This document shows, in pieces, positions 1 to 64,000 of a DNA stretch of 64,000 bases. The notes under the pieces were generated by a model, which saw only the letters and a list, made by a program, of their open reading frames with translations, ran no database searches and was not told the DNA's origin. Made by a program: the position numbers and the translations under genes. Source of the DNA: Amphiscolops sp. MND2022 (lineage: Eukaryota); contig OZ076409.1 of NCBI GenBank assembly GCA_964187785.1, positions 74,526,001-74,590,000 on the forward strand. Direction: 5' to 3'. How positions within the stretch are numbered: position 1 is the first letter of the stretch; each line of letters starts with the position of its first letter.

Positions 1-2
1 GT

Positions 3-2372
3 CACCTAATCGAAGAAAGAGGAAGTTTTACCGGCATCAGCAGTAGCACTCTTCAATTCCCCACGTTTCTAGAAAGTTCAACTCCATTGAACGACCTTTC
101 CGAGTTTGTTATTTCAAAAGGACGTTCCGATGTCTACCCCCTGGTCGATTACTTTTTAGAAAACAATATTGTTGATCAAAATTTTGCTGACTTCTTGTTC
201 AACAGTACCCTCAATCTCAGCCAAAATGAAATTGCAGCTGCAATTTCTGATTCAACGAATGTGTCTCTTTACGACGCTTTCAAGTTGCAGATGCATTTGA
301 ATGAGAACCAGAATACTGAAGAACTGGAGATTTCTTTCCCCGTCTACGCACACAATCTCGGAAAAAACTCTGAATATGGATGTGTGCCACCACGTGTTTT
401 CTCATCTGGAGCCATCGCAATTGTCTTTGAAGGATTAGGTCGTTTTACGGCTTCATTTCTTCCGAGTTTGCTCAAGTCTGATATTGACTCTCTTCGCCAG
501 CTTTCTCAAAAATTCTGCAATCTTTTGTTTTTGACGGGGTCATCTAGACGTCGGATTCGCGCCGCCAAAGCTAAGGTTTCGATAATTGCTGAAAACATCA
601 CTGAGCAACTTTCTGACAACTCTTCATCATTGAATAGCTTCTTCGAGTATCTGGTTGCTGGAAATTTAACTGCCTTCAAAGTGCCATCTCGTTCGTTCAC
701 AAGTCTTCCCCCGACTGCTACAAACTCTGTCGATGGGCCGCTTTTTGTTTTTGCTCCCTCCCGGTCAGAGCGTGATTGTATTATACCACCAGATACTTTG
801 ACACATAATTCGAAGATTTATCAACTTGTCTTCTTGAGCAAAAAGTTTTGGAATGCTGAATTTTACTGCCGCCATCAAAGAATTAATTCTGCATGGTTCG
901 AGTCTTTTTCGTGTTTGAATTCGTTTACAGAGACCAGTTTTGGTAACTTCTACGATTTCGCAGCAAAAGGAACTTGGGATGTTGCTGTCTACGAGAAGCA
1001 GGATTCGTCTGATAGCCAAACGATGCTTAGAAGCTTTTTGAAAAGTATCGGGGGTCAGAACAACCTATCATGCGGAAGACACAATTGTCTATTGATTCAA
1101 AGGAATCCATCGGATACATTGACTTGCTTCAACACTTCATGCAGGAAAAAAGCCAAATGGGTATGCCCAAAAGTCGATTGCAATACTGGGGTGTGCAAAC
1201 AACACTCTGAAGACCTGATAAACGGTTCTTCAATGTGTGCGGTTACAAGTAATAAAGAACGAACTGTTCCACTTTTCCCAGAGGAATTTCAAAACCAAAA
1301 TGATAATAGTTTGGACAACGTAGCAAATAATGAACCTAACAGTCTTGAGTTACAACCTGAGTTAGACCTAATTTTTGAACCAGACAACTACTTGACCATG
1401 TCTGTTGACACATCAGATCAGACCCTTCCATTATCGTCCAATTCTGGTGTTCCTTTTGTCTCGTACTTCACTGAAGAAACCCACACGAAACGAGTACCTA
1501 CAAAAGTACTACTCAACAATTACTTGAATGTTCTTCAACGCTCCAAAGTACCTATTTGGACAACCAACGCCCACAAAAACTTTCTGCAGAGCATTGTAAG
1601 CAGAATTCCCAATACTTCTGCCCCACTTTTATACCCAGAAGCTCTCTTGTTCCCCAGTATTTTTTGGAAGCAACAAGAAGATGGCTCCTATGCAGGTGCT
1701 CTTCCATCCTGCCTACTCCAGTCAGACAAACTGAATACCAAACTTGGATTTGCAACTGTTTCGAAACATCTCTGGAACAGACTAACGAATGGGAGCTTGC
1801 TTACATCGAGCAGTATCGGCTATGCAAGTTTTGCTTTTGACATCAAAATGAACCAAGAGCTCAATAGAAGTCATAGCAACTACATTGTGTTCAAAAGAGG
1901 TTTTGAAGATTACTTGGGTGCAGATGAGGCCTTGAAGCTCCCCAATTGTGCCATCAAATGGGATGGACTCGACAGCTCGAAGAGGGTCCAAGAAGTTGCA
2001 GCTGCCTGTGCTGAAGAAAGCCCTCACTATTTTTTTACACTAACGTGTTCAATGGCGGGACAATTTGGTGTTCGACCACTCTTTGAGGCCATAAACGAAA
2101 TCTATGCTAACGAGAACAAGGATGTTTATGAAGCAGTTGTTCAAAGTTTCATGGGCATGTTTGTACGTATGTGGGAAAGGATGTCTTCTGTTGTGATGGA
2201 GTACATTGAAAAGTCCAGCGAAAGGCCATTGGGAGAGGTATTACGAATTTGGTGGAGATATGAATTTCAGACGAGTCAAGGCAATTTGCCTCATATCCAC
2301 TGCTTACTTTGGGTCAATGAACTGAAATCGTCAGAGTGCTTCCAAAAAGTGCCAACTGTTGTTCTCTCTTGA
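3..2372 (+). CDS. Helitron RepHel, N-terminal part (Cys/His cluster, Rep motif 1, HUH motif 2); frame open from the window edge
   Basis: The track ORF 87..2372 starts at a non-ATG codon and the frame has no stop back to position 3. It contains YPEALLFPSIFW, YFFTLTC (motif 1, ~2028-2048), YEFQTSQGNLPHIHCLLW (HUH motif 2, ~2259-2312) and the cluster CFNTSCRKKAKWVCPKVDCNTGVCKQH. Confidence 0.85.
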   Translation, partial: HLIEERGSFTGISSSTLQFPTFLESSTPLNDLSEFVISKGRSDVYPLVDYFLENNIVDQNFADFLFNSTLNLSQNEIAAAISDSTNVSLYDAFKLQMHLNENQNTEELEISFPVYAHNLGKNSEYGCVPPRVFSSGAIAIVFEGLGRFTASFLPSLLKSDIDSLRQLSQKFCNLLFLTGSSRRRIRAAKAKVSIIAENITEQLSDNSSSLNSFFEYLVAGNLTAFKVPSRSFTSLPPTATNSVDGPLFVFAPSRSERDCIIPPDTLTHNSKIYQLVFLSKKFWNAEFYCRHQRINSAWFESFSCLNSFTETSFGNFYDFAAKGTWDVAVYEKQDSSDSQTMLRSFLKSIGGQNNLSCGRHNCLLIQRNPSDTLTCFNTSCRKKAKWVCPKVDCNTGVCKQHSEDLINGSSMCAVTSNKERTVPLFPEEFQNQNDNSLDNVANNEPNSLELQPELDLIFEPDNYLTMSVDTSDQTLPLSSNSGVPFVSYFTEETHTKRVPTKVLLNNYLNVLQRSKVPIWTTNAHKNFLQSIVSRIPNTSAPLLYPEALLFPSIFWKQQEDGSYAGALPSCLLQSDKLNTKLGFATVSKHLWNRLTNGSLLTSSSIGYASFAFDIKMNQELNRSHSNYIVFKRGFEDYLGADEALKLPNCAIKWDGLDSSKRVQEVAAACAEESPHYFFTLTCSMAGQFGVRPLFEAINEIYANENKDVYEAVVQSFMGMFVRMWERMSSVVMEYIEKSSERPLGEVLRIWWRYEFQTSQGNLPHIHCLLWVNELKSSECFQKVPTVVLS

Positions 2373-5300
2373 AGACACCTTTCTACAGACAATAGGCCTT
2401 GTTAACGACAGAGACCATGCATTCAGTCTTTATAAAGATGCTGTCAAGATTCAATACCACTCTTGCGCAGCCACAAATTTCAGATGCCATAAAAGAACAA
2501 ACGAAAAAGGGCAGAGTTTTTGTCGCTATCCGGTTTACCCAACAAGCGCAGAGTATCATTTGGAAGAAGTGGATGTCAACCATTCGGAAGAAACTTTTCA
2601 AGTTTTGTCACTTTGCGAACTGGCTAAAGAGAAGATTGGTTATGTCGACACGATGTGTGTTACAGAAGAATTGAAAGCAGGCCAATGGTTCTACCCAAGC
2701 CAAAAAAATCAAAATGTAACACCAATGAATCCACATCTTTTTGTCCTCACAGAATCACAGAACAACCTTCTGATTTGTGACAAGTACCTCTCTGCTCGTT
2801 ATATAGCGAAATATGCTGCTGGAGCAGAGGAGAAGGCTCAAGTTTCAATAACTGCTGGAAAAAATCAGAATGAGTTAAACGTTGATGTCGGAAGCATTCA
2901 AAACAACAAAATCGCAAGCGTCCAACATCGCTTGAGGAAGGAAGAACAACAGCAGCGGAAAGGATCTTGCCAAGCAAAGCACATTTGTATCACTGAATGT
3001 TATTGGCACCTCTTTGATTTGCCTTTTGTCCGATCATCGTTCTCGAGTATTTGCCTGAACACAAATGAAATGGAAAACAGACCAGGAGTAAAACTAACTC
3101 GTCAAAGAAGACGTCTTGCAACCCAAAGCGAGAACCAGTTTACTTCACCTCTAATCACTGTTCGTGACCAATTCCCAATTTGGCGACAGTTCACTGAAAG
3201 TCAAAAGCGGATCATCCAGCTACACTGTGAAAGCAACATTTCTGTGAGTAACATCACTGCTCACAGTGCGCGACCTCCGGAATTGTTGTTCATCAAAAAT
3301 CCTAAACAATATTTTTGGCTTTTTTCACGGGAAACTATTAAGAAACCGACTACGTCTCAGCTTTGCCAACTGCTAAGATCCAATAAAATGGTTTGGATTG
3401 ACGGATTCGGGAAACAAATTTTGATTCGAAGAGACCGTGTCCCTCAATTCCTCGACATTTTGCGAACTTCTACTGAAAGAAGTGCCACGTCTCTCAGAGC
3501 TGCCATTGAAACTGAAGCCGACATGGCCTCTTTAACATCAAAAATCACGGACTCCAGAAGCAATGTAGTAGTGTACTTTTCAAAAATATATCCTTCTGAT
3601 GCAGGAAAGTTCTTGATACACCTCCTTCTTTCCCTGGGCGAATTCGAAACCGAATTTGATCTCTTCAACTGTACAAGTTTATTGGACAGTTTCAAAAAAG
3701 CAGGACTCTGGACAGAATGTTCAGTTCGACAAAACATTTTGAAACTGACGAAGAAGTACATTTTAGAAGAGGCTCAATTTCTGCCGGGCTCTACCAGGAT
3801 GTTTAACAAAAACGTGGTTCAATGTTTTCAAACACTAACAGAGTTTTTTGAAAATGGATCCATTGATTATGTAGAGCTACCTCGCGTTCTTTTATCCTCA
3901 GTGAAAGCAGCTGTCGACGATAAAGTGGAGGTTTTTCTAAAACAGACACGTGTCAACATTGCCAAAGGGTTGATTGCCAGCGGCAAAGTGCCGAATTGTC
4001 CAAGTGAATTGCAAATTGCCCAAGCTACGACTTCGACTTGTGTTCCTTTCTCTCCCACTCTTGCCACTTTGCCAACTCAAACTGCAACCAGCTACGGAAA
4101 GCAAAAAACTGTCCTTGATCAATTCATCAATGCCATTGACCAGTATCTGTCAGGTTCAAAAGTTTTTGTGCCGCATCACTTCGCTCTGGGAAAGCCAGGA
4201 ACTGGCAAGTCCACTATCACTCTCGTGGCCACTTGCTATGCAATGTGCAAAGGACTCTGTTGCATGATCACCACATTGGCCGGTGAGAAAGCTGCCCAGT
4301 TTGGAGGAATGCACCTTCACCGGTTAATTCCCATTCCAGTCAAAACAAGTCTTCCTGTGATGAAGCAAGTAGAATCTACCGTTCAACGACTATACCACGA
4401 CCCACTGAGACTAACGTTTTTGAAGCGATTGGATGTACTGGTAATTGAAGAGGTTGGAATGTTGAACTCTGAGCAGTGGAGTGTTTTGGACCACACTCTT
4501 CGTTTTGTGAACAACTCAAACGTTCCGATGGGTGGTATTTTGGTGTTGGGAAATGGTGACCCGAAACAACTCAGACCTCCTTCAGGACCACTGCTTTGGA
4601 TTTCTCCGATTCTTTATACTAATTTTAAACTGTTTTACCTAGCAGAGTACGTCAGGATGATAGACCCCTTAGGTGCAAGACTCCTAACTTTACTGGATAG
4701 ACTTGAGGTCAGTGATGCCGAAGCAGAGGAAATTGTTGATATTCTGTCCAATAACAGTAGGTTTGTCGAAAAATGGTCGGACATTCGAAACGATGAGGCC
4801 ATTTTGAGAGTTGTACCAACAAAACAAGCGGAAAAGAAATTGGTTAATGAAAAGTACAATCTGATTAGAAGAACAAACAACAATCATTTAACTTTCAACT
4901 CAACCGACGAAGTTTCCAAACGCGGACAAAATCTGTGGTCTAAAACAGAAGACGCCAATTGCATCACACACTTGAATCGAAACTGCCTAGAACCGAACTC
5001 ACTTCTCATATACGAAGGTGCACCGATGAGGATAACTAGAAATATTCAAGACTTACTGGTAACTCAAGGTCAACTGTCTGTAATTAGACAAGTTCCAGAA
5101 GCAGACTCTACTTCACTTGACTTATTTGTTGCACCACCGTGTGTGCGAAGTTTACCACCTGTACAACCTGATGGATCCCGCAATTTTGAACTTTCTGGAT
5201 GGCGAACCGTGAGTGTAAGAAGAATGGAGGGATTGCCGCAGAATTTTAGACACCATTCATCGCTGCGACGAACACAGTTCCCATTAAAACCTTTCCAAGC

Positions 5301-5985
5301 CTCAACAATACATAAATGTATCGGCGACGATGTCCCTCTGCTGGCAACACAGATAGCCACCACTGATCCCTTTGAGCGGAAAATGTTTAAGTTATGGGAG
5401 AAGAACCAGCTGCTTGTTTTGGTGAGTCGTGTTAAAGAACTCAAAGAACTGACGTTTGTGGGAAGTAAATCCGCAACGTTGAAAACAATTAAAGACATTG
5501 CAAGATCCACCAGCCAGTGGGACTATTTTGTTCACGAATTCGTGGAAGCATTGTCGCAACAAGACTTGTCAAAACCCCTTGCAACGTTTCCTGTCTCCCA
5601 ACATATTTACTCAATGTCCTGCCAATCCGTTCCACAAGACAATTGCGCTACAGTGTTCTGCCTGATGTCATTGAAAGACGGAACTATTGCTGTCGCCGCT
5701 TGTACTAACATCAGAAAAACACTGCAACAGAAAAATTCATTCGATGTAACTGAAAACACTTTTACTGGCAACAAAAAACCATGGGCTCTACTGTGTGCTG
5801 CCTTTCACCCAGCTGTGTCCGCCTTAGATGACTCTGTGCGAGCGTTGGAGTGCCATTGGAACAATAGTCTTCCACATGACGAAAAACCCGATCCACCGAA
5901 AATTGTGCGTCTGTTGCAAGAGACCACATTATCATTCACTTGCTTCTATCAAACTATTAACTTTGTTTCCTTTGTAAACCCATGA
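2359..5985 (+). CDS. Helitron RepHel, C-terminal part (Rep motif 3 tyrosines, Pif1/SF1B helicase, degenerate GIY-YIG-like tail); continues ORF1 after a frameshift
   Basis: YLSARYIAKY (YxxKY, ~2785-2814); Walker A GKPGTGKS (~4189-4212); VLVIEEVGML; GDPKQLRP; LAEYVRMID; QFPLKPFQASTIHKCIG; QLLVLVSRV. Confidence 0.88.
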   Translation: MFSLEDTFLQTIGLVNDRDHAFSLYKDAVKIQYHSCAATNFRCHKRTNEKGQSFCRYPVYPTSAEYHLEEVDVNHSEETFQVLSLCELAKEKIGYVDTMCVTEELKAGQWFYPSQKNQNVTPMNPHLFVLTESQNNLLICDKYLSARYIAKYAAGAEEKAQVSITAGKNQNELNVDVGSIQNNKIASVQHRLRKEEQQQRKGSCQAKHICITECYWHLFDLPFVRSSFSSICLNTNEMENRPGVKLTRQRRRLATQSENQFTSPLITVRDQFPIWRQFTESQKRIIQLHCESNISVSNITAHSARPPELLFIKNPKQYFWLFSRETIKKPTTSQLCQLLRSNKMVWIDGFGKQILIRRDRVPQFLDILRTSTERSATSLRAAIETEADMASLTSKITDSRSNVVVYFSKIYPSDAGKFLIHLLLSLGEFETEFDLFNCTSLLDSFKKAGLWTECSVRQNILKLTKKYILEEAQFLPGSTRMFNKNVVQCFQTLTEFFENGSIDYVELPRVLLSSVKAAVDDKVEVFLKQTRVNIAKGLIASGKVPNCPSELQIAQATTSTCVPFSPTLATLPTQTATSYGKQKTVLDQFINAIDQYLSGSKVFVPHHFALGKPGTGKSTITLVATCYAMCKGLCCMITTLAGEKAAQFGGMHLHRLIPIPVKTSLPVMKQVESTVQRLYHDPLRLTFLKRLDVLVIEEVGMLNSEQWSVLDHTLRFVNNSNVPMGGILVLGNGDPKQLRPPSGPLLWISPILYTNFKLFYLAEYVRMIDPLGARLLTLLDRLEVSDAEAEEIVDILSNNSRFVEKWSDIRNDEAILRVVPTKQAEKKLVNEKYNLIRRTNNNHLTFNSTDEVSKRGQNLWSKTEDANCITHLNRNCLEPNSLLIYEGAPMRITRNIQDLLVTQGQLSVIRQVPEADSTSLDLFVAPPCVRSLPPVQPDGSRNFELSGWRTVSVRRMEGLPQNFRHHSSLRRTQFPLKPFQASTIHKCIGDDVPLLATQIATTDPFERKMFKLWEKNQLLVLVSRVKELKELTFVGSKSATLKTIKDIARSTSQWDYFVHEFVEALSQQDLSKPLATFPVSQHIYSMSCQSVPQDNCATVFCLMSLKDGTIAVAACTNIRKTLQQKNSFDVTENTFTGNKKPWALLCAAFHPAVSALDDSVRALECHWNNSLPHDEKPDPPKIVRLLQETTLSFTCFYQTINFVSFVNP

Positions 5986-6424
5986 ACTTTGTTGTTTCTC
6001 TATTTGATTTCCTTGCATGAGTTTGTTGCTGCACAAGTTAGTGCCCCAATGAATAAAAAATAAAAAAACTCTCAGAAAAAATATGATGACAAAACAATGA
6101 AACGGCCGAGAGTTTAAAAAAAAACAGAAACTCATCATTATTAGACAAAAATCTGTTTACAGAAACTGTTCTTTTTTCTACACAAACAAAACGCATCGGA
6201 TGAAACCGAATTAGCAAAACTGTCTTTCCTGCAAAAATTCTATCGCTTTTCAGATTGTTTTTGAACATCTGTCGAATTGCCACGAAGAATTCGGACACCT
6301 AGCTACGGTAAAATGCACTTCGGGACTGGTGTGAGGTTTGTTACTTGGCACTCGCGAGGATTAGAATGCCTGCAACTATCCTACGATCAAAAGGTTTCCA
6401 CAATGTCCTCACTAGAGTCTGTTG

Positions 6425-6471
6425 AACACTGATTGGCTGCCCCCAGCAGCCAATCAGTGTTTTCTGTCTAG
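6425..6471 (+). other. Candidate Helitron 3' terminal signal: perfect 16-bp-stem hairpin plus CTAG
   Basis: AACACTGATTGGCTGC-CCCCA-GCAGCCAATCAGTGTT, then TTCTGT, then CTAG, ~440 bp after the RepHel stop. The base following CTAG is C rather than the canonical T. Confidence 0.55.
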
Positions 6472-6485
6472 CATTTTTCAAACTG

Positions 6486-9027
6486 ATACCATGAAGATAT
6501 TTTCTGCTCTCGTCTTCTCATTGCACTATCGTGTTTTGTGTTATCTGAATCAAAAATTTCTAAATTGCCGTTGATTTTCCATTGGTTTCAAATTTAGTCT
6601 TTGCTCTTTTGTTGGAGTGATTTCGTGGTGCAAGTTGGTCCCTAATTATTATGTGTGAATGATGACATCGCTGGTTGTCTGGCTCTACATAACACTCAAA
6701 CTGTAGGGCACTAACAGCTGCCGGCTCACGTGTCATCAAATACACAGTTTAATTTCGGACCAGTTTTCACACCAAAAGAACTCCATCAATTGACGCTAGG
6801 CTGTGACTCGATTCGACTCCCAGCATTGTGTCGTTTTCCATGTGATGTTTCGTTGTGTGTTACACTTTGTTCGGCTGTTGGTTTCTAGTTACAGCTATGC
6901 TCTTTTGTTGAAATGATTTCGTGGTGCAAATTGGTCCTAAATTATTATGTGTAAATGATGGCATTGCTGGTTGTCTGGCTCGACAGAAAACACAAACTGT
7001 TGGGCGCTAACAGTGGCCGGCTCACATGTCATCAAATACACAGTATAATTACGGACCGGTTTCCACACCGGAAACATTCTGACAATTGATGCTAGGCTGT
7101 CACTCTTGTCGACTCCGAAACTTGTGTTGTTTTGATAAGATCCGTCTTTGTGTGTTACACATTTGTTCGGCTGTTGGGTTCGAGTTACAGCTATGCTCTT
7201 TTGTTGGATTGATTTCGTGGTGCAAAGTGGTCCTAAATTATTATGTGTAAATGATGGCATTGCTGGTTGTCTGGCTCTACATAACACACCACATGTAGGT
7301 CACTAACAGCTGCTGGCTCACGTGTCATCAAGTACATAGAATAATTTCGGACCAGTTTCCACACCGAAAACAATCTATCAACTGATGCTAGGCTGTCACT
7401 CCTGACAACTCCAAACTATATGTCATTTTCCATGAGACCCTTCGGCGTGTGTTCCTTTTTATTTGGTTGTTGGTTTTGGGTTTTGGCTAGGCTCTTTTGT
7501 TGCAAATATTCCGTGGTGAAAGTTGGTCCTAAATTATTATGTGTAAATGATGACATTGCCGGATGTCTGGCTCGACAGAAAACACAACCTGTTGGGCGCT
7601 AACAGTGACCGGCTCACATGTCATCAAATACACATTATAACTTCAGACCGGATTCCACACTGAATTAATTTACATCAATTGTAACTCGGCCATCACTCTT
7701 TTTCAATGTTGCCAAACTACATGAGCAACCTTAAAATATACTAATTTATTGTATCTCAATACCATGAAGACATATTCTGCTCTCGTCTTCTCATTGCACT
7801 ATCGTGTTTTGTGTTATCCGAATCAAAAATTTCCAAATTGCCGTTAATTTTCCATTAGTTTCGAGTTTAGGCTATGCTCTTTTGTTGGAGTGATTTCGTT
7901 GTGCAAGTTGGTCCTAAATTATTATGTGTAAATGATGACATCGCTGGTTGTCTGGCTCTACATAACATTCAAACTGTAGGTCACTAACAGCTGCCGGCTC
8001 ATGTGTCATCAAATACACAGTATACGTTCGGACCAGTTTCTACACCAAAAGAACTCTATCAATTGACGCTAGAATGTCACTCGATTCGACTCCCAGCATT
8101 GTGTCGTTTTCCATGTACTATTTGGTTGTGTGTTACACTTTGTTCGGCTGTTGGTTTCTAGTTACAGCTATGCTCTTTTGTTGGAATGATTTCGTGGTGC
8201 AAACTGGTCCTAAATTATTATGTGTAAATGATGGCATTGCTGGTTGTCTGGCTCGACAGAAAACACAAACTGTTGGGCACTAACAGTGGCCAGCTCACAT
8301 GTCATCAAATACACAGTATAGTTTCGGACGGGTTTCCACACCGAAAACATTCTGACAATTGATGCTAGGCTGTCACTCTTGTCGACTCCGAAACTTGTGT
8401 TGTTTTGATAAGATCCGTCTTTGTGTGTTACACTTTTGTTCGGCTGTTGGTTTCGAGTTACAGCTATGCTCTTTTGTTGGATTGATTTCGAGGTGCAAAT
8501 TGGTCTTAAATTATTATGTGTAAATGATGGCATTGCTGGTTGTCTGGCTCTACATAACACACCACATGTAGGTCACTAACAGCTGCTGGCTCACGTGTCA
8601 TCAAGTACATAGAATAATTTCGGACCAGTTTCCACACCGAAAACAATCTATCAACTGATGCTAGGCTGTCACTCCTGACAACTCCAAACTATGTGTCCAT
8701 GAGACCCTTCGGCGTGTGTTTCTTTTTGTTTGGTTGTTGGTTTTGTGTTTTGGCTAGGCTCTTTTGATGCAAAGATTCCGTGGTGAAAGTTGGTCCTAAA
8801 TTTTTATGTGTAAATGATGACATTGCCGGTTGTCTGGCTCGACAGAAAACACAACCTGTTGGGCGCTAACAGTGACCGGCTCACATGTCATCAAATACAC
8901 ATTATAACTTCAGACCGGATTCCACACCGAATTATATTTACATCAATTGTAACTCGGCCATCACTCTTTTTCAATGTTTCCAAACTACATGAGCAACCTT
9001 AAAATATACTAATTTATTTTATCTCAG
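6486..9027. repeat. Tandem higher-order repeat: 2 x ~1.27 kb, each containing four diverged ~296-bp monomers
   Basis: ATACCATGAAGA restarts at 6486 and 7759 (period 1273). The motif GGTCCTAAATTATTATGTGTAAATGATG...TGTCTGGCTC recurs near 6636, 6933, 7229, 7524, 7910, 8206, 8502 and 8792. Confidence 0.95.
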
Positions 9028-9936
9028 GACCTAGTATGGTATTTGCGTAGCTTCGATTTCATTTGTAAATTCAAAAACTTGCTCCTAAGACACAAATACA
9101 AAATAATAGGGTGTTTTTGAGGCCTAAGTAACCTTGGGATTAAATTGATAATAACGAAGGTTGTCTGGCTCAGTGTTATGTATGAAAAGCCCAAAAACTA
9201 GCTCTGCTCCGTTTCGCCAATGTAGATGATCACTGAGCACTTACAGCTTCCTTATACGAATAACCTAAGACATAAGGTTATAAATTGCATCCGAAGTTCT
9301 TTTGCAAACCTGCGTTGAAATAGTGTAGTTCTAGTAACAACAGCTGATAGCGTCGCTCACACTGTGGTTTCGGATAACACGATGCAAGAAACCGATTGAG
9401 AAGAAAACAAGTCACAGGAGAAACACCAGTTCAAATTATGTCCTAATTGAGAATTTCTTTTTGAATAAACAAATACATTTTTCCAGAAAAAATGAATTTG
9501 ATTTCACAACAAAACAATCATTTAAAAATTTGGTGAATTTGAAATGATATTTTTTGTATTTTTTGCATGAAATTACATTGCTTTCTTCTTCGAATGAAAT
9601 TCATATTAAATATGTTTTTGTTTCTTACCAAACTGGTGTTCCTCATGACGCTTTATCCACTTAAGAATACGATGCTTCAAGAAAATGGGAAATCGAAGAA
9701 AATGGGAAATCGAAGGTAAAAAGTCTCGGATCAACAAATAGCTGCGGCGGTTGTTACAGAGACCGCACTGTTTCCAGCGATGACAACAACTACTACAACT
9801 ACTACGACGTTGACTGCAACAGGTTAGAATTAGGATGTTTCAGTATTTTGGGATGCTTGCTTTGGAGTTGGTATGCATGGGTTGTGTTGTGATTTGTTGT
9901 GTGGTTATGTAGGTGTGCGGGTGATTATGTATTGCT

Positions 9937-9982
9937 TGTGTGTGTGTGTGTGTGTGTGTGTGTTTGGTGCGTGTGTGTGTGT
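9937..9982. repeat. (TG)n microsatellite within a GT-rich low-complexity stretch
   Basis: A pure TG run at 9937-9962 and a second short run to ~9982. Confidence 0.95.
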
Positions 9983-10615
9983 ATGTTGTATGTGTTTGTC
10001 TGATGCGGGAGTGTGGGTATGTGGCTTTATTCAACTTTTCCCTATATTGTTTTCCAAGATTTGACATTTCTATTACTGCATTTTAAATAAAATATTTGGA
10101 TCTTTCAAAGGTCTTTTGCAAAATGATTTCTTTTTACTTTGTTATTCGTTTTTTCTTGAAAAAGAATAATATACTTTCTTTGGAGATACTTCACGAATTT
10201 TCATGTCAACAATCGTAATAAGTGAAATCAACAGAAGTTCTTTATGTATGTCACTTTACATGTTTACAGATTTGGAAAAACAAGATTGTCAATCAAAACT
10301 AGTATCATCTACAACAGAAGGCGAGTTACATTTTTACATGCGGCTCCAAAACCTCAAAATTCTATATTTCAGTTATCAATCTGAACATCGGTTGTTATTA
10401 TAAGTTTATCTTTTAAGACGTTTGTTATACATAAAATATTACGTAACATTTTCCAGAAGTTTGAAACATTCAATAGCTTTTCGAAACAATACATTTCCCT
10501 ATCATACATCAACGCCATATACTAACTTCAACGCACACCGTCTGTAGGCATGCCGAGGCATGCCTTTCGACGACCTATGCCCAATAAATTTAGCCCCGCA
10601 GTCATTCCCGGCTAG

Positions 10616-12018
10616 GTGGTCGGGTATTTTTTTTACTCGTATATGACGTTTGCGAGGCTTTGGGGAGGGCCCCGTGCCGAGCCTGTTCCGAAAATCGCCA
10701 CATGTAGAAATCTGGCACTAAAATGTGAGATCTCAAAAAGTAGCCGTTAGAATTCTCTGAAATTTTGCATGTGGCTCAGAATTAATGAGTAATGAAAAAG
10801 TGTAGAAGTGAAGGTCGCTGAAAAAATGGTCCTTGTTGCACTTTTTGCGCAATTTTTGTCTGATTGTTGCGTTTTTTATGTCATTTTCGACTTTTCAAGC
10901 AAAAAACTCATGAATGCTTTGTTCCTAGCGCATCAAGTGTGGAGCACGAAAAGTTGCAGCATCTCCAAGTGCGTATGCTGAGAAAATTTGGTTGCCGTCG
11001 GGTTACCCCCCACAGAGCTAGAGGGGTACTTCCGGTTATTTTTGACCCCCTAAATTAGGTAAACTGCTAATTTTTGTAATGAAGCCGTAGATTTAGCGTG
11101 TCCGCACCCTGCTGAAGTTTTGTTAAACATTTTGAGAGAGACCCAATGACATGTGTTCAGTTCACCCCCCATCACCCCCTTGACCGGAAATGAACGTTTT
11201 TGTGCACTTTCAGACCGGATGTCTCCATTTTCACCGGTAAGGAGGCCTTGTACGACCAACTAGCAGGATATCAAAATTGAAGTATAACCCAGGGTCAACT
11301 TAATGACCACGTGTTGTCCAGTCATGGGTTTTACTATGACCGGAAATGGGCTCAAAACCCCACTTTTAGTAGTTTTTTATCAATTTGAATAGTGTTTGGT
11401 CCACATTCAGGTGGCGTAAGTCACTTGCACCAGTGTGAGTATTAACTGCATGTTCCCTGCGTAGACGTAACTGACACTGTCAGATACCGGAAGTAACCCC
11501 ATGTGGCCGGAAGTGGTCAATTTTGACCGGAAATGGTCCAAAAAGTAGCGTAAAAGCAGTTTTTCACTACTTTTTAGGGACAATTTTTTTACTTTTTTTC
11601 AATCTGAATGCCTCCTTTATACTACCAAAGCTAACATCGTTGCCTGTTTTGCTAAAGATTTGGCAATTGATTACCTTTATCAACCCCGATAGCCTTCCAA
11701 GTTGACCTTGGGTCAATCTTGAAGGCTATCTATACTTAAAACAAAAAATCGAGATAAGTTGTTTTCTCCATTACGTTGATAATTTTTCCTTGATGTCAAG
11801 TTGTTAAGCAAAGACTTTTAAGCAAATTAATGATCTGAATCTTGTTCAGAGGTCTCACCCTGAAGAAGATTATTTGAGATTGAAGTAAACTGAGAATGAG
11901 GTTAGTATTTGTCAACATCAGAGAATCTTATCAACGCCCACCGTCTGTGGGCATGCCGAGGCATGCCCTTCGACGACGTATGCCAAATAGCGCCACAGGG
12001 CGCCCACACTTTTGCTAG
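10616..12018 (+). mobile_element. Array unit, ~1.4-kb 'ACCGGAAGT' family
   Basis: GTG...CTAG ends, a triple CCGGAA motif at 11486/11506/11526, a GATAGCC...GGCTATC hairpin at 11688-11730 and the palindromic core at ~11931-11980. Related to the units starting at 27133, 39611, 52034 and 62889. Confidence 0.6.
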
Positions 12019-13088
12019 GTGGTCAAGGGGGATGCCCATCAGAAAATATTGCGAGGCCGGGGAGGGTCCCGAGAGCCGAGCACATTCTATCAATTCCTAC
12101 CTTCAGGATTGCGAAGTATTTTAACCGATCTCGAAATTCACCCGTAGGATTTGTCTGAAACTTTGCATGTGGCTTTATCTCAAAAATTTAAGAACTTTTT
12201 TCTGCTGACGTTTTTCCAGGAAAATTCATTTTGTAAGGTTTTTTTGCGTTTTTTTGGTTTTTTTCATCTTTTTTCATCTTTGATTAATCAATGACCGAAT
12301 CAAAGGCCATTTTCACCATGAAGGAAAGCCCGTAGCGGCAAAGTGCACTTTTATGAAAATCATCAACGGTCAACGGTCTTTCGAACGGTCCAAAAAATTT
12401 TCCCCCCGGGGGAAACCAAAGTGCCAAAAAGTGCCAAATATATTTTTTTGACTGAATCACTTTGATCAAATTGATGATTTGAGCAGCCGGAACGGTCCGC
12501 ACGGTCTCGGACAATAAGTTCAAAAATTGTCAGCATCCAATGGAGGTTCCAAAAATGTAATTCGTTCACCTGTAGGAGACATCAGAAAAAAGTTGATTTT
12601 TTGGAGTTTTGGCATTATGACTGATCGGATGATAAATCATTGCATCACGTTGAGTTGCATTTGATGCAGCACACGAAGCAGCTGCAGCGAACTTGAAACT
12701 GCTTAGGGGGCTGGGGTTTACTATCTGTAACAAGCAAAATATCCCTTGGGCAAAAGGTATGCCAAAAAGTGCCTCAAAGTGTTAATTAAGTTGTTGCAAA
12801 TCGGCTAGCAAAATTCATTGTCACCGGTGTTCCGTGAGTTGCGCAGCATCTCGCGGGAACAACGGTGCTTGTTTCGAACGCAAAACCCAACATACCTCTT
12901 TGGTGACGTGACGGAGGTCACCATTGGCCTTTTTCGGCAGTGTGATGATATTTTTATTGTTGAATTGTGAACAACATACACAAAAGATTTAGCGTGGGAT
13001 ATTTGTTTGTGTCATACTTCAGTAACAAACTTTCAACCGTTTTGTTTAGGCCTCTACCTAGCAGTGCTCTAAATCGCTCCATCGCTAG
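12019..13088 (+). mobile_element. Array unit, singleton 1070-bp family
   Basis: Bounded by CTAGGTG junctions. It shares the 5' GAGGGTCCC hairpin and the GATCTCG...GGATTTGTCTGAAACTTTGCATG box, but the body is unique. It has its own hairpin at 12822-12867 and lacks the GGGCATGCC core. Confidence 0.55.
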
Positions 13089-16000
13089 GTGGTCCGGTAC
13101 ACTACCAACAAAACATTGTCGCGAGCAACGGGGAGGGTCCTGTAGCGAGCTTTATAGGAAAAAAACGGCGGAGCATATATACTAGGCAACATCGGCACTT
13201 TTACCCACGATCTCTGAAATGAACCATACGATCCGGCTCAAAATTTGCATACGGCTTCCTCTAGCGATTCTAAGAACTTTTCCCTACTGGCATTTTGCCC
13301 GGAAAAATCAAAATGTTGGTCAAAATCTTAATTTTAGGGTCAAAAAACGACGTTTTTTCAAAAAAATTTTTTTGAGAGCACATATCTCGCTCCCAGGTGC
13401 CCGGAGCGGGTCGCACGTGGAGGTTGATATTGCTAGGCACTTCGTAAGGAGTCCGTAGACAAATTTTCGTCCAGATCAGATTAAAATTGACTGAGTAATT
13501 GTCGAAATTCTGACGATTTTTCTCGAAATTTTTTCACACCCTAGTCTATCTCTGCCGTTTTTCGCCCAGATTTTTTTCCAGGACCTCTCCTAAAGGCCTC
13601 CCCTGGCCGGTTTACCTCCCAGAAAAACCATTTGGCCCTTTTGCCGCAGTTTCAGCGATCCAGGATTCCCCGGGTAAAAGTAAAATGACTTAGAATTTTT
13701 TCGAAAAATTTTCAAAAAATTTTTTTTCAACTTTAGGCCTCCCAAAGTCAAGAAACGTCCAAACAACTAGTATTGCAAGTGGATGCATGTGGAAAGTGCT
13801 CGAATAGACGAGAAAAATGAGCTATTATAAACCTCTGTAGCTTAACTTGACGTTGACTTATGACATTTTTAGTGTGAGCTTGCTACGTGACAAAAAATTT
13901 CAAAAAATGAAAGTGGAAGCTAAGTCTCATCGGAATACGTTCAGTGGACCCCAGCGCTGTTTAAATGCCGCTGTTTAGTGCAGCAACGCCCTTTAAGGTC
14001 ATTTGATCCATTTTTTACAGGTTTTGACACCGTCTTATCCATTCGAAAGTTCGAAAGAGTTGTGTACATTCCATCTCCCCCCTTCTATGGGGGAGATGGT
14101 AATGTACACGCAAAAAGCCAAGTACTACTGTTCTTTTTATACTTGGAGTGGCCTCGGCAATGCAGTAGCGGGAGCTCCAGGTCGTTTGCCGTAGCCTTAT
14201 TGTCTGTTTAGACTTTGCTACAACAGAAACTATGTTACTGAACATGAAAAAGATTGTTTCAATCCAAATGTTTTTTCAAATAATAATACCAAATAACACA
14301 TGTCCATATATCCACTATTGCCACTAAATACTGGCGCATCGTCGCACAACGAAGCCTGCAGCGCTAGGTGGCCGTGTCTTTTCGACGTGCTTTTGCATCG
14401 AGGAGTGGGTAGGGCCCCGCGACGACCTAGAAGAATTGGATGCTCACCGAAACGTGCAGAATTCTACGAGATCTCATAGTTTGAGCCATACGATTTTTCT
14501 GAAATTTGGCATGTGGCCTGGAATTGGTGAGTAGGTAAAACGTGTAGGAGGTGATTTTTCCCAAATTCCACTGTGAGACGAGATATGGGCAAATAACGGT
14601 CCCAAAAATGGCAAAAATGCACTTTTTTCAACTTTGTCAGCCCATATCTCGTTCCCAGGTTCCCGGAGCGGGACGCGTTAAGCTGATTATAAACTCTAGG
14701 GTGTTGAGGCTGTACGGGGAAGTCAGACCCGTTCCGATCGGACTTGTAGTCTTGGAGAAATAACGGTATTTTTGGGGAACCTTTTCTAACGGTCCAGCTT
14801 ATCTTTGCCATTTTTTCGAAAATGTACTCGCCTAAAGGCCTCCCCCTGGCCGAATTTACTCCCAGCAAAACCATTTGGCCCTAAATACGGAGTTTCAGCG
14901 TTCCAGCATTCCCGGGCGAAAAGTTGTGGGACTTGGAAAATTTTCAAAAATTTTCAAAAAATTTTTTTTTCGTTTTCCGGGCCCCCAATGAAGGGGAAAC
15001 GACCCCCCAACCAGTATTTTGAGTGAATTCATGTGGAAAGCCCTTGTTTTGACGAGAAAAATACCGTTTAGAACATCTTTTTATCTTGACTCAACGTTGA
15101 CTTATGACGTTTTGAATGTGATGTAAGGATGTAGGAGGCATGTGATAAGTTGATGTTTTGAGTCTTTATCTCATATGAAAGCGGTTGAGATGCAAGCTGT
15201 CCTGCTCAAAACGTCTTTCGTTGTAACTTTCCAGTGCACCAATACCCTTTGGTGTCATATAAACATACTTTTTGTCGATATATTAACAATTTTAATGTAT
15301 TTATTCCAATTTTTATTATCTTATAACTCAAAACAGTTGAGTACATTTCATCTCCCTTTCGGGGGAGATGAGAATGTACTCGCTAAAGACCTAGCGCCAT
15401 GACCAAAAATTTGAAACCCACGTTTTTTATCTTCTTACAGACTTGTTTTTGTATTTTTTCGGAATTTTTTATAAATTAATATACTTGAAATACATTACTT
15501 GACTTTACTACTACAACCCACCTCCAACGACAACGCCCCCCTGCTTGCATCAACGCCCACCGTCCGTGGGCATGCCGAGGCATGCCCTTCGACGACGTAT
15601 GCCAAATGCCCAGTGCCACGCAGTCATTATCGCTAGGTGCCCGGATTTCTATTCATTAAAGTATGTTGCGCGTGTGGGTAGGGCCCCTGGCGCGCTCTTG
15701 TGTCCCTGTTCTCATAACTGCAATTTCCGGCAGCATTCTGAGCGATTTTCTAAACTATCCATACGATTCGGCTGAAATTTGGCACACGTACCCCCCTCGG
15801 CACGGTGAAGATGATTTCCTACTGACGTTTTTCCCGCAAAATTTTTTTTGTTGTCCAAAATAACGGTTTTTGGGGTAAAATTTTGAATTTTTTTTAAATT
15901 TTATCTTATATCTCGCCACGGGTTTACGCTAGCGCTTCAAAACCCTGCTAAAGAAAGCTTGCAAACTGTCTCAGGAATGCTGTGTGAAATTTTCAGCTCA

Positions 16001-19000
16001 ATCGGACTCAAACTCGGGGAGATATAGCGTTTTTCCGGAGCGGGGGGGTTTCATTTTTCTAACGGTCCAGCTTATCTTTGCCATTTTTTCGAAAATGCAC
16101 TCGCCTAAAGGCCTCCCCTGGCCGGTTTTATTCCCAGCAAAACCATTTGGCCCTAAATACGGAGTTTCAGCGTTCCAGCATTCCCGGGCGAAAAGTTGTG
16201 GGACTTAGAAAAGTTCAAAAATTTTCAAAAAATTTTTTTTCCGTTTTCCGCCCTCCCCCCCTAGGGGAAAAGACCCCCCAACCAGTAATTTGAGTGAATT
16301 CATGTGGAAAGGCCATGTTTAGAGGAGAAAAATGCCGTTTAGAACGTCTTTTTATCTTGGCTCAACGTTGACTTATGACGTTTTGAAGGTGGTGTTTGGA
16401 GGTGTAAAGCACGCGAATAGTAAACGTTATGAGTATTTATCTGATCTGAAAGCCATTGAGATGAATATGGTTTGCTCAAAACGTAATTCATGGCAGTTTG
16501 GCAATCAATCAACACCCTTTGTTGTCGTTTGACATACTTTTTTGTTGTTATAATAAAAAATTTTGTGTATTTATTCATTTTTTTCTCATCAAATAACTTG
16601 AAACAGTTGAGTACATTCCATCCCCCCCTTCCGGGGGAGATGAGAATGTACTCGCAAAAAGCACCGAACTACGGCCCTAACCTTCCCGAGCTACGCAGTA
16701 TAAGGATTACATATTGGTTCCGACATTTTCATAGAGTTAAATCTTGGTAATCTGTCTGGATATGCAGAAAAACCAGCACGTGCTTTTTTATACCAAGTTG
16801 CTTACAACGACAATTATTTTATATCAACGCCCCCATATTTATCAACGCCCCCCGTCCGTGGGCATGCCGAGGCATGCCCTTCGACGACGTATACCAAGAT
16901 ATTCCCGAGCGCGGTAGCCGCTAGGTGGTCCGGTACACTACCAACAAAACATTGTCGCGAGCAACGGGGAGGGTCCTGTAGCGAGCTTTATAGGAAAAAA
17001 ACGGCGGAGCATATATACTAGGCAACATCGGCACTTTTACCCACGATCTCTGAAATGAACCATACGATCCGGCTCAAAATTTGCATACGGCTTCCTCTAG
17101 CGATTCTAAGAACTTTTCCCTACTGGCATTTTGCCCGGAAAGTTCAAAAAGTGGGTCAAAATCTTAGTTTTTTGGTCGAAAAATAGCGTTTTTTTGGAAA
17201 AAATTTTTTTAAGAGCCCATATCTCGCTCCCAGGTGCTCGGAGCGGGTCGCATGTGGACGTTGATATTGCTGGGCACTTCTTAAGGAGTCCGTAGACAAA
17301 TTTTCGTACAGATCGGATGAAAATTGACTGAGTAATAGCCGCAAATCCGACGAATTTTTCAGAAAATTTTGGTACACCTAGTCTATCTCTGCAGTTTTTT
17401 GCCCAGATTTTTTTCCAGGACCTCTCCTAAAGGCCTCCCCTGGCCGGTTTACCTCCCAGAAAACCCATTTGGCCCTTTTGCCGCAGTTTCAGCGTTCCAG
17501 GATTCCCCGGGTAAAAGATAAATGACTTAGAATTTTTTCGAAAATTTTTCAAATTTTTTTTTTTCAACTTCAGGCCCCCCAAAGTCAAGAAACTTCCACA
17601 CAACTAGTATTGCAAGTGAATGCATGTGGAAAGTGCTCGAATAGACGAGAAAAATGAGCTATTATAAAGTTCTGTAGCTTAACCTGACGTTGACTTATGA
17701 CAATTTTAGTGTGAGCTTGCTATGTGAGAAAAAATTTCATAAATTGAAAATCGAAGCTAAGTCTCATCGGAATACGTTCAGTGGACCCCAGCGCTGTTTA
17801 AATGCCGCTGTTTAGTGCAGCAACGCCCTTTAAGGTCATTTGATCCATTTTTTACAGGTTTTGACACCGTCTTATCCATTCGAAAGTTCGAAAGAGTTGT
17901 GTACTTTCCATCTCCCCCCTTCTATGGGGGAGATGGTAATGTACACGCAAAAAGCCAAGTACTACTGTTCTTTTTATACTTGGAGTGGCCTCGGCAATGC
18001 AGTAGCGGGAGCTCCAGGTTGTTTGCCGTAGCCTTATTGTCTGTTTAGACTTTGCTACAACAGAAACTATGTTACTGAACATGAAAAAGATTGTTTCAAT
18101 CCAAATGTTTTTTCAAATAATAATACCAAATAACACATGTCCATATATCCACTATTGCCACTAAATACTGGCGCATCGTCGCACAACGAAGCCTGCAGCG
18201 CTAGGTGCCAATCCCCCCCGGGATGCCACAGCTTCGAGGGCGGGGTAGGGCCCCCTGCCCGAGTCCAAATCCAACGGCGCTAAACTTCGCGCCTATAACG
18301 TAAGGCGTTTTCCATTTCTAGAGGCGATCTCGAAAACGGCCCTATAGAATTGGCTCAAAATTTGCATACGGCTTCCTCTAGCGATTCTAAGAACTTTTCC
18401 CTACTACCGTTTTGCCCAAAAAAATTTTTTTGTTGACTTATAGACAATTTTAGGTGCCGAAAATGGCGTTTTTTCGAAAAAATTTTTTTCAAGAGCCCAT
18501 ATCTCGCCCCCAGGTGCTCGGAGCGGGTCGCATGTGGACGTCGATATTGCTGGGCACTTCGTAAGGAGTCCGTAGACAAATTTTCGTACAGATCGGATGA
18601 AAATTGACTTAGTAATAAAAAACTTTGATTTGCATTTTTTCGAAAATTTCTGAAAACCCAGTCTATCTCTGCCGTTTTTTGCCCAGATTTTTTTCCAGGA
18701 CCTCTCCTAAAGGCCTCCCCTGGCCGGTTTACCTCCCAGAAAAACCATTTGGCCCGTTTGCCGCAGTTTCAGCGTTCCAGGATTCCCCGGGTAAAAGTAA
18801 AATGACTTAGAATTTTTCGAAAAATTTTCAAAAATTTTTTTTTTCAACTTCAGGCCTCCCAAAGTCAAGAAACGTCCACACAACTAGTATTGCAAGTGAA
18901 TGCATGTGGAAAGTGCTCGAATAGACGAGAAAAATGAGCTATTATAAACCTCTGTAGCTCAACCTGACGTTGACTTATGACAATTTTAGTGTGAGCTTGC

Positions 19001-22000
19001 TATGTGAGAAAAAATTTCGAAAATTGAAAATCGAAGCTAAGTCTCATCCAAAACTCATCGGAATACGTTCAATCCATATCAAAGCGGTTTGTTCCCAGTT
19101 GTAGAGTGCAGCAACACCATTCAAGGTCATTTGACCCACTTTAATAGGTTTTGACTTTGTCTTATCCATCCGAAAATTCGAAACAGTTAAGTACATTCCA
19201 TCTCCCCTCCGTGGGAGATGGTAATGTACTCGCAAAAAGCCAAGTATAACCGCCCTATTCTACCCGTAGTGGTGCTAGAAGAGCAGTAGCGTGAGCTCCA
19301 GGTTTGCAGTAGTCTCTATGTGTTATAATTATATTTTTCATAGCTAAAAATCTTACTAAACGTGATAAAAAAAATTACATCACTCAAAATTTTTTCAAAT
19401 ATTATTATATGTCCCCAATTGACGCACGTCAACTATTTCACTACAACCACCCTACCACCCGGCCCCTCGTATCTTTGTTCAACCGTACACGTCTAGGTGC
19501 CAAAACCCAATGGTTTGCCAAAGTTTCGAGGGCGGGGTAGGGCCCCCAGCCCGAGTCAAAAGTCGAAGACAAACAACTTAAGGCGATTGCTGGGATCTCC
19601 TATCGATTTTCTAAACGAGCCATACGATTTGGCTGAAATTTTGCATACGGCTTCCTATAACAATCCTAAGAACTAATCCCTACTGGCGTTTTGCCCGGAA
19701 AAATCGAAATGTGGGTCAAAATCTTAGTTTTTTGGTCAAAAAATGGCGTTTTTTTGGAAAAATTTTTTTTAAGAGCCAATATCTCGCTCCACAGGCCTCG
19801 GATCGAAAAGTGTACAATTGTTCGCGTGTTAGGCACTTCATGAACTGTCCGTAGACAAATTTTCGTCCAGATCGGATAAAAATTGACTGAGTAATAGAAA
19901 ACTTTGAAAGTGATTTTGACGACATTTTTCGAAAACCTAGTCTATCTCTGCCGTTTTTTGCCCAGATTTTTTCCAGGACCTCTCCTAAAGGCCTCCCCTG
20001 GCCGGTTTACCTCCCAGAAAAACCATTTGGCCCTTTTGCCGCAGTTTCAGCGTTCCAGGATTCCCCGGGTAAAAGATAAATGACTTGGTGGAATGACCTG
20101 AATGCATGTGGAAAGTGCTCGAATAGACGAGAAAAATGAGCTATTATAAACCTCTGTAGCTCAACCTGACGTTGACTTATGACAATTTTAGTGTGAGCTT
20201 GCTATATGGTAAAAAAATTCAAAAATTGAAAATCGAAGTTAAGTATCATCCAAAACTCATCGGAATACGTTCAATCCATCCCAAAGCAGTTTATTTCCAG
20301 CTATAGAGTGCAGCAACACCGTTCAAGGTCATTTGACCCATTTTAATAGGTTTTGACTCTGTCTTATCCATCCGATAGTTCGAAACAGTTGAGTACATTC
20401 CATCTCCCCTCCGTGGGAGATGGTAATGTACTCGCAAAAAGTCAAGGTCCTACCACCCTATTCTACCCGGAGTGGTGCTAGCAATGCAGTTGCGTGAGCT
20501 CCAGGTTGTTTGCAGTAGCCTTTACGTATGTTGTGACCATGTATTACAATTCTAACTCTGTTACTAAACATGAAAAAATTGTTTCAATCCCAAAAATTTT
20601 CATTTCAACTTTAGTATGTCACCAATAAACATATATGCATCTTTCCTACTACAACCACCCTACCACCCGGCCCCTTGTCCACTGTTCAACCGTGCACGTC
20701 TAGGTGCCGGTGTATTTTTACACAAAGGGGGATGTTGCGCGTGTGGGGAGGGTCCCTGACGCGCTTCCGTGGTTTCGGGTCTTCTAACCTATGATAGCGT
20801 GACACCTGACTTCGATCTCGTAAACTAGCCGTACGATTTGGCTGAAATTTGGCACACGTACCCCCCTCGGCACGGTGAAGATGATTTCCTACTGACGTTT
20901 TTCCCGCGAAACATTTTTCGTTGACCAAAATAACGGTTTTTGGGGTAAAATTTTGAATTTTTTTTAAATTTCATCTTATATCTCGCCACGGGTTTACGCT
21001 AGCGCTTCCAAACCTTGCTGACGAAACCTTGCAAACTGTCTCAGGAATGCGGTGTGAAATTTTCAGCTCAATCGGACTCAAACTCGAGGAGAAATAGCGT
21101 TTTTCCGGAGCGGGGGGGTTTCATTTTTCTAACGGTCCAGCTTATCTTTGCCATTTTTTCGAAAATGCACTCGCCTAAAGGCCTCCCCTGGCCGGTTTTA
21201 TTCCCAACAAAACCATTTGGCCCTAAATACGGAGTTTCAGCGTTCCACCATTCCCGGGCGAAAAGTTGTGGGACTTAGAAAAGTTCAAAAATTTTCAAAA
21301 AAAATTTTTTCCGTTATTTGGGGCCTCAAAGTGGGGGAAAAGACCCCCCAACCAGTAAAGCAAGTGAATGCATGTGGAAAGCCCTTGTTTAGACGAGAAA
21401 AATGTCGTTTAGAACGTCTTTTTATCTTAACTTGACATTGACTTTTGTCGTTTTGAATGTGACCGTTAGATACGGAAAATTGATGTTTTGAGTATTTATC
21501 CCATCTGAAAGCCATTGAGATACAACATGTTTTGCTCAAAACGTGTTTCATTGCAGTTTCGCTGTCCATTAAAACCCTTTGGTGTCTTTTCACGTAATTT
21601 TCGTTTCTATAATAACAATTTTTTTGTGTATTTATTCATTTTTTTCTCATCAAATAACTTGAAACAGTTGAGTACATTCCATCTCCCTTCCCGGGGGAGA
21701 TGAGAATGTACTCGCTAAAGGTCAGGAACTACGGTCTATATCTTCCACAACACAAAAGGGATTGCAAATGGTTTCAGTTTGTCGCAGAAAACTTCTTTTT
21801 GCCCTCTGTGACTCGACAAAATGAACGTTTCTTACTTACTTTGAAACTCAGCATACCACAACTCATCTCTAACGTCAGCGCCCCCCTACTTGCATCAACG
21901 CCCACCGTCCGTGGGCATGCCGAGGCATGCCCTTCGACGACGTATACCAAGATATACCTGGAGCGCGGTAGCCGCTAGGTGCCGGGATTTCTATTCGATA

Positions 22001-25000
22001 AAGTATGTTGCGCGTGTGGGTAGGGTCCCTGGCGCGCTCTTGGGTATGGTGTTCACCAGCTAGGAAATAGGGGTCGATTTTTCGGGATCTCCTAAACTAG
22101 CCACACGATTTGGCTGAAATTTGGCACACGTACCCCCCTCGGCATGGTGAAGATGATTCCCTACTAGCGTTTTGCTCGCAAAATTTTTTTTGTTGTCCAA
22201 AATAACGGTTTTTGGGGGAAAATTTTGAATTTTTTTTAAATTTTATCTTATATCTCGCCAACGGTTTACGCTAGCGCTTCAAAACCCTGCTAAAGAAAGC
22301 TTGCAAACTGTCTCAGGAATGCGGTGTGAAATTTTCAGCTCAATCGGACTTAAACTCGGGGAGATATAGCGTTTTTCCGGAGCGGGGGGGTTTCATTTTT
22401 CTAACGGTCCAGCTTATCTTTGCCATTTTTTCGAAAATGCACTCGCCTAAAGGCCTCCCCTGGCCGGTTTTATTCCCAGCAAAACCATTTGGCCCTAAAT
22501 ACGGAGTTTCAGCGTTCCAGCATTCCCGGGCGAAAAGTTGTGGGACTTAGAAAAGTTCAAAAATTTTCAAAAAATTTTTTTTCCGTTTTCCGCCCTCCCC
22601 CCCTAGGGGAAAAGACCCCCCAACCAGTAATTTGAGTGAATTCATGTGGAAAGGCCTTGTTTAGAGGAGAAAAATGCCGTTTAGAACGTCTTTTTATCTT
22701 GGCTCAACGTTGATTTATGACGTTTTGAAGGTGATGTTTGGAGGTGTAAAGCACGTGAATAGTAAACGTTATGAGTATTTATCTGATCTGAAAGCCATTG
22801 AGATGAATATGGTTTGCTCAAAACGTAATTCATGGCAGTTTGGCAATCAATCAACACCCTTTGTTGTCGTTTGACATACTTTTTTGTTGTTATAATAAAA
22901 AATTTTGTGTATTTATTCATTTTTTTCTCATCAAATAACTTGAAACAGTTGAGTACATTCCATCCCCCCCTTCCGGGGGAGATGAGAATGTACTCGCAAA
23001 AAGCACCGAACTACGGCCCTTACCTTCCCGAGCTACGCAGTATAAGGATTACATATTGGTTCCGACATTTTCATAGAGTTAAATCTTGGTAATCTGTCTG
23101 GATATGCAGAAAAACCAGCACGTGCTTTTTTATACCAAGTTGCTTACAACGACAATTATTTTATATCAACGCCCCCATATTTATCAACGCCCCCCGTCCG
23201 TGGGCATGCCGAGGCATGCCCTTCGACGACGTATACCAAGATATACATCGAGCGCGTTAGCCTAGGTGCCGGGATTTCCATTCGATAAGGAATTCTGCGC
23301 GTGTGGGTAGGGCCCCTGGCGCGCTCCTGTGTTTTCGGTTTTCCTACTCCAAATTCACACCCCAGTTATCTCCGATCTCGTAAACTATCCATACGATTTG
23401 GCTGAAATTTGGCACACGTACCCCCCTCGGCACGCTGAAGATGATTCCCTACTGACGTTTTGCTCGCTAAACATTTTTTGTTGACCAAAATAACGGTTTT
23501 TGGGGTAAAATTTTCAACTTTTTTTAAATTTCATCTTATATCTCGCCACGGGTACACGCTAGCGCTTCCAAAACTTGCTGACGAAAGCTTGCAAACTGTC
23601 TCAGGAATGCGGTGTGAAATTTTCAGCTCAATCGGACTTAAACTCGGGGAGATATAGCGTTTTTCCGGAGCGGGGGGGTTTCATTTTTCTAACGGTCCAG
23701 CTTATCTTAGCCATTTTTTCGAAAATGTAATCGCCTAAAGGCCTCCCCTGGCCGGTTTTACTCCCAGCAAAACCATTTGGCCCTAAATACGGAGTTTCAG
23801 CGTTCCAGCATTCCCGGGCGAAAAGTTGTGGGACTTAGAAAAGTTCAAAAATTTTCAAAAAAATTTTTTTCCGTTTTCCGCCCTCCCCCCCTAGGGGAAA
23901 AGACCCCCCAACCAGTAATTTGAGTGAATTCATGTGGAAAGGCCTTGTTTAGAGGAGAAAAATGCCGTTTAGAACGTCTTTTTATCTTGGCTCAACGTTG
24001 ATTTATGACGTTTTGAAGGTGATGTTTGGAGGTGTAAAGCACGTGAATAGTAAACGTTATGAGTATTTATCTGATCTGAAAGCCATTGAGATGAATATGG
24101 TTTGCTCAAAACGTAATTCATGGCAGTTTGGCAATCAATCAACACCCTTTGTTGTCGTTTGACATACTTTTTTGTTGTTATAATAAAAAATTTTGTGTAT
24201 TTATTCATTTTTTTCTCATCAAATAACTTGAAACAGTTGAGTACATTCCATCCCCCCCTTCCGGGGGAGATGAGAATGTACTCGCAAAAAGCACCGAACT
24301 ACGGCCCTTACCTTCCCGAGCTACGCAGTATAAGGATTACATATTGGTTCCGACATTTTCATAGAGTTAAATCTTGGTAATCTGTCTGGATATGCAGAAA
24401 AACCAGCACGTGCTTTTTTATACCAAGTTGCTTACAACGACAATTATTTTATATCAACGCCCCCATATTTATCAACGCCCCCCGTCCGTGGGCATGCCGA
24501 GGCATGCCCTTCGACGACGTATACCAAGATATACATCGAGCGCGTTAGCCTAGGTGCCGGGATTTCCATTCGATAAGGAATTCTGCGCGTGTGGGTAGGG
24601 CCCCTGGCGCGCTCCTGTGTTTTCGGTTTTCCTACTCCAAATTCACACCCCAGTTATCTCCGATCTCGTAAACTATCCATACGATTTGGCTGAAATTTGG
24701 CACACGTACCCCCCTCGGCACGCTGAAGATGATTCCCTACTGACGTTTTGCTCGCTAAACATTTTTTGTTGACCAAAATAACGGTTTTTGGGGTAAAATT
24801 TTCAACTTTTTTTAAATTTCATCTTATATCTCGCCACGGGTACACGCTAGCGCTTCCAAAACTTGCTGACGAAAGCTTGCAAACTGTCTCAGGAATGCGG
24901 TGTGAAATTTTCAGCTCAATCGGACTTAAACTCGGGGAGATATAGCGTTTTTCCGGAGCGGGGGGGTTTCATTTTTCTAACGGTCCAGCTTATCTTAGCC

Positions 25001-27132
25001 ATTTTTTCGAAAATGTAATCGCCTAAAGGCCTCCCCTGGCCGGTTTTACTCCCAGCAAAACCATTTGGCCCTAAATACGGAGTTTCAGCGTTCCAGCATT
25101 CCCGGGCGAAAAGTTGTGGGACTTAGAAAATTTCAAAAATTTTCAAAATTTTTTTTTTCCGTTATTTGGGCCCCCAAAGTGGGGGAAAAGACCCCCCAAC
25201 CAGTAAAGCAAGTGAATGCATGTGCAAAGCCCTTGTTTGGACGAGAAAAATGCCGTTTAGAACGTCTTTTTATCTTGGCTCAACGTTGACTTATGACGTT
25301 TTGAAGGTGATGTTTGGAGGTGTAAAGCACGTGAATAGTAAACGTTATGAGTATTTATCTGATCTGAAAGCCATTGAGATGCAATATGGTTTGCTCAAAA
25401 CGTAATTCATTGCAGTTTGGCAATCAATCAACACCCTTTGTTGTCGTTTGACATATTTTTTTGTTGTTATAATAAAAAATTTTGTGTATTTATTCATTTT
25501 TTTCTCATCAAATAACTTGAAAGAGTTGAGTACATTCCATCCCCCCCTTCCGGGGGAGATGAGAATGTACTCGCAAAAAGCACCGAACTACGGCCCTTAC
25601 CTTCCCGAGCTACGCAGTATAAGGATTACATATTGGTTCCGACTTTTTCATAGAGTTATATCTTGGTAATCTGTCTGGATATGCCGAAAAATCAGCACGT
25701 GCCTTTTAATACCAAGTTGCTCACAACAACAATTCTTTTATATCAACGCCCCCATATTTATCAACGCCCCCCGTCCGTGGGCATGCCGAGGCATGCCCTT
25801 CGACGACGTATACCAAGATATGCCATAACGCGTTAGCCTAGGTGCCGGTGTTTTTTTACACAATGGGGGAAGTTGCGCGGTTGGGGAGGGTCCCTGACGC
25901 GCTCCCGGGATTTCGGATTTTTTAACCTTTACGTACCCATCAAAAATTTTGGGATCTCGAAAACTAGCCGTACGATTTGGCTGAAATTTGGCACACGTAC
26001 CCCCCTCGGCACGGTGAAGATGATTCCCTACTGACGTTTTTCTCGCTAAACATTTTTTGTTGACCAAAATAACGGTTTTTGGGGTAAAATTTTCAACTTT
26101 TTTTAAATTTCATCTTATATCTCGCCACGGGTACACGCTAGCGCTTCCAAACCTTGCTGACGAAAGTTTGCAAACTGTCTCAGGAATGCTGTGTGAAATT
26201 TTCAGCTCAATCGAACCTGAACTCGAGGAGATTTAGCGTTTTTCCGGAGCGGGGGAGTTTCATTTTTCTAACGGTCCAGCTTATCTTTGCCATTTTTTCG
26301 AAAATGCACTCGCCTAAAGGCCTCCCCTGGCCGGTTTTATTCCCAGCAAAACCATTTGGCCCTAAATACGGAGTTTCAGCGTTCCAGCATTCCCGGGCGA
26401 AAAGTTGTGGGACTTAGAAAAGTTCAAAAATTTTCAAAAAAATTTTTTTCCGTTATTTGGGCCCCCAAAGTGGGGAAAAGACCCCCCAACCAGTAAAGCA
26501 AGTGAATGCATGTGCAAAGCCCTTGTTTGGACGAGAAAAATGCCGTTTAGAACGTCTTTTTATCTTGGCTCAACGTTGACTTATGACGTTTTGAAGGTGA
26601 TGTTTGGAGGTGTAAAGCAAGTGAATAGTAAACGTTATGAGTATTTATCTGATCTGAAAGCCATTGAGATGCAATATTGTTTGCTCAAAACGTAATTCAT
26701 TGCAGTTTGGCAATCAATCAACACCCTTTGTTGTCGTTTGACATACTTTTTTGTTGTTATAACAAAAAATTTTGTGTATTTATTCATTTTTTTCTCATCA
26801 AATAACTTGGAACAGTTGAGTACATTCCATCCCCCCTTCCGGGGGAGATGAGAATGTACTCGCAAAAAGCACCGAACTACGGCCCTTACCTTCCCGAGCT
26901 ACGCAGTATAAGGATTACATATTGGTTCCGACATTTTCATAGAGTTATATCTTGGTAATCTGTCTGGATATGCCGAAAAATCAGCACGTGCCTTTTAATA
27001 CCAAGTTGCTCACAACGACAATTATTTTATATCAACGCCCCCATATTTATCAACGCCCCCCGTCCGTGGGCATGCCGAGGCATGCCCTTCGACGACTCGC
27101 ACCAAAATATGCGTTAGCGCGGTAGCTGCTAG
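13089..27132 (+). repeat. Run of 11 main-family units (~1.21-1.29 kb, mosaic subtypes)
   Basis: Shared blocks: CCTAAAGGCCTCCCCTGGCCG, AAAACCATTTGGCCC, GAATGCATGTGGAAAG and the GTACATTCCATC...GATG..AATGTAC hairpin. Confidence 0.9.
15551..15600 (+). other. Representative copy of the conserved 50-nt palindromic core (upstream of 30 of the 40 junctions)
   Basis: CAACGCCCACCGTCCGTGGGCATGCCGAGGCATGCCCTTCGACGACGTAT. It contains the perfect stem GGGCATGCC-GA-GGCATGCCC and ends ~22-35 nt before CTAG. Confidence 0.9.
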
Positions 27133-29309
27133 GTGGATGGTATTTTATAACAATTAAAGTGTTTTTTTCCGGAGTTTGTGGCTTTGGAAAAAACAAAAGG
27201 CGAGAAATTGGGCACTCCAGGCTGAACCTAAAAACACCCTAAAATTGGCCCGATTTTTTTACGATCTCGAAACCCAGCCGTACGATTTGGCTGAAAATTT
27301 GCATGTGGCTCCTAATCAATGAGTAATGAAAAAGTGTAGGAGTGACTTTTCCTGACAAAATTGTTTTTGTTGCACTTTTTGCGCAATTTTTGACCGATTG
27401 TTGCGTTTTTTATGTCACTTTTGACTTTTCAGGCAAAAAACTCATGGATGCTTTGATCCTAGCGCATCAAGTGTTTTGACCAAAAAGTTGCAGCATGTTC
27501 TTTTACGTATGCTGAGAAAATTTGGTTCCCATCGTATTACCCCCCACTGAGATAGAGGGGAACTTCCGGTGGATTTTAGCACCCTAAAAACGAGGACCTC
27601 CTAAATTTCAGCATGAAGCGGTAGTTTTAGCGTGCTCATACCATGCTGAAGTTTTGTTGGGCATATTGAGATAGTTATGATATCATGTGTTCAGTTCACC
27701 CCCCATCACCCCCTGGACCGGAAATGAACTTTTTTGTGCACTATCATACCGGAAGTCTCCAATTTCACCGTTAAGCAGTCCTTGTACGAGCAACTACCAG
27801 GACATCAAAATTGAAGTACCACCTGAGGTCAACGCAGTGACTACGTGTTGTCCAGTCATAGGTTCCGCTATGACCGGAAATGGGGTCAAAACCCCCTTTT
27901 TTGGATGTTTTTCAACAATTTGACCAGTGTTTGGTCCACATTCAAGTCGCGTGAGTCAATTGAATCAGTGTGAGCATAAACTGTGTGTTCACTGCGTAGA
28001 CGTAACTGACACTGACAGATACCGGAAGTAACCCCCCGTGACCGGAAGTTGTCATTTTTGACCGGAAATGGTCCAAAAAGTAGCGTAAAATTAGTTTTTC
28101 ACTGCTTTTTAAAGTAAATTTTTTACTTTTTCAATCTCCGCGAGCTTGTATTCAGGTTCGTTTTTGTTACCCGTGCACTTTGCAACAAATATACACCTGT
28201 AAAATTTTCTCTATGATATCGTTGGATAGAGAAATAACGTGTTTTTGGGACTTTTTTTTCAAAAATATTAGACTATATCTGTCATTTTAGCGAAAGTTAG
28301 TCAACAGTACAACCGCAGTCGTTAGTCTCTGCCCAAATCAATGCCTAACAAACCTATATGGCCCATTGACCCAATTTGAGCGTTCCAGCTTTGCGTGGTC
28401 AAAAATAAGGGACTTGAAAAATTTTCAATTTTTTTCCAAAAAAAATTCTCACATTCATGTCTCCCAAAGTAAAGAAACTTCCACACAACTAGGATTGCAA
28501 GTGGATGCATGTGGCAAGCCCTATAATTGAAGAGAAGAAAGCCGCTTAGGACGTCTCTTTATCGTAATTTGACGTTAACGTATGGTGCTTTGAATGATAG
28601 CTTGATAAGGTGTCGAGAAGTCAAAGAATGTAAAAGGAACGTATATGTCGTCGAAAAGTCATCGGAATATATACAGTGAACCCCAATTACACTCAATTGC
28701 AGTTGCCTAGTGCAACGACGTCTTTCAAGGACATTTTACCCATTTTCATAATTATCGAAATTTTTTTAAATTCAGTTACCAAGAAACACTTGAGTACATT
28801 CTCATCTCTCCCCATAGGGTGAGATGAGAAAGTACCTGCTAGAAGCCTGGTACTACGGCCCACTTTTGTTTTATTGCGACGCATTCTGTGCTTTGGCACA
28901 TATATAATTTTACTTCGTCTGACCTTTGGTATACACTCTGACTTGTCATTATATATTTCCCGTCATCAATTACTTTGCATTAAATAAATTTACTACCATA
29001 CAACCTTAACGTCATCGCTACATAAATTTAGACGTCCACCATTCCGTAGGCATGCCGAGACATGCTTTTCGACGACGTATGCCAAAACACAAAAGCCAAC
29101 AAAAATGCTGAAATTCAGAAAGAGTGACAAACAAATTTGACTATCTGACATATGGTAGGTTTTTTGTATGGAACTTACACATCACTGATATTTCACAACA
29201 TTCCAGCTGACGCCCACATACCAACATCAACGCCCACCGTCCGTGGGCATGCCGAGGCATGCCCTTCGACGACGTATACGAAGATATACATAAACGCGGT
29301 AGCAGCTAG
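27133..29309 (+). mobile_element. Array unit, 2177-bp composite (ACCGGAAGT-family 5' half, diverged main-family 3' half, two cores)
   Basis: ~27290-28120 resembles ~10760-11590. ~28340-28860 resembles the main-family second half. There is a degenerate core at ~29032-29080 and an intact core at ~29228-29277. Confidence 0.55.
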
Positions 29310-32300
29310 GTGGCCGGAAATTTTTTTTTCATCAAAATCTTTGCCATTGGGGGAGGGGCCCCGGATGGCCAGTAGTACGGCATAGCTCCCTACGGAATCC
29401 AGGCAGAAAAAACGTGATTTTGGAAACTAGCCGTCAGAATTTGCTCAAATTTTGCATACGGCTTCCTATAACAATCCTAAGAACTAATCCCTCCTGGCAT
29501 TTTGCCCAAAAAACGCAAAAAGTTGGTCAAAATCTTAGTTTTTTGGTCAAAAAATGGCAATTTTTCGAAAAAAAAATTTTTCAGAGACAATTACTCGTAA
29601 CTGGTTCACCCAGCGCAAAAACGCCTAGCTGATTTATTGTTGGGCACTTCATGAGGAGTGCGTATACAAATTTTTGTCCAGATCGGAAAAAAAATGACTA
29701 AGTATTAGCCGGAATTCGGACGCATTTTTTCGCAAATTTTTGAAAACCTAGTCTATCTCTGCCGTTTTTTGCCCAGATTTTTTTCCAGGTCCTCTCCTAA
29801 AGGCCTCCCCTGGCCGGTTTACTTCCCAGAAAAACCATTTGGCCCTAAATACGGAGTTTCAGCGTTCTAGCATTCCCGGGCGAAAAGATGTGGGACTTAG
29901 AAAAAATTCAAAATTTTTCAAAAAATTTTTTTTTCGTTTTCCGGCCCCCCAATGAAGGGGAACGACCCCCCAACGAGGATTATTGGTGAATTCACGTGGA
30001 AAGGCCTTGTTTTGTGGAGCAAATTGCCGTTTAGAGCAACTTTTTATCTTAACTTGACGTTGACCTCTGTCGTTTTGAATTTGATATTAGTATGCGTTGA
30101 GCATGTGAAAAGTTGATGATTTCAGTTGTTCTCTCGTGTTCAAGCCATTGAGATACAAGCGGTAGTGATCAAAATGTGATTTATCGCAATTTGATGGTGC
30201 TTTTGGTGTATTTTGATTCTTTTAAATAAAAAGTTGTTCTTTATATATTTGGTGTATTGATTCAAATGAACAAGAAACAGTTGAGTACATTTCATCTCCC
30301 CCCTTGTGGGGGAGATGAGGATGTACCCGCTAAATGACACGCACAATGGCCCAATTTTATTTTTATGCGACGTTTTCTAGGCTTTTGCGCAAGCCCACTA
30401 AAATTTAGACTGGTTTCCTTTTCTTTTACTCCAAAATTTTCCGTACTAACCACCTTACGCACCACCAGCTCAACGTAATATCTGTAACGTCAACGCCACA
30501 TACTCGCATCAACGCCCACCGTCCGTGGGCATGCCGAGGCATGCCCTTCGACGACGTATGCCAAATAGCGCCACAGGGCGCAAACTTGTCCGCTAGGTGC
30601 CAATCCCCCCCGGGATGCCACAACTTCGAGGGCGGGGTAGGGCCCCCTGCCCGAGTCCAAAACCAACGGCGCTAAACTTCGCGCCAGAAACTTAAGGCGT
30701 TTTCCATTTCTAGAGGCGATCTCGAAAACGGCCCATTCGATTTGGCTCAAATTTTGCATGCGGCTTCCTCTAGCGATTCTAAGAACTTTTCCCTACTACC
30801 ATTTTGCCCGGAAAATTTTTTTTGTTGACTTATAGACAATTTTAGGTGCCGAAAATGGCGTTTTTTCGAAAAATTTTTTTTCAAGAGCCCATATCTCGCT
30901 CCCAGGTGCTCGGAGCGGGTCGCATGTGGACGTCGATATTGCTAGGCACTTCGTAAGGAGTCCGTAGACAAATTTTCGTACAGATCGGATGAAAATTGAC
31001 TTAGTAATAAAAAACTTTGATTTGCATTTTTTCGAAAATTTATGAAATCCCAGTGTATCTCTGCCGTTTTTTGCCCAGATTTTTTTCCAGGACCTCTCCT
31101 AAAGGCCTCCCCTGGCCGGTTTACCTCCCAGAAAAACCATTTGGCCCTTTTGCCGCAGTTTCAGCGTTCCAGGATTCCCCGGGTAAAAGTAAAATGACTT
31201 AGAATTTTTTCGAAAAATTTTCAAAATTTTTTTTTTCAACTTCAGGCCTCCCAAAGTCAAGAAACGTCCACACAACTAGTATTGCAAGTGAATGCATGTG
31301 GAAAGTGCTCGAATAGACGAGAAAAATGAGCTATTATAAACCTCTGTAGGTCAACCTGACGTTGACTTATGACAATTTTAGTGTGAGCTTGCTATGTGAG
31401 AAAAAATTTCAAAAATTGAAAATCGAAGCTAAGTCTCATCCAAAACTCATCGGAATACGTTCAATCCATCCCAGAGCGGTTCAATTCCAGTTGCTTAGTG
31501 CAGCAACACCATTCAAGGTCATTTGACCCATTTTTATAGTTTTTGACGCCGTCTTATCCATCCGAAAGTTCGAAACAGTTAAGTACATTCCATCTCCCCT
31601 CCGTGGGAGATGGTAATGTACTCGCAAAAAGCCAAGTACTACCGCCCTATTCTACCCGTAGTGGTGCTAGAAGAGCAGTAGCGTGAGCTCCAGGCTGTTT
31701 ACAGTAGCCTTTATGGGTGTTGTGACTATGTATTACAAATCTAACTATGTTACTGAACGTGAAAAAAACTGTTTCACTCCAAATTTTTTTTTCAACTATT
31801 TTATGTCATCAATAAAGATATATCCATCCATTTACTATTACCTACCCCATTACCCGCCCCTTCCACTATCTGTTCAACCGTGCACGTCTAGGTGCCGGTG
31901 TTTTCTTCACTTTTGAGGAAGTTGCGCGTGTGGGTAGGGCCCCTGGCGCGCTCCGTTGTCCCTGTGTTTACATCTTAGAAAATTTGAGTAAAAAATGGGA
32001 TCTCGAAAACTGGCCATACGATTTGGCTGAAATTTTGCATACGGCTCCCTATGACAGTTGTAAGAACTAATCCCTAGTGGCGTTTTGCCCGGAAAATTTT
32101 TTTTGTTGACTTATTCACAATTTTAGGTCCGAAAAATGGCGTTTTTTTGAAAAATTTTTTTTTCAGAGACAATTACTCGAAACTGGTGCACCCAGCGCAG
32201 TAACGCCTAGCTGATTTATTGTTGGGCATTTCATGAGGAGTCCGTATACAAATTTTCGTCCAAATCGGATGAAAAATGATTGAGAAATAACTGAAAATTT

Positions 32301-35300
32301 TAGGAATTTTTTTGGAAATTTTCGAAAACCCAGTCTATCTCTGCCGTTTTTTGCCCAGATTTTTTTTGAGACACTCTCCTAAAGACCTCCCCTGGCCGGT
32401 TTTCCTCCCAGCAAAACCATTTGGCCCTAAATACGAAGTTTCAGCGTTCTAGCATTCCCGGGCAAAAAGTTGTGGGACTTAGAATAATTTTTTGGAAACG
32501 CAAAATGTGTAAAGTCAACTTCAGGCCTCCCAAAGTCAAGGAACTTCCACACAACTAGGATTGCAAGTGGGTGCATGTGGAAAGTACTCGAATAGACGAG
32601 AAAAATGAGCTATAGAATGACTCTGTAGCTTAACCTGACGTTGACTTATGACATTTTGAGTGTGAGCTTGCTATGTGAGAAAAAAATTCCAACTTTGAAA
32701 ATGGAAGCAAAGTCTCGTCGAAAACCCATCGGAACACGTTCAATCCATCCCAGAGCAGTTTATTTACAGCTTTCTAGTGCAGCAACACCATTCATGATCA
32801 TTTTATTCTTTTTTATAAGTTTTGAATTTGTCTTCTTCATCCGATAGCACAAAACAGTTGAGTACATTCCATCTCCCCTCCGTGGGAGATGAGAATGTAC
32901 TCGCAAAAGTCCTAGTACTACAGCCCATATTTGTTTTTATGCGACGCTCTTTATGCTAGTGCGCACACGTATTAATCTTTCAACTGAATTTACTTTTGTC
33001 TGTACTTTGACTTTGACTTGACATATACTGAACAGTTTGTCCTTACAACATACACATTACACATGACTAACGTCAACGCCCCATCCTTCAGTCAACGCCC
33101 ACCGTCCGTGGGCATGCCGAGGCATGCCCTTCGACGACGTATGCCCTCTCAAACGCGGTAGCCGCTAGGTGCCGGTGTCTTTTTACACAATGGGGGAAGT
33201 TGCGCGGTTGGGGAGGGTCCCTGACGCGCTTCCGTGAGATCAGGTTTTTCAACTAGTGAAATCGACAAAGAAAATTGAGATCTCGTAAACTAGCCATACG
33301 ATTTGGCTGAAATTTGGCACACGTACCCCCCTCGGCACGGTGAAGATGATTCCCTACTGACGTTTTGCTCGCTAAACATTTTTTGTTGACCAAAATAACG
33401 GTTTTTGGGGTAAAATTTTCAACTTTTTTTAAATTTCATCTTATATCTCGCCACGGGTTTACGCTAGCGCTTCCAAATCCTGCTGACGAAACCTTGCAAA
33501 CTGTCTCAGGAATGCGGTGTGAAATTTTCAGCTCAATCGGACTCAAACTCGGGGAGATATAGCGTTTTTCCGGAGCGGGGGGGTTTCATTTTTCTAACGG
33601 TCCAGCTTATCTTTGCCATTTTTTCGAAAATGCACTCGCCTAAAGGCCTCCCCTGGCCGGTTTTATTCCCAGCAAAACCATTTGGCCCTAAATACGGAGT
33701 TTCAGCGTTCCAGCATTCCCGGGCGAAAAGTTGTGGGACTTAGAAAATTTCAAAAATTTTCAAAAAAATTTTTTCCGTTATTTGGGCCCCCAAAGTGGGG
33801 GAAAAGACCCCCCAACCAGTAAAGCAAGTGAATGCATGTGCAAAGCCCTTGTTTAGAGGAGAAAAATGCCGTTTAGAACGTCTTTTTATCTTGGCTCAAC
33901 GTTGACTTATGACGTTTTGAAGGTGATGTTTGGAGGTGTAAAGCACGTGAATAGTAAACGTTATGAGTATTTATCTGATCTGAAAGCCATTGAGATGCAA
34001 TATGGTTTGCTCAAAACGTAATTCATTGCAGTTTGGCAATCAATCAACACCCTTTGTTGTCGTTTGACATACTTTTTTGTTGTTATAATAAAAAATTTTG
34101 TGTATTTATTCATTTTTTTCTCTTCATATAGCTTGAAACAGTTGAGTACATTCCATCCCCCCCTTCCGGGGGAGATGAGAATGTACTCGCAAAAAGCACC
34201 GAACTACGGCCCTTACCTTCCCGAGCTACGCAGTATAAGGATTACATATTGGTTCCGACATTTTCATAGAGTTAAATCTTGGTAATCTGTCTGGATATGC
34301 AGAAAAATCAGCACGTGCCTTTCAATACCAAGTTGCTTACAACGACAATTATTTTACATCAACGCCCCCATATTTATCAACGCCCCCCGTCCGTGGGCAT
34401 GCCGAGGCATGCCCTTCGACGACGTATACCAAGATATACATAAGCGCGGTAGCCGCTAGGTGCCGGTGTCTTTTTACACAATGGGGGAAGTTGCGCGGTT
34501 GGGGAGGGTCCCTGACGCGCTTCCGTGAGATCAGGTTTTTCAACTAGTGAAATCGACAAAGAAAATTGAGATCTCGTAAACTAGCCATACGATTTGGCTG
34601 AAATTTGGCACACGTACCCCCCTCGGCACGGTGAAGATGATTTCCTACTGACGTTTTTCCCGCTAAACATTTTTTGTTGACCAAAATAACGGTTTTTGGG
34701 GTAAGATTTTCAACTTTTTTATAAATTTCATCTTATATCTCGCCACCGGTGCACGCTAGCGCTTCCAAACCTTGCTGACAAAAGTTTGCAAACTGTCTCA
34801 GGAATGCTGTGTGAAAATTTCAGCTCAATCGGACTTAAACTCGAGGAGATATAGCGTTTTTCCGGAGCGGGGGGGTTTCATTTTTCTAACGGTCCAGCTT
34901 ATCTTTGCCATTTTTTCGAAAATGCACTCGCCTAAAGGCCTCCCCTGGCCGGTTTTATTCCCAGCAAAACCATTTGGCCCTAAATACGGAGTTTCAGCGT
35001 TCCAGCATTCTCGGGCGAAAAGTTGTGGGACTTAGAAAATTTCAAAAATTTTCAAAAAATTTTTTTTCGTTATTTGGGCCCCCAAAGTGGGGGAAAAGAC
35101 CCCCCAACCAGTAAATCAAGTGAATGCATGTGGAAAGGCCATGTTTAGAGGAGAAAAATGCCGTTTAGAACGTCTTTTTATCTTGGCTCAACGTTGACTT
35201 ATGACGTTTTGAAGGTGATGTTTGGAGGTGTAAAGCAAGTGAATAGTAAACGTTATGAGTATTTATCTGATCTGAAAGCCATTGAGATGCAATATGATTG

Positions 35301-38300
35301 CTCAAAACGTAATTCATTGCAGTTTGGCAATCAATCAACACCCTTTGTTGTCGTTTGACATACTTTTTTGTTGTTAAAATAAAAAATTTTGTGTATTTAT
35401 TCATTTTTTTCTCATCAAATAACTTGGAACAGTTGAGTACATTCCATCCCCCCCTTCCGGGGGAGATGAGAATGTACTCGCAAAAAGCACCGAACTACGG
35501 CCCTTACCTTCCCGAGCTACGCAGTATAAGGATTACATATTGGTTCCGACATTTTCATAGAGTTATATCTTGGTAATCTGTCTGGATATGCCGAAAAATC
35601 AGCACGTGCCTTTTAATATCAAGTTGCTTACAACGACAATTATTTTATATCAACGCCCCCATATTTATCAACGCCCCCCGTCCGTGGGCATGCCGAGGCA
35701 TGCCCTTCGACGACCCGCACCAAAATATACGTCGAGCGCGGTAGCAGCTAGGTGCCGGTGTCTTTTTACACAATGGGGGAAGTTGCGCGGTTGGGGAGGG
35801 TCCCTGACGCGCTTCCGTGAGATCAGGTCTTTCAACCGATGAAAACGACATAAAAAATTGGGATCTCGAAAACTAGCCATACGATTTGGCTGAAATTTGG
35901 CACACGTACCCCCCTTGGCACGGTGAAGATGATTCCCTACTGACGTTTTGCTCGCTAAACATTTTTTGTTGACCAAAATAACGGTTTTTGGGGTAAAATT
36001 TTCGACTTTTTTTAAATTTCATCTTATATCTCGCCACGGGTTCACGCTAGCGCTTCCAAACCTTGCTGACGAAAGTTTGCAAACTGTCTCAGGAATGCTG
36101 TGTGAAATTTTCAGCTCAATCGGACTTAAACTCGGGGAGATATAGCGTTTTTCCGGAGCGGGGGGGTTTCATTTTTCTAACGGTCCAGCTTATCTTTGCC
36201 AATTTTTCGAAAATGCACTCGCCTAAAGGCCTCCCCTGGCCGGTTTTATTCCCAGCAAAACCATTTGGCCCTAAATACGGAGTTTCAGCGTTCTAGCATT
36301 CCCGGGCGAAAAGTTGTGGGACTTAGAAAATTTCAAAAATTTTCAAAAATTTTTTTTTCCGTTATTTGTGCCCCCAAAGTGGGGGAAAGCACCCTCCAAC
36401 CAGTAAAGCAAGTGAATGCATGTGCAAAGCCCTTGTTTAGAGGAGAAAAATGCCGTTTGGAACGTCTTTTTATCTTGGCTCAACGTTGACTTATGACGTT
36501 TTGAAGGTGATGTTTGGAGGTGTAAAGCACGTGAATAGTAAACGTTATGAGTATTTATCTGATCTGAAAGCCATTGAGATGCAATATGGTTTGCTCAAAA
36601 CGTAATTCATGGCAGTTTGGCAATCAATCAACACCCTTTGTTGTCGTTTGACATACTTTTTTGTTGTTATAATAAAAAATTTTGTGTATTTATTCATTTT
36701 TTTTCTCATCAAATAACTTGAAACAGTTGAGTACATTCCATCCCCCCCCTTCCGGGGGAGATGAGAATGTACTCGCAAAAAGCACCGAACTACGGCCCTT
36801 ACCTTCCCGAGCTACGCAGTATAAGGATTACATATTGGTTCCGACCTTTTCATAGAGTTATATCTTGGTAATCTGTCTGGATATGCCGAAAAATCAGCAC
36901 GTGCCTTTTAATACCAAGTTGCTCACAACGACAATTATTTTATATCAACGCCCCCATATTTATCAACGTCCCCCGTCTGTGGGCATGCCGAGGCATGCCC
37001 TTCGACGACGTATACCAAGATATGCGTTAACGCGTTAGCCTAGGTGCCGGTGTTTTTTTACACAAAGGGGGATGTTGCGCGTGTGGGGAGGGTCCCTGAC
37101 GCGCTCCCGGGATTTCGGATTTTTTAACCTTTACGTACCCATCAAAAATTTTGGGATCTCGAAAACTAGCCGTACGATTTGGCTGAAATTTGGCACACGT
37201 ACCCCCCTCGGCACGGTGAAGATGATTCCCTACTGACGTTTTGCTCGCTAAACATTTTTTGTTGACCAAAATAACGGTTTTTGGGGTAAAATTTTCAACT
37301 TTTTTTAAATTTCATCTAAAATCTCGCCACGGGTTTACGCTAGCGCTTTCAAACCTTGCTAACGAAACCTTGCAAACTGTCTCAGGAATGCGGTGTGAAA
37401 TTTTCAGCTCAATCGGACTCAAACTCGGGGAGATATAGCGTTTTTCCGGAGCGGGGGGGTTTCATTTTTCTAACGGTCCAGCTTATCTTTGCCATTTTTT
37501 CGAAAATGCACTCGCCTAAAGGCCTCCCCTGGCCGGTTTTATTCCCAGCAAAACCATTTGGCCCTAAATACGGAGTTTCAGAGTTCCAGCATTCCCGGGC
37601 GAAAAGTTGTGGGACTTAGAAAATTTCAAAAATTTTCAAAAAAAATTTTTTCCGTTTTCCGCCCTCCCCCCCTAGGGGAAAAGACCCCCCAACCAGTAAT
37701 TTGAGTGAATTCATGTGGAAAGGCCATGTTTAGAGGAGAAAAATGCCGTTTAGAACGTCTTTTTATCTTGGCTCAACGTTGACTTATGACGTTTTGAAGG
37801 TGATGTTTGGAGGTGTAAAGCACGTGAATAGTAAACGTTATGAGTATTTATCTGATCTGAAAGCCATTGAGATGCAATATGGTTTGCTCAAAACGTAATT
37901 CATTGCAGTTTGGCAATCAATCAACACCCTTTGTTGTCGTTTGACATACTTTTTTGTTGTTATAATAAAAAATTTTGTGTATTTATTCATTTTTTTCTCT
38001 TCAAATAGCTTGAAACAGTTGAGTACATTCCATCCCCCCCTTCCGGGGGAGATGAGAATGTACTCGCAAAAAGCACCGAACTACGGCCCTTACCTTCCCG
38101 AGCTACGCAGTATAAGGATTACATATTGGTTCCGACATTTTTATAGAGTTAAATTTTGGTAATCTGTCTGGATATGCAGAAAAATCAGCACGTGCCTTTC
38201 AATACCAAGTTGCTTACAACGACAATTATTTTATATCAACGCCCCCATATTTATCAACGCCCCCCGTCCGTGGGCATGCCGAGGCATGCCCTTCGACGAC

Positions 38301-39610
38301 GTATACCAAGATATACATAAGCGCGGTAGCCGCTAGGTGCCGGTGTTTTTTTACACAAAGGGGGATGTTGCGCGTGTGGGGAGGGTCCCTGACGCGCTCC
38401 CGGGATTTCGGATTTTTTAACCTTTACGTACCCATCAAAAATTTTGGGATCTCGAAAACTAGCCGTACGATTTGGCTGAAATTTGGCACACGTACCCCCC
38501 TCGGCACGGTGAAGATGATTCCCTACTGACGTTTTGCTCGCTAAACATTTTTTGTTGACCAAAATAACGGTTTTTGGGGTAAAATTTTCAACTTTTTTTA
38601 AATTTCATCTTATATCTCGCCACGGGTTTACGCTACCGCTTCCAAACCTTGCTGACGAAACCTTGCAAACTGTCTCAGGAATGCGGTGTGAAATTTTCAG
38701 CTCAATCGAACTTAAACTCGGGGAGATATAGCGTTTTTCCGGAGCGGGGGGGTTTCATTTTTCTAACGGTCCAGCTTATCTTTGCCATTTTTTCGAAAAT
38801 GCACTCGCCTAAAGTCCTCCCCTGGCCAGTTTTATTCCCGGCAAAACCATTTGGCCCTAAATACGGAGTTTCAGCGTTCCAGCATTCCCGGGCGAAAAGT
38901 TGTGGGACTTAGAAAATTTCAAAAATTTTCAAAAAAATTTTTTTCCGTTATTTGGGCCCCCAAAGTGGGGGAAAAGACCCCCCAACCAGTAAAGCAAGTG
39001 AATGCATGTGGAAAGCCCTTGTTTAGACGAGAAAAATGCCGTTTAGAACGTTTTTTTATCGTAACTTGACATTGACTTTTGTCGTTTTGAAGGTGACCGT
39101 TAGATACAGAAAATTGATATTTTGAGTGTTTATCCCATCTGAAAGCCATTGAGATACAAAATTTTTTGTTCAAAACGTGTTTCATTGCAGTTTCGCTGTC
39201 CATTAACACCATTTGGTGTCTTTTGATGTAATTTTCTTTTCTATAATAACAATTTCTTTGTGTATTTATTCATTTTTTTCTCATCAAATAACTTGAAACA
39301 GTTGAGTACATTCCATCTCCCTTCCCGGGGGAGATGAGAATGTACTCGCTAAAGGTCAGGAACTACGGTCTATATCTTCCAAAACACAAAAGAGATTGCA
39401 AATGGTTTCAGTTTGTCGCAGAAAACTTCTTTTTGCACTCTGTGACTCGACAAAGTGAACGTTTCTTACTTACTTTGAATCTCACCATACCACAACTCAT
39501 CTCTAACGTCAACGCCCCCCACACACATCAACGCCCCCCGTCCGTGGGCATGCTGAGGCATGCCCTTCGACGACGTATAACAAAATATATTCGAACGCGG
39601 TAGCGGCTAG
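29310..39610 (+). repeat. Run of 8 main-family units (1274-1295 bp)
   Basis: Junction spacing and the shared blocks described above. Confidence 0.9.
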
Positions 39611-40999
39611 GTGGTTGGGGCGGTCCCCAGAACGCACAAGGAGGCGCGGGGAGGGTCCTGCGCCGACGTAGAATAATTTCATATAATACTAGTATCCTAC
39701 ATGGGTGTTTTAGAGGCGATTTTGGAATCTAACCGTAGGATTTGGATAATTTTTTGCATGCGGCCATAACTCGAAATTCTAAGAACTTTTTCCTACTGTC
39801 ATTTTCCCCGCAAATTGTTTTTTGTTGACTTATGGCCGAAAAACCGGAAATAACGTCCTTTTTAGACGTTATATCCGAAGTGTCGTCATAACTTTTTTCC
39901 AGGGCATGCTAGCGTTCTCGTTCACTTTTACACTTAGTTGCAGCATCTCAAAATACAACTGGTGGAAAATTTTGGTTGCATTCGGATCACCCCCCACCGA
40001 GATAGAAGGGTTCCCCCCTCAAGTTTTACCCCCCAAATTTGCAAAATAGCCAATTTTGAGCATGAAGCCGAGGATTTAGCGTACCCGCACCCTCCTGATG
40101 TTTTGTTGTACGTATTGGGGTCAATCTGACGACATGTGTGGTTTTCACCCCCAACCCCCCCTTGGACCGGAAATGACACTTTTTTGTGTTTTTTGGCAGA
40201 ATTTAGCCTTTTTCATTATTAGGCAGTCGTTTTAGGGACTCCTAGCAGGATATCGAAATTGAAATACAACCTGATCACAACCCAGTGACAACATGTTGGC
40301 CACTTGGAGGTATCATCATGACCGGAAGTTGGGGTCAACCCCCCTTTTTGTGACCGCTTTTTGACCTTGTGCACCAAAATGCCAACATCTTGAGGCCTAA
40401 TGAGGCATTCAAATCTGTACAAAGATAAAATATTAGACAACCGAAGTCCCGGAAGATCTTTAGCATATACCGGAAGTTACCCCCCATGACCGGAAGTTAC
40501 CCAATGTGACCGGAAATGGTCCAAAAATTAATGTAAAGTTGAATTTTTCACTATTTCAAGACCACTTAATTGAAACTTTTCAATCTCAAAACTAGCGTAT
40601 TGGCTTGTTTTGCTGAATTTATGGAAATTGATGAGCCCTATCACCCCCGATAGCCTTCGAAGTTGACCTTGCGTCAACTTTGGAGGCTATCGATACTGAA
40701 AATGAACAACAAAGTACATTGTTGCTCTCGGTTTTTTCCCGTTGTTTTTCCTCAAACATTCTTGAGACATTTACATGGCCGTTAGTTGAAATCAATATTT
40801 AGCCCATGTTATAGCTGGACCAGCGAAGCGTTACACAGACTAGTGTGGTTTTGAAATTACATTATTTAAATTAACAACAGATCGTTTTAGTCAACTCCAC
40901 ACATTCATACCAACGCCCACCGTCTGTGGGCATGCCGAGGCATGCCATTCGACGACGTATGACGAATCCACTCCAACGACACCCGCAGTCCTCAGCTAG
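39611..40999 (+). mobile_element. Array unit, 1389-bp ACCGGAAGT subfamily (near-identical to 52034-53421)
   Basis: Head GTGGTTGGGGCGGTCCCC; CCGGAA trio at 40469/40489/40509; hairpin at 40648-40692; core present. Confidence 0.6.
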
Positions 41000-43900
41000 G
41001 TGGCCGGAAATTTTTTTTTTCAGCAAAATCTTTGCCATTGGGGGAGGGGCCCCGGATGGCCAGTAGTACGGCAGAGCTTCCTACCAAATCCAGGCGGAAA
41101 AAACGTGATTTCGGAAACTAGCCGTCAGAATTTGCTCAAAATTTGCATACGGCTTCCTATGACAATCCTAAGAACTAATCCCTACTGGCATTTTGCCCGA
41201 AAAACGCAAAAAGTTGGTCAAAATCTTAGTTTTTTGGTCAAAAAATGGCAATTTTTCGAAAAAAATTTTTTTCAGAGACAATTACTCGTAACTGGTTCAC
41301 CCAGCGCAAAAACGCCTAGCTGATTTATTGTTGGGCACTTCATGAGGAGTGCGTATACAAATTTTCGTCCAGATCGGAAAAAAAAATGACTAAGTATTAG
41401 CCGGAATTCGGACGCATTTTTTCGCAAATTTTTGAAAACCTAGTCTATCTCTGCCGTTTTTTGCCCGGATTTTTTTCCAGGTCCTCTCCTAAAGGCCTCC
41501 CCTGGCCGGTTTACTTCCCAGAAAAACCATTTGGCCCTAAATACGGAGTTTCAGCGTTCTAGCATTCCCGGGCGAAAAGATGTGGGACTTAGAAAAAATT
41601 TAAAATTTTTCAAAAAAATTTTTTTTTCGTTTTCCGGCCCCACAATGAAAGGGAACGACCCCCCAACGAGGATTTTTGGTGAATTCACGTGGAAAGGCCT
41701 TGTTTTGTGGAGAAAATTGCCGTTTAGAGCGACTTTTTATCTTAACTTGACGTTGACCTCTGTCGTTTTGAATTTGATATTAGTATGTGTTGAGCATGTG
41801 AAAAGTTGATGATTTCAGTTGTTCTCTCGTGTTCAAGCCATTGAGATACAAGCGGTAGTGATCAAAATGTGATTTATCGCAATTTGATGGTGCTTTTGGT
41901 GTATTTTGATTCTTTTAAATAAAAAGTTGTTCTTTATATATTTGGTGTATTGATTCAAATGAACAAAAAACAGTTGAGTACATTTCATCTCCCCCCTTGT
42001 GGGGGAGATGAGGATGTACCCGCTAAATGACACGCACAATGGCCCAATTTTATTTTTATGCGACATTTTCTAGGCTTTTGCGCAAGCCCACTAAAATTTA
42101 GACTGGTTTCCTTTTCTTTTACTCCAAAATTTTCCGTACTAACCACCTTACGCACCACCAGCTCAACGTAACATCTGTAACGTCAACGCCACACACTCTC
42201 ACTAACGCCCACCGTCCGTGGGCATGCCGAGGCATGCCCTTCGACGACGTACGCCAAATAGCGCCACAGGGCGCCCAATTTTGTCTAGGTGCCGGTGTTT
42301 TTTTACACAATGGGGGAAGTTGCGCGTGTGGGGAGGGTCCCTGACGCGCTCCCGGGATTTCGGATTTTTTAACCTTTACGTACCCATCAAAAATTTTGGG
42401 ATCTCGAAAACTAGCCGTACGATTTGGCTGAAATTTGGCACACGTACCCCCCTCGGCACGGTGAAGATGATTCCCTACTGACGTTTTTCCCGCTAAACAT
42501 TTTTTGTTGACCAAAATAACGGTTTTTGGGGTAAAATTTTCAACTTTTTTTAAATTTCATCTTATATCTCGCCACGGGTGCACGCTAGCGCTTCCAAACC
42601 TTGCTGACGAAAGTTTGCAAACTGTCTCAGGAATGCTGTGTGAAATTTTCAGCTCAATCGGACTTAAACTCGAGGAGATATAGCGTTTTTCCGGAGCGGG
42701 GGGGTTTCATTTTTCTAACGGTCCAGCTTATCTTTGCCATTTTTTCGGAAATGCACTCGCCTAAAGGCCTCCCCTGGCCGGTTTTATTCCCAGCAAAACC
42801 ATTTGGCCCTAAATACGGAGTTTCAGCGTTCCAGCATTCCCGGGCGAAAAGTTGTGGGACTTAGAAAAGTTCAAAAATTTTCAAAAAAATTTTTTTCCGT
42901 TATTTGGGCCCCCAAAGTGGGGGAAAAGACCCCCCAACCAGTAAGGCAAGTGAATGCATGTGCAAAGCCCTTGTTTAGAGGAGAAAAATGCCGTTTAGAA
43001 CGTCTTTTTATCTTGGCTCAACGTTGACTTATGACGTTTTGAAGGTGATGTTTGGAGGTGTAAAGCACGTGAATAGTAAACGTTATGAGTATTTATCTGA
43101 TCTGAAAGCCATTGAGATGCAATATGGTTTGCTCAAAACGTAATTCATGGCAGTTTGGCAATCAATCAACACCCTTTGTTGTCGTTTGACATACTTTTTT
43201 GTGGTTATAATAAAAAATTTTGTGTATTTATTCATTTTTTTCTCATCGAATAACTTGAAACAGTTGAGTACATTCCATCCCCCCTTCCGGGGGAGATGAG
43301 AATGTACTCGCAAAAAGCACCGAACTACAGCCCTTACCTTCCCGAGCTACGCAGTATAAGGATTACATATTGGTTCCGACATTTTCATAGAGTTAAATCT
43401 TGGTAATCTGTCTGGATATGCAGAAAAACCAGCACGTGCTTTTTTATACCAAGTTGCTCACAACGACAATTATTTTATATCAACGCCCCCATATTTATCA
43501 ACGCCCCCCGTCCGTGGGCATGCCGAGGCATGCCCTTCGACGACGTATACCAAGATATGTTCGAGCGCGTTAGCCTAGGTGCCGGTGTCTTTTTACACAA
43601 TGGGGGAAGTTGCGCGGTTGGGGAGGGTCCCTGACGCGCTTCCGTGAGATCAGGTTTTTCAACTAGTGAAATCGACAAAGAAAATTGAGATCTCGTAAAC
43701 TAGCCATACGATTTGGCTGAAATTTGGCACACGTACCCCCCTCGGCACGGTGAAGATGATTCCCTACTGACGTTTTTCCCGCTAAACATTTTTTGTTGAC
43801 CAAAATAACGGTTTTTGGGGTAAAATTTTCAACTTTTTTTAAATTTCATCTTATATCTCGCCACGGGTACACGCTAGCGCTTCCGAACCTTGCTGACGAA

Positions 43901-44869
43901 AGTTTGCAAACTGTCTCAGGAATGCTGTGTGAAATTTTCAGCTCAATCGGACTTAAACTCGAGGAGATATAGCGTTTTTCCGGAGCGGGGGGGTTTCATA
44001 TTTCTAACGGTCCAGCTTATCTTTGCCATTTTTTCGAAAATGCACTCGCCTAAAGGCCTCCCCTGGCCGGTTTTATTCCCAGCAAAACCATTTGGCCCTA
44101 AATACGGAGTTTCAGCGTTCCAGCATTCCCGGGCGAAAAGTTGTGGGACTTAGAATTTTTCAAAAATTTTCAAAAAATTTTTTTTCCGTTATTTGGGCCC
44201 CCAAAGTGGGGGAAAGCACCCCCCAACCAGTAAAGCAAGTGAATGCATGTGGAAAGCCCTTGTTTAGAGGAGAAAAATGTCGTTTAGAACGTCTTTTTAT
44301 CTTGGCTCAACGTTGACTTATGACGTTTTGAAGGTGATGTTTGGAGGTGTAAAGCACGTGAATAGTAAACGTTATGAGTATTTATCTGATCTGAAAGCCA
44401 TTGAGATGCAATATGGTTTGCTCAAAACGTAATTCATTGCAGTTTGGCAATCAATCAACACCCTTTGTTGTCGTTTGACATACTTTTTTGTTGTTATAAT
44501 AAAAAATTTTGTGTATTTATTCATTTTTTTCTCATCAAATAACTTGAAACAGTTGAGTACATTCCATCCCCCCTTCCGGGGGAGATGAGAATGTACTCGC
44601 AAAAAGCACCGAACTACGGCCCTTACCTTCCCGAGCTACGCAGTATAAGGATTAGATATTGGTTCCGACATTTTCATAGAGTTAAATCTTGGTAATCTGT
44701 CTGGATATGCAGAAAAATCAGCACGTGCCTTTTAATACCAAGTTGCTTACAACGACAATTATTTTATATCAACGCCCCCATATTTATCAACGCCCCCCGT
44801 CCGTGGGCATGCCGAGGCATGCCCTTCGACGACGTATACCAAGATATACATAAGCGCGGTAGCCGCTAG
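41000..44869 (+). repeat. Run of 3 main-family units
   Basis: Junctions at 40996, 42285, 43575 and 44866. Confidence 0.9.
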
Positions 44870-46885
44870 GTGGTCGGGGTTTTCTCCCCACCTTTATTTG
44901 CGAGCGCGGGAGACGGGTCCTATCGCGAGCCTTAGATACCAAAAATAGCCTATCCGCGACCGGGTCAAAAAAATGCGATCTCGAAAACTAGCCGTACGAT
45001 TTGGCTGAAATTTGGCACACGGCTTCCTATAACAGTTCTAAGAAACATTTACTACTGACGTTTTGCTGGCAAAAATCGAAAAGTGGGTCAAAATAACGGT
45101 TTTTGGGGTAAAAAGTAGCGTTTTTTTGAAAATTTTGCATTTCACAGCCAATTACTCGGAAATGGTCGATCCAGCGCAGTAACGCCTTGCTGATTTATTG
45201 TTGGGCACGTCAAGAGGCGTACGTACACAAATTTTGGTCCATATCGGACTGAAACTTGGGGAGATATTAACGGTAGTTTGGGGGTTTCAAACCGCTATTT
45301 TACAGGAAATTGCACTTTTTGACCGGGAAGGAGTTGTCTGAGTGCGGGGTCGTTTGGTAATGTTTTGTAGAGCATCTGGGGACGTAGTGGGGGACATGTA
45401 ATTTAATGACCCCGGTTAACCCCTCGGACGGGAAATGACCGTTATGTGGGTTTTAAATGTGGCCCCCGCCAATTTTCCCCGTTATTTCCGGTGTGAAGGA
45501 GTGGTAGTAGCGCGTCGGGTGCCTTATATCAAAAGTACGTTTAGACAAGGACCTATTGGAAACATGTGGTTTGGGACCCTTTGAACGGACCCGTTAGCCG
45601 CTAATGGGGTGACTGCCTCCTTTTTTTGGGGGTAATACCGTAAAACGGGCATTGAAGTGAAATTAACTCGTGAACGCGTGGAGCTATCGTGTCCTTCACT
45701 ACTACAAGGTTTCATACCCATGATATGGTGCCTTCAGGGGGGCGAACAGATTTCCGCTATCTATCACCGTTACGGACTTGGCCCCCCAGCCTAACCGCTA
45801 TGTGACCGGAAATGTCACTTTTTGAGCCCAAAGTGTCGGTCCCAGCGTGGCAACGTTAGGTAACATATTGTAGTACACATTGAGACGAGTCGGGGGATTT
45901 AGTTTCAGTCACACCCTGTTGGCCCGTTAGGTCGGAAATGACCGTTATGTAGTGAAAAATGGGATTTTAATAGTTTTTGAAGGCCATTTCGGGCAGGAAG
46001 GAGGGGTAATATGACTTTGGACACCATATGATGGAAGACGTGAAGTGTGACGAGCATTCCGGATTAACCGTTATGATGACCCGGAAGTCCCCCTGGCCCC
46101 GGAAATGACCAAAAAAATGTAACATTTTGTGTTTTATGATTAAAAATGTTTGTTATTTAACCGAATAAAGTACATGTTAGGTGTTTCAATTTCTTCCAGA
46201 GGTGAATATAGTCCAATTACATGGTGGGGGGTAACGGTATATTGCCCCGGAAGTCCAACCCGTTGGGTCTGAGTATGTTTTTCGGGTTTTAAAATGTGTC
46301 AAAACGTACTTTTGTGTAATAAATCTCTATTGTAGGCTAATAAGGACCATTTTTGAAGAGTTTAAATTTTTTCATAGTAGTTTGTGGAACACCAAAACCT
46401 CAAAAAACATAACCGTTATAATATGATAGCCTTTCAAGTTGGCCTTGTGTCAACTTGGAAAGGCTATCCTTCAAGACTCATGCAACAAAGAAGTTTTTGG
46501 GTACATTTGTAATGCTTTAGTGTCAATTAGAGTATCAACAAGAGTATACCAAGCACTAAAACTATGTCTAGTTTTCGTTATTAGGATATTAGTTTCCTTA
46601 ATATTTGTCGGAAATGCTTTTTTTAATCTCTTTTAATGTGGTCTAAATACTCTGAAAACACTTTATCGAACCAATTTTCTTGGATGAACCTTAGTAACAA
46701 TACTAAAAATCGTAGACAACCTTGCTTCGTTTAAATATTTGAAGCTGAAACCGCACCTTACCGTTGCTCAAACTTCAACCCGACGCCCCATAGCATACAT
46801 CAACGCACATCGTCTGTGGGCATGCCGAGGCATGCCCTTCGACGACGTATGCCAAATACCTTTAACCCGACGCCCGCAGTCCTGG
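44870..46885 (+). mobile_element. Array unit, singleton ~2.0-kb family
   Basis: Main-family-like first ~400 bp followed by a unique body with CCGGAA motifs. GATAGCC hairpin at 46425-46468, core at ~46801-46850, degenerate junction CTGGGTG at 46882. Confidence 0.55.
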
Positions 46886-49800
46886 GTGCCCTAATCCATC
46901 GATTTGCTCAACACTTCGAGGGCAGGGTAGGGCCCCTTGCCCGAGCCAAAAAGTCGGATACTTACGACAGACAACTTAAGGCGATTGGGACAGTCTGACC
47001 CCGATCTTCTAAACGAGCCTATCGATTTGGCTCAAATTTTGCATGCGGCTTCCTCTAGCAATTCTAAGAAGTTTTCCCTACTACCATTTTGCCCGGAAAA
47101 TTTTTTTTGTTGACTTATAGACAATTTTAGGTGCCGAAAATGGCGTTTTTTTGAAAAAATTTTTTTTAAGAGCCCATATCTCGCTCCCAGGTGCTCGGAG
47201 CGGGTCGCATGTGGACGTCGATATTGCTGGGCACTTCGTAAGGAGTCCGTAGACAAATTTTCGTACAGATCGGATTAACATGGACTGAGTAATAGCCGAA
47301 ATTCGGACGCATTTTGTCGACATTTTTCGAAAACCTAGTCTATCTCTGCCGTTTTTTGCCCAGATTTTTTTCCAGGACCTCTCCTAAAGACCTCCCCTGG
47401 CCGGTTTACCTCCCAGAAAAACCATTTGGCCCTTTTGCCGCAGTTTCAGCGTTCCAGGATTCCCCGGGTAAAAGTAAAATGTCTTAGAATTTTTTCGAAA
47501 AATTTTCAAAAAAAATTTTTTTCAACTTCAGACCATCCAAAGTCAAGAAACGTCCACACAACTAGTATTGCAAGTGGATGCATGTGGAAAGTGCTCGAAT
47601 AGACGAGAAAAATGAGCTATTATAAACCTCTGTAGCTTAACCTGACGTTGACTTATGACAATTTTAGTGTGAGCTTGCTATGTGAGAAAAAATTTCAAAA
47701 ATTGAAAATCGAAGCTAAGTCTCATCCAAAACTCATCGGAATACGTTCAATCCATACCAAAGCGGTTTGTTCCCAGTTGTAGAGTGCAGCAACACCATTC
47801 AAGGTCATTTGACCCACTTTAATAGGTTTTGACTTTGTCTTATCCATCCGAAAATTCGAAACAGTTAAGTACATTCCATCTCCCCTCCGTGGGAGATGGT
47901 AATGTACTCGCAAAAAGCCAAGTATAACCGCCCTATTCTACCCGTAGTGGTGCTAGAAGAGCAGTAGCGTGAGCTCCAGGTTTGCAGTAGTCTCTATGTG
48001 TTATAATTATATTTTTCATAGCTAAAAATCTTACTAAACGTGATAAAAAAAATTACATCACTCAAAATTTTTTCAAATATTATTATATGTCCCCAATTGA
48101 CGCACGTCAACTATTTCACTACAACCACCCTACCACCCGGCCCCTCGTATCTTTGTTCAACCGTACACGTCTAGGTGCCCGGATTTCTATTCATTAAAGT
48201 ATGTTGCGCGTGTGGGTAGGGCCCCGTGGCGCGCTCTTGTGTCCCTGTTCTAAAATCTGTAATTTCCGGCAGCATTCTGAGCGATTTTCTAAACTATCCA
48301 TACGATTTGGCTGAAATTTGGCACACGTACCCCCCTCGGCACGGTGAAGATGATTTCCTACTGACGTTTTTCCCGCAAAATTTTTTTTGTTGTCCAAAAT
48401 AACGGTTTTTGGGGTAAAATTTTGAACTTTTTTTAAATTTCATCTTATATCTCGCCACGGGTTTACGCTAGCGCTTCAAAACCCTGCTAAAGAAAGCTTG
48501 CAAACTGTCTCAGGAATGCTGTGTGAAATTTTCAGCTCAATCGGACTCAAACTCGGGGAGATATAGCGTTTTTCCGGAGCGGGGGGGTTTCATTTTTCTA
48601 ACGGTCCAGCTTATCTTTGCCATTTTTTCGAAAATGCACTCGCCTAAAGGCCTCCCCTGGCCGGTTTTATTCCCAGCAAAACCATTTGGCCCTAAATACG
48701 GAGTTTCAGCGTTCCAGCATTCCCGGGCGAAAAGTTGTGGGACTTAGAAAAGTTCAAAAATTTTCAAAAAATTTTTTTTCCGTTTTCCGCCCTCCCCCCC
48801 TAGGGGAAAAGACCCCCCAACCAGTAATTTGAGTGAATTCATGTGGAAAGGCCATGTTTAGAGGAGAAAAATGCCGTTTAGAACGTCTTTTTATCTTGAC
48901 TCAACGTTGACTTATGACGTTTTGAAGGTGATGTTTGGAGGTGTAAAGCACGCGAATAGTAAACGTTATGAGTATTTATCTGATCTGAAAGCCATTGAGA
49001 TGAATATGGTTTGCTCAAAACGTAATTCATGGCAGTTTGGCAATCAATCAACACCCTTTGTTGTCGTTTGACATACTTTTTTGTTGTTATAATAAAAAAT
49101 TTTGTGTATTTATTCATTTTTTTCTCATCAAATAACTTGAAACAGTTGAGTACATTCCATCCCCCCCTTCCGGGGGAGATGAGAATGTACTCGCAAAAAG
49201 CACCGAACTACGGCCCTAACCTTCCCGAGCTACGCAGTATAAGGATTACATATTGGTTCCGACATTTTCATAGAGTTAAATCTTGGTAATCTGTCTGGAT
49301 ATGCAGAAAAACCAGCACGTGCTTTTTTATACCAAGTTGCTTACAACGACAATTATTTTATATCAACGCCCCCATATTTATCAACGCCCCCCGTCCGTGG
49401 GCATGCCGAGGCATGCCCTTCGACGACGTATACCAAGATATACATCGAGCGCGTTAGCCTAGGTGCCGGGATTTCTATTCGATAAAGTAAGTTGCGCGGT
49501 TGGGTAGGGCCCCGTGAGCGCGCCCGTGTCTGTGTTTTTTGAACCTGAATTTGCGGGTGCCAAAATAGACGATCTCCTAAACTATCCATACGATTTGGCT
49601 CAAATTTGGCATACGGGTTCCTGAGACAGATATAAGAACTAATTCCTACTGGCGTTTTGCCCGGAAAATTTTTTTTGTTGCCCAAAATTGAAATTTTCGG
49701 CAAAAAAATGCGATTTTTTTTGAAAAATTTTTTTTGAGAGGCCATAACTTTTTTCAGGGAGCCCGGAGCGGGACGCGTTAAACTGATTATAAACTCTACG

Positions 49801-52033
49801 GTTCATGGGCTGTACGGGGAACCTATTTTTGTTGGAATCCGACTTGTAGATTTTGAGATATATTATCAAATTTGGGTGTTTTTTTTCCAATTTTTCGAAA
49901 AACCTGTTTTATCTCTGCCGTTTTTTGCCCAGATTTTTTTCTAGACCCTCTCCTAAAGGCCTCCCCTGGCCGGATTACGTCCCAGCAAAACCATTTGGCC
50001 CTAAATACGAAGTTTCAGCGTTCTAGCATTCTCGGGCGAAAAGTTGTGGGACTTAGAAAATTTTTTTTTAAAACGCAAAATGTGTAAAGTCAACTTCAAG
50101 CCTCCCAAAGTCAAGGAACTTCCACACAACTAGGATTGCAAGTGGATGCATGTGGAAAGTGCTTAAATAGACGAGAAAAATGAGCTATTATAAATCTCTG
50201 TAGCTTAACCTGACGTTGACTTATGACAATTTTAGTGTGAGCTTGCTATGTGAGAAAAAATTTCAAAAATTGAAAATCGAAGCTAAGTCTCATCCAAAAC
50301 TCATCGGAATACGTTCAATCCATTCCAAAGCGGTTTACTTCCAGCTATAGACTGCAGCAACACTATTCAAGACCATTGTACCCCTTTATATTAGTTTTGA
50401 CATTGTATTATTCATCCGAGAGCACAAAGCAGTTGAGTACATTCCATCTCCCTTTCGGGGGAGATGAGAATGTACTCGCTAAAGAACAGGTACTACAGCC
50501 AACTTTTGTATTTATGCGAAGCCATTCTATGCTATTGCACATAACAACTATGCTATTGACTTAATTTTGCCTACACTTTGCTATGACATATGCTAAACGT
50601 TTGGTCCTTACAACAACATACACATGACTAACGTCAACACCACATACTGTTACCAACGCCCACCGTCCGTGGGCATGCCGAGGCATGCCCTTCGACGACG
50701 TATGCCAAATACCTTCCAGCAACGCTCGCGCTCCCCTGCTAGGTGCCATAATCCATCGATTTGCTTATCACTTCGAGGGCAGGGTAGGGCCCCTTGCCCG
50801 AGCCAAAATGTCGGATACTTACGACACTCAACGTAAGGCGGATGCTAAAGCGAGACCCCGATCTTGGAAACGGCCCATTCGATTTGGCTCAAATTTTGCA
50901 TGTGGCTTCCTCTAGCAATTCTAAGAACTAATCCCTACTGGCGTTTTGCCCGGAAAATTTTTTTTGTTGACTTATAGACAATTTTAGGTGCCGAAAATGG
51001 CGTTTTTTTCGAAAATTTTATTTCAAGAGCCCATATCTCGCTCCCAGGTGCTCGGAGTGGGTCGCATGTGGACGTTGATATTGCTGGGCACTTCGTAAGG
51101 AGTCCGAAGACAAATTTTTGTACAGATCGGATAAAAATTGACTGAGTAATAGCCGCAAATCCGACGAATTTTTCAGAAAATTTTGGTACACCTAGTCTAT
51201 CTCTGCCGTTTTTTGCCCAGATTTTTTTCCAGGACCTCTCCTAAAGGCCTCCCCTGGCCGGTTTACATCCCAGAAAAACCATTTGGCCCTTTTGCCGCAG
51301 TTTCAGCGTTCCAGGATTCCCCGGGTAAAAGTAAAATGACTTAGAATTTTTTCGAAAAATTTTCAAAAAATTTTTTTTTCAACTTCAAGCCTCCCAAAGT
51401 CAGGAAACGTCCACACAACTAGTATTGCAAGTGAATGCTTGTGGAAAGTGCTCGAATAGACGAGAAAAATGAGCTATTATAAACCTCTGTAGCTCAACCT
51501 GACGTTGACTTATGACAATTTTAGTGTGAGCTAGCTATGTGAGAAAAAATTTCAAAAATTGAAAATCGAAGCTAAGTCTCATCCAAAACTCATCGGAATA
51601 CGTTCAATCCATCCCAAAGCGGTTTATTTCCAGCTATATAGTGCAGCAACACCAGTCAAGACCTTTTGACCCATTTATATTAGTTTTGACACCGTCTTAT
51701 CCGTTTGAAAGTTCGAAACAGTTAAGTACATTCCATCTCCCCTCCGTGGGAGATGGTAATGTACTCGCAAAAAGCCAAGTACTACCGCCCTATTCTACCC
51801 GGAGTGGTGCTAGCAATGCAGTAGCGTGAGCTCCAGGTTGTTTGCAGTAGCCTTTACGGGTGTTGTGACTATGCATTACAAGTCTAACTATGTTACTGAA
51901 CGTGAAAAAATTGTTTCACTCCAAAATTTTTTTTCTACTATTTTATGTCATCAATTAAGATATATCCATCCATTTACTACTACCTACCCCATCACCCGCC
52001 CCCTCCACTATCTGTTCAACCGTACACGTCTAG
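46886..52033 (+). repeat. Block of 4 main-family units; paralogous to 57754-61612, which lacks the second unit
   Basis: The heads CCCTAATCCATCG / CCGGGATTTCTATTCGATAAAGTAAG / CCATAATCCATCG recur in the same order at 57754, 59042 and 60322. Confidence 0.9.
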
Positions 52034-53421
52034 GTGGTTGGGGCGGTCCCCAGAACGCACAAGGAGGCGCGGGGAGGGTCCTGCGCCGACGTAGAATAAT
52101 TTCATATAATACTAGTATCCTACATGGGTGTTTTAGAGGCGATTTTGGAATCTAACCGTAGGATTTGGATAATTTTTTGCATGCGGCCATAACTCGAAAT
52201 TCTAAGAACTTTTTCCTACTGTCATTTTCCCCGCAAATTGTTTTTTGTTGACTTATGGCCGAAAAACCGGAAATAACGTCCTTTTTAGACGTTATATCCG
52301 AAGTGTCGTCATAACTTTTTTCCAGGGCATGCTAGCGTTCTCGTTCACTTTTACACTTAGTTGCAGCATCTCAAAATACAACTGGTGGAAATTTTTGGCT
52401 GCATTCGGATCACCCCCCACCGAGATAGAAGGGTTCCCCCCTCCAGTTTTACCCCCCAAATTTGCGAAAAAGCCAATTTTGAGCATGAAGCCGAGGATTT
52501 AGCGTACCCGCACCCTCCTGATGTTTTGTTGTACGTATTGGGATCAATCTGACGACATGTGTGGTTTTCACCCCCAACCCCCCCTTGGACCGGAAATGAC
52601 ACTTTTTTGTGTTTTTTGGCAGAATTTAGCCTTTTTCATTATTAGGCAGTCGTTTTAGGGACTCCTAGCAGGATATCGAAATTGAAATACAACCTGATCA
52701 CAACCCAGTGACAACATGTTGGCCACTTGGAGGTATCATCATGACCGGAAGGGAGGTCAAACCCCCCTTTTTGTGACCGCTTTTTGACCTTGTGCACAAA
52801 ACGCCAACAACGTGAGGCCTAATGACGCATTCAAATCTGTACAAAGATAGAACGTTAGACAAACGAAGTCCCGGAAGATCTTTAGCATATACCGGAAGTT
52901 ACCCCCCATGACCGGAAGTTACCCAATGTGACCGGAAATGGTCCAAAAATTAATGTAAAGTTGAATTTTTCACTATTTCAAGACGACTTAATTGAAACTT
53001 TTCAATCTCAAAACTAGCGTACTGGCTTGTTTTGCTGAATTTATGGAAATTGATGAGCTCTATCACCCCCGATAGCCTTCGAAGTTGACCTTGCGTCAAC
53101 TTTGGAGGCTATCGATACTGAACATGAACAACAAAGTACATTGTTGCTCTCGGTTTTTTCCCGTTGTTTTTCCTCAAACATTCTTGAGACATATACATGG
53201 CCGTTAGTTGAAATCAATATTTAGCCCATGTTATAGCTGGAGCAGCGAAACGTTACACAGACTAGTGTGGTTTTGAAATTACATTATTTAAATTAACAAC
53301 TGACCGTCTTAGTCAACTCCACACATTCATACCAACGCCCACCGTCTGTGGGCATGCCGAGGCATGCCCTTCGACGACGTATGACGAATCCACTCCAACG
53401 ACACCCCCACTCCGCCCCTAG
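52034..53421 (+). mobile_element. Array unit, 1388-bp ACCGGAAGT subfamily (copy of 39611-40999)
   Basis: Near-identical sequence; CCGGAA trio at 52891/52911/52931; hairpin at 53070-53114. Confidence 0.6.
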
Positions 53422-55774
53422 GTGGCCTGAAATTTTTTTTTCAGCAAAATCTTTGCCATTGGGGGAGGGGCCCCGGATGGCCAGTAGTACGGCATAGCTC
53501 CCTACGGAATCCAGGCGGAAAAAACGTGATTTCGGAAACTAGCCGTCAGAATTTGCTCAAAATTTGCATACGGCTTCCTATGACAATCCTAAGAACTAAT
53601 CCCTACTGGCATTTTGCCCGAAAAACGCAAAAAGTTGGTCAAAATCTTAGTTTTTTGGTCAAAAAATGGCGTTTTTTCGAAAAATTTTTTTTTTCAGAGA
53701 CAATTACTCGGAACTGGTTCACCTAGCGCAAAAACGCCTAGCTGATTTATTGTTGGGCACTTCATGAGGAGTGCGTATACAAATTTTCGTCCAAATCGGA
53801 TAAAAGTTGATTGAGAAATAACTGAAAATTTGAGGCATTTTTTTGGAAATTTTTGAAATCCCAGTCTATCTCTGCCGTTTTTTGCCCAGATTTTTTTCCA
53901 GACACTCTCCTAAAGACCTCCCCTGGCCGGTTTACCTCCCAGCAAAACCATTTGGCCCTAAATACGGAGTTTCAGCATTCCAGCAAACCCCGGGTAAAAG
54001 ATAAATGACTTAGAATTTTTTCGAAAAGTTTTCAAAATTTTTTTTTTCAAATTCAGGCCTCCCAAAGTCAAGAAACTTCCACACAACTAGGATTGCAAGT
54101 GATAGCATGTGGAAAGTGCTTGAATAGACGAGAAAAATGAGCTATCATACGACTCTGTAGCTTAACCTGACGTTGACTTATGATAGCTTTAGTGTGAGCT
54201 TCGTATGTGCTGAAAAAATCAAAGAAACCTAAAAGTCTTTTAAAAGTAATCAGAATACGTCCAATGAACCACAGAGCTGTTAAATAGCCGTTGTGCAGTG
54301 GAGCAACACCATTTAGAGTGTTTTGACCCATTTTGATAAGTTTTGATACGGTCTTGTTCATCTGATAGCACAAAACAGTTGAGTACATTCCATCTCTCCC
54401 CTTGTGGGGGAGATGAGAATGTACTCGCTAAAAGTCAGGTACTATAGCACCCATTTTGTTTTGTTCGACGCTAGTGATGCTATTGCACACAATACAATAG
54501 TTTTGTCAAATCATGTTTAACATGATGAATCTTACTATACCTTTAGTGTACGTTAACCTACTACTACAACATCGCATCCGTAACGTCAACGCCACATACT
54601 CGCATCAACGCCCACCGTCCGTGGGCATGCCGAGGCATGCCCTTCGACGACGTATGCCAAATAGCGCCACAGGGCGCAAACTTGTCCGCTAGGTGCCGGT
54701 GTTTTTTTACACAATGGGGGAAGTTGCGCGGTTGGGGAGGGTCCCTGACGCGCTTCCGTGGTATCGGGTCTTTCAACCGATGAAAACGACATAAAAAATT
54801 GGGATCTCGTAAACTAGCCATACGATTTGGCTGAAATTTGGCACACGTACCCCCCTCGGCACGGTGAAGATGATTCCCTACTGACGTTTTTCCCGCTAAA
54901 CATTTTTTGTTGCCCAAAATAACGGTTTTTGGGGTAAAATTTTCAACTTTTTTTAAATTTCATCTTATATCTCGCCACGGGTACACGCTAGCGCTTCCAA
55001 ACCTTGCTGACGAAAGTTTGCAAACTGTCGCATTCCCGGGCGAAAAGTTGTGGGACTTAGAAAAGTTCAAAAATTTTCAAAAAAATTTTTTTCCGTTATT
55101 TGGGCCCCCAAAGTGGGGGAAAAGACCCCCCAACCAGTAAGGCAAGTGAATGCATGTGCAAAGCCCTTGTTTAGAGGAGAAAAATGCCGTTTAGAACGTC
55201 TTTTTATCTTGGCTCAACGTTGACTTATGACGTTTTGAAGGTGATGTTTGGAGGTGTAAAGCACGTGAATAGTAAACGTTATGAGTATTTATCTGATCTG
55301 AAAGCCATTGAGATGCAATATGGTTTGCTCAAAACGTAATTCATGGCAGTTTGGCAATCAATCAACACCCTTTGTTGTCGTTTGACATACTTTTTTGTGG
55401 TTATAATAAAAAATTTTGTGTATTTATTCATTTTTTTCTCATCGAATAACTTGAAACAGTTGAGTACATTCCATCCCCCCTTCCGGGGGAGATGAGAATG
55501 TACTCGCAAAAAGCACCGAACTACAGCCCTTACCTTCCCGAGCTACGCAGTATAAGGATTACATATTGGTTCCGACATTTTCATAGAGTTAAATCTTGGT
55601 AATCTGTCTGGATATGCAGAAAAACCAGCACGTGCTTTTTTATACCAAGTTGCTCACAACGACAATTATTTTATATCAACGCCCCCATATTTATCAACGC
55701 CCCCCGTCCGTGGGCATGCCGAGGCATGCCCTTCGACGACGTATACCAAGATATGTTCGAGCGCGTTAGCCTAG

Positions 55775-57753
55775 GTGGGCGGGGGTAATTCCCCTTCAAA
55801 AAATTCGGCCGGCGGGTTGGGTCCTGCCGGACGTCAAATAGTGTGAAACATCCAGTAGGAAACGGCGACATAAATCAGCGATTTTAAAATTTAACCGTTA
55901 GAATTCGGACTTGGAGTGCATGCGGCCCCAAAATGCCCATACGAATCGAAGTTCCTGCTGACGTTAAGCGATAAAAACATTTTATAAAAAGTTATGGCCC
56001 ATTTTACGTTCACCTATAAGGGTAAAATGAGGAAAATTTTTACAAAGTCGCTGATAACTCAAAATACATTAATTTTTGGACTTTGACTGTGAAACAAGCT
56101 TAGAACCTTCATTTCGTGGCTGTGGCATTGCACTGAACACAAAAGATGTAAAGTTTTTACATTTTTTGAAAATTCGACATTTTTGATTTTTTTTCACTAC
56201 TATCAGTACACTATATGTCAAAAACACCTCTGAAAAAAATTTTTTATTTGCTTAAAATTGGAAACCTTGGTATCCATGGTTTCTGTCGGAACCTACTAAT
56301 TGCCAAACACCCAACAGTTTGCATCCAATGTGAAATTAAAATTTTTTTTGAGGTCTTAGGTGTTTCACAAGGATTTCTCAACTTAGTTTCAATTTACAAA
56401 TTGGTCATATTGAACACAATATTTTCATCGAGGCTTGTCGGCTATAACCTTAATGTTCTAGAACGGTCCCACTGGCAACGTAGGAACCATTTATAGTAAT
56501 AGAAAGTTTTAAAAAATTTTTTCATCCGGTCTTCGGTCATTTTTCAGTCATTCGGAACTTAACTTAGAAAAATTTCGATCAAAATACCCAATTTTGTCAG
56601 GTCGAAAATTCAAATTCAGATTTTTAAGCAAAATTATTAACTCTGACGTAACCCATGGGGCCCATGATACTCAAAACAACGATTGACACTGGTATCAATG
56701 GCTCCAATAACATATGACTCGCGATAAGACGTTATTTTGAGCAATACGTCTCAATTGAGGTAAAGATCTCGCAAACCAGCGATCACTGTGAAATGTGATT
56801 TCATCAAAAATTTACCCATTTTTGTCAATCACTATGTGCACAGAATGCGTAGGGTGCGTTTCAGCAATATAATGAGGTTTTTGAAGGCATCGAGTTGCTC
56901 AAGGGGTGGTATGAGACATTTTCGTCCCATGTACTACTGTATATTGCAAATTTTTTAGCCCATTATCTGAAAAACTAACTTGACAAAATACTTTCAACTA
57001 CTTTATTCAAATGTTACAATGTAGATGAACCCAGTGGTTGATCAGAAACTTTCATCTCTTTCGTTTTCCGAAATAATTCCCTTCGAATGTGTTACATTTG
57101 TAGCAGGAAAAAAACCGAAACTAAAAAATACGCGATTTTGCTGAGATAGAATCGCAACGGTTGCGCCTAAAATCTCTTTAAATACTTCTAACGCAACTTT
57201 ACGGACCCAAATTGATTGAAAATGCCATTCACAATGCTGACATGTGCTCTTTCTACGATCCTGGCTGGACAAGTTTTGCATTTTTTTCAAGTACCTGTTA
57301 ACTGAACATTGTGATAGCCTTTCAAGTTGGCCTTGTGTCAACTTGGGAAGGCTGTCACATCAAAAAACTGTCAACAAAAATACCACTCGTTTATAGGAAA
57401 TTGCTGTTGATGCCTAATTTTGTGATTCGATCATGTCGTGAGTTCCTTCCATCAGGTCAGCTAACAATTGGATTCAGTGTTTGATAAGAACAATTGATTT
57501 TTTTGACAATTTTCGTTTTTTCTTGCAAAGAAAAAGTACAAATAAACAATATAAAACAAAATTGTAACCTTTAGGAAGTTTAACTTTACCTTTTTTAACC
57601 GTTACGATCACTTTCGACCCTGTACGACCTCGCAATGTCCTTATTACAACGCCACATAGTGTAGCGACGCCCACAGTCTGTGGGCATGCCGAGGCATGCC
57701 CTTCGACGACGTATGCCGAATGCACTGCGGCTACGCCCGCAGTCACCGGCTAG
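55775..57753 (+). mobile_element. Array unit, singleton ~1.98-kb AT-rich family
   Basis: Head hairpin CCGGCGGG-TTGGGT-CCTGCCGG, unique body, GATAGCC-type hairpin at 57311-57358, core at ~57667-57714. Confidence 0.55.
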
Positions 57754-60700
57754 GTGCCCTAATCCATCGATTTGCTCAACACTTCGAGGGCAGGGTAGGG
57801 CCCCTTGCCCGAGCCAAAAAGTCGGATACTTACGACAGACAACTTAAGGCGATTGGGACAGTCTGACCCCGATCTTCTAAACGAGCCTATCGATTTGGCT
57901 CAAATTTTGCATGCGGCTTCCTCTAGCAATTCTAAGAACTTTTCCCTACTACCATTTTGCCCGGAAAATTTTTTTTGTTGACTTATAGACAATTTTAGGT
58001 GCCGAAAATGGCGTTTTTTTGAAAAAAATTTTTTAAGAGCCCATATCTCGCTCCCAGGTGCTCGGAGCGGGTCGCATGTGGACGTCGATATTGCTGGGCA
58101 CTTCGTAAGGAGTCCGTAGACAAATTTTCGTACAGATCGGATTAACATGGACTGAGTAATAGCCGAAATTCGGACGCATTTTGTCGACATTTTTCGAAAA
58201 CCTAGTCTATCTCTGCCGTTTTTTGCCCAGATTTTTTTCCAGGACCTCTCCTAAAGACCTCCCCTGGCCGGTTTACCTCCCAGAAAAACCATTTGGCCCT
58301 TTTGCCGCAGTTTCAGCGTTCCAGGATTCCCCGGGTAAAAGTAAAATGTCTTAGAATTTTTTCGAAAAATTTTCAAAAAAAATTTTTTTCAACTTCAGAC
58401 CATCCAAAGTCAAGAAACGTCCACACAACTAGTATTGCAAGTGGATGCATGTGGAAAGTGCTCGAATAGACGAGAAAAATGAGCTATTATAAACCTCTGT
58501 AGCTTAACCTGACGTTGACTTATGACAATTTTAGTGTGAGCTTGCTATGTGAGAAAAAATTTCAAAAATTGAAAATCGAAGCTAAGTCTCATCCAAAACT
58601 CATCGGAATACGTTCAATCCATACCAAAGCGGTTTGTTCCCAGTTGTAGAGTGCAGCAACACCATTCAAGGTCATTTGACCCACTTTAATAGGTTTTGAC
58701 TTTGTCTTATCCATCCGAAAATTCGAAACAGTTAAGTACATTCCATCTCCCCTCCGTGGGAGATGGTAATGTACTCGCAAAAAGCCAAGTATAACCGCCC
58801 TATTCTACCCGTAGTGGTGCTAGAAGAGCAGTAGCGTGAGCTCCAGGTTTGCAGTAGTCTCTATGTGTTATAATTATATTTTTCATAGCTAAAAATCTTA
58901 CTAAACGTGATAAAAAAAATTACATCACTCAAAATTTTTTCAAATATTATTATATGTCCCCAATTGACGCACGTCAACTATTTCACTACAACCACCCTAC
59001 CACCCGGCCCCTCGTATCTTTGTTCAACCGTACACGTCTAGGTGCCGGGATTTCTATTCGATAAAGTAAGTTGCGCGGTTGGGTAGGGCCCCGTGAGCGC
59101 GCCCGTGTCTGTGTTTTTTGAACCTGAATTTGCGGGTGCCAAAATAGACGATCTCCTAAACTATCCATACGATTTGGCTCAAATTTGGCATACGGGTTCC
59201 TGAGACAGATATAAGAACTAATTCCTACTGGCGTTTTGCCCGGAAAATTTTTTTTGTTGCCCAAAATTGAAATTTTCGGCAAAAAAATGCGATTTTTTTT
59301 GAAAAATTTTTTTTGAGAGGCCATAACTTTTTTCAGGGAGCCCGGAGCGGGACGCGTTAAACTGATTATAAACTCTACGGTTCATGGGCTGTACGGGGAA
59401 CCTATTTTTGTTGGAATCCGACTTGTAGATTTTGAGATATATTATCAAATTTGGGTGTTTTTTTTCCAATTTTTCGAAAAACCTGTTTTATCTCTGCCGT
59501 TTTTTGCCCAGATTTTTTTCTAGACCCTCTCCTAAAGGCCTCCCCTGGCCGGATTACGTCCCAGCAAAACCATTTGGCCCTAAATACGAAGTTTCAGCGT
59601 TCTAGCATTCTCGGGCGAAAAGTTGTGGGACTTAGAAAATTTTTTTTTAAAACGCAAAATGTGTAAAGTCAACTTCAAGCCTCCCAAAGTCAAGGAACTT
59701 CCACACAACTAGGATTGCAAGTGGATGCATGTGGAAAGTGCTTAAATAGACGAGAAAAATGAGCTATTATAAATCTCTGTAGCTTAACCTGACGTTGACT
59801 TATGACAATTTTAGTGTGAGCTTGCTATGTGAGAAAAAATTTCAAAAATTGAAAATCGAAGCTAAGTCTCATCCAAAACTCATCGGAATACGTTCAATCC
59901 ATTCCAAAGCGGTTTACTTCCAGCTATAGACTGCAGCAACACTATTCAAGACCATTGTACCCCTTTATATTAGTTTTGACATTGTATTATTCATCCGAGA
60001 GCACAAAGCAGTTGAGTACATTCCATCTCCCTTTCGGGGGAGATGAGAATGTACTCGCTAAAGAACAGGTACTACAGCCAATTTTTGTATTTATGCGAAG
60101 CCATTCTATGCTATTGCACATAACAACTATGCTATTGACTTAATTTTGCCTACACTTTGCTATGACATATGCTAAACGTTTGGTCCTTACAACAACATAC
60201 ACATGACTAACGTCAACACCACATACTGTTACCAACGCCCACCGTCCGTGGGCATGCCGAGGCATGCCCTTCGACGACGTATGCCAAATACCTTCCAGCG
60301 ACGCTCGCGCTCCCCTGCTAGGTGCCATAATCCATCGATTTGCTTATCACTTCGAGGGCAGGGTAGGGCCCCTTGCCCGAGCCAAAATGTCGGATACTTA
60401 CGACACTCAACGTAAGGCGGATGCTAAAGCGAGACCCCGATCTTGGAAACGGCCCATTCGATTTGGCTCAAATTTTGCATGTGGCTTCCTCTAGCAATTC
60501 TAAGAACTAATCCCTACTGGCGTTTTGCCCGGAAAATTTTTTTTGTTGACTTATAGACAATTTTAGGTGCCGAAAATGGCGTTTTTTTCGAAAATTTTAT
60601 TTCAAGAGCCCATATCTCGCTCCCAGGTGCTCGGAGTGGGTCGCATGTGGACGTTGATATTGCTGGGCACTTCGTAAGGAGTCCGTAGACAAATTTTTGT

Positions 60701-62888
60701 ACAGATCGGATAAAAATTGACTGAGTAATAGCCGCAAATCCGACGAATTTTTCAGAAAATTTTGGTACACCTAGTCTATCTCTGCCGTTTTTTGCCCAGA
60801 TTTTTTTCCAGGACCTCTCCTAAAGGCCTCCCCTGGCCGGTTTACATCCCAGAAAAACCATTTGGCCCTTTTGCCGCAGTTTCAGCGTTCCAGGATTCCC
60901 CGGGTAAAAGTAAAATGACTTAGAATTTTTTCGAAAAATTTTCAAAAAATTTTTTTTTCAACTTCAAGCCTCCCAAAGTCAGGAAACGTCCACACAACTA
61001 GTATTGCAAGTGAATGCTTGTGGAAAGTGCTCGAATAGACGAGAAAAATGAGCTATTATAAACCTCTGTAGCTCAACCTGACGTTGACTTATGACAATTT
61101 TAGTGTGAGCTAGCTATGTGAGAAAAAATTTCAAAAATTGAAAATCGAAGCTAAGTCTCATCCAAAACTCATCGGAATACGTTCAATCCATCCCAAAGCG
61201 GTTTATTTCCAGCTATATAGTGCAGCAACACCAGTCAAGACCTTTTGACCCATTTATATTAGTTTTGACACCGTCTTATCCGTTTGAAAGTTCGAAACAG
61301 TTAAGTACATTCCATCTCCCCTCCGTGGGAGATGGTAATGTACTCGCAAAAAGCCAAGTACTACCGCCCTATTCTACCCGGAGTGGTGCTAGCAATGCAG
61401 TAGCGTGAGCTCCAGGTTGTTTGCAGTAGCCTTTACGGGTGTTGTGACTATGCATTACAAGTCTAACTATGTTACTGAACGTGAAAAAATTGTTTCACTC
61501 CAAAATTTTTTTTCTACTATTTTATGTCATCAATTAAGATATATCCATCCATTTACTACTACCTACCCCATCACCCGCCCCCTCCACTATCTGTTCAACC
61601 GTACACGTCTAGGTGCCGGTGTCTTTTTACACAATGGGGGAAGTTGCGCGGTTGGGGAGGGTCCCTGACGCGCTTCCGTGGTTTCGGGTCTTCTAACCTA
61701 TGATAGCGTGACACCTGACTTCGATCTCGTAAACTAGCCGTACGATTTGGCTGAAATTTGGCACACGTACCCCCCTCGGCACGGTGAAGATGATTTCCTA
61801 CTGACGTTTTTCCCGCTAAACATTTTTTGTTGACCAAAATAACGGTTTTTGGGGTAAAATTTTGAATTTTTTTTAAATTTCATCTTATATCTCGCCACGG
61901 GTTTACGCTAGCGCTTCCAAACCTTGCTGACGAAACCTTGCAAACTGTCTCAGGAATGCGGTGTGAAATTTTCAGCTCAATCGGACTCAAACTCGGGGAG
62001 AAATAGCGTTTTTCCGGAGCGGGGGGGTTTCAATTTTCTAACGGTCCAGCTTATCTTTGCCATTTTTTCGAAAATGCACTCGCCTAAAGGCCTCCCCTGG
62101 CCGGTTTTATTCCCAACAAAACCATTTGGCCCTAAATACGGAGTTTCAGCGTTCCAGCATTCCCGGGCGAAAAGTTGTGGGACTTAGAAAAGTTCAAAAA
62201 TTTTCAAAAAAATTTTTTTCCGTTATTTGGGCCCTCAAAGTGGGGGAAAAGACCCCCCAACCAGTAAAGCAAGTGAATGCATGTGGAAAGCCCTTGTTTA
62301 GACGAGAAAAATGCCGTTAAGAACGTCTTTTTATCTTAACTTGACATTGACTTTTATCGTTTTGAAGGTGACCGTTAGATACGGAAAATTGATGTTTTGA
62401 GTATTTATCCCATCTGAAAGCCATTGAGATACAACATGTTTTGCTCAAAACGTATTTCATTGCAGTTTCGCTGTCCATTATCACCCTTTGGTGTCTTTTC
62501 ACGTAATTTTCGTTTCTATAATAACAATTTTTTTGTGTATTTATTCATTTTTTTCTCATCAAATAACTTGAAACAGTTGAGTACATTCCATCTCCCTTCC
62601 CGGGGGAGATGAGAATGTACTCTGCTAAAGGTCAGGAACTACGGTCTATATCTTCCACAACACAAAAGGGATTGCAAATGGTTTCAGTTTGTCGCAGAAA
62701 ACTTCTTTTTGCCCTCTGTGACTCGACAAAATGAACGTTTCTTACTTACTTTGAAACTCATCATACCACAACTCATCTCTAACGTCAGCGCCCCCCTACT
62801 TGCATCAACGCCCACCGTCCGTGGGCATGCCGAGGCATGCCCTTCGACGACGTATACCAAGATATACCTGGAGCGCGGTAGCCGCTAG
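57754..62888 (+). repeat. Run of 4 main-family units
   Basis: Junctions at 57750, 59038, 60318, 61609 and 62885. Confidence 0.9.
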
Positions 62889-64000
62889 GTGGAGGTTATT
62901 TTATAATAATTAAAGTGTTTTTTTCCGGAGTTTGTGGCTTTGGAAAAAACAAAAGGCGAGAAATTGGGCACTCCGGGCTGAACCGTATACACTCAAAATT
63001 CGCCCAATATTTATACGATCTCGAAACCCAGCCGTACGATTTGGCTGAAAATTTGCATGCGGCTAAAAAATCAGATTCTAAGAACTATTTCCTGCTGACA
63101 TTTTTTTGAAATTTTTGTGTACGTTTCCCCCCCGCCCCCTAAAGGGGTCAATTTTCCCCAATTTTGCACTTATGAGCCAAATTCTCAAAACTGGTGGATC
63201 TGAGCGTATTCCCGGCGGGGACAACTTTTAACGCGCGCTCCTCAGTAGACCTTTTTGACTTTTAACTTTGGTGGTACGTTCACCCCCCGAGGAGGAAATG
63301 GCGTTTTTGTGACTTCCGGTCGAGGCTTTTTTCACCCAAAAAATAGAATTAAGCCAATTTTGAGCAGGAAGGAGTGGATTTAAAGTGCCTGTACCCTGCT
63401 AAAAATTTGTTGGGCTTGTAGCGATATATCTCATACCAAGTCTGGTTTTCACCCCCAAACCCCCCTTGGGACCAAAATTCACCCAAACTTTTTTTTTCTC
63501 TGTTTGTAGTTTTTTTTGCAAAATGTCGTCATTTCCATGGGTAAGGAGTTGAATTAGGGGCTCCTAATAGGGTACCAATGTTCAAGTACACTTGCAGTGC
63601 AACTGAGTGACCCTTTTGGGGCCTCTCCTGTGTTCGGCGAGGACCGGAAGTGGTGTAAACCCCCCTTTTTTGACGTTTGTTGACCTTGAGACTCGCGCTT
63701 AGATGACGTTTATGTCGCGCAAATCCTACAAACCAGTATTAGGATGACATGCTAGCCTACTAGAGAGCACTAAGGGAAACTGTACTATACCGGAAGTAAC
63801 CCCCCGTGACCGGAAGTTGTCATTTTTGACCGGAAATGGTCCAAAACATAGCGTAAAAGCAGTTTTCATTGCTTTTAAAGTCAACTTATTACCTTTTCAG
63901 TCTGCGCGAGCTTGTCTTCAGATTCGTTTTTGTTGTCCGTGCACACTACAACAAATATACATCTGTAGAACTTTTGCTATAATATCGTCGGAGAGAGAAA
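62889..64000 (+). mobile_element. Array unit of the ACCGGAAGT family, truncated by the window edge
   Basis: The head closely matches 27133-27300. CCGGAA trio at 63789/63809/63829. 63790-64000 resembles 28021-28230. Confidence 0.55.

Follow-up and report, generated by a model that had tools for sequence, protein, structure and literature searches.

Eukaryotic rolling-circle transposons of the Helitron-like group have been held to fall into two clades, HLE1 and HLE2, with A|T or T|T targets, joined recently by a ciliate clade (PMC11417382, PMC13085455). The locus analysed here, a stretch of 64,000 nucleotides from Amphiscolops sp. MND2022 (contig OZ076409.1; hereafter the window), is an array whose elements apparently represent an undescribed branch of this group; a search of the openly accessible literature found no description of the lineage or of this type of array. 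We consider it probable that the array consists of rolling-circle DNA transposons from a deeply branching Helitron-like lineage, its elements taking the form 5'-GTG...CTNG-3' and having inserted serially, mostly at the junctions of their relatives.

As described in the accounts we draw on, HLE1 resembles the window lineage in its fusion of a Y2-HUH nuclease with a Pif1 helicase, partly in its 3' end, for which CTAG or CTGG preceded by a palindrome is the usual form, in the apparent lack of inverted repeats and the absence of target duplication, and in an optional ssDNA-binding gene; HLE1 also forms circles with a precise end-to-end joint, which are expected, not observed, for the window lineage (PMC4778049, PMC5876387, PMC11417382). 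The two differ at the 5' end (TC in HLE1, GTG in the window lineage) and in the target (A|T versus CTNG|). At the 3' end, HLE1 has CTRR and a nearby hairpin; elements of the window lineage end mostly in CTAG or CTGG but also in CTTG or CTCG, and their palindrome, present in 29 of 39 window units, lies 45-65 bases away. Rep identity between the two is 14%, and motif 2 and helicase motif VI differ. The window lineage is likewise set apart from HLE1 as published by its C-terminal GIY-YIG domain and by arrays in which independent insertions are mixed.

HLE2 (Helentron, Helitron2) shares with the window lineage a large intronless RepHel, an extra C-terminal nuclease and hairpins near both ends, and its OTU domain recurs in some relatives (PMC11417382). 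However, GIY-YIG replaces the AP endonuclease, DUF6570 is missing, and the target is CTNG rather than T|T (PMC11417382). DUF6570 was detected in all five full-length host HLE2 proteins, whereas the seven RepHel loci or proteins of the lineage that were scanned, complete or partial, all lacked it. The short terminal inverted repeats of HLE2 were not noticed in the printed ends of the window lineage or by self-BLAST, methods not tuned to repeats of 12-16 bases. One HLE2 family in Sphagnum has captured a GIY-YIG domain and retained HLE2 ends (PMC11417382).

The nearest eukaryotic precedent for the logic of the window lineage is the third clade, 'HLE Paramecium', whose published description includes a deeply divergent RepHel, long ORFs, an absolute orientation bias, an end (CCAA) that matches the target repeat, non-autonomous partners and internal satellites, all with counterparts in the window lineage (PMC13085455). 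Its copies sit in telomeric C4A2 repeats that separate one from the next, whereas window elements abut directly, end in CTNG and target each other (PMC13085455). Judged by eye from one element, Hel01, the ciliate protein has the canonical RG-type motif 2, YxxKYxxK and a tail of ~85 aa after the helicase, and the main text of the paper does not contain the string 'GIY' (PMC13085455). The window lineage, compared by eye with Hel01 alone, has GNLPHIH, YIAKYAAG and a 236-aa tail.

Among prokaryotic elements, IS91 as described combines oriented insertion at a tetranucleotide target (CTTG or GTTC) resembling its own terminal cleavage tetranucleotide, CTCG, with subterminal palindromes and no target duplication, as in the window lineage, and has circular intermediates (PMC13181058). 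The words of the window lineage, CTTG, CTAG, CTGG and CTCG, overlap these tetranucleotides, but IS91 has a small transposase without a helicase, unlike the ~2,400-aa RepHel found here, and that source mentions no self-targeted megabase arrays (PMC13181058). No sequence link between IS91 and the window lineage was found, with no match among plasmids. Replitrons are, like the window elements, eukaryotic HUH transposons with oriented insertion and ends marked by short direct repeats; their nuclease is Y1, without a helicase and allied to CRESS Reps, in contrast to Y2 with Pif1 (PMC10288648). The AAV Rep protein at AAVS1, an HUH-helicase initiator that prefers a chromosomal copy of its own origin (binding and nick site), follows the logic that we propose for junction preference, although it is viral, has an SF3 helicase and forms no arrays. 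AAV integration junctions are imprecise.

The preliminary description of the window reported 40 junctions, 39 of them exact, in one orientation and with neither spacer nor duplication, and our counts bear this out. CTAGGTG marks 39 junctions across 10612-62885, all on the + strand, against a chance level of 1.16 per strand (maximum 5 in 200 shuffles of 10612-64000); the 40th is a variant, CTGG|GTG, at 46882-46888, and the junctions have neither spacer nor duplication. The heptamer is the end of one element (CTAG; variants CTGG, CTTG, CTCG) followed by the start of the next (GTG). Relatives of the 2,016-bp unit also end in CTGG, thus the tetranucleotide belongs to the upstream unit. Internal CTNGGTG was absent from the top strand of 29 representatives (expected 6.7 +/- 2.8), and the 184 kb read around the window contain 108 exact junctions. 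Five copies of CTAGGTG lie on the reverse strand, four of them internal to units; the fifth, at 6296, was rejected as an element end, as the unit continues to 10615 in all copies.

Table. Positions of the array's features in the window, with the evidence for each
Feature	Position	Strand	Evidence
3' half of 21,489-bp autonomous-type unit, GTG...CTAG, starting 10,873 bases before the window	1..10615	+	Junction-bounded copies elsewhere
N-terminal part of the RepHel transposase with HUH motifs 1 and 2, in a frame that begins 1,110 bases upstream of the window	1..2372	+	Pfam Helitron_like_N 29.1 bits, ORF map
C-terminal part of the RepHel transposase, with two-tyrosine motif 3, a Pif1-type helicase and a degenerate GIY-YIG-like tail	2326..5985	+	Pfam PIF1 37.7 bits
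296-bp tandem repeat in two blocks (1.27-kb duplication), inside the autonomous unit	6602..8931	.	Tandem-repeat search, copy comparison
Example of the 3' subterminal palindrome, which lies ~45-65 bases upstream of the junction	10547..10564	+	Unit-end alignment, motif counts
First window junction, CTAG|GTG, one element's end and the next one's start	10612..10618	+	Motif count, solo copies, empty sites
Forty non-autonomous units in 13 sequence clusters, arranged head to tail; 39 are complete and measure 1070-2177 bp	10616..64000	+	Junction split, alignment, clustering
Example of the 5' subterminal hairpin: G-rich loop, conserved, ~36-47 bases into the unit; arms variable and covarying	10652..10682	+	End-type comparison
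2,016-bp unit with variant end CTGG	44870..46885	+	Relatives with the same end
Filled copy of duplicated block, four units	46886..52033	+	Unit comparison
Whole unit, exactly at a junction of the filled block, missing from the empty block	48175..49462	+	Filled/empty block comparison
Empty copy of duplicated block, three units	57754..61612	+	Unit comparison

The array does not begin at 10612, as had been supposed: the sequence before that point is part of a much longer unit bounded by the same junction, the first ~980 bp and last ~100 bp of which match the short units. Copies of this unit that are 98-99% identical, junction-bounded and set among other neighbours lie at G000:C7:65.22 Mb and C1:71.35 Mb, and RepHel lies within a junction-bounded unit at all eight loci of this type examined. 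Of the 150 Rep matches listed, 35 fall within C1:70.5-76.5 Mb, each on the same strand as the array (counted by eye). The earlier suspicion of an HUH or rolling-circle process thus gains a gene, upstream of the part first described. The view of the units as non-coding holds for the short ones, in which the ORF map contains no long frames, but the long ones encode the transposase. The window copy is frameshifted, a 17-bp deletion near 2342 having split it into two frames, whereas its sister copies are single frames of 2,367-2,370 aa.

Autonomous members measure 12-21 kb and encode an intronless Y2-HUH/Pif1 RepHel of 2,200-2,850 aa with a C-terminal GIY-YIG domain; a profile search scored this domain in related subfamilies and not in that of the window. 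A separate OB-fold partner gene is often present, its product predicted to be a single-strand-binding protein; this second ORF matched no Pfam family, and its Atlas OB-fold leads were all below 0.9. Structure prediction for the Rep region (six sequences) reached a pLDDT of 36, at which a Foldseek search with the model is meaningless. The units of 1-3 kb are the non-autonomous partners of these members. Many intact, intronless and near-identical transposase genes suggest that the lineage has been active recently.

The 40 units of the array, the last truncated by the window end, form clusters of 16, 9, 3, 2 and 2 plus eight singletons. This clustering agrees with the earlier impression of several families, but their bodies are not wholly unalignable: many 1.29-kb units of different clusters align along part of their length, and two internal boxes recur in 31 and 32 of 39 window units. 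Near-identical units do stand beside different neighbours, as first reported, with the next unit differing in 47 of 48 pairs. The unit missing from the empty block has a twin (12-mer share 1.00) 77 kb upstream among other neighbours. The array was not recognised as a known satellite or RNA-gene repeat: Rfam gave no matches, Tandem Repeats Finder (period limit 500) reported only the 296-bp repeat and small repeats, and neighbours are not homogenised.

Both ends of the units carry subterminal signals. The 28-base context of the 3' palindrome has 4,919 exact copies genome-wide. The 5' hairpin loop occurs in 38 of 39 window units and in 221 of 227 in a wider count that is partly circular, as the loop pattern helped to define junctions. 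Hairpin arms pair better in cis (5.82) than when swapped among 49 end types (4.29 +/- 0.16, maximum 4.80), and the hairpin is a candidate transposase-binding origin. All 53 types of 5' end begin with GTG, which also begins the solo copies delimited by empty sites. The 3' ends are mostly CTAG or CTGG, with CTTG and CTCG also occurring. The end count of 197/5/2 is again partly circular, end patterns having helped to define junctions.

At least 4,070 junctions occur genome-wide, in one array of ~6 Mb and in smaller ones; many chromosomes carry arrays of between a few and some tens of units that are flanked on either side by host DNA. A search for solo copies, proposed at the outset, proved informative: the host left flank reads CTNG at 12 of 12 distinct solo or array-edge sites (CTAG at only three), and empty sites are exact, with nothing gained or lost, in 7/7 and 6/6 fetched paralogues. 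As read from these sites, insertion is directly after a host CTNG, precise and without duplication; the cut could also lie one base earlier, CTN|G, because every flank has G there. The bases after the cut at solo targets are GTG, GTC, GTA, TTG, TTC, ATG and GAC. As exceptions, one solo ends in CTGC (L128) and another lacks a detectable 5' end (L032). Junction motifs were absent from nine canonical Helitron loci, in stretches that may stop short of the element ends.

On the HUH chemistry of Helraiser and IS91, the transposase would nick the top strand after the CTNG at the element's 5' end, one strand would be peeled off and cut a second time after the 3' CTNG, and the circle would close with the joint CTNG|GTG and insert after a target CTNG. 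A resident junction, having both CTNG|GTG and the 5' hairpin, would reproduce the origin present on the circle, and the transposase would bind and cut it far more readily than a lone CTNG in host DNA. One founder could seed a growing, shuffled array on a single strand, because every insertion would create another preferred site; occasional internal recombination and rare block duplications would overlie this serial insertion. A contig set from one sequencing run included short pieces and one low-depth contig linking a unit end to another unit's start, which we do not count as evidence.

An unlikely alternative is that the elements simply prefer a short word such as CTAGGTG within a chromatin compartment (centromere or other heterochromatin), the hairpin being irrelevant to target choice. 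Solo targets are loosely junction-like after the cut, and one very large array contains many of the intact transposases. Helitrons are also described as gathering at centromeres in other taxa (PMC13404089). Against it stand the small arrays embedded in host DNA on many chromosomes, the scarcity of solos, which make up only six of the first 100 terminal motifs listed (counted by eye), and that of CTAG in host flanks. A family-blind word would also not give the 3.07-kb family, with 10 of 30 copies directly after its own family's end, a preference for its own CTGG|GTG junction.

Slightly less probable still is that the same elements, targeting only CTNG, formed arrays through rolling-circle read-through (concatemers) or tandem duplication, followed by unequal crossover and gene conversion. 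Plant and bat genomes have been reported to contain Helitrons joined head to tail, and tandem arrays of them (PMC5876387), and the present genome offers same-family runs of the 3.07-kb units, one duplicated block in the window, chimeric units, and adjacency of related clusters above chance (33 versus 20.4 +/- 3.1), of which local copying could be another source. But concatemers predict identical neighbours, and none of 110 adjacent pairs is near-identical, yet 50 of 111 units have a near-identical relative elsewhere; the ten adjacent 3.07-kb pairs differ at 6-83 of ~1,450 sites, which makes them as divergent as distant copies (non-adjacent median 59.5). Nor should crossover focus on one base. 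Near-identical sequence continues across junctions in only 6/130 and 10/161 pairs (5-6%), as compared with 334/363 and 229/249 (~92%) at 300 bases inside units, the pairs being non-independent. The same 21-kb unit is, moreover, junction-exact among different neighbours on two chromosomes. Concatemers with unequal crossover were therefore rejected as the main cause on junction continuity, neighbour divergence and the adjacent 3.07-kb differences. The original statement that similarity stops at the heptamer is accurate for most breakpoints, which are concentrated there, but not for all: because continuity falls to 53-58% at some internal offsets in the same pair sets, and chimeric units occur, homologous exchange also acts. 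For the rest, these patterns show serial insertion, with units arriving one at a time and strongly preferring the junctions of relatives or, in one family, its own.

The integron comparison made at the outset, in which one fixed recombinase would cut cassettes out of a single attachment site and put them back there, the transposase units being passengers, is very improbable. The oriented and shuffled units, joined without a seam and sharing a conserved folded end, and the presence or absence of a whole unit at a junction, are what it would predict, and its core, modular elements that insert singly and precisely at their own junction, in a single orientation, to build a shuffled multi-family array, stands. 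However, the long ORFs scanned contained no tyrosine recombinase or any recombinase besides RepHel, RepHel itself moves as a unit, the short units are gene-free, and thousands of copies imply copying; nothing seen favours excision over copy-and-insert, and solo insertions at host CTNG largely refute the integron label. An assembly artefact is just as improbable, for despite the multi-megabase repeat context and an orientation flip at a 200-N gap in one small array (L038), neighbours differ at many sites, long ORFs are intact, empty and filled sites are exact, the same architecture occurs on at least five chromosomes read, and another organism shows the same boundary rule.

The fusion of a Y2-HUH Rep with a Pif1-type helicase (Pfam Helitron_like_N, PIF1) places the lineage among Helitron-like elements in the broad sense, and Rep motifs 1-3 align with those of HLE1 and HLE2 (hhalign probability 98.5). 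It branches apart from both with SH-aLRT 99 in a quick Rep tree and 98 in the helicase tree (HLE1, eight and five rows respectively; HLE2, eight). Both trees are unrooted, as the Poribacteria genome yielded no Pif1 to serve as outgroup. Against Helraiser, the window-lineage RepHel gave no match at E values of up to 1, nor of up to 10 when a profile was used, whereas the host's own HLE1 matches Helraiser at 8.6e-193. Neither viral contigs nor plasmids contained relatives, and phage helicases match at 23-31% only. The one match among prokaryote genomes, a short contig of 2.5 kb in a Poribacteria assembly (43%), we take to be host contamination.

We lean towards a broader claim: that this is a fourth major RepHel lineage, whose hundreds of protein clusters extend to the alveolate Perkinsus and to uncultured eukaryotes, and which follows an IS91-like tetranucleotide rule and uses its own head-to-tail junction as attachment site. 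Such a lineage would act as a self-propagating, seemingly programmable integrator that places 1-21 kb of cargo site-specifically; serial insertion would let it build shuffled arrays reaching ~6 Mb, and so satellite- or centromere-like DNA, without unequal crossover. A deep branch whose end rule matches that of bacterial IS91 bears on the origin and target choice of eukaryotic rolling-circle transposons, and offers a worked case of megabase arrays from serial site-specific insertion. The recognition code can be tested on thousands of natural junctions, on solo sites and on covarying hairpins, and intact transposase genes make the biochemistry directly approachable; a scarless HUH integrator able to take 20 kb to a defined site that renews itself would be of interest in genome engineering as well.

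A 31%-identical metagenomic relative starts with GTA, which follows CTGG in one contig and CTAG in a second, and has the CTNG|GT boundary rule in common with the window lineage. At the array edges of the present genome, four first units are 94-99% identical to other copies, and four last units 24, 58, 92 and 99%.

The word CTAGGTG occurs 39 times in the window, from 10612 to 62885 and always on the + strand, against a chance expectation of 1.16 from shuffles, and a 40th junction, at 46882, carries the variant CTGG|GTG. The array of 40 junctions in one orientation is thus real, as first described. The preliminary claim that its unit families do not align holds only in part: the 40 units form 13 distinct clusters, but families align partially, and internal boxes are common to 31/39 and 32/39 units. 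A match to a described RNA-gene repeat was also looked for, and Rfam gave none for the window sequence. In the 1.07-Gb host genome, where the window spans G000:C1:74,526,001-74,590,000, the surrounding 184 kb holds 108 exact junctions, and fourteen 10-kb probes place the array start near C1:70.455 Mb. Nine probes from there to 75.3 Mb contain element junctions, one at 76.05 Mb (L084) has five junction words on the reverse strand, close to where the large array ends, and those at 69.5, 70.0, 76.6 and 76.9 Mb have none of these. Across the whole genome there are 4,919 occurrences of the 3' motif (control, 0) and 4,070 of the junction together with the 5' loop (control, 3). A small array (L038, G000:C1:23.977 Mb) flips orientation at a 200-N gap, and further large concentrations of transposases or units of this kind lie at G000:C2:102-104 Mb, C3:2.4-3.9 Mb and C1:37.9-38.1 Mb, some in both orientations.

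The boundary between element and host was read from solo copies, single units flanked by host DNA, and from array edges. At all 12 distinct sites CTNG is the host sequence before GTG (CTTG 4, CTGG 4, CTAG 3, CTCG 1), while in one further solo the 5' end could not be found; the element's own 3' tetranucleotide goes with family (CTGG, CTAG, CTTG, once CTGC). Two solos lie in multicopy repeats, and the empty paralogues fetched (7 and 6, picked from 40 matches each) are continuous through CTTG|GT in 7/7 and 6/6 cases with no bases added or missing, one of the seven having ATTG instead. These flanks and exact empty sites, the outcome of the solo-copy search proposed at the outset, indicate that the heptamer is an element end joined to an element start, with insertion directly after CTNG or, possibly, in the register CTN|G. 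A solo unit (L037, 4615-5869) sits within a young multicopy repeat with long ORFs and at least 40 copies, 98-100% alike, which looks like an LTR retrotransposon.

A 5' hairpin with covarying arms and a conserved G-rich loop is present in 38/39 window units, and a 3' palindrome in 29/39. The unit at 29049 and related 2.2-kb units have, some 200 bases short of their end, a second, degenerate version of the 3' palindrome, which suggests that a new end may have been captured. Within units, CTNGGTG is absent from the top strand (0 observed, 6.7 expected), as expected if the word would act there as a false end or target; the bottom strand has 4 against 8.5 expected. Two metagenome contigs encoding a 31%-identical RepHel (a transposase of Y2-HUH Rep and Pif1-type helicase) are 99.8% alike starting exactly at GTA, the tetranucleotide before it being CTGG in one contig and CTAG in the second; one has, by eye, a gene resembling the second ORF described below.

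Features of the 21,489-bp autonomous-type unit located in the window
Feature	Position	Strand or frame	Remarks
RepHel protein	1-5985	two frames	Pfam Helitron_like_N and PIF1
Reverse CTAGGTG	6296-6302	-	310 bases past the transposase stop; kept in four autonomous-unit copies
Tandem repeat of 296 bp, within a 1.27-kb duplication	6602-8931		carried within the autonomous unit

The frame of the window's RepHel is broken by a 17-bp deletion when compared with an intact copy. The gene sits within a 21,489-bp unit that starts with GTG and ends with CTAG; the first ~980 and last ~100 bases of this unit match the short units. Copies 98-99% identical lie at C7:65.2 and C1:71.35 Mb, junction-exact and among other neighbours, and all eight RepHel loci of this type that were read are inside junction-bounded units. 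A genome search with the Rep core listed 150 of 152 matches, dozens of them with open frames >2,200 aa; among those listed, C1:70.5-76.5 Mb accounts for at least 35, counted by eye, every one of them on the array strand. A C-terminal GIY-YIG domain scores in related subfamilies and not in the window's own. At four loci a second ORF follows RepHel (none in the window by tblastn); its predicted fold (pLDDT 77.8) resembles RPA/MCM10 OB domains (Foldseek E 2.5e-5; Z 9.3, rmsd 3.7, 116 residues). The reverse CTAGGTG lacks the 5' loop and is either a chance occurrence or an old inverted end. Like the autonomous unit with its 296-bp repeat, Paramecium Helitrons carry satellites internally. Elsewhere in the 21-kb unit, degenerate TTAGG/TTAGGC-like repeats occur 4.0-3.65 kb before the window (L001, about 6000-6350) and a near-perfect 300-bp palindrome, possibly a nested small element, 8.0-7.7 kb before it (about 2000-2300). 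At G000:C10:36.40 Mb (L023), internal unit modules are tandemly repeated within one unit with a period near 900 bp (1-4300), and in the C10:36.4 Mb unit that carries RepHel an unannotated 275-aa ORF lies immediately upstream of it (8602-9426). One subfamily (L027 2108-3718, L030 3257-4867) has altered catalytic motifs (motif 2 QHYH, motif 3 YLTSY) in intact long frames, and some relatives (P0019, P0020, P0046) have an OTU protease domain, as do some HLE1 (canonical Helitrons) and HLE2 (Helentron/Helitron2).

The units of the array are separate arrivals that prefer like junctions, rather than concatemers. Between paralogous 250-bp windows at identity >=98.5%, the pairs being non-independent, continuity is 6/130 and 10/161 across junctions and 334/363 and 229/249 at 300 bases before them; similarity thus stops mostly at the heptamer, as claimed, but not there alone, continuity falling to 53-58% at some internal offsets. 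A near-identical relative exists for 50/111 units, and adjacent pairs are near-identical in 0/110 cases. That like units have unlike neighbours was borne out, the next unit differing in 47/48 near-identical pairs, and in the sole duplicated block the copies differ by one whole unit (48175-49462), at a junction. In the 3.07-kb family (159 copies), 10/30 fetched copies are preceded by their own family; adjacent copies show 6-83 differences over about 1,450 sites, and distant copies are alike in this (median 59.5). Related units do cluster mildly within the array and chimeric units occur, both of which count against a pure independent-insertion model.

What the sequence shows directly is where elements end, which word they target, that insertion is exact, that units move singly and that junctions are preferred. 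In Helraiser circles, according to the available portions of PMC4778049 and PMC5876387, CTAG abuts the 5' end, and this joint is where they are recut. By extension from Helraiser, the circle joint here would be CTNG|GTG plus the 5' hairpin, and a resident array junction would have the same structure; the transposase would for that reason take the resident junction as its best target, and every insertion would create one more. AAV Rep, from partial sources, offers a parallel in using an origin-like chromosomal site as target. Such self-targeting is probably the overall explanation. That plain preference for the word, together with chromatin, produced the array is unlikely; concatemers and crossover are slightly less probable, given the lack of near-identical neighbours and adjacent 3.07-kb copies as divergent as distant ones.

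The Rep region is homologous to that of HLE1 and HLE2 (probability 98.5, identity 14%). The array lineage's RepHel gives no match to Helraiser, which the host genome's own HLE1 does match, and lacks the HLE2 marker DUF6570. In quick, unrooted trees the lineage forms one side of a branch, for Rep with SH-aLRT 99 (after de-replication, 37 of 69 extracted rows, with 8 of 87 HLE1 and 8 of 10 HLE2) and for the helicase with 98 (40 rows, with 5 HLE1 and 8 HLE2). Motif 2 is GN-type in 121/159 classifiable proteins of the lineage and RG-type in none, whereas 84/91 canonical proteins have RG; one form of helicase motif VI occurs in 61/199 against 0/127 canonical, the other in 0 against 55. The lineage comprises 346 clusters at E <=1e-30, with named representatives from Perkinsus olseni. 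Canonical Helitrons, according to the accessible parts of PMC4778049 and PMC11417382, read TC...CTRR and insert between A and T, and the array elements, tested by their ends, their target and their clade, fall outside both HLE1 and HLE2. Their target rule is of the type of IS91 (target CTTG or GTTC, own end CTCG, no duplication, in the available text of PMC13181058), but they otherwise work like Helitrons. The nearest published case, as far as the available part of PMC13085455 extends, is a third clade in Paramecium, oriented and with a terminal word matching its telomeric target. Because Paramecium Hel01 in that part retains, by eye, canonical motifs and a short tail, unlike the array lineage, the latter looks like a further clade, set apart by motifs read by eye. 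The literature outside subscription journals yielded no account of a RepHel-GIY-YIG clade whose elements run GTG...CTNG, nor of mixed arrays built by self-targeting; a Repbase or Dfam library entry for these elements is possible. HLE1 and several HLE2 families occur in the same genome (L114-L122), dispersed over its chromosomes.

Follow-up and report, generated by a model that had tools for sequence, protein, structure and literature searches.

The window, the whole 64,000-nucleotide stretch of DNA analysed here, carries an array of 40 units whose heads are probably structured origins, the left ends of non-autonomous Helitron-like elements. These ends would fold as single-stranded DNA (ssDNA), and circles of the elements would integrate at existing unit junctions, giving rise to a mixed array. 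The hairpin in the unit heads (P2) is real: its stem varies in sequence while its pairing stays.

An array of mixed units with exact junctions

We mapped the array and the adjoining end of a transposase-bearing element.

10616..64000, + strand: array of 40 head-to-tail non-coding units, each GTG...CTAG
Unit starts 1-14: 10616, 12019, 13089, 14368, 15637, 16925, 18205, 19497, 20704, 21979, 23266, 24554, 25842, 27133
Unit starts 15-27: 29310, 30597, 31892, 33169, 34460, 35752, 37044, 38337, 39611, 41000, 42289, 43579, 44870
Unit starts 28-40: 46886, 48175, 49463, 50743, 52034, 53422, 54693, 55775, 57754, 59042, 60322, 61613, 62889
49463..52033, + strand: two-unit block, copied at 59042-61612 (99.9%), both block ends exactly at junctions
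10520..10615, + strand: right end of the transposase-bearing element, a tail block with the GGCATGCC palindrome and a final CTAG

The units are mostly 1.27-1.30 kb long. All 40 start with GTG, and the junction reads CTAG|GTG in 39 of 40 cases and CTGG|GTG once, at 46885/6; no T-run lies at any joint, all copies being in arrays. Each unit opens with GT and closes with AG, as an intron does. The joints are exact, with the same tails abutting unrelated heads at CTAG|GTG: among eight groups of identical 60-nt tails, seven are followed by heads from different lineages. Body identity is 0.705 for adjoining units compared with 0.675 for random pairs, unlike concatemers. The bodies are mosaic, with some crossovers inside them, and many identity borders also fall at the tail block and at the conserved box described below, which indicates that homologous exchange shapes the array too.

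The tail block is the sole part common to the array units and the transposase-bearing element, whose left end lies beyond the window. Its palindrome is found at 30 of the 40 junctions, ending 40-53 nt before the joint, and is absent at 10. Terminal inverted repeats were not apparent, since matches between a unit's own head and tail averaged 8.28 nt against 8.25 nt for random pairs and reached at least 11 nt in 2 of 39 cases. Pairing of the tail with its own or the next head was also rejected; the weak own-unit signal (~2 sd) probably stems from one large family.

Two hairpins in the unit heads

Comparison of the heads reveals P2 at approximately +38 to +58, where GGG, a hexaloop containing GGG, and CCY follow one another in 38 of 40 heads. 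The register is consistent, a 3-bp GGG/CCY stem around a 6-nt loop (K-A-GGG-Y); the GGG loop of the original prediction is kept in these 38 heads, within six nucleotides and not as a 3-nt loop. We count 37 copies of the core GGGKWGGGBCCY across the window, always on the + strand and once per head, against an expected 0.13, and the head at 44870 has a variant core, making up the 38. The remaining two heads, 27133 and 62889, place an unrelated hairpin at the P2 position.

10652..10682, + strand: P2 lineage A, tandem G.A at the base
12050..12082, + strand: P2 lineage B, tandem G.A
13121..13150, + strand: P2 lineage C (also unit 16925), tandem G.A
14400..14425, + strand: P2 lineage D, tandem G.A, weakest Watson-Crick stem
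15668..15695, + strand: P2 lineage E (19 heads), G-C/C-G at the G.A/A.G positions
18235..18263, + strand: P2 lineage F (7 heads), tandem G.A
27161..27194, + strand: A/T-rich exception hairpin at the P2 position, two G.T pairs, unrelated
29343..29369, + strand: P2 lineage G (3 heads), G.A positions Watson-Crick
33202..33229, + strand: P2 lineage E variant, one of those quoted in the original prediction
39640..39667, + strand: P2 lineage H, tandem G.A, closing pair C-G changed to G-C
44900..44930, + strand: P2 lineage I, variant core GGA/TCC, tandem G.A
55806..55833, + strand: P2 lineage J, single G.A
62917..62950, + strand: second A/T-rich exception hairpin
10621..10639, + strand: example of hairpin P1
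33277..33315, + strand: example of the conserved box

The six hairpins quoted earlier and the two exceptions all lie where they had been placed. Four of the quoted sequences are exact and three are off by one homopolymer base: the DNA has one more G at 13128, one C fewer at 18238, and one more T in the arm given for 27133 and 62889 (hairpins at 27161 and 62917). A second hairpin, P1, had been missed; it covaries as P2 does, occupies approximately +6 to +22 of the heads and outscores body windows (p <=0.004, 14 heads). The box said to follow the hairpin is present, starting at +103 to +122, although it is looser than had been written, matching the quoted sequence exactly in 12 of 40 heads, with <=3 mismatches in 20 and with <=9 in 38.

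Three metagenome matches were recovered, of which one contig (L002, ~70% identical) is a true homologue with the same tail, a CGAG|GTG joint, P1, P2 and the box. The other two, L001 and L003, contain a short motif alone, in GC-rich bacteria-like DNA, and were dropped. The scanned viral contigs and prokaryotic genomes held no related loci.

Selection on the fold and its strand

The proposed covariation of the stem was borne out by arm-swap permutation over 10 head lineages with <72% identity (p ~0.001 or less). DNA energies gave z -3.6 (p 0.0009) and RNA energies z -3.9 (p 0.0003), while one control window among 19 scored as low as z -3.4; a repeat of the test over the 10 lineages gave p 0.0003, with all ten leave-one-out values at p <=0.0024. 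When 16 heads are aligned with plain MAFFT, pairing is seen in 67% of cells compared with 55% after shuffling (0/500 shuffles) and 22 cells carry changes on both sides compared with 14.7 (2/500), whereas the two per-pair measures fell short of significance (97 and 419 of 500). When sequences are folded singly, the z-scores are modest and similar for both strands (means -1.7 and -1.6). In a young family of eight units, divergence is 10% in P2, 26% in P1, 43% in the spacer and 3.8% in the body.

The minus strand is likewise significant by arm-swap (p 0.005 in one test, p 0.02 in the repeat). Non-Watson-Crick pairs had been described as mostly G-T on the + strand, and a strand-neutral alignment of the arms agrees, with 12 G.T against 1 A.C in 18 heads, where composition predicts 8.1 against 5.1, and 16 G.A against 4 C.T. 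A tandem G.A closed by Watson-Crick pairs sits at the stem base in 7 of 10 lineages, and its mirror, T.C, in none, which points to the + strand; two other lineages are Watson-Crick there. The tandem motif averages 0.33 in arm shuffles, appears in 1 of 44 chance core matches, and is retained in 21 of 90 arm-swapped pairs. It is inherited and does not represent seven independent origins.

The chance controls were drawn from 57 viral matches to the head pattern with no similarity to the window, of which 44 were distinct and usable. Against these 44 core matches from phage contigs, Watson-Crick-only scoring of the outer stems reached only p 0.065 and ViennaRNA scores only p ~0.06. When G.T and tandem G.A were credited, a scoring chosen after the motif had been seen, the heads exceeded the controls on the + strand (p 1e-4) and not on the - strand (p 0.12). 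We rejected a strand-biased mutation signature, as the C>T excess (22 against 8 G>A, p 0.027) was confined to one family and was reproduced by neither a second family nor close pairs.

A divergent Helitron-like transposase with the same tail

The element that ends at 10615 carries a RepHel transposase gene on the same strand as the array, with the tail block downstream of the gene.

87..2372, + strand: RepHel transposase, upstream frame, open to the window start; Rep motif 2 is EFQTSQGNLPHIH
2359..5985, + strand: RepHel transposase, downstream frame, with YxxKY motif, Pif1 helicase and a degenerate C-terminal GIY-YIG
6602..8931, strand not applicable: 296-bp satellite in two blocks, between the transposase gene and the element end

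The upstream frame scores 29.2 bits against Pfam Helitron_like_N (cut-off 28.9) and is 66% identical to an intact relative, P0186. The downstream frame matches Pfam PIF1 and is 68% identical to P0186, its GIY-YIG being recognised by alignment. One frameshift near 2345 splits the local gene, which is intact in P0186. An HUH Rep with YxxKY is fused to a Pif1 helicase, a hallmark of the Helitron superfamily. Other hallmarks are termini common to autonomous and non-autonomous copies, of which the right one is common here, dispersed insertions free of target-site duplication, and circular intermediates.

The transposase is a member of a large clade of divergent proteins whose Rep motif 2 is non-canonical and which often end in a GIY-YIG domain. 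The canonical motif, ExQxRG(S/L)(P/L)HxH (PMC4067079), occurs in none of the 51 proteins in which a motif was found, out of 186 collected, and in each of the 51 Q is separated from H by 7 residues. We delimited the proposed clade as RepHel proteins with GN-x-PHxH and a C-terminal GIY-YIG, which form ~300 clusters when grouped at 50% identity. Many relatives keep the catalytic residues of GIY-YIG, whereas the window protein (P0002) and P0186 have lost them. The Helraiser transposase, 7LCC, was the best fold match to the structure model of a clade relative (E 8e-6, 14% identity).

A proposed model for junction-targeted insertion

We propose that RepHel would nick the + strand between CTAG and GTG and that the Pif1 helicase would peel the strand off, with P1 and P2 folding on the displaced strand or on a circle. 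RepHel may read the shape of P1 and P2, namely the tandem G.A and the G-rich hexaloop, more than the stem sequence. Peeling would stop at the next CTAG, or pass through it to give dimers, and the two ends of the peeled strand would be joined, closing a circle at a CTAG|GTG junction. Strand exchange between circle and resident junctions would then insert units serially in one orientation, because every resident copy has the same junction and hairpins. Later gene conversion would even out the bodies while sparing the divergent 130 nt that span the junctions. The target specificity for junctions is putative, one outside homologue having been compared. For Helraiser, PMC4778049 and PMC5876387 describe a required left end, precise head-to-tail circles, and a circle junction re-cleaved on the plus strand only.

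Some observations sit less easily with this reading: the p ~0.06 of Watson-Crick-only and ViennaRNA scoring, the two heads lacking the core, the frameshifted transposase, and a palindrome that lies 40-53 nt from the joint or is absent, compared with 11 nt in Helraiser.

Competing readings of the array

We consider it unlikely that unequal crossing over homogenised the array as a satellite, with the hairpins as relics of old elements or in a host chromatin role and the transposase a mere neighbour. Near-constant unit length, mosaic bodies with crossovers inside some of them, and the frameshifted transposase would suit such a history, and tandem arrays derived from Helitrons are known (PMC7492417, PMC5876387). 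However, homologous crossover would hardly join the same tails to unrelated heads within 7 shared bases, as in seven of the eight tail groups. The protection of P2 relative to both flanks in the young family and the recurrence of the joint in L002 also speak against such a history.

It is quite improbable that each unit gives rise to a structured RNA (a small RNA, ribozyme or RNA-level signal) whose 5' end is the head. On sequence alone, folded DNA and folded RNA would look alike, and the covariation and strand bias suit RNA equally (z -3.9 with RNA energies). RNA often contains tandem G.A and G.U pairs, and the units start and stop as introns do. The search of Rfam that had been recommended gave no match at gathering scores, and none of four weak matches lies over a head; the hammerhead core is absent from all 40 head regions and a full HDV-type P1 helix from all 11 heads compared, and the hairpin loop has no consistent partner. 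In 28 of 40 heads, the first 105 nt contain runs of >=4 T, which would stop Pol III. RNA also leaves unexplained the precise DNA joints and the tail common with an HUH transposase element. Selection on a + strand fold, as originally predicted, is supported, but the accompanying leaning towards RNA and self-cleavage is not; ssDNA is favoured because the neighbouring HUH/Pif1 transposase element has the same tail as the units.

An equally doubtful reading reverses the elements, with the - strand transferred and P2/P1 followed by CACCTAG as the terminator (right end). Being palindromic, CTAG reads the same on the - strand, where P1 ends only a few bases before it, at approximately the canonical Helitron spacing; the minus-strand arm-swap result also fits. 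PMC13085455 describes structure-conserved terminator hairpins with compensatory changes in Paramecium Helitrons, some with reversed genes. But the - strand turns G.T, G.A and tandem G.A into A.C and T.C, and the transposase gene is on the + strand with the tail downstream. Diversity is reportedly greater at left ends than at right ends (PMC11417382), in keeping with heads that vary and a tail block that hardly does.

A G-quadruplex (2/40), a pseudoknot partner for the P2 loop, hammerhead, HDV and Rfam families (neither core motifs nor a covariance-model match) and sigma-70 promoters (irrelevant to this DNA) were all rejected.

Implications and relation to known systems

Returning to the proposed ssDNA left ends, we tentatively raise the possibility of an undescribed eukaryotic rolling-circle clade, whose elements would target their own end junction via a shape-coded ssDNA hairpin with tandem G.A, building oriented, shuffled cassette arrays. 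This would be an integron-like architecture run by an HUH enzyme, and would put a site-specific eukaryotic ssDNA integrase on offer. If junction targeting holds, mixed satellite-like arrays would be explained without concatemer amplification, pointing to a site-specific HUH integrase. We found no account of the clade or of junction-targeted mixed arrays in the openly accessible literature; paper supplements lacked the clade motif, but the canonical motif was missing there too, making them uninformative. Current annotation tools would probably miss the clade because it barely reaches the Pfam Helitron Rep cut-off and has neither TC ends nor inverted repeats. Target choice and left-end recognition are poorly defined in Helitrons, canonical members showing simple A|T insertion and, in the available parts of their descriptions, no left-end structure. 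The locus supplies ten natural left-end fold variants together with a candidate enzyme and a joint that is exact over 7 bases, which makes the recognition rule testable with oligonucleotides.

The locus resembles HLE1/Helraiser in its HUH Y2 Rep fused to Pif1 and CTAG-3' end (PMC4778049, PMC5876387), its subterminal palindrome in most tails, its precise head-to-tail junctions and an end common to non-autonomous partners. The CTRR-3' end is present (CTAG in 39 of 40, CTGG in one), whereas GTG replaces the 5'-TC start in all 40 units, the A|T target is not seen at the units, and the palindrome 40-53 nt away or absent contrasts with a hairpin ~10-12 nt before the 3' end. The left end here has two structured hairpins, Rep motif 2 is two residues longer, and the array mixes families.

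Among Helitron2/Helentron (HLE2), HINE/DINE-1 and proto-Helentron elements, Helitron2 is described with a 5'-terminal hairpin that shows compensatory changes, and proto-Helentron has a 5' stem-loop plus CTAG-3' (PMC3627910, PMC4067079, PMC11417382). P1 and P2 likewise form 5'-end hairpins, and the aromatic-x-R before motif 2 and the USP-like fold in the relative's model recall some HLE2 subgroups. In contrast, the asymmetric terminal inverted repeats (8-15 bp) are lacking, no T|T site lies at the joints of these arrayed copies, and DUF6570/apurinic endonuclease was absent from 34 proteins (2 + 13 + 19), several of them partial. GN-x-PHxH stands in place of RGSPHxH, and a C-terminal GIY-YIG is in frame.

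In the bacterial HUH systems IS91, IS200/IS605 and REP/RAYT, an ssDNA hairpin directs a nick a short way off. SsnA, a GIY-YIG nuclease, cuts just one strand, at a site upstream of a hairpin, and needs stem sequence plus shape (PMC11893778). These HUH and Ssn systems differ from the locus in being bacterial and without a fused helicase; unlike the Ssn/NTS nuclease, P0002 and P0186 have also lost the catalytic residues of GIY-YIG.

The telomere-targeting Helitrons of Paramecium (PMC13085455) are set apart by telomeric-repeat targets, a CCAA end and covarying stems in the right end. They form a clade outside HLE1 and HLE2, where the one proposed here may also lie, and resemble it in inferred target specificity, in fixed orientation and in satellites between the gene and the right end.

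Organization of the array

The window has a GC content of 42%, is mostly non-coding and is eukaryotic in appearance. Upstream of the array it contains the following features.

87-5985: gene of the Helitron-type Rep plus Pif1 transposase RepHel, in two frames (Pfam Helitron_like_N 29.2 bits, PIF1 37.7 bits)
Downstream of the RepHel gene: 296-bp satellite
10615: end of the RepHel-bearing element, which ends in the tail, the block that also ends the array units

A single frameshift near 2345, as judged against the intact relative P0186, separates the two RepHel frames, and the tail is the sole sequence that the RepHel-bearing element has in common with the array. A perfect 16-bp inverted repeat lies 3' of the transposase gene at 6425-6461.

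Forty units run from 10616 to the window end, all on the same strand; 39 are complete, and 31 of these have lengths of 1.2-1.3 kb. A length near 1.27-1.30 kb holds across families that are merely about 77-86% identical. The joints read CTAG|GTG in 39 cases and CTGG|GTG in one. Eight groups of junctions have an identical 60-nt tail, and in seven of these the next heads belong to differing lineages. One block of two units occurs twice, at 99.9% identity and with both ends at junctions. Adjacent units are barely more similar to each other than random pairs. Together, these observations point to precise breakage and joining that is confined to the 7 bases in common and moves one or two units per event, and they disfavor amplification as concatemers. 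We regard the array as unlikely to be a relic or satellite. Further identity borders fall at the box, a conserved block in the heads, at the tail block and in some cases within bodies; thus homologous exchange acts as well. The heads and tails of units 13089-14367 and 16925-18204 are identical, yet their bodies are only 91% alike near the start, indicating modular exchange.

A conserved hairpin in the unit heads

The original prediction described head hairpins with changing stems and a kept GGG loop, folding on a single-stranded + strand. The quoted hairpins are present, although three of the quotes were one base off. The core of this hairpin (P2), GGG-[K-A-GGG-Y]-CCY, occurs 37 times, once per head and on the + strand only, against an expectation of 0.13; with one variant included, 38 of the 40 heads bear it. 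At 72% identity over 65 nt the heads form 11 groups, one of which comprises the two exceptions (27133 and 62889).

When arms are swapped among the ten core-bearing lineages, the mean energy rises to -5.2 kcal/mol, against -7.2 for the natural pairings (DNA; z -3.6, p 0.0009), in a test that takes lineages as independent points and is not a full tree-based correction; one of 19 control windows nearly equalled P2. By pair counts, 67% of positions are paired versus 55% (0/500 shuffles as high), with 22 double changes versus 14.7 (reached in 2/500 shuffles); two other pair-count measures for the heads were not significant. Watson-Crick-only scores compared to 44 chance core matches in phage DNA were marginal (p 0.065).

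At the base of P2, GA stands opposite GA with Watson-Crick pairs closing both sides in seven of ten lineages, and the mirror TC/TC in none of ten. The chance value for tandem GA/GA is 0.33 in shuffles, and controls gave 1/44. Tandem sheared G.A pairs are stable in helices of both DNA and RNA. In the largest lineage C replaces both A's, giving G-C/C-G, lineage G is Watson-Crick at these positions too, and lineage H retains GA/GA with a closing pair that is now G-C. Since the tandem G.A is inherited, it is evidence of conservation and not of seven origins. G.T outnumbers A.C by 12 to 1 in the hairpin arms. Crediting G.T and tandem G.A, a choice made after both had been seen, heads scored 11.2 versus 6.6 for controls on the + strand (p 1e-4) and 7.6 versus 6.1 on the - strand (p 0.12). 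Covariation, the G.T excess and the tandem G.A thus support a + strand single-stranded fold. The accompanying leaning towards RNA is unsupported, and structured RNA, which would accommodate the same G.A pairs, appears an improbable identity for the heads.

P1, the other hairpin of the heads (about +6 to +22) and one absent from the original prediction, also covaries (p 0.005; 0.004 or less in a separate test). Within one family of 8 units, P1 and the spacer have diverged by 26% and 43%, P2 by 10%, and the body and tail block by 3.8% and 2.7%, so P2 is protected within a fast-changing region. L002, a separate contig about 70% identical, has the tail, CGAG|GTG, P1, P2 and box in unchanged order. 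The spacer from core end to box measures 51-58 nt in 31/39 heads and 66-71 nt in 8/39; the longer class exceeds the shorter by roughly one helical turn, and length is kept despite the divergence.

The RepHel clade

Among representatives clustered at 50% identity, 299 proteins are related to the helicase half at E up to 1e-30. In the 51 of 186 proteins matched by the search pattern, Q and the first H of Rep motif 2 are always separated by 7 residues (mostly GN-x-PHxH), and none of the 51 has the canonical motif as defined in PMC4067079. A C-terminal GIY-YIG domain is found in 12/19 relatives of one protein set and 5/13 of another; its catalytic residues are lost in the window's RepHel and in P0186. 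By helicase profile, bacterial Pif1 (E 4e-25) outscores Helraiser (E 2e-16). The predicted model of the relative P0016 (mean pLDDT 61) best matches Helraiser 7LCC (E 8e-6), with USP folds next; these deubiquitinase-like matches come from the predicted model. P0016 and another relative, P0007, carry the source label Perkinsus olseni, and the DNA could be the parasite's or its host's.

The clade belongs to the Helitron type, possibly with a leaning towards HLE2. The system would work like a Helitron, but it departs from both HLE1 and HLE2 in features that define them. Unlike HLE1, there is no TC start, and motif 2 and hairpin spacing differ; unlike HLE2, there are neither inverted repeats nor DUF6570. 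PMC3627910 describes a Helitron2 5' hairpin with compensatory changes, PMC11417382 a proto-Helentron CTAG-3' combined with a 5' stem-loop, and PMC5876387 tandem arrays of several Helitrons. Taken singly, tandem arrays and a structured left end thus have precedents. In the literature searched, which excluded Repbase and subscription papers, we found no description of a two-hairpin, G.A-based head, of the GTG start or of mixed, junction-precise arrays. The RepHel clade is likewise undescribed there; figure-supplement alignments, outside this scope, may hold members.

A possible route to the array

For Helraiser, PMC4778049 and PMC5876387 report that the left end is required while right-end loss is tolerated, and that precise head-to-tail circles form whose junction is re-cleaved on the plus strand only. 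By analogy, RepHel would nick at CTAG|GTG, P1 and P2 would fold on the freed + strand or on a circle, their shape would be what is read, and the array would grow by exchange between the junction of a circle and a resident one. We favor this combination of nicking, reading by shape and junction exchange as the array-building route. Elements running in reverse orientation, which would place the hairpins at the opposite end, seem improbable. That an undescribed RepHel clade targets its own end junctions through a shape-coded single-stranded DNA hairpin is a tentative proposal.

Other features of the units

Many units carry, 270-480 nt upstream of their ends, a long palindrome that reaches about 40 bp at most and comes in two unrelated sequence types (examples at 11688-11730, 28794-28835 and 46425-46468); it is absent from the transposase-bearing element. 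In the long unit 27133, another tail block, a degenerate one, lies at 29040-29085. No junction follows this second block, as would be consistent with a terminator that was bypassed or replaced. Every unit starts with GT and ends with AG, so intron splicing would be possible if the + strand were transcribed; the resemblance is probably a coincidence.

Follow-up and report, generated by a model that had tools for sequence, protein, structure and literature searches.

The 64,000-nucleotide window from Amphiscolops sp. MND2022 contains a RepHel gene followed by a head-to-tail array of 39 complete non-coding cassettes (10616..62888, + strand), with a 40th cut by the window end. The cassettes are Helitron-like and non-autonomous. 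Each of them contains exactly one hairpin (39/39), always in the 3' part and in the same orientation. More striking than the hairpins is the array itself with its free reshuffling. For the hairpin we suggest, at slightly less than an even chance and from sequence analysis, that it may be a clade-typical 3' signal which would be read on the displaced strand and license termination once the next full junction is reached. In the literature covered, which includes few subscription papers, neither a mixed Helitron cassette array nor such a hairpin was found described.

The RepHel gene and the cassette array

The enzyme encoded in the window is a Y2 RepHel of about 2350 aa with an HUH motif, two tyrosines (YxxxY) and a PIF1 helicase, and it is the sole source of long open reading frames within the window. 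A frame break near 2330-2370 splits the gene into a 5' frame (3..2372, + strand), which is open at the window start and contains Rep motif 1 and the HUH motif (Helitron_like_N, 1.3e-06), and a 3' frame (2326..5985, + strand), which contains the YxxxY tyrosines, the PIF1 helicase (2.2e-09) and a degenerate C-terminal GIY-YIG region. An unbroken relative, P0001, has 2351 aa and is 96% identical. The nearest named protein is from Styela clava (27%), the match of the clade to Helitron_like_N is weak, and no RepHel relatives were found among viral contigs. The GIY-YIG domain is C-terminal in the RepHel clade and degenerate in the lineage of the window. Pfam scans of 10 proteins gave no match to the HLE2 markers DUF6570 or AP endonuclease.

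A RepHel with a GIY-YIG domain is also found in Sphagnum HelenSM92 of HLE2 (PMC11417382). However, HelenSM92 is described as a single HLE2 family that has TIRs and inserts at T|T, while here the domain is clade-wide and occurs without DUF6570, which by description sets the two apart. The supplements of PMC11417382, which cover unclassified HLEs, could bear on whether the RepHel clade is already catalogued.

The gene has its own clade-type hairpin 439 nt past the RepHel stop (6425..6461, + strand; perfect, 16 bp, z -7.6), and a CTAG (6468-6471) starts 6 nt beyond it. Two blocks (3.6 and 3.7 copies) of 296-bp tandem units follow (6602..8931, + strand); each unit folds as an imperfect hairpin of about 190 nt, with the + strand favoured in three of the four folded units. 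The RepHel-side segment closes with a cassette-type 3' end at the first junction, CTAG^GTG (10612..10618, + strand). Within 650 nt of its end at 10615 there is no cassette-type hairpin; its strong hairpin lies 4.15 kb upstream of the end and is perfect, unbulged and without CTT.

The 40 junctions delimit 33 complete cassettes of family A, five of family B and one of family C, with lengths of 1070-2177 bp, mostly 1270-1295 bp. In the junction CT[AG]G^GTG, where ^ marks the presumed cut position, six of the seven positions are unchanging across all 40 copies. The 3' end is CTRR throughout, 39 times as CTAG and once as CTGG (the sole variant junction, CTGG^GTG, 46882..46888, + strand). The 5' end is GTG at 40/40 junctions, not the TC of HLE1 Helitrons, and no A|T target bases are retained. 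The junction palindrome had no match in metagenome or viral contigs, and ARAGORN found neither tRNA nor tmRNA.

Neighbouring cassettes belong to different families in near-random order: the 40 junctions display 34 distinct end combinations, compared with 36.4 under random pairing. Mosaic cassettes and block duplications are also present. Tandem Helitron arrays are usually explained by concatemer replication of one element, from which such a mixed-family order is not expected. The head-to-tail RTS-LTS junctions are shared with the plant and bat tandem Helitron arrays cited in PMC5876387, but unlike in those arrays different families adjoin here.

The A, B and C cassettes share a left-end motif (+104 to +215, example copy 15740..15851, + strand; E 5e-27 to 2.5e-4), thus only their hairpins are unrelated. 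The first-pass annotation had described three unrelated sequences, which holds for the hairpins and not for the cassettes that host them. An inverted copy of the motif lies inside the cassettes at about +310 to +395. Closer to the end, at about +30 to +60, there is a left-end hairpin with the core GG[GT]AGGG[CT]CC (example copy 15668..15695, + strand), whose stems differ among cassette types (mean z -1.6, 29 distinct sequences). Between this hairpin and the shared motif lies a hypervariable segment of about 45 nt (+61 to +105, example copy 15697..15741, + strand), which gave no folding signal (mean z -0.1, 28 sequences). The most conserved block of family A (+444 to +545) has no convincing consensus structure. 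At the other end, an 18-bp palindrome (example copy 16861..16878, + strand) stands 40-65 nt before the junction; it is missing in 10 of the 39 cassettes, and in seven of these no fold of the last 42 nt falls below -1.0 kcal/mol. Only some cassette end types have a short hairpin at about 11 nt from the 3' end. HLE2 elements have terminal inverted repeats of 12-17 nt and a T|T target; by eye, no such repeats are evident at the cassette ends. An internal cassette period of about 265 nt was considered and is unsupported.

In several respects the system is like Helraiser/HLE1 (PMC4778049, PMC5876387, PMC11417382): both have a RepHel with HUH, two tyrosines and PIF1, a 3' CTRR, precise head-to-tail junctions and a 3' hairpin with a variable stem. 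It differs from HLE1 in the GTG 5' end, in the junctions without A|T and in the C-terminal GIY-YIG domain of its clade. Furthermore, the Helraiser palindrome is 19 nt long and lies 11 nt from the end (PMC4778049), while the cassette hairpin is bulged and much farther away. The Paramecium chromosome-end Helitrons (PMC13085455) likewise form a clade outside HLE1/HLE2 with targeted insertion and alternative right ends, and they have satellites between the ORF and the right end as well as a randomly ordered mosaic repeat. However, those elements have telomeric-repeat targets, CCAA ends and mosaic units of about 44 nt, whereas here elements of about 1.3 kb have their own ends.

The hairpin: geometry, constraint and relatives

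In all 39 cassettes the hairpin is the lowest-energy 52-nt DNA fold (-15.1 to -21.0 kcal/mol), and for five representatives folded on the + strand z ranges from -2.6 to -7.0 relative to dinucleotide shuffles. There are 19 distinct alleles (14 A, 4 B, 1 C) with 17-20 pairs and loops of 3-7 nt. A profile of the A hairpin has no match in B or C cassettes. The hairpin families are unrelated in sequence but have one geometry in common, as the first-pass annotation had claimed, and every hairpin it named is located where it said. Its distance of 220-410 nt to the junction must be revised to 221-472 nt.

All hairpins are on the + strand. The 33 copies of family A span 14062 to 62622, the last one in the window being 62579..62622, and the commonest allele is represented by 16609..16653. 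The allele at 14062..14109 has the one compensatory pair, and the compensated variant noted earlier is real. In a chimeric cassette whose 3' end is doubled, 472 nt separate the most degraded A hairpin (28792..28837) from the junction. Family B comprises 11688..11730 (288 nt before the junction), 40649..40691 with an identical allele at 53071-53113, 46425..46468 (417 nt) and 57313..57356 (397 nt), while family C has a single copy (12822..12867, 221 nt).

The single extrahelical base reported for the 3' arm is present in 36 of the 39 hairpins and is A, T or G in family A. It is absent at 28792, 40649 and 53071. In the other copies it follows pair 9-10 in family A (pair 7-10 in printed folds that have lost outer pairs), pair 11-13 in B and pair 11 in C, and is not fixed in position. 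The G-T pairs of the + strand, described for B, were found in B and C, with seven over five alleles (one common to two alleles) and none when these hairpins are folded on the - strand. This does not extend to family A, which has no + strand preference and whose commonest alleles have A-C mismatches on the + strand. A CTT at the loop is seen in 4/4 B alleles and 10/14 A alleles; C is without it. Neither the prokaryotic genome collection nor the viral contigs contain the A pattern. One viral match to the B pattern, in which the 3' arm does not continue, was taken as chance. Run X1 (share 0.08, low-depth contigs) spans the B and C hairpin regions, and among the 40 of 71 differences listed those near C lie outside the hairpin; it is not counted as support.

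The hairpin arms have changed about six times more rarely than their flanks, with 0.38 against 2.37 changes per site, and the loops are variable. In family A, 11 of the 17 pairs are unvarying and one covaries, a count matched by 172 of 500 shuffles. The conservation is real but mainly of sequence, so the idea of recognition by shape alone is weakened. What remains of the structural recognition element proposed in the first-pass annotation is that the hairpin is constrained and tied to an HUH-type RepHel. Stem changes in A amount to about four breaks, two wobbles and one double change, which at this low power break pairing about as often as chance transitions. Such neutral breakage had been named beforehand as evidence against the proposal, yet the changes themselves are six-fold rarer than in the flanks.

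In a comparison of the B cassettes with hairpins at 57313 and 46425, the hairpin forms an island of 92% identity within bodies of about 50%, i.e., shuffle level. Slowly evolving hairpins that are unrelated between families, together with faster left ends that are still alignable, point to module replacement, a pattern that cargo RNA explains equally well as a signal hairpin. At +10 to +13 after the A stem, a C..G tetramer is found in 10 of 11 subtypes, as CTRR in three. An unused CTAG lies between hairpin and junction in 17/39 cassettes, and in two subtypes it stands at the canonical spacing from the hairpin.

Hairpins also lie behind other RepHel genes of the clade. Eleven loci were compared, i.e., the window and 10 non-redundant distant loci out of 44 fetched, selected for at least 1.3 kb downstream of the match. 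In nine of them the strongest hairpin of the locus is 9-1008 nt past the RepHel stop codon, and in two the best hairpin is elsewhere. These post-RepHel hairpins occur in loci of 31-45% GC. The one at L019 resembles family A in its outer stem of 9 bp, its single bulge on the 3' arm and its TCTTG loop. CTT at the loop occurs in 5/9 post-RepHel hairpins versus 6/42 other hairpins (Fisher p = 0.009 for 5/8 versus 6/41, excluding the weak L004 hairpin, for a motif picked post hoc after data inspection). The 44 metagenome loci have no DNA similarity to 5986-64000 of the window and contain no cassette array, the longest extending only about 5 kb beyond the match. The hairpins at the distant loci could act in mRNA.

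Possible functions of the hairpin

If the hairpin is a termination signal, the array can be read as follows. A RepHel, probably from an intact copy elsewhere, would nick a junction, peel off the + strand and release a circle. During this rolling-circle copying the hairpin is predicted to fold on the displaced + strand, where it is a candidate signal for RepHel and may slow or re-arm the enzyme, as the 3' hairpin of Helraiser does. Cleavage would then wait for CTRR together with the left end of the next cassette, bypassing the nearest CTAG, and circles would re-enter at existing junctions, giving a shuffled array. The A hairpin could once have been an ordinary right end, since the C..G tetramer starts 10 nt after it, with about 260 nt added later by read-through.

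This termination reading is favoured by the hairpin being kept even in the 10 cassettes without the short palindrome and by the G-T pairs in B and C, which favour the + strand. Further points for it are the slowly changing arms, the B island, the post-RepHel hairpins with CTT at many of their loops, the C..G tetramer behind the A stem and the junctions with their near-random end combinations. In Helraiser the hairpin loop is needed while the stem is exchangeable (PMC4778049), and + strand RTS-LTS junctions are cut precisely (PMC5876387). However, the variable 221-472 nt to the end contrast with about 11 nt in known terminators. The unused CTAG, the RepHel-side segment without a near-end hairpin, family A without strand bias and the distant loci without DNA similarity to the array also speak against it.

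Conserved arms with variable loops, and unrelated sequences of one geometry, would also suit a short hairpin RNA gene in each cassette, Drosha-independent and shRNA- or miR-451-like, in which host machinery imposes the centrally bulged shape of about 19 bp and the three sequences are independently captured cargo. The G-U pairs of B and C would fit as well, as the - strand is costlier as RNA (e.g., -25.0 versus -14.8 kcal/mol), and so would the long hairpins of the nearby 296-bp units with their + strand bias. We nevertheless regard such genes as unlikely. The stems of 17-20 bp fall short of the 30-35 bp of canonical miRNA hairpins (PMC12553114), on which the earlier pre-miRNA alternative fails, and 16 representative alleles folded with flanks have no consistent lower stem. 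Would-be seed positions vary among A alleles, and a comparison of 6000-34000, with hairpins of A, B and C included, against Rfam returned just two weak matches, both below gathering score. The best match of the arms in 1-10615, the RepHel region, is 14 of 22 nt, and a comparable hairpin stands behind RepHel genes in loci of 31-45% GC. Quite unlikely, in our judgement, is an sso-like second-strand origin on the released + circle, at which host primase or a small primer would start the minus strand. In rolling-circle plasmids an sso is typically found directly upstream of the nick, and the different sso classes have no sequence relationship. This counts for such an origin, as do the place of the hairpin on the displaced strand, a short way upstream of the origin, its single copy per cassette and its exchangeability as a module. 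PMC5876387 adds that Helraiser circles transpose only if double-stranded, that transfected single-stranded circles stay unconverted and that its authors proposed a minus-strand primer; an sso is used by host enzymes alone (PMC5714925). On the other hand, host primase would more likely tolerate compensatory drift, while family A keeps its sequence, the CTRR relic behind the A stem suggests that this hairpin began as a terminus, and no eukaryotic transposon sso was found in the literature searched.

Mosaic cassettes and block duplications, together with the stem changes that break pairing as often as chance, would be compatible with a functionless relic of the old right end whose copies stay alike through fold-back repair or through gene conversion in the array. 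This reading is already disfavoured and seems improbable: fold-back repair would predict compensatory changes and bulge loss rather than a six-fold lower rate, the bulge persists in 36/39, no cassette lacks the hairpin, and three unrelated sequences converge on 17-20 bp. The first-pass annotation had likened the hairpin to attC and REP sites, and the mid-stem bulge and the cassette-array organisation do recall them. The REP guide at the 5' foot is GTAG, with GGAG as a variant, and on either strand it was found in 0/39, as were attC boxes. Since the crossover also lies outside the hairpin, it is neither attC nor REP, and a site proper of this type, where a recombinase binds the bulged hairpin and cuts inside it or guide-directed at its foot, is extremely improbable. 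No IntI or Y1 TnpA is found in the window, and the absence of the A pattern from the prokaryotic and viral collections agrees with this. Integrons with attC (PMC5027507) do share an enzyme gene followed by shuffled cassettes, an unchanging short core for the crossover and, in each cassette, a single imperfect hairpin. However, attC is defined by RYYYAAC and GTTRRRY boxes at the hairpin feet, while here there are no R'/R'' boxes, the enzyme is an HUH helicase-nuclease and the cassettes are non-coding. An attC site has two or three extrahelical bases; the cassette hairpins have one 3'-arm bulge in 36/39, variable in base and position. REP/TnpA-REP and IS200/IS605 (PMC8266576) also combine an HUH enzyme with single-stranded, mid-stem-irregular hairpins and cleavage outside the hairpin, and in E. 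coli REP the mid-stem bulge is needed for HUH cleavage at CT sites 5' or 3' of the hairpin; they differ in the guide, the Y1 transposase and a much shorter hairpin-to-cut distance.

More broadly, it can be speculated, although we think it rather unlikely, that the array is a eukaryotic integron-like system. A Helitron lineage that has lost its GIY-YIG nuclease would then employ RepHel for site-specific recombination at CT[AG]G^GTG, reshuffling 1-2-kb cassettes stored behind its own gene. Each cassette would have an exchangeable 19-bp hairpin module (a short RNA or second-strand priming site) and, as its identity segment, the hypervariable 45 nt.

In the current view, a Helitron terminates at a small hairpin 11 nt upstream of CTRR and inserts at A|T, with few other preferences. 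In this array a terminal hairpin is frequently absent, every cassette keeps a longer, bulged one hundreds of bases upstream, and a single heptamer is the precise joint between elements of several families. A hairpin that licenses termination at a distance would alter the model of how Helitrons terminate and capture genes; one that primes the second strand would bear on an open question from the Helraiser work. Under either reading, integration at a defined junction would make RepHel a eukaryotic rolling-circle integrase targeted by sequence. The array would offer a natural way to test how Helitrons terminate and select their targets, and unbroken natural RepHel copies exist for testing.

Structure and constraint of the cassette hairpins

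From 10616 onward, 39 complete cassettes stand head-to-tail behind the gene for RepHel (the Helitron rolling-circle transposase), followed by one truncated by the window end. Each complete cassette contains exactly one hairpin of about 45 nt, and the places given in the first-pass annotation are confirmed for family A (33 cassettes, e.g. 16609-16653), B (five; 11688, 40649, 46425, 53071 and 57313) and C (one; 12822-12867). In 39/39 cassettes, no 52-nt DNA fold is better than that of the hairpin, with z-scores of -2.6 to -7.0 for five example hairpins. From its end to the junction, the heptamer between adjoining cassettes, there are 221 nt in C, 255-272 nt in 32 A cassettes, 288-308 or 397-417 nt in B and 472 nt in a single chimeric cassette whose 3' end is doubled.

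All 19 distinct alleles form 17-20 pairs, 17 of them have a single-base bulge in the 3' arm (absent at 28792 and in the 40649/53071 allele), and a profile of the A hairpin finds no match in the B and C cassettes. Thus, the convergence of three unrelated sequences on one shape is real, but it is looser than the equivalent bulge first described. The G-T pairs reported for the + strand do favour this strand in B (and C), whereas A has no such bias, and its commonest alleles have A-C mismatches there.

The outer arms of A show 0.38 parsimony changes per site versus 2.37 in 200 flanking sites (32 of 33 A cassettes, the chimera excluded), and only one other 45-nt window of these cassettes is better conserved than the hairpin. 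Two B cassettes are 92% identical in the hairpin window, while their bodies align no better than shuffles. Conserved unpaired bases flank the hairpin at both feet. The constraint is mainly at the sequence level: in 12 of 14 A alleles, 11 of 17 pairs are invariant, a single pair changes on both sides (a number that 172 of 500 shuffles attain) and five cells are unpaired. The few changes in the A stems disrupt pairs at roughly the rate that random transitions would, which, at low power, is roughly the outcome named beforehand as evidence against recognition by shape. A further change on both sides is found in the outermost B pair, C-G at 40648 and T-A at 57312. The hairpin is a real, constrained and testable element with a putative role.

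The RepHel gene and the hairpins behind its relatives

The RepHel gene consists of a 5' frame already open at the window start (3-2372) and a 3' frame (2326-5985), together matching Helitron_like_N and PIF1, with the Rep motifs, HUH and YxxxY all intact. An unbroken relative of 2351 aa is 96% identical, and eight more long relatives (52-94% identity) are found on long ENA contigs. The closest named protein, from Styela clava, is 27% identical, and every look-alike among protein models belongs to a eukaryotic PIF1/Helitron cluster. A C-terminal GIY-YIG match is present in 6 of 8 clade members scanned, but its motif residues are gone from the window RepHel and its closest relatives. In the alignment of clade proteins, this domain (~5640-5800) is degenerate in the window lineage, but most relatives, some of them likewise from long ENA contigs, retain it intact. 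The loss may be coupled to junction targeting.

RepHel has its own hairpin at 6425-6461, a perfect stem of 16 bp followed by 6 nt and then CTAG. Its arms are inverted CCAAT boxes (NF-Y consensus), and it could have a second role as a promoter element. Further on, 6602-8931 contains about seven 296-bp units, arranged in two duplicated blocks of 1.27 kb. Each unit folds to a ~190-nt hairpin, with the + strand favoured as RNA in three of four units folded, and the units may form a small-RNA cluster of the long-hairpin kind, carried downstream of the RepHel gene.

Scanning metagenome contigs with a profile identified 44 RepHel loci with 22-41% protein identity and no DNA similarity to the array. 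Hairpins were surveyed in ten non-redundant loci with at least 1.3 kb past the match and in window 1-10615, using script-chosen stop codons. The locus-wide strongest hairpin lies 9-1008 nt past the stop codon in 9 of these 11 loci; in L009 and L036 it is elsewhere, and the one after the stop in L004 is weak. Seven loci (L008, L011, L012, L015, L019, L022 and L042) have one strong 27-51-nt hairpin each downstream of the stop, several followed by T-rich runs. The L019 hairpin, with nine outer pairs, a single 3'-arm bulge and a TCTTG loop, has the family A shape. A CTT at the loop, a motif picked post hoc, occurs in 5/9 post-RepHel hairpins versus 6/42 others; it is also present in families A and B, though absent from C. 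A C..G tetramer begins at +10 after the A stem in 10 of 11 subtypes and equals CTRR in three. In Helraiser, the hairpin loop is described as needed and the stem as exchangeable (PMC4778049). Together with the CTAG behind 6425-6461, these features link the hairpin with the cycle of the element itself and suggest an origin as a right-end hairpin.

Possible roles of the hairpin

The hairpins had been likened to attC sites or REP elements. Both identities are rejected: the attC boxes (as defined in PMC5027507) and the REP guide (as defined in PMC8266576) are each found in 0/39, the crossover point is not within the hairpin, and RepHel is a Y2 enzyme. The part of the comparison that holds up is the ability of HUH enzymes to recognise a bulged single-stranded hairpin and cleave at a distance from it.

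For Helraiser, it is established that the + strand is nicked and displaced, with the 3' hairpin as terminator (PMC4778049, PMC5876387), and that circles have precise RTS-LTS junctions, are cut on the + strand junction only, and integrate only if double-stranded (PMC5876387). Each array junction would then be a ready-made origin, so that a cassette could be freed between two junctions and re-enter at a junction. We suggest, at slightly below an even chance, that the long hairpin arms termination, while the cut needs CTRR and the next left end. This would account for the decayed short terminal hairpins (the 18-bp palindrome is missing from 10/39 cassettes, and in seven of these the final 42 nt hardly fold at all) and for the internal CTAGs skipped in 17/39. 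Both also count against a simple terminator, as does the RepHel-side segment ending at 10615, which lacks a hairpin of this kind in its last 650 nt.

A short hairpin RNA with putative expression would also be in keeping with arms that are conserved, loops that vary and a shape that converges, but the stem is below the length needed for the canonical route and we find this rather unlikely. A site for second-strand priming, improbable in our view, would fit the position as well as a question left open in the account of PMC5876387. That the hairpin is a neutral relic is very improbable, as it leaves the low change rate and the retained bulge unexplained.

The cassette array and its junctions

The 40 junctions (10612-62891) read CT[AG]G^GTG, with six of seven positions invariant and the seventh deviating once. 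The 20 3'-end types and 16 5'-end types occur in 34 distinct combinations, where random pairing expects 36.4 (5th percentile 34), so the ends are near-freely reassorted at the heptamer. This looks like site-specific joining by RepHel; homologous exchange within cassettes and block duplication are also seen. A left-end motif at ~+104 to +215 (counted from the cassette's left end) is common to all types tested. We take the cassettes to be non-autonomous elements partnered with the RepHel clade and presumably mobilised by this enzyme.

Most cassettes also have a small left-end hairpin at ~+30 to +60, with stems differing by type and z below -1.5 in 15/29 distinct sequences. Its stems (e.g. 15668-15695) vary yet still pair in most types, around a conserved core. 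Its place beside the junction makes it more promising as a site of shape-read recognition than the 45-nt hairpin is. The following segment, +61 to +105 (~45 nt; e.g. 15697-15741), is only 45-66% identical in 16 cassettes, with at least seven alleles and no folding signal found in it, while the central bodies of these cassettes are mostly 90-100% alike. A second hypervariable stretch of 7-8 nt lies 15-22 nt before CTAG. The most conserved block of A cassettes, +444 to +545 (e.g. 16080-16181), shows no clear structure, is lacking in B and C, and is deleted from the cassette at 54693. The chimeric cassette 27133-29309 joins a B-type body to an A-type 3' part; its first 3' end is decayed (~29050-29110) and a complete one follows ~200 bp on, as expected from read-through capture.

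Tandem Helitron arrays are already in print, as are target-specific Helitrons in Paramecium (described in PMC13085455) and one GIY-YIG-bearing HLE2 family (in PMC11417382); PMC6431247 and PMC8788227 describe extra RepHel domains other than GIY-YIG. In the main texts of the open-access literature, we found neither an array of mixed cassettes that share an invariant CTRR^GTG junction nor a remote long hairpin. Two end features of HLE1 are absent from the cassettes, and protein markers of HLE2 are lacking; we therefore file the system as a variant working like a Helitron and leave it unassigned between HLE1 and HLE2. The reassorting junction array is more surprising than the hairpin and worth study in its own right.
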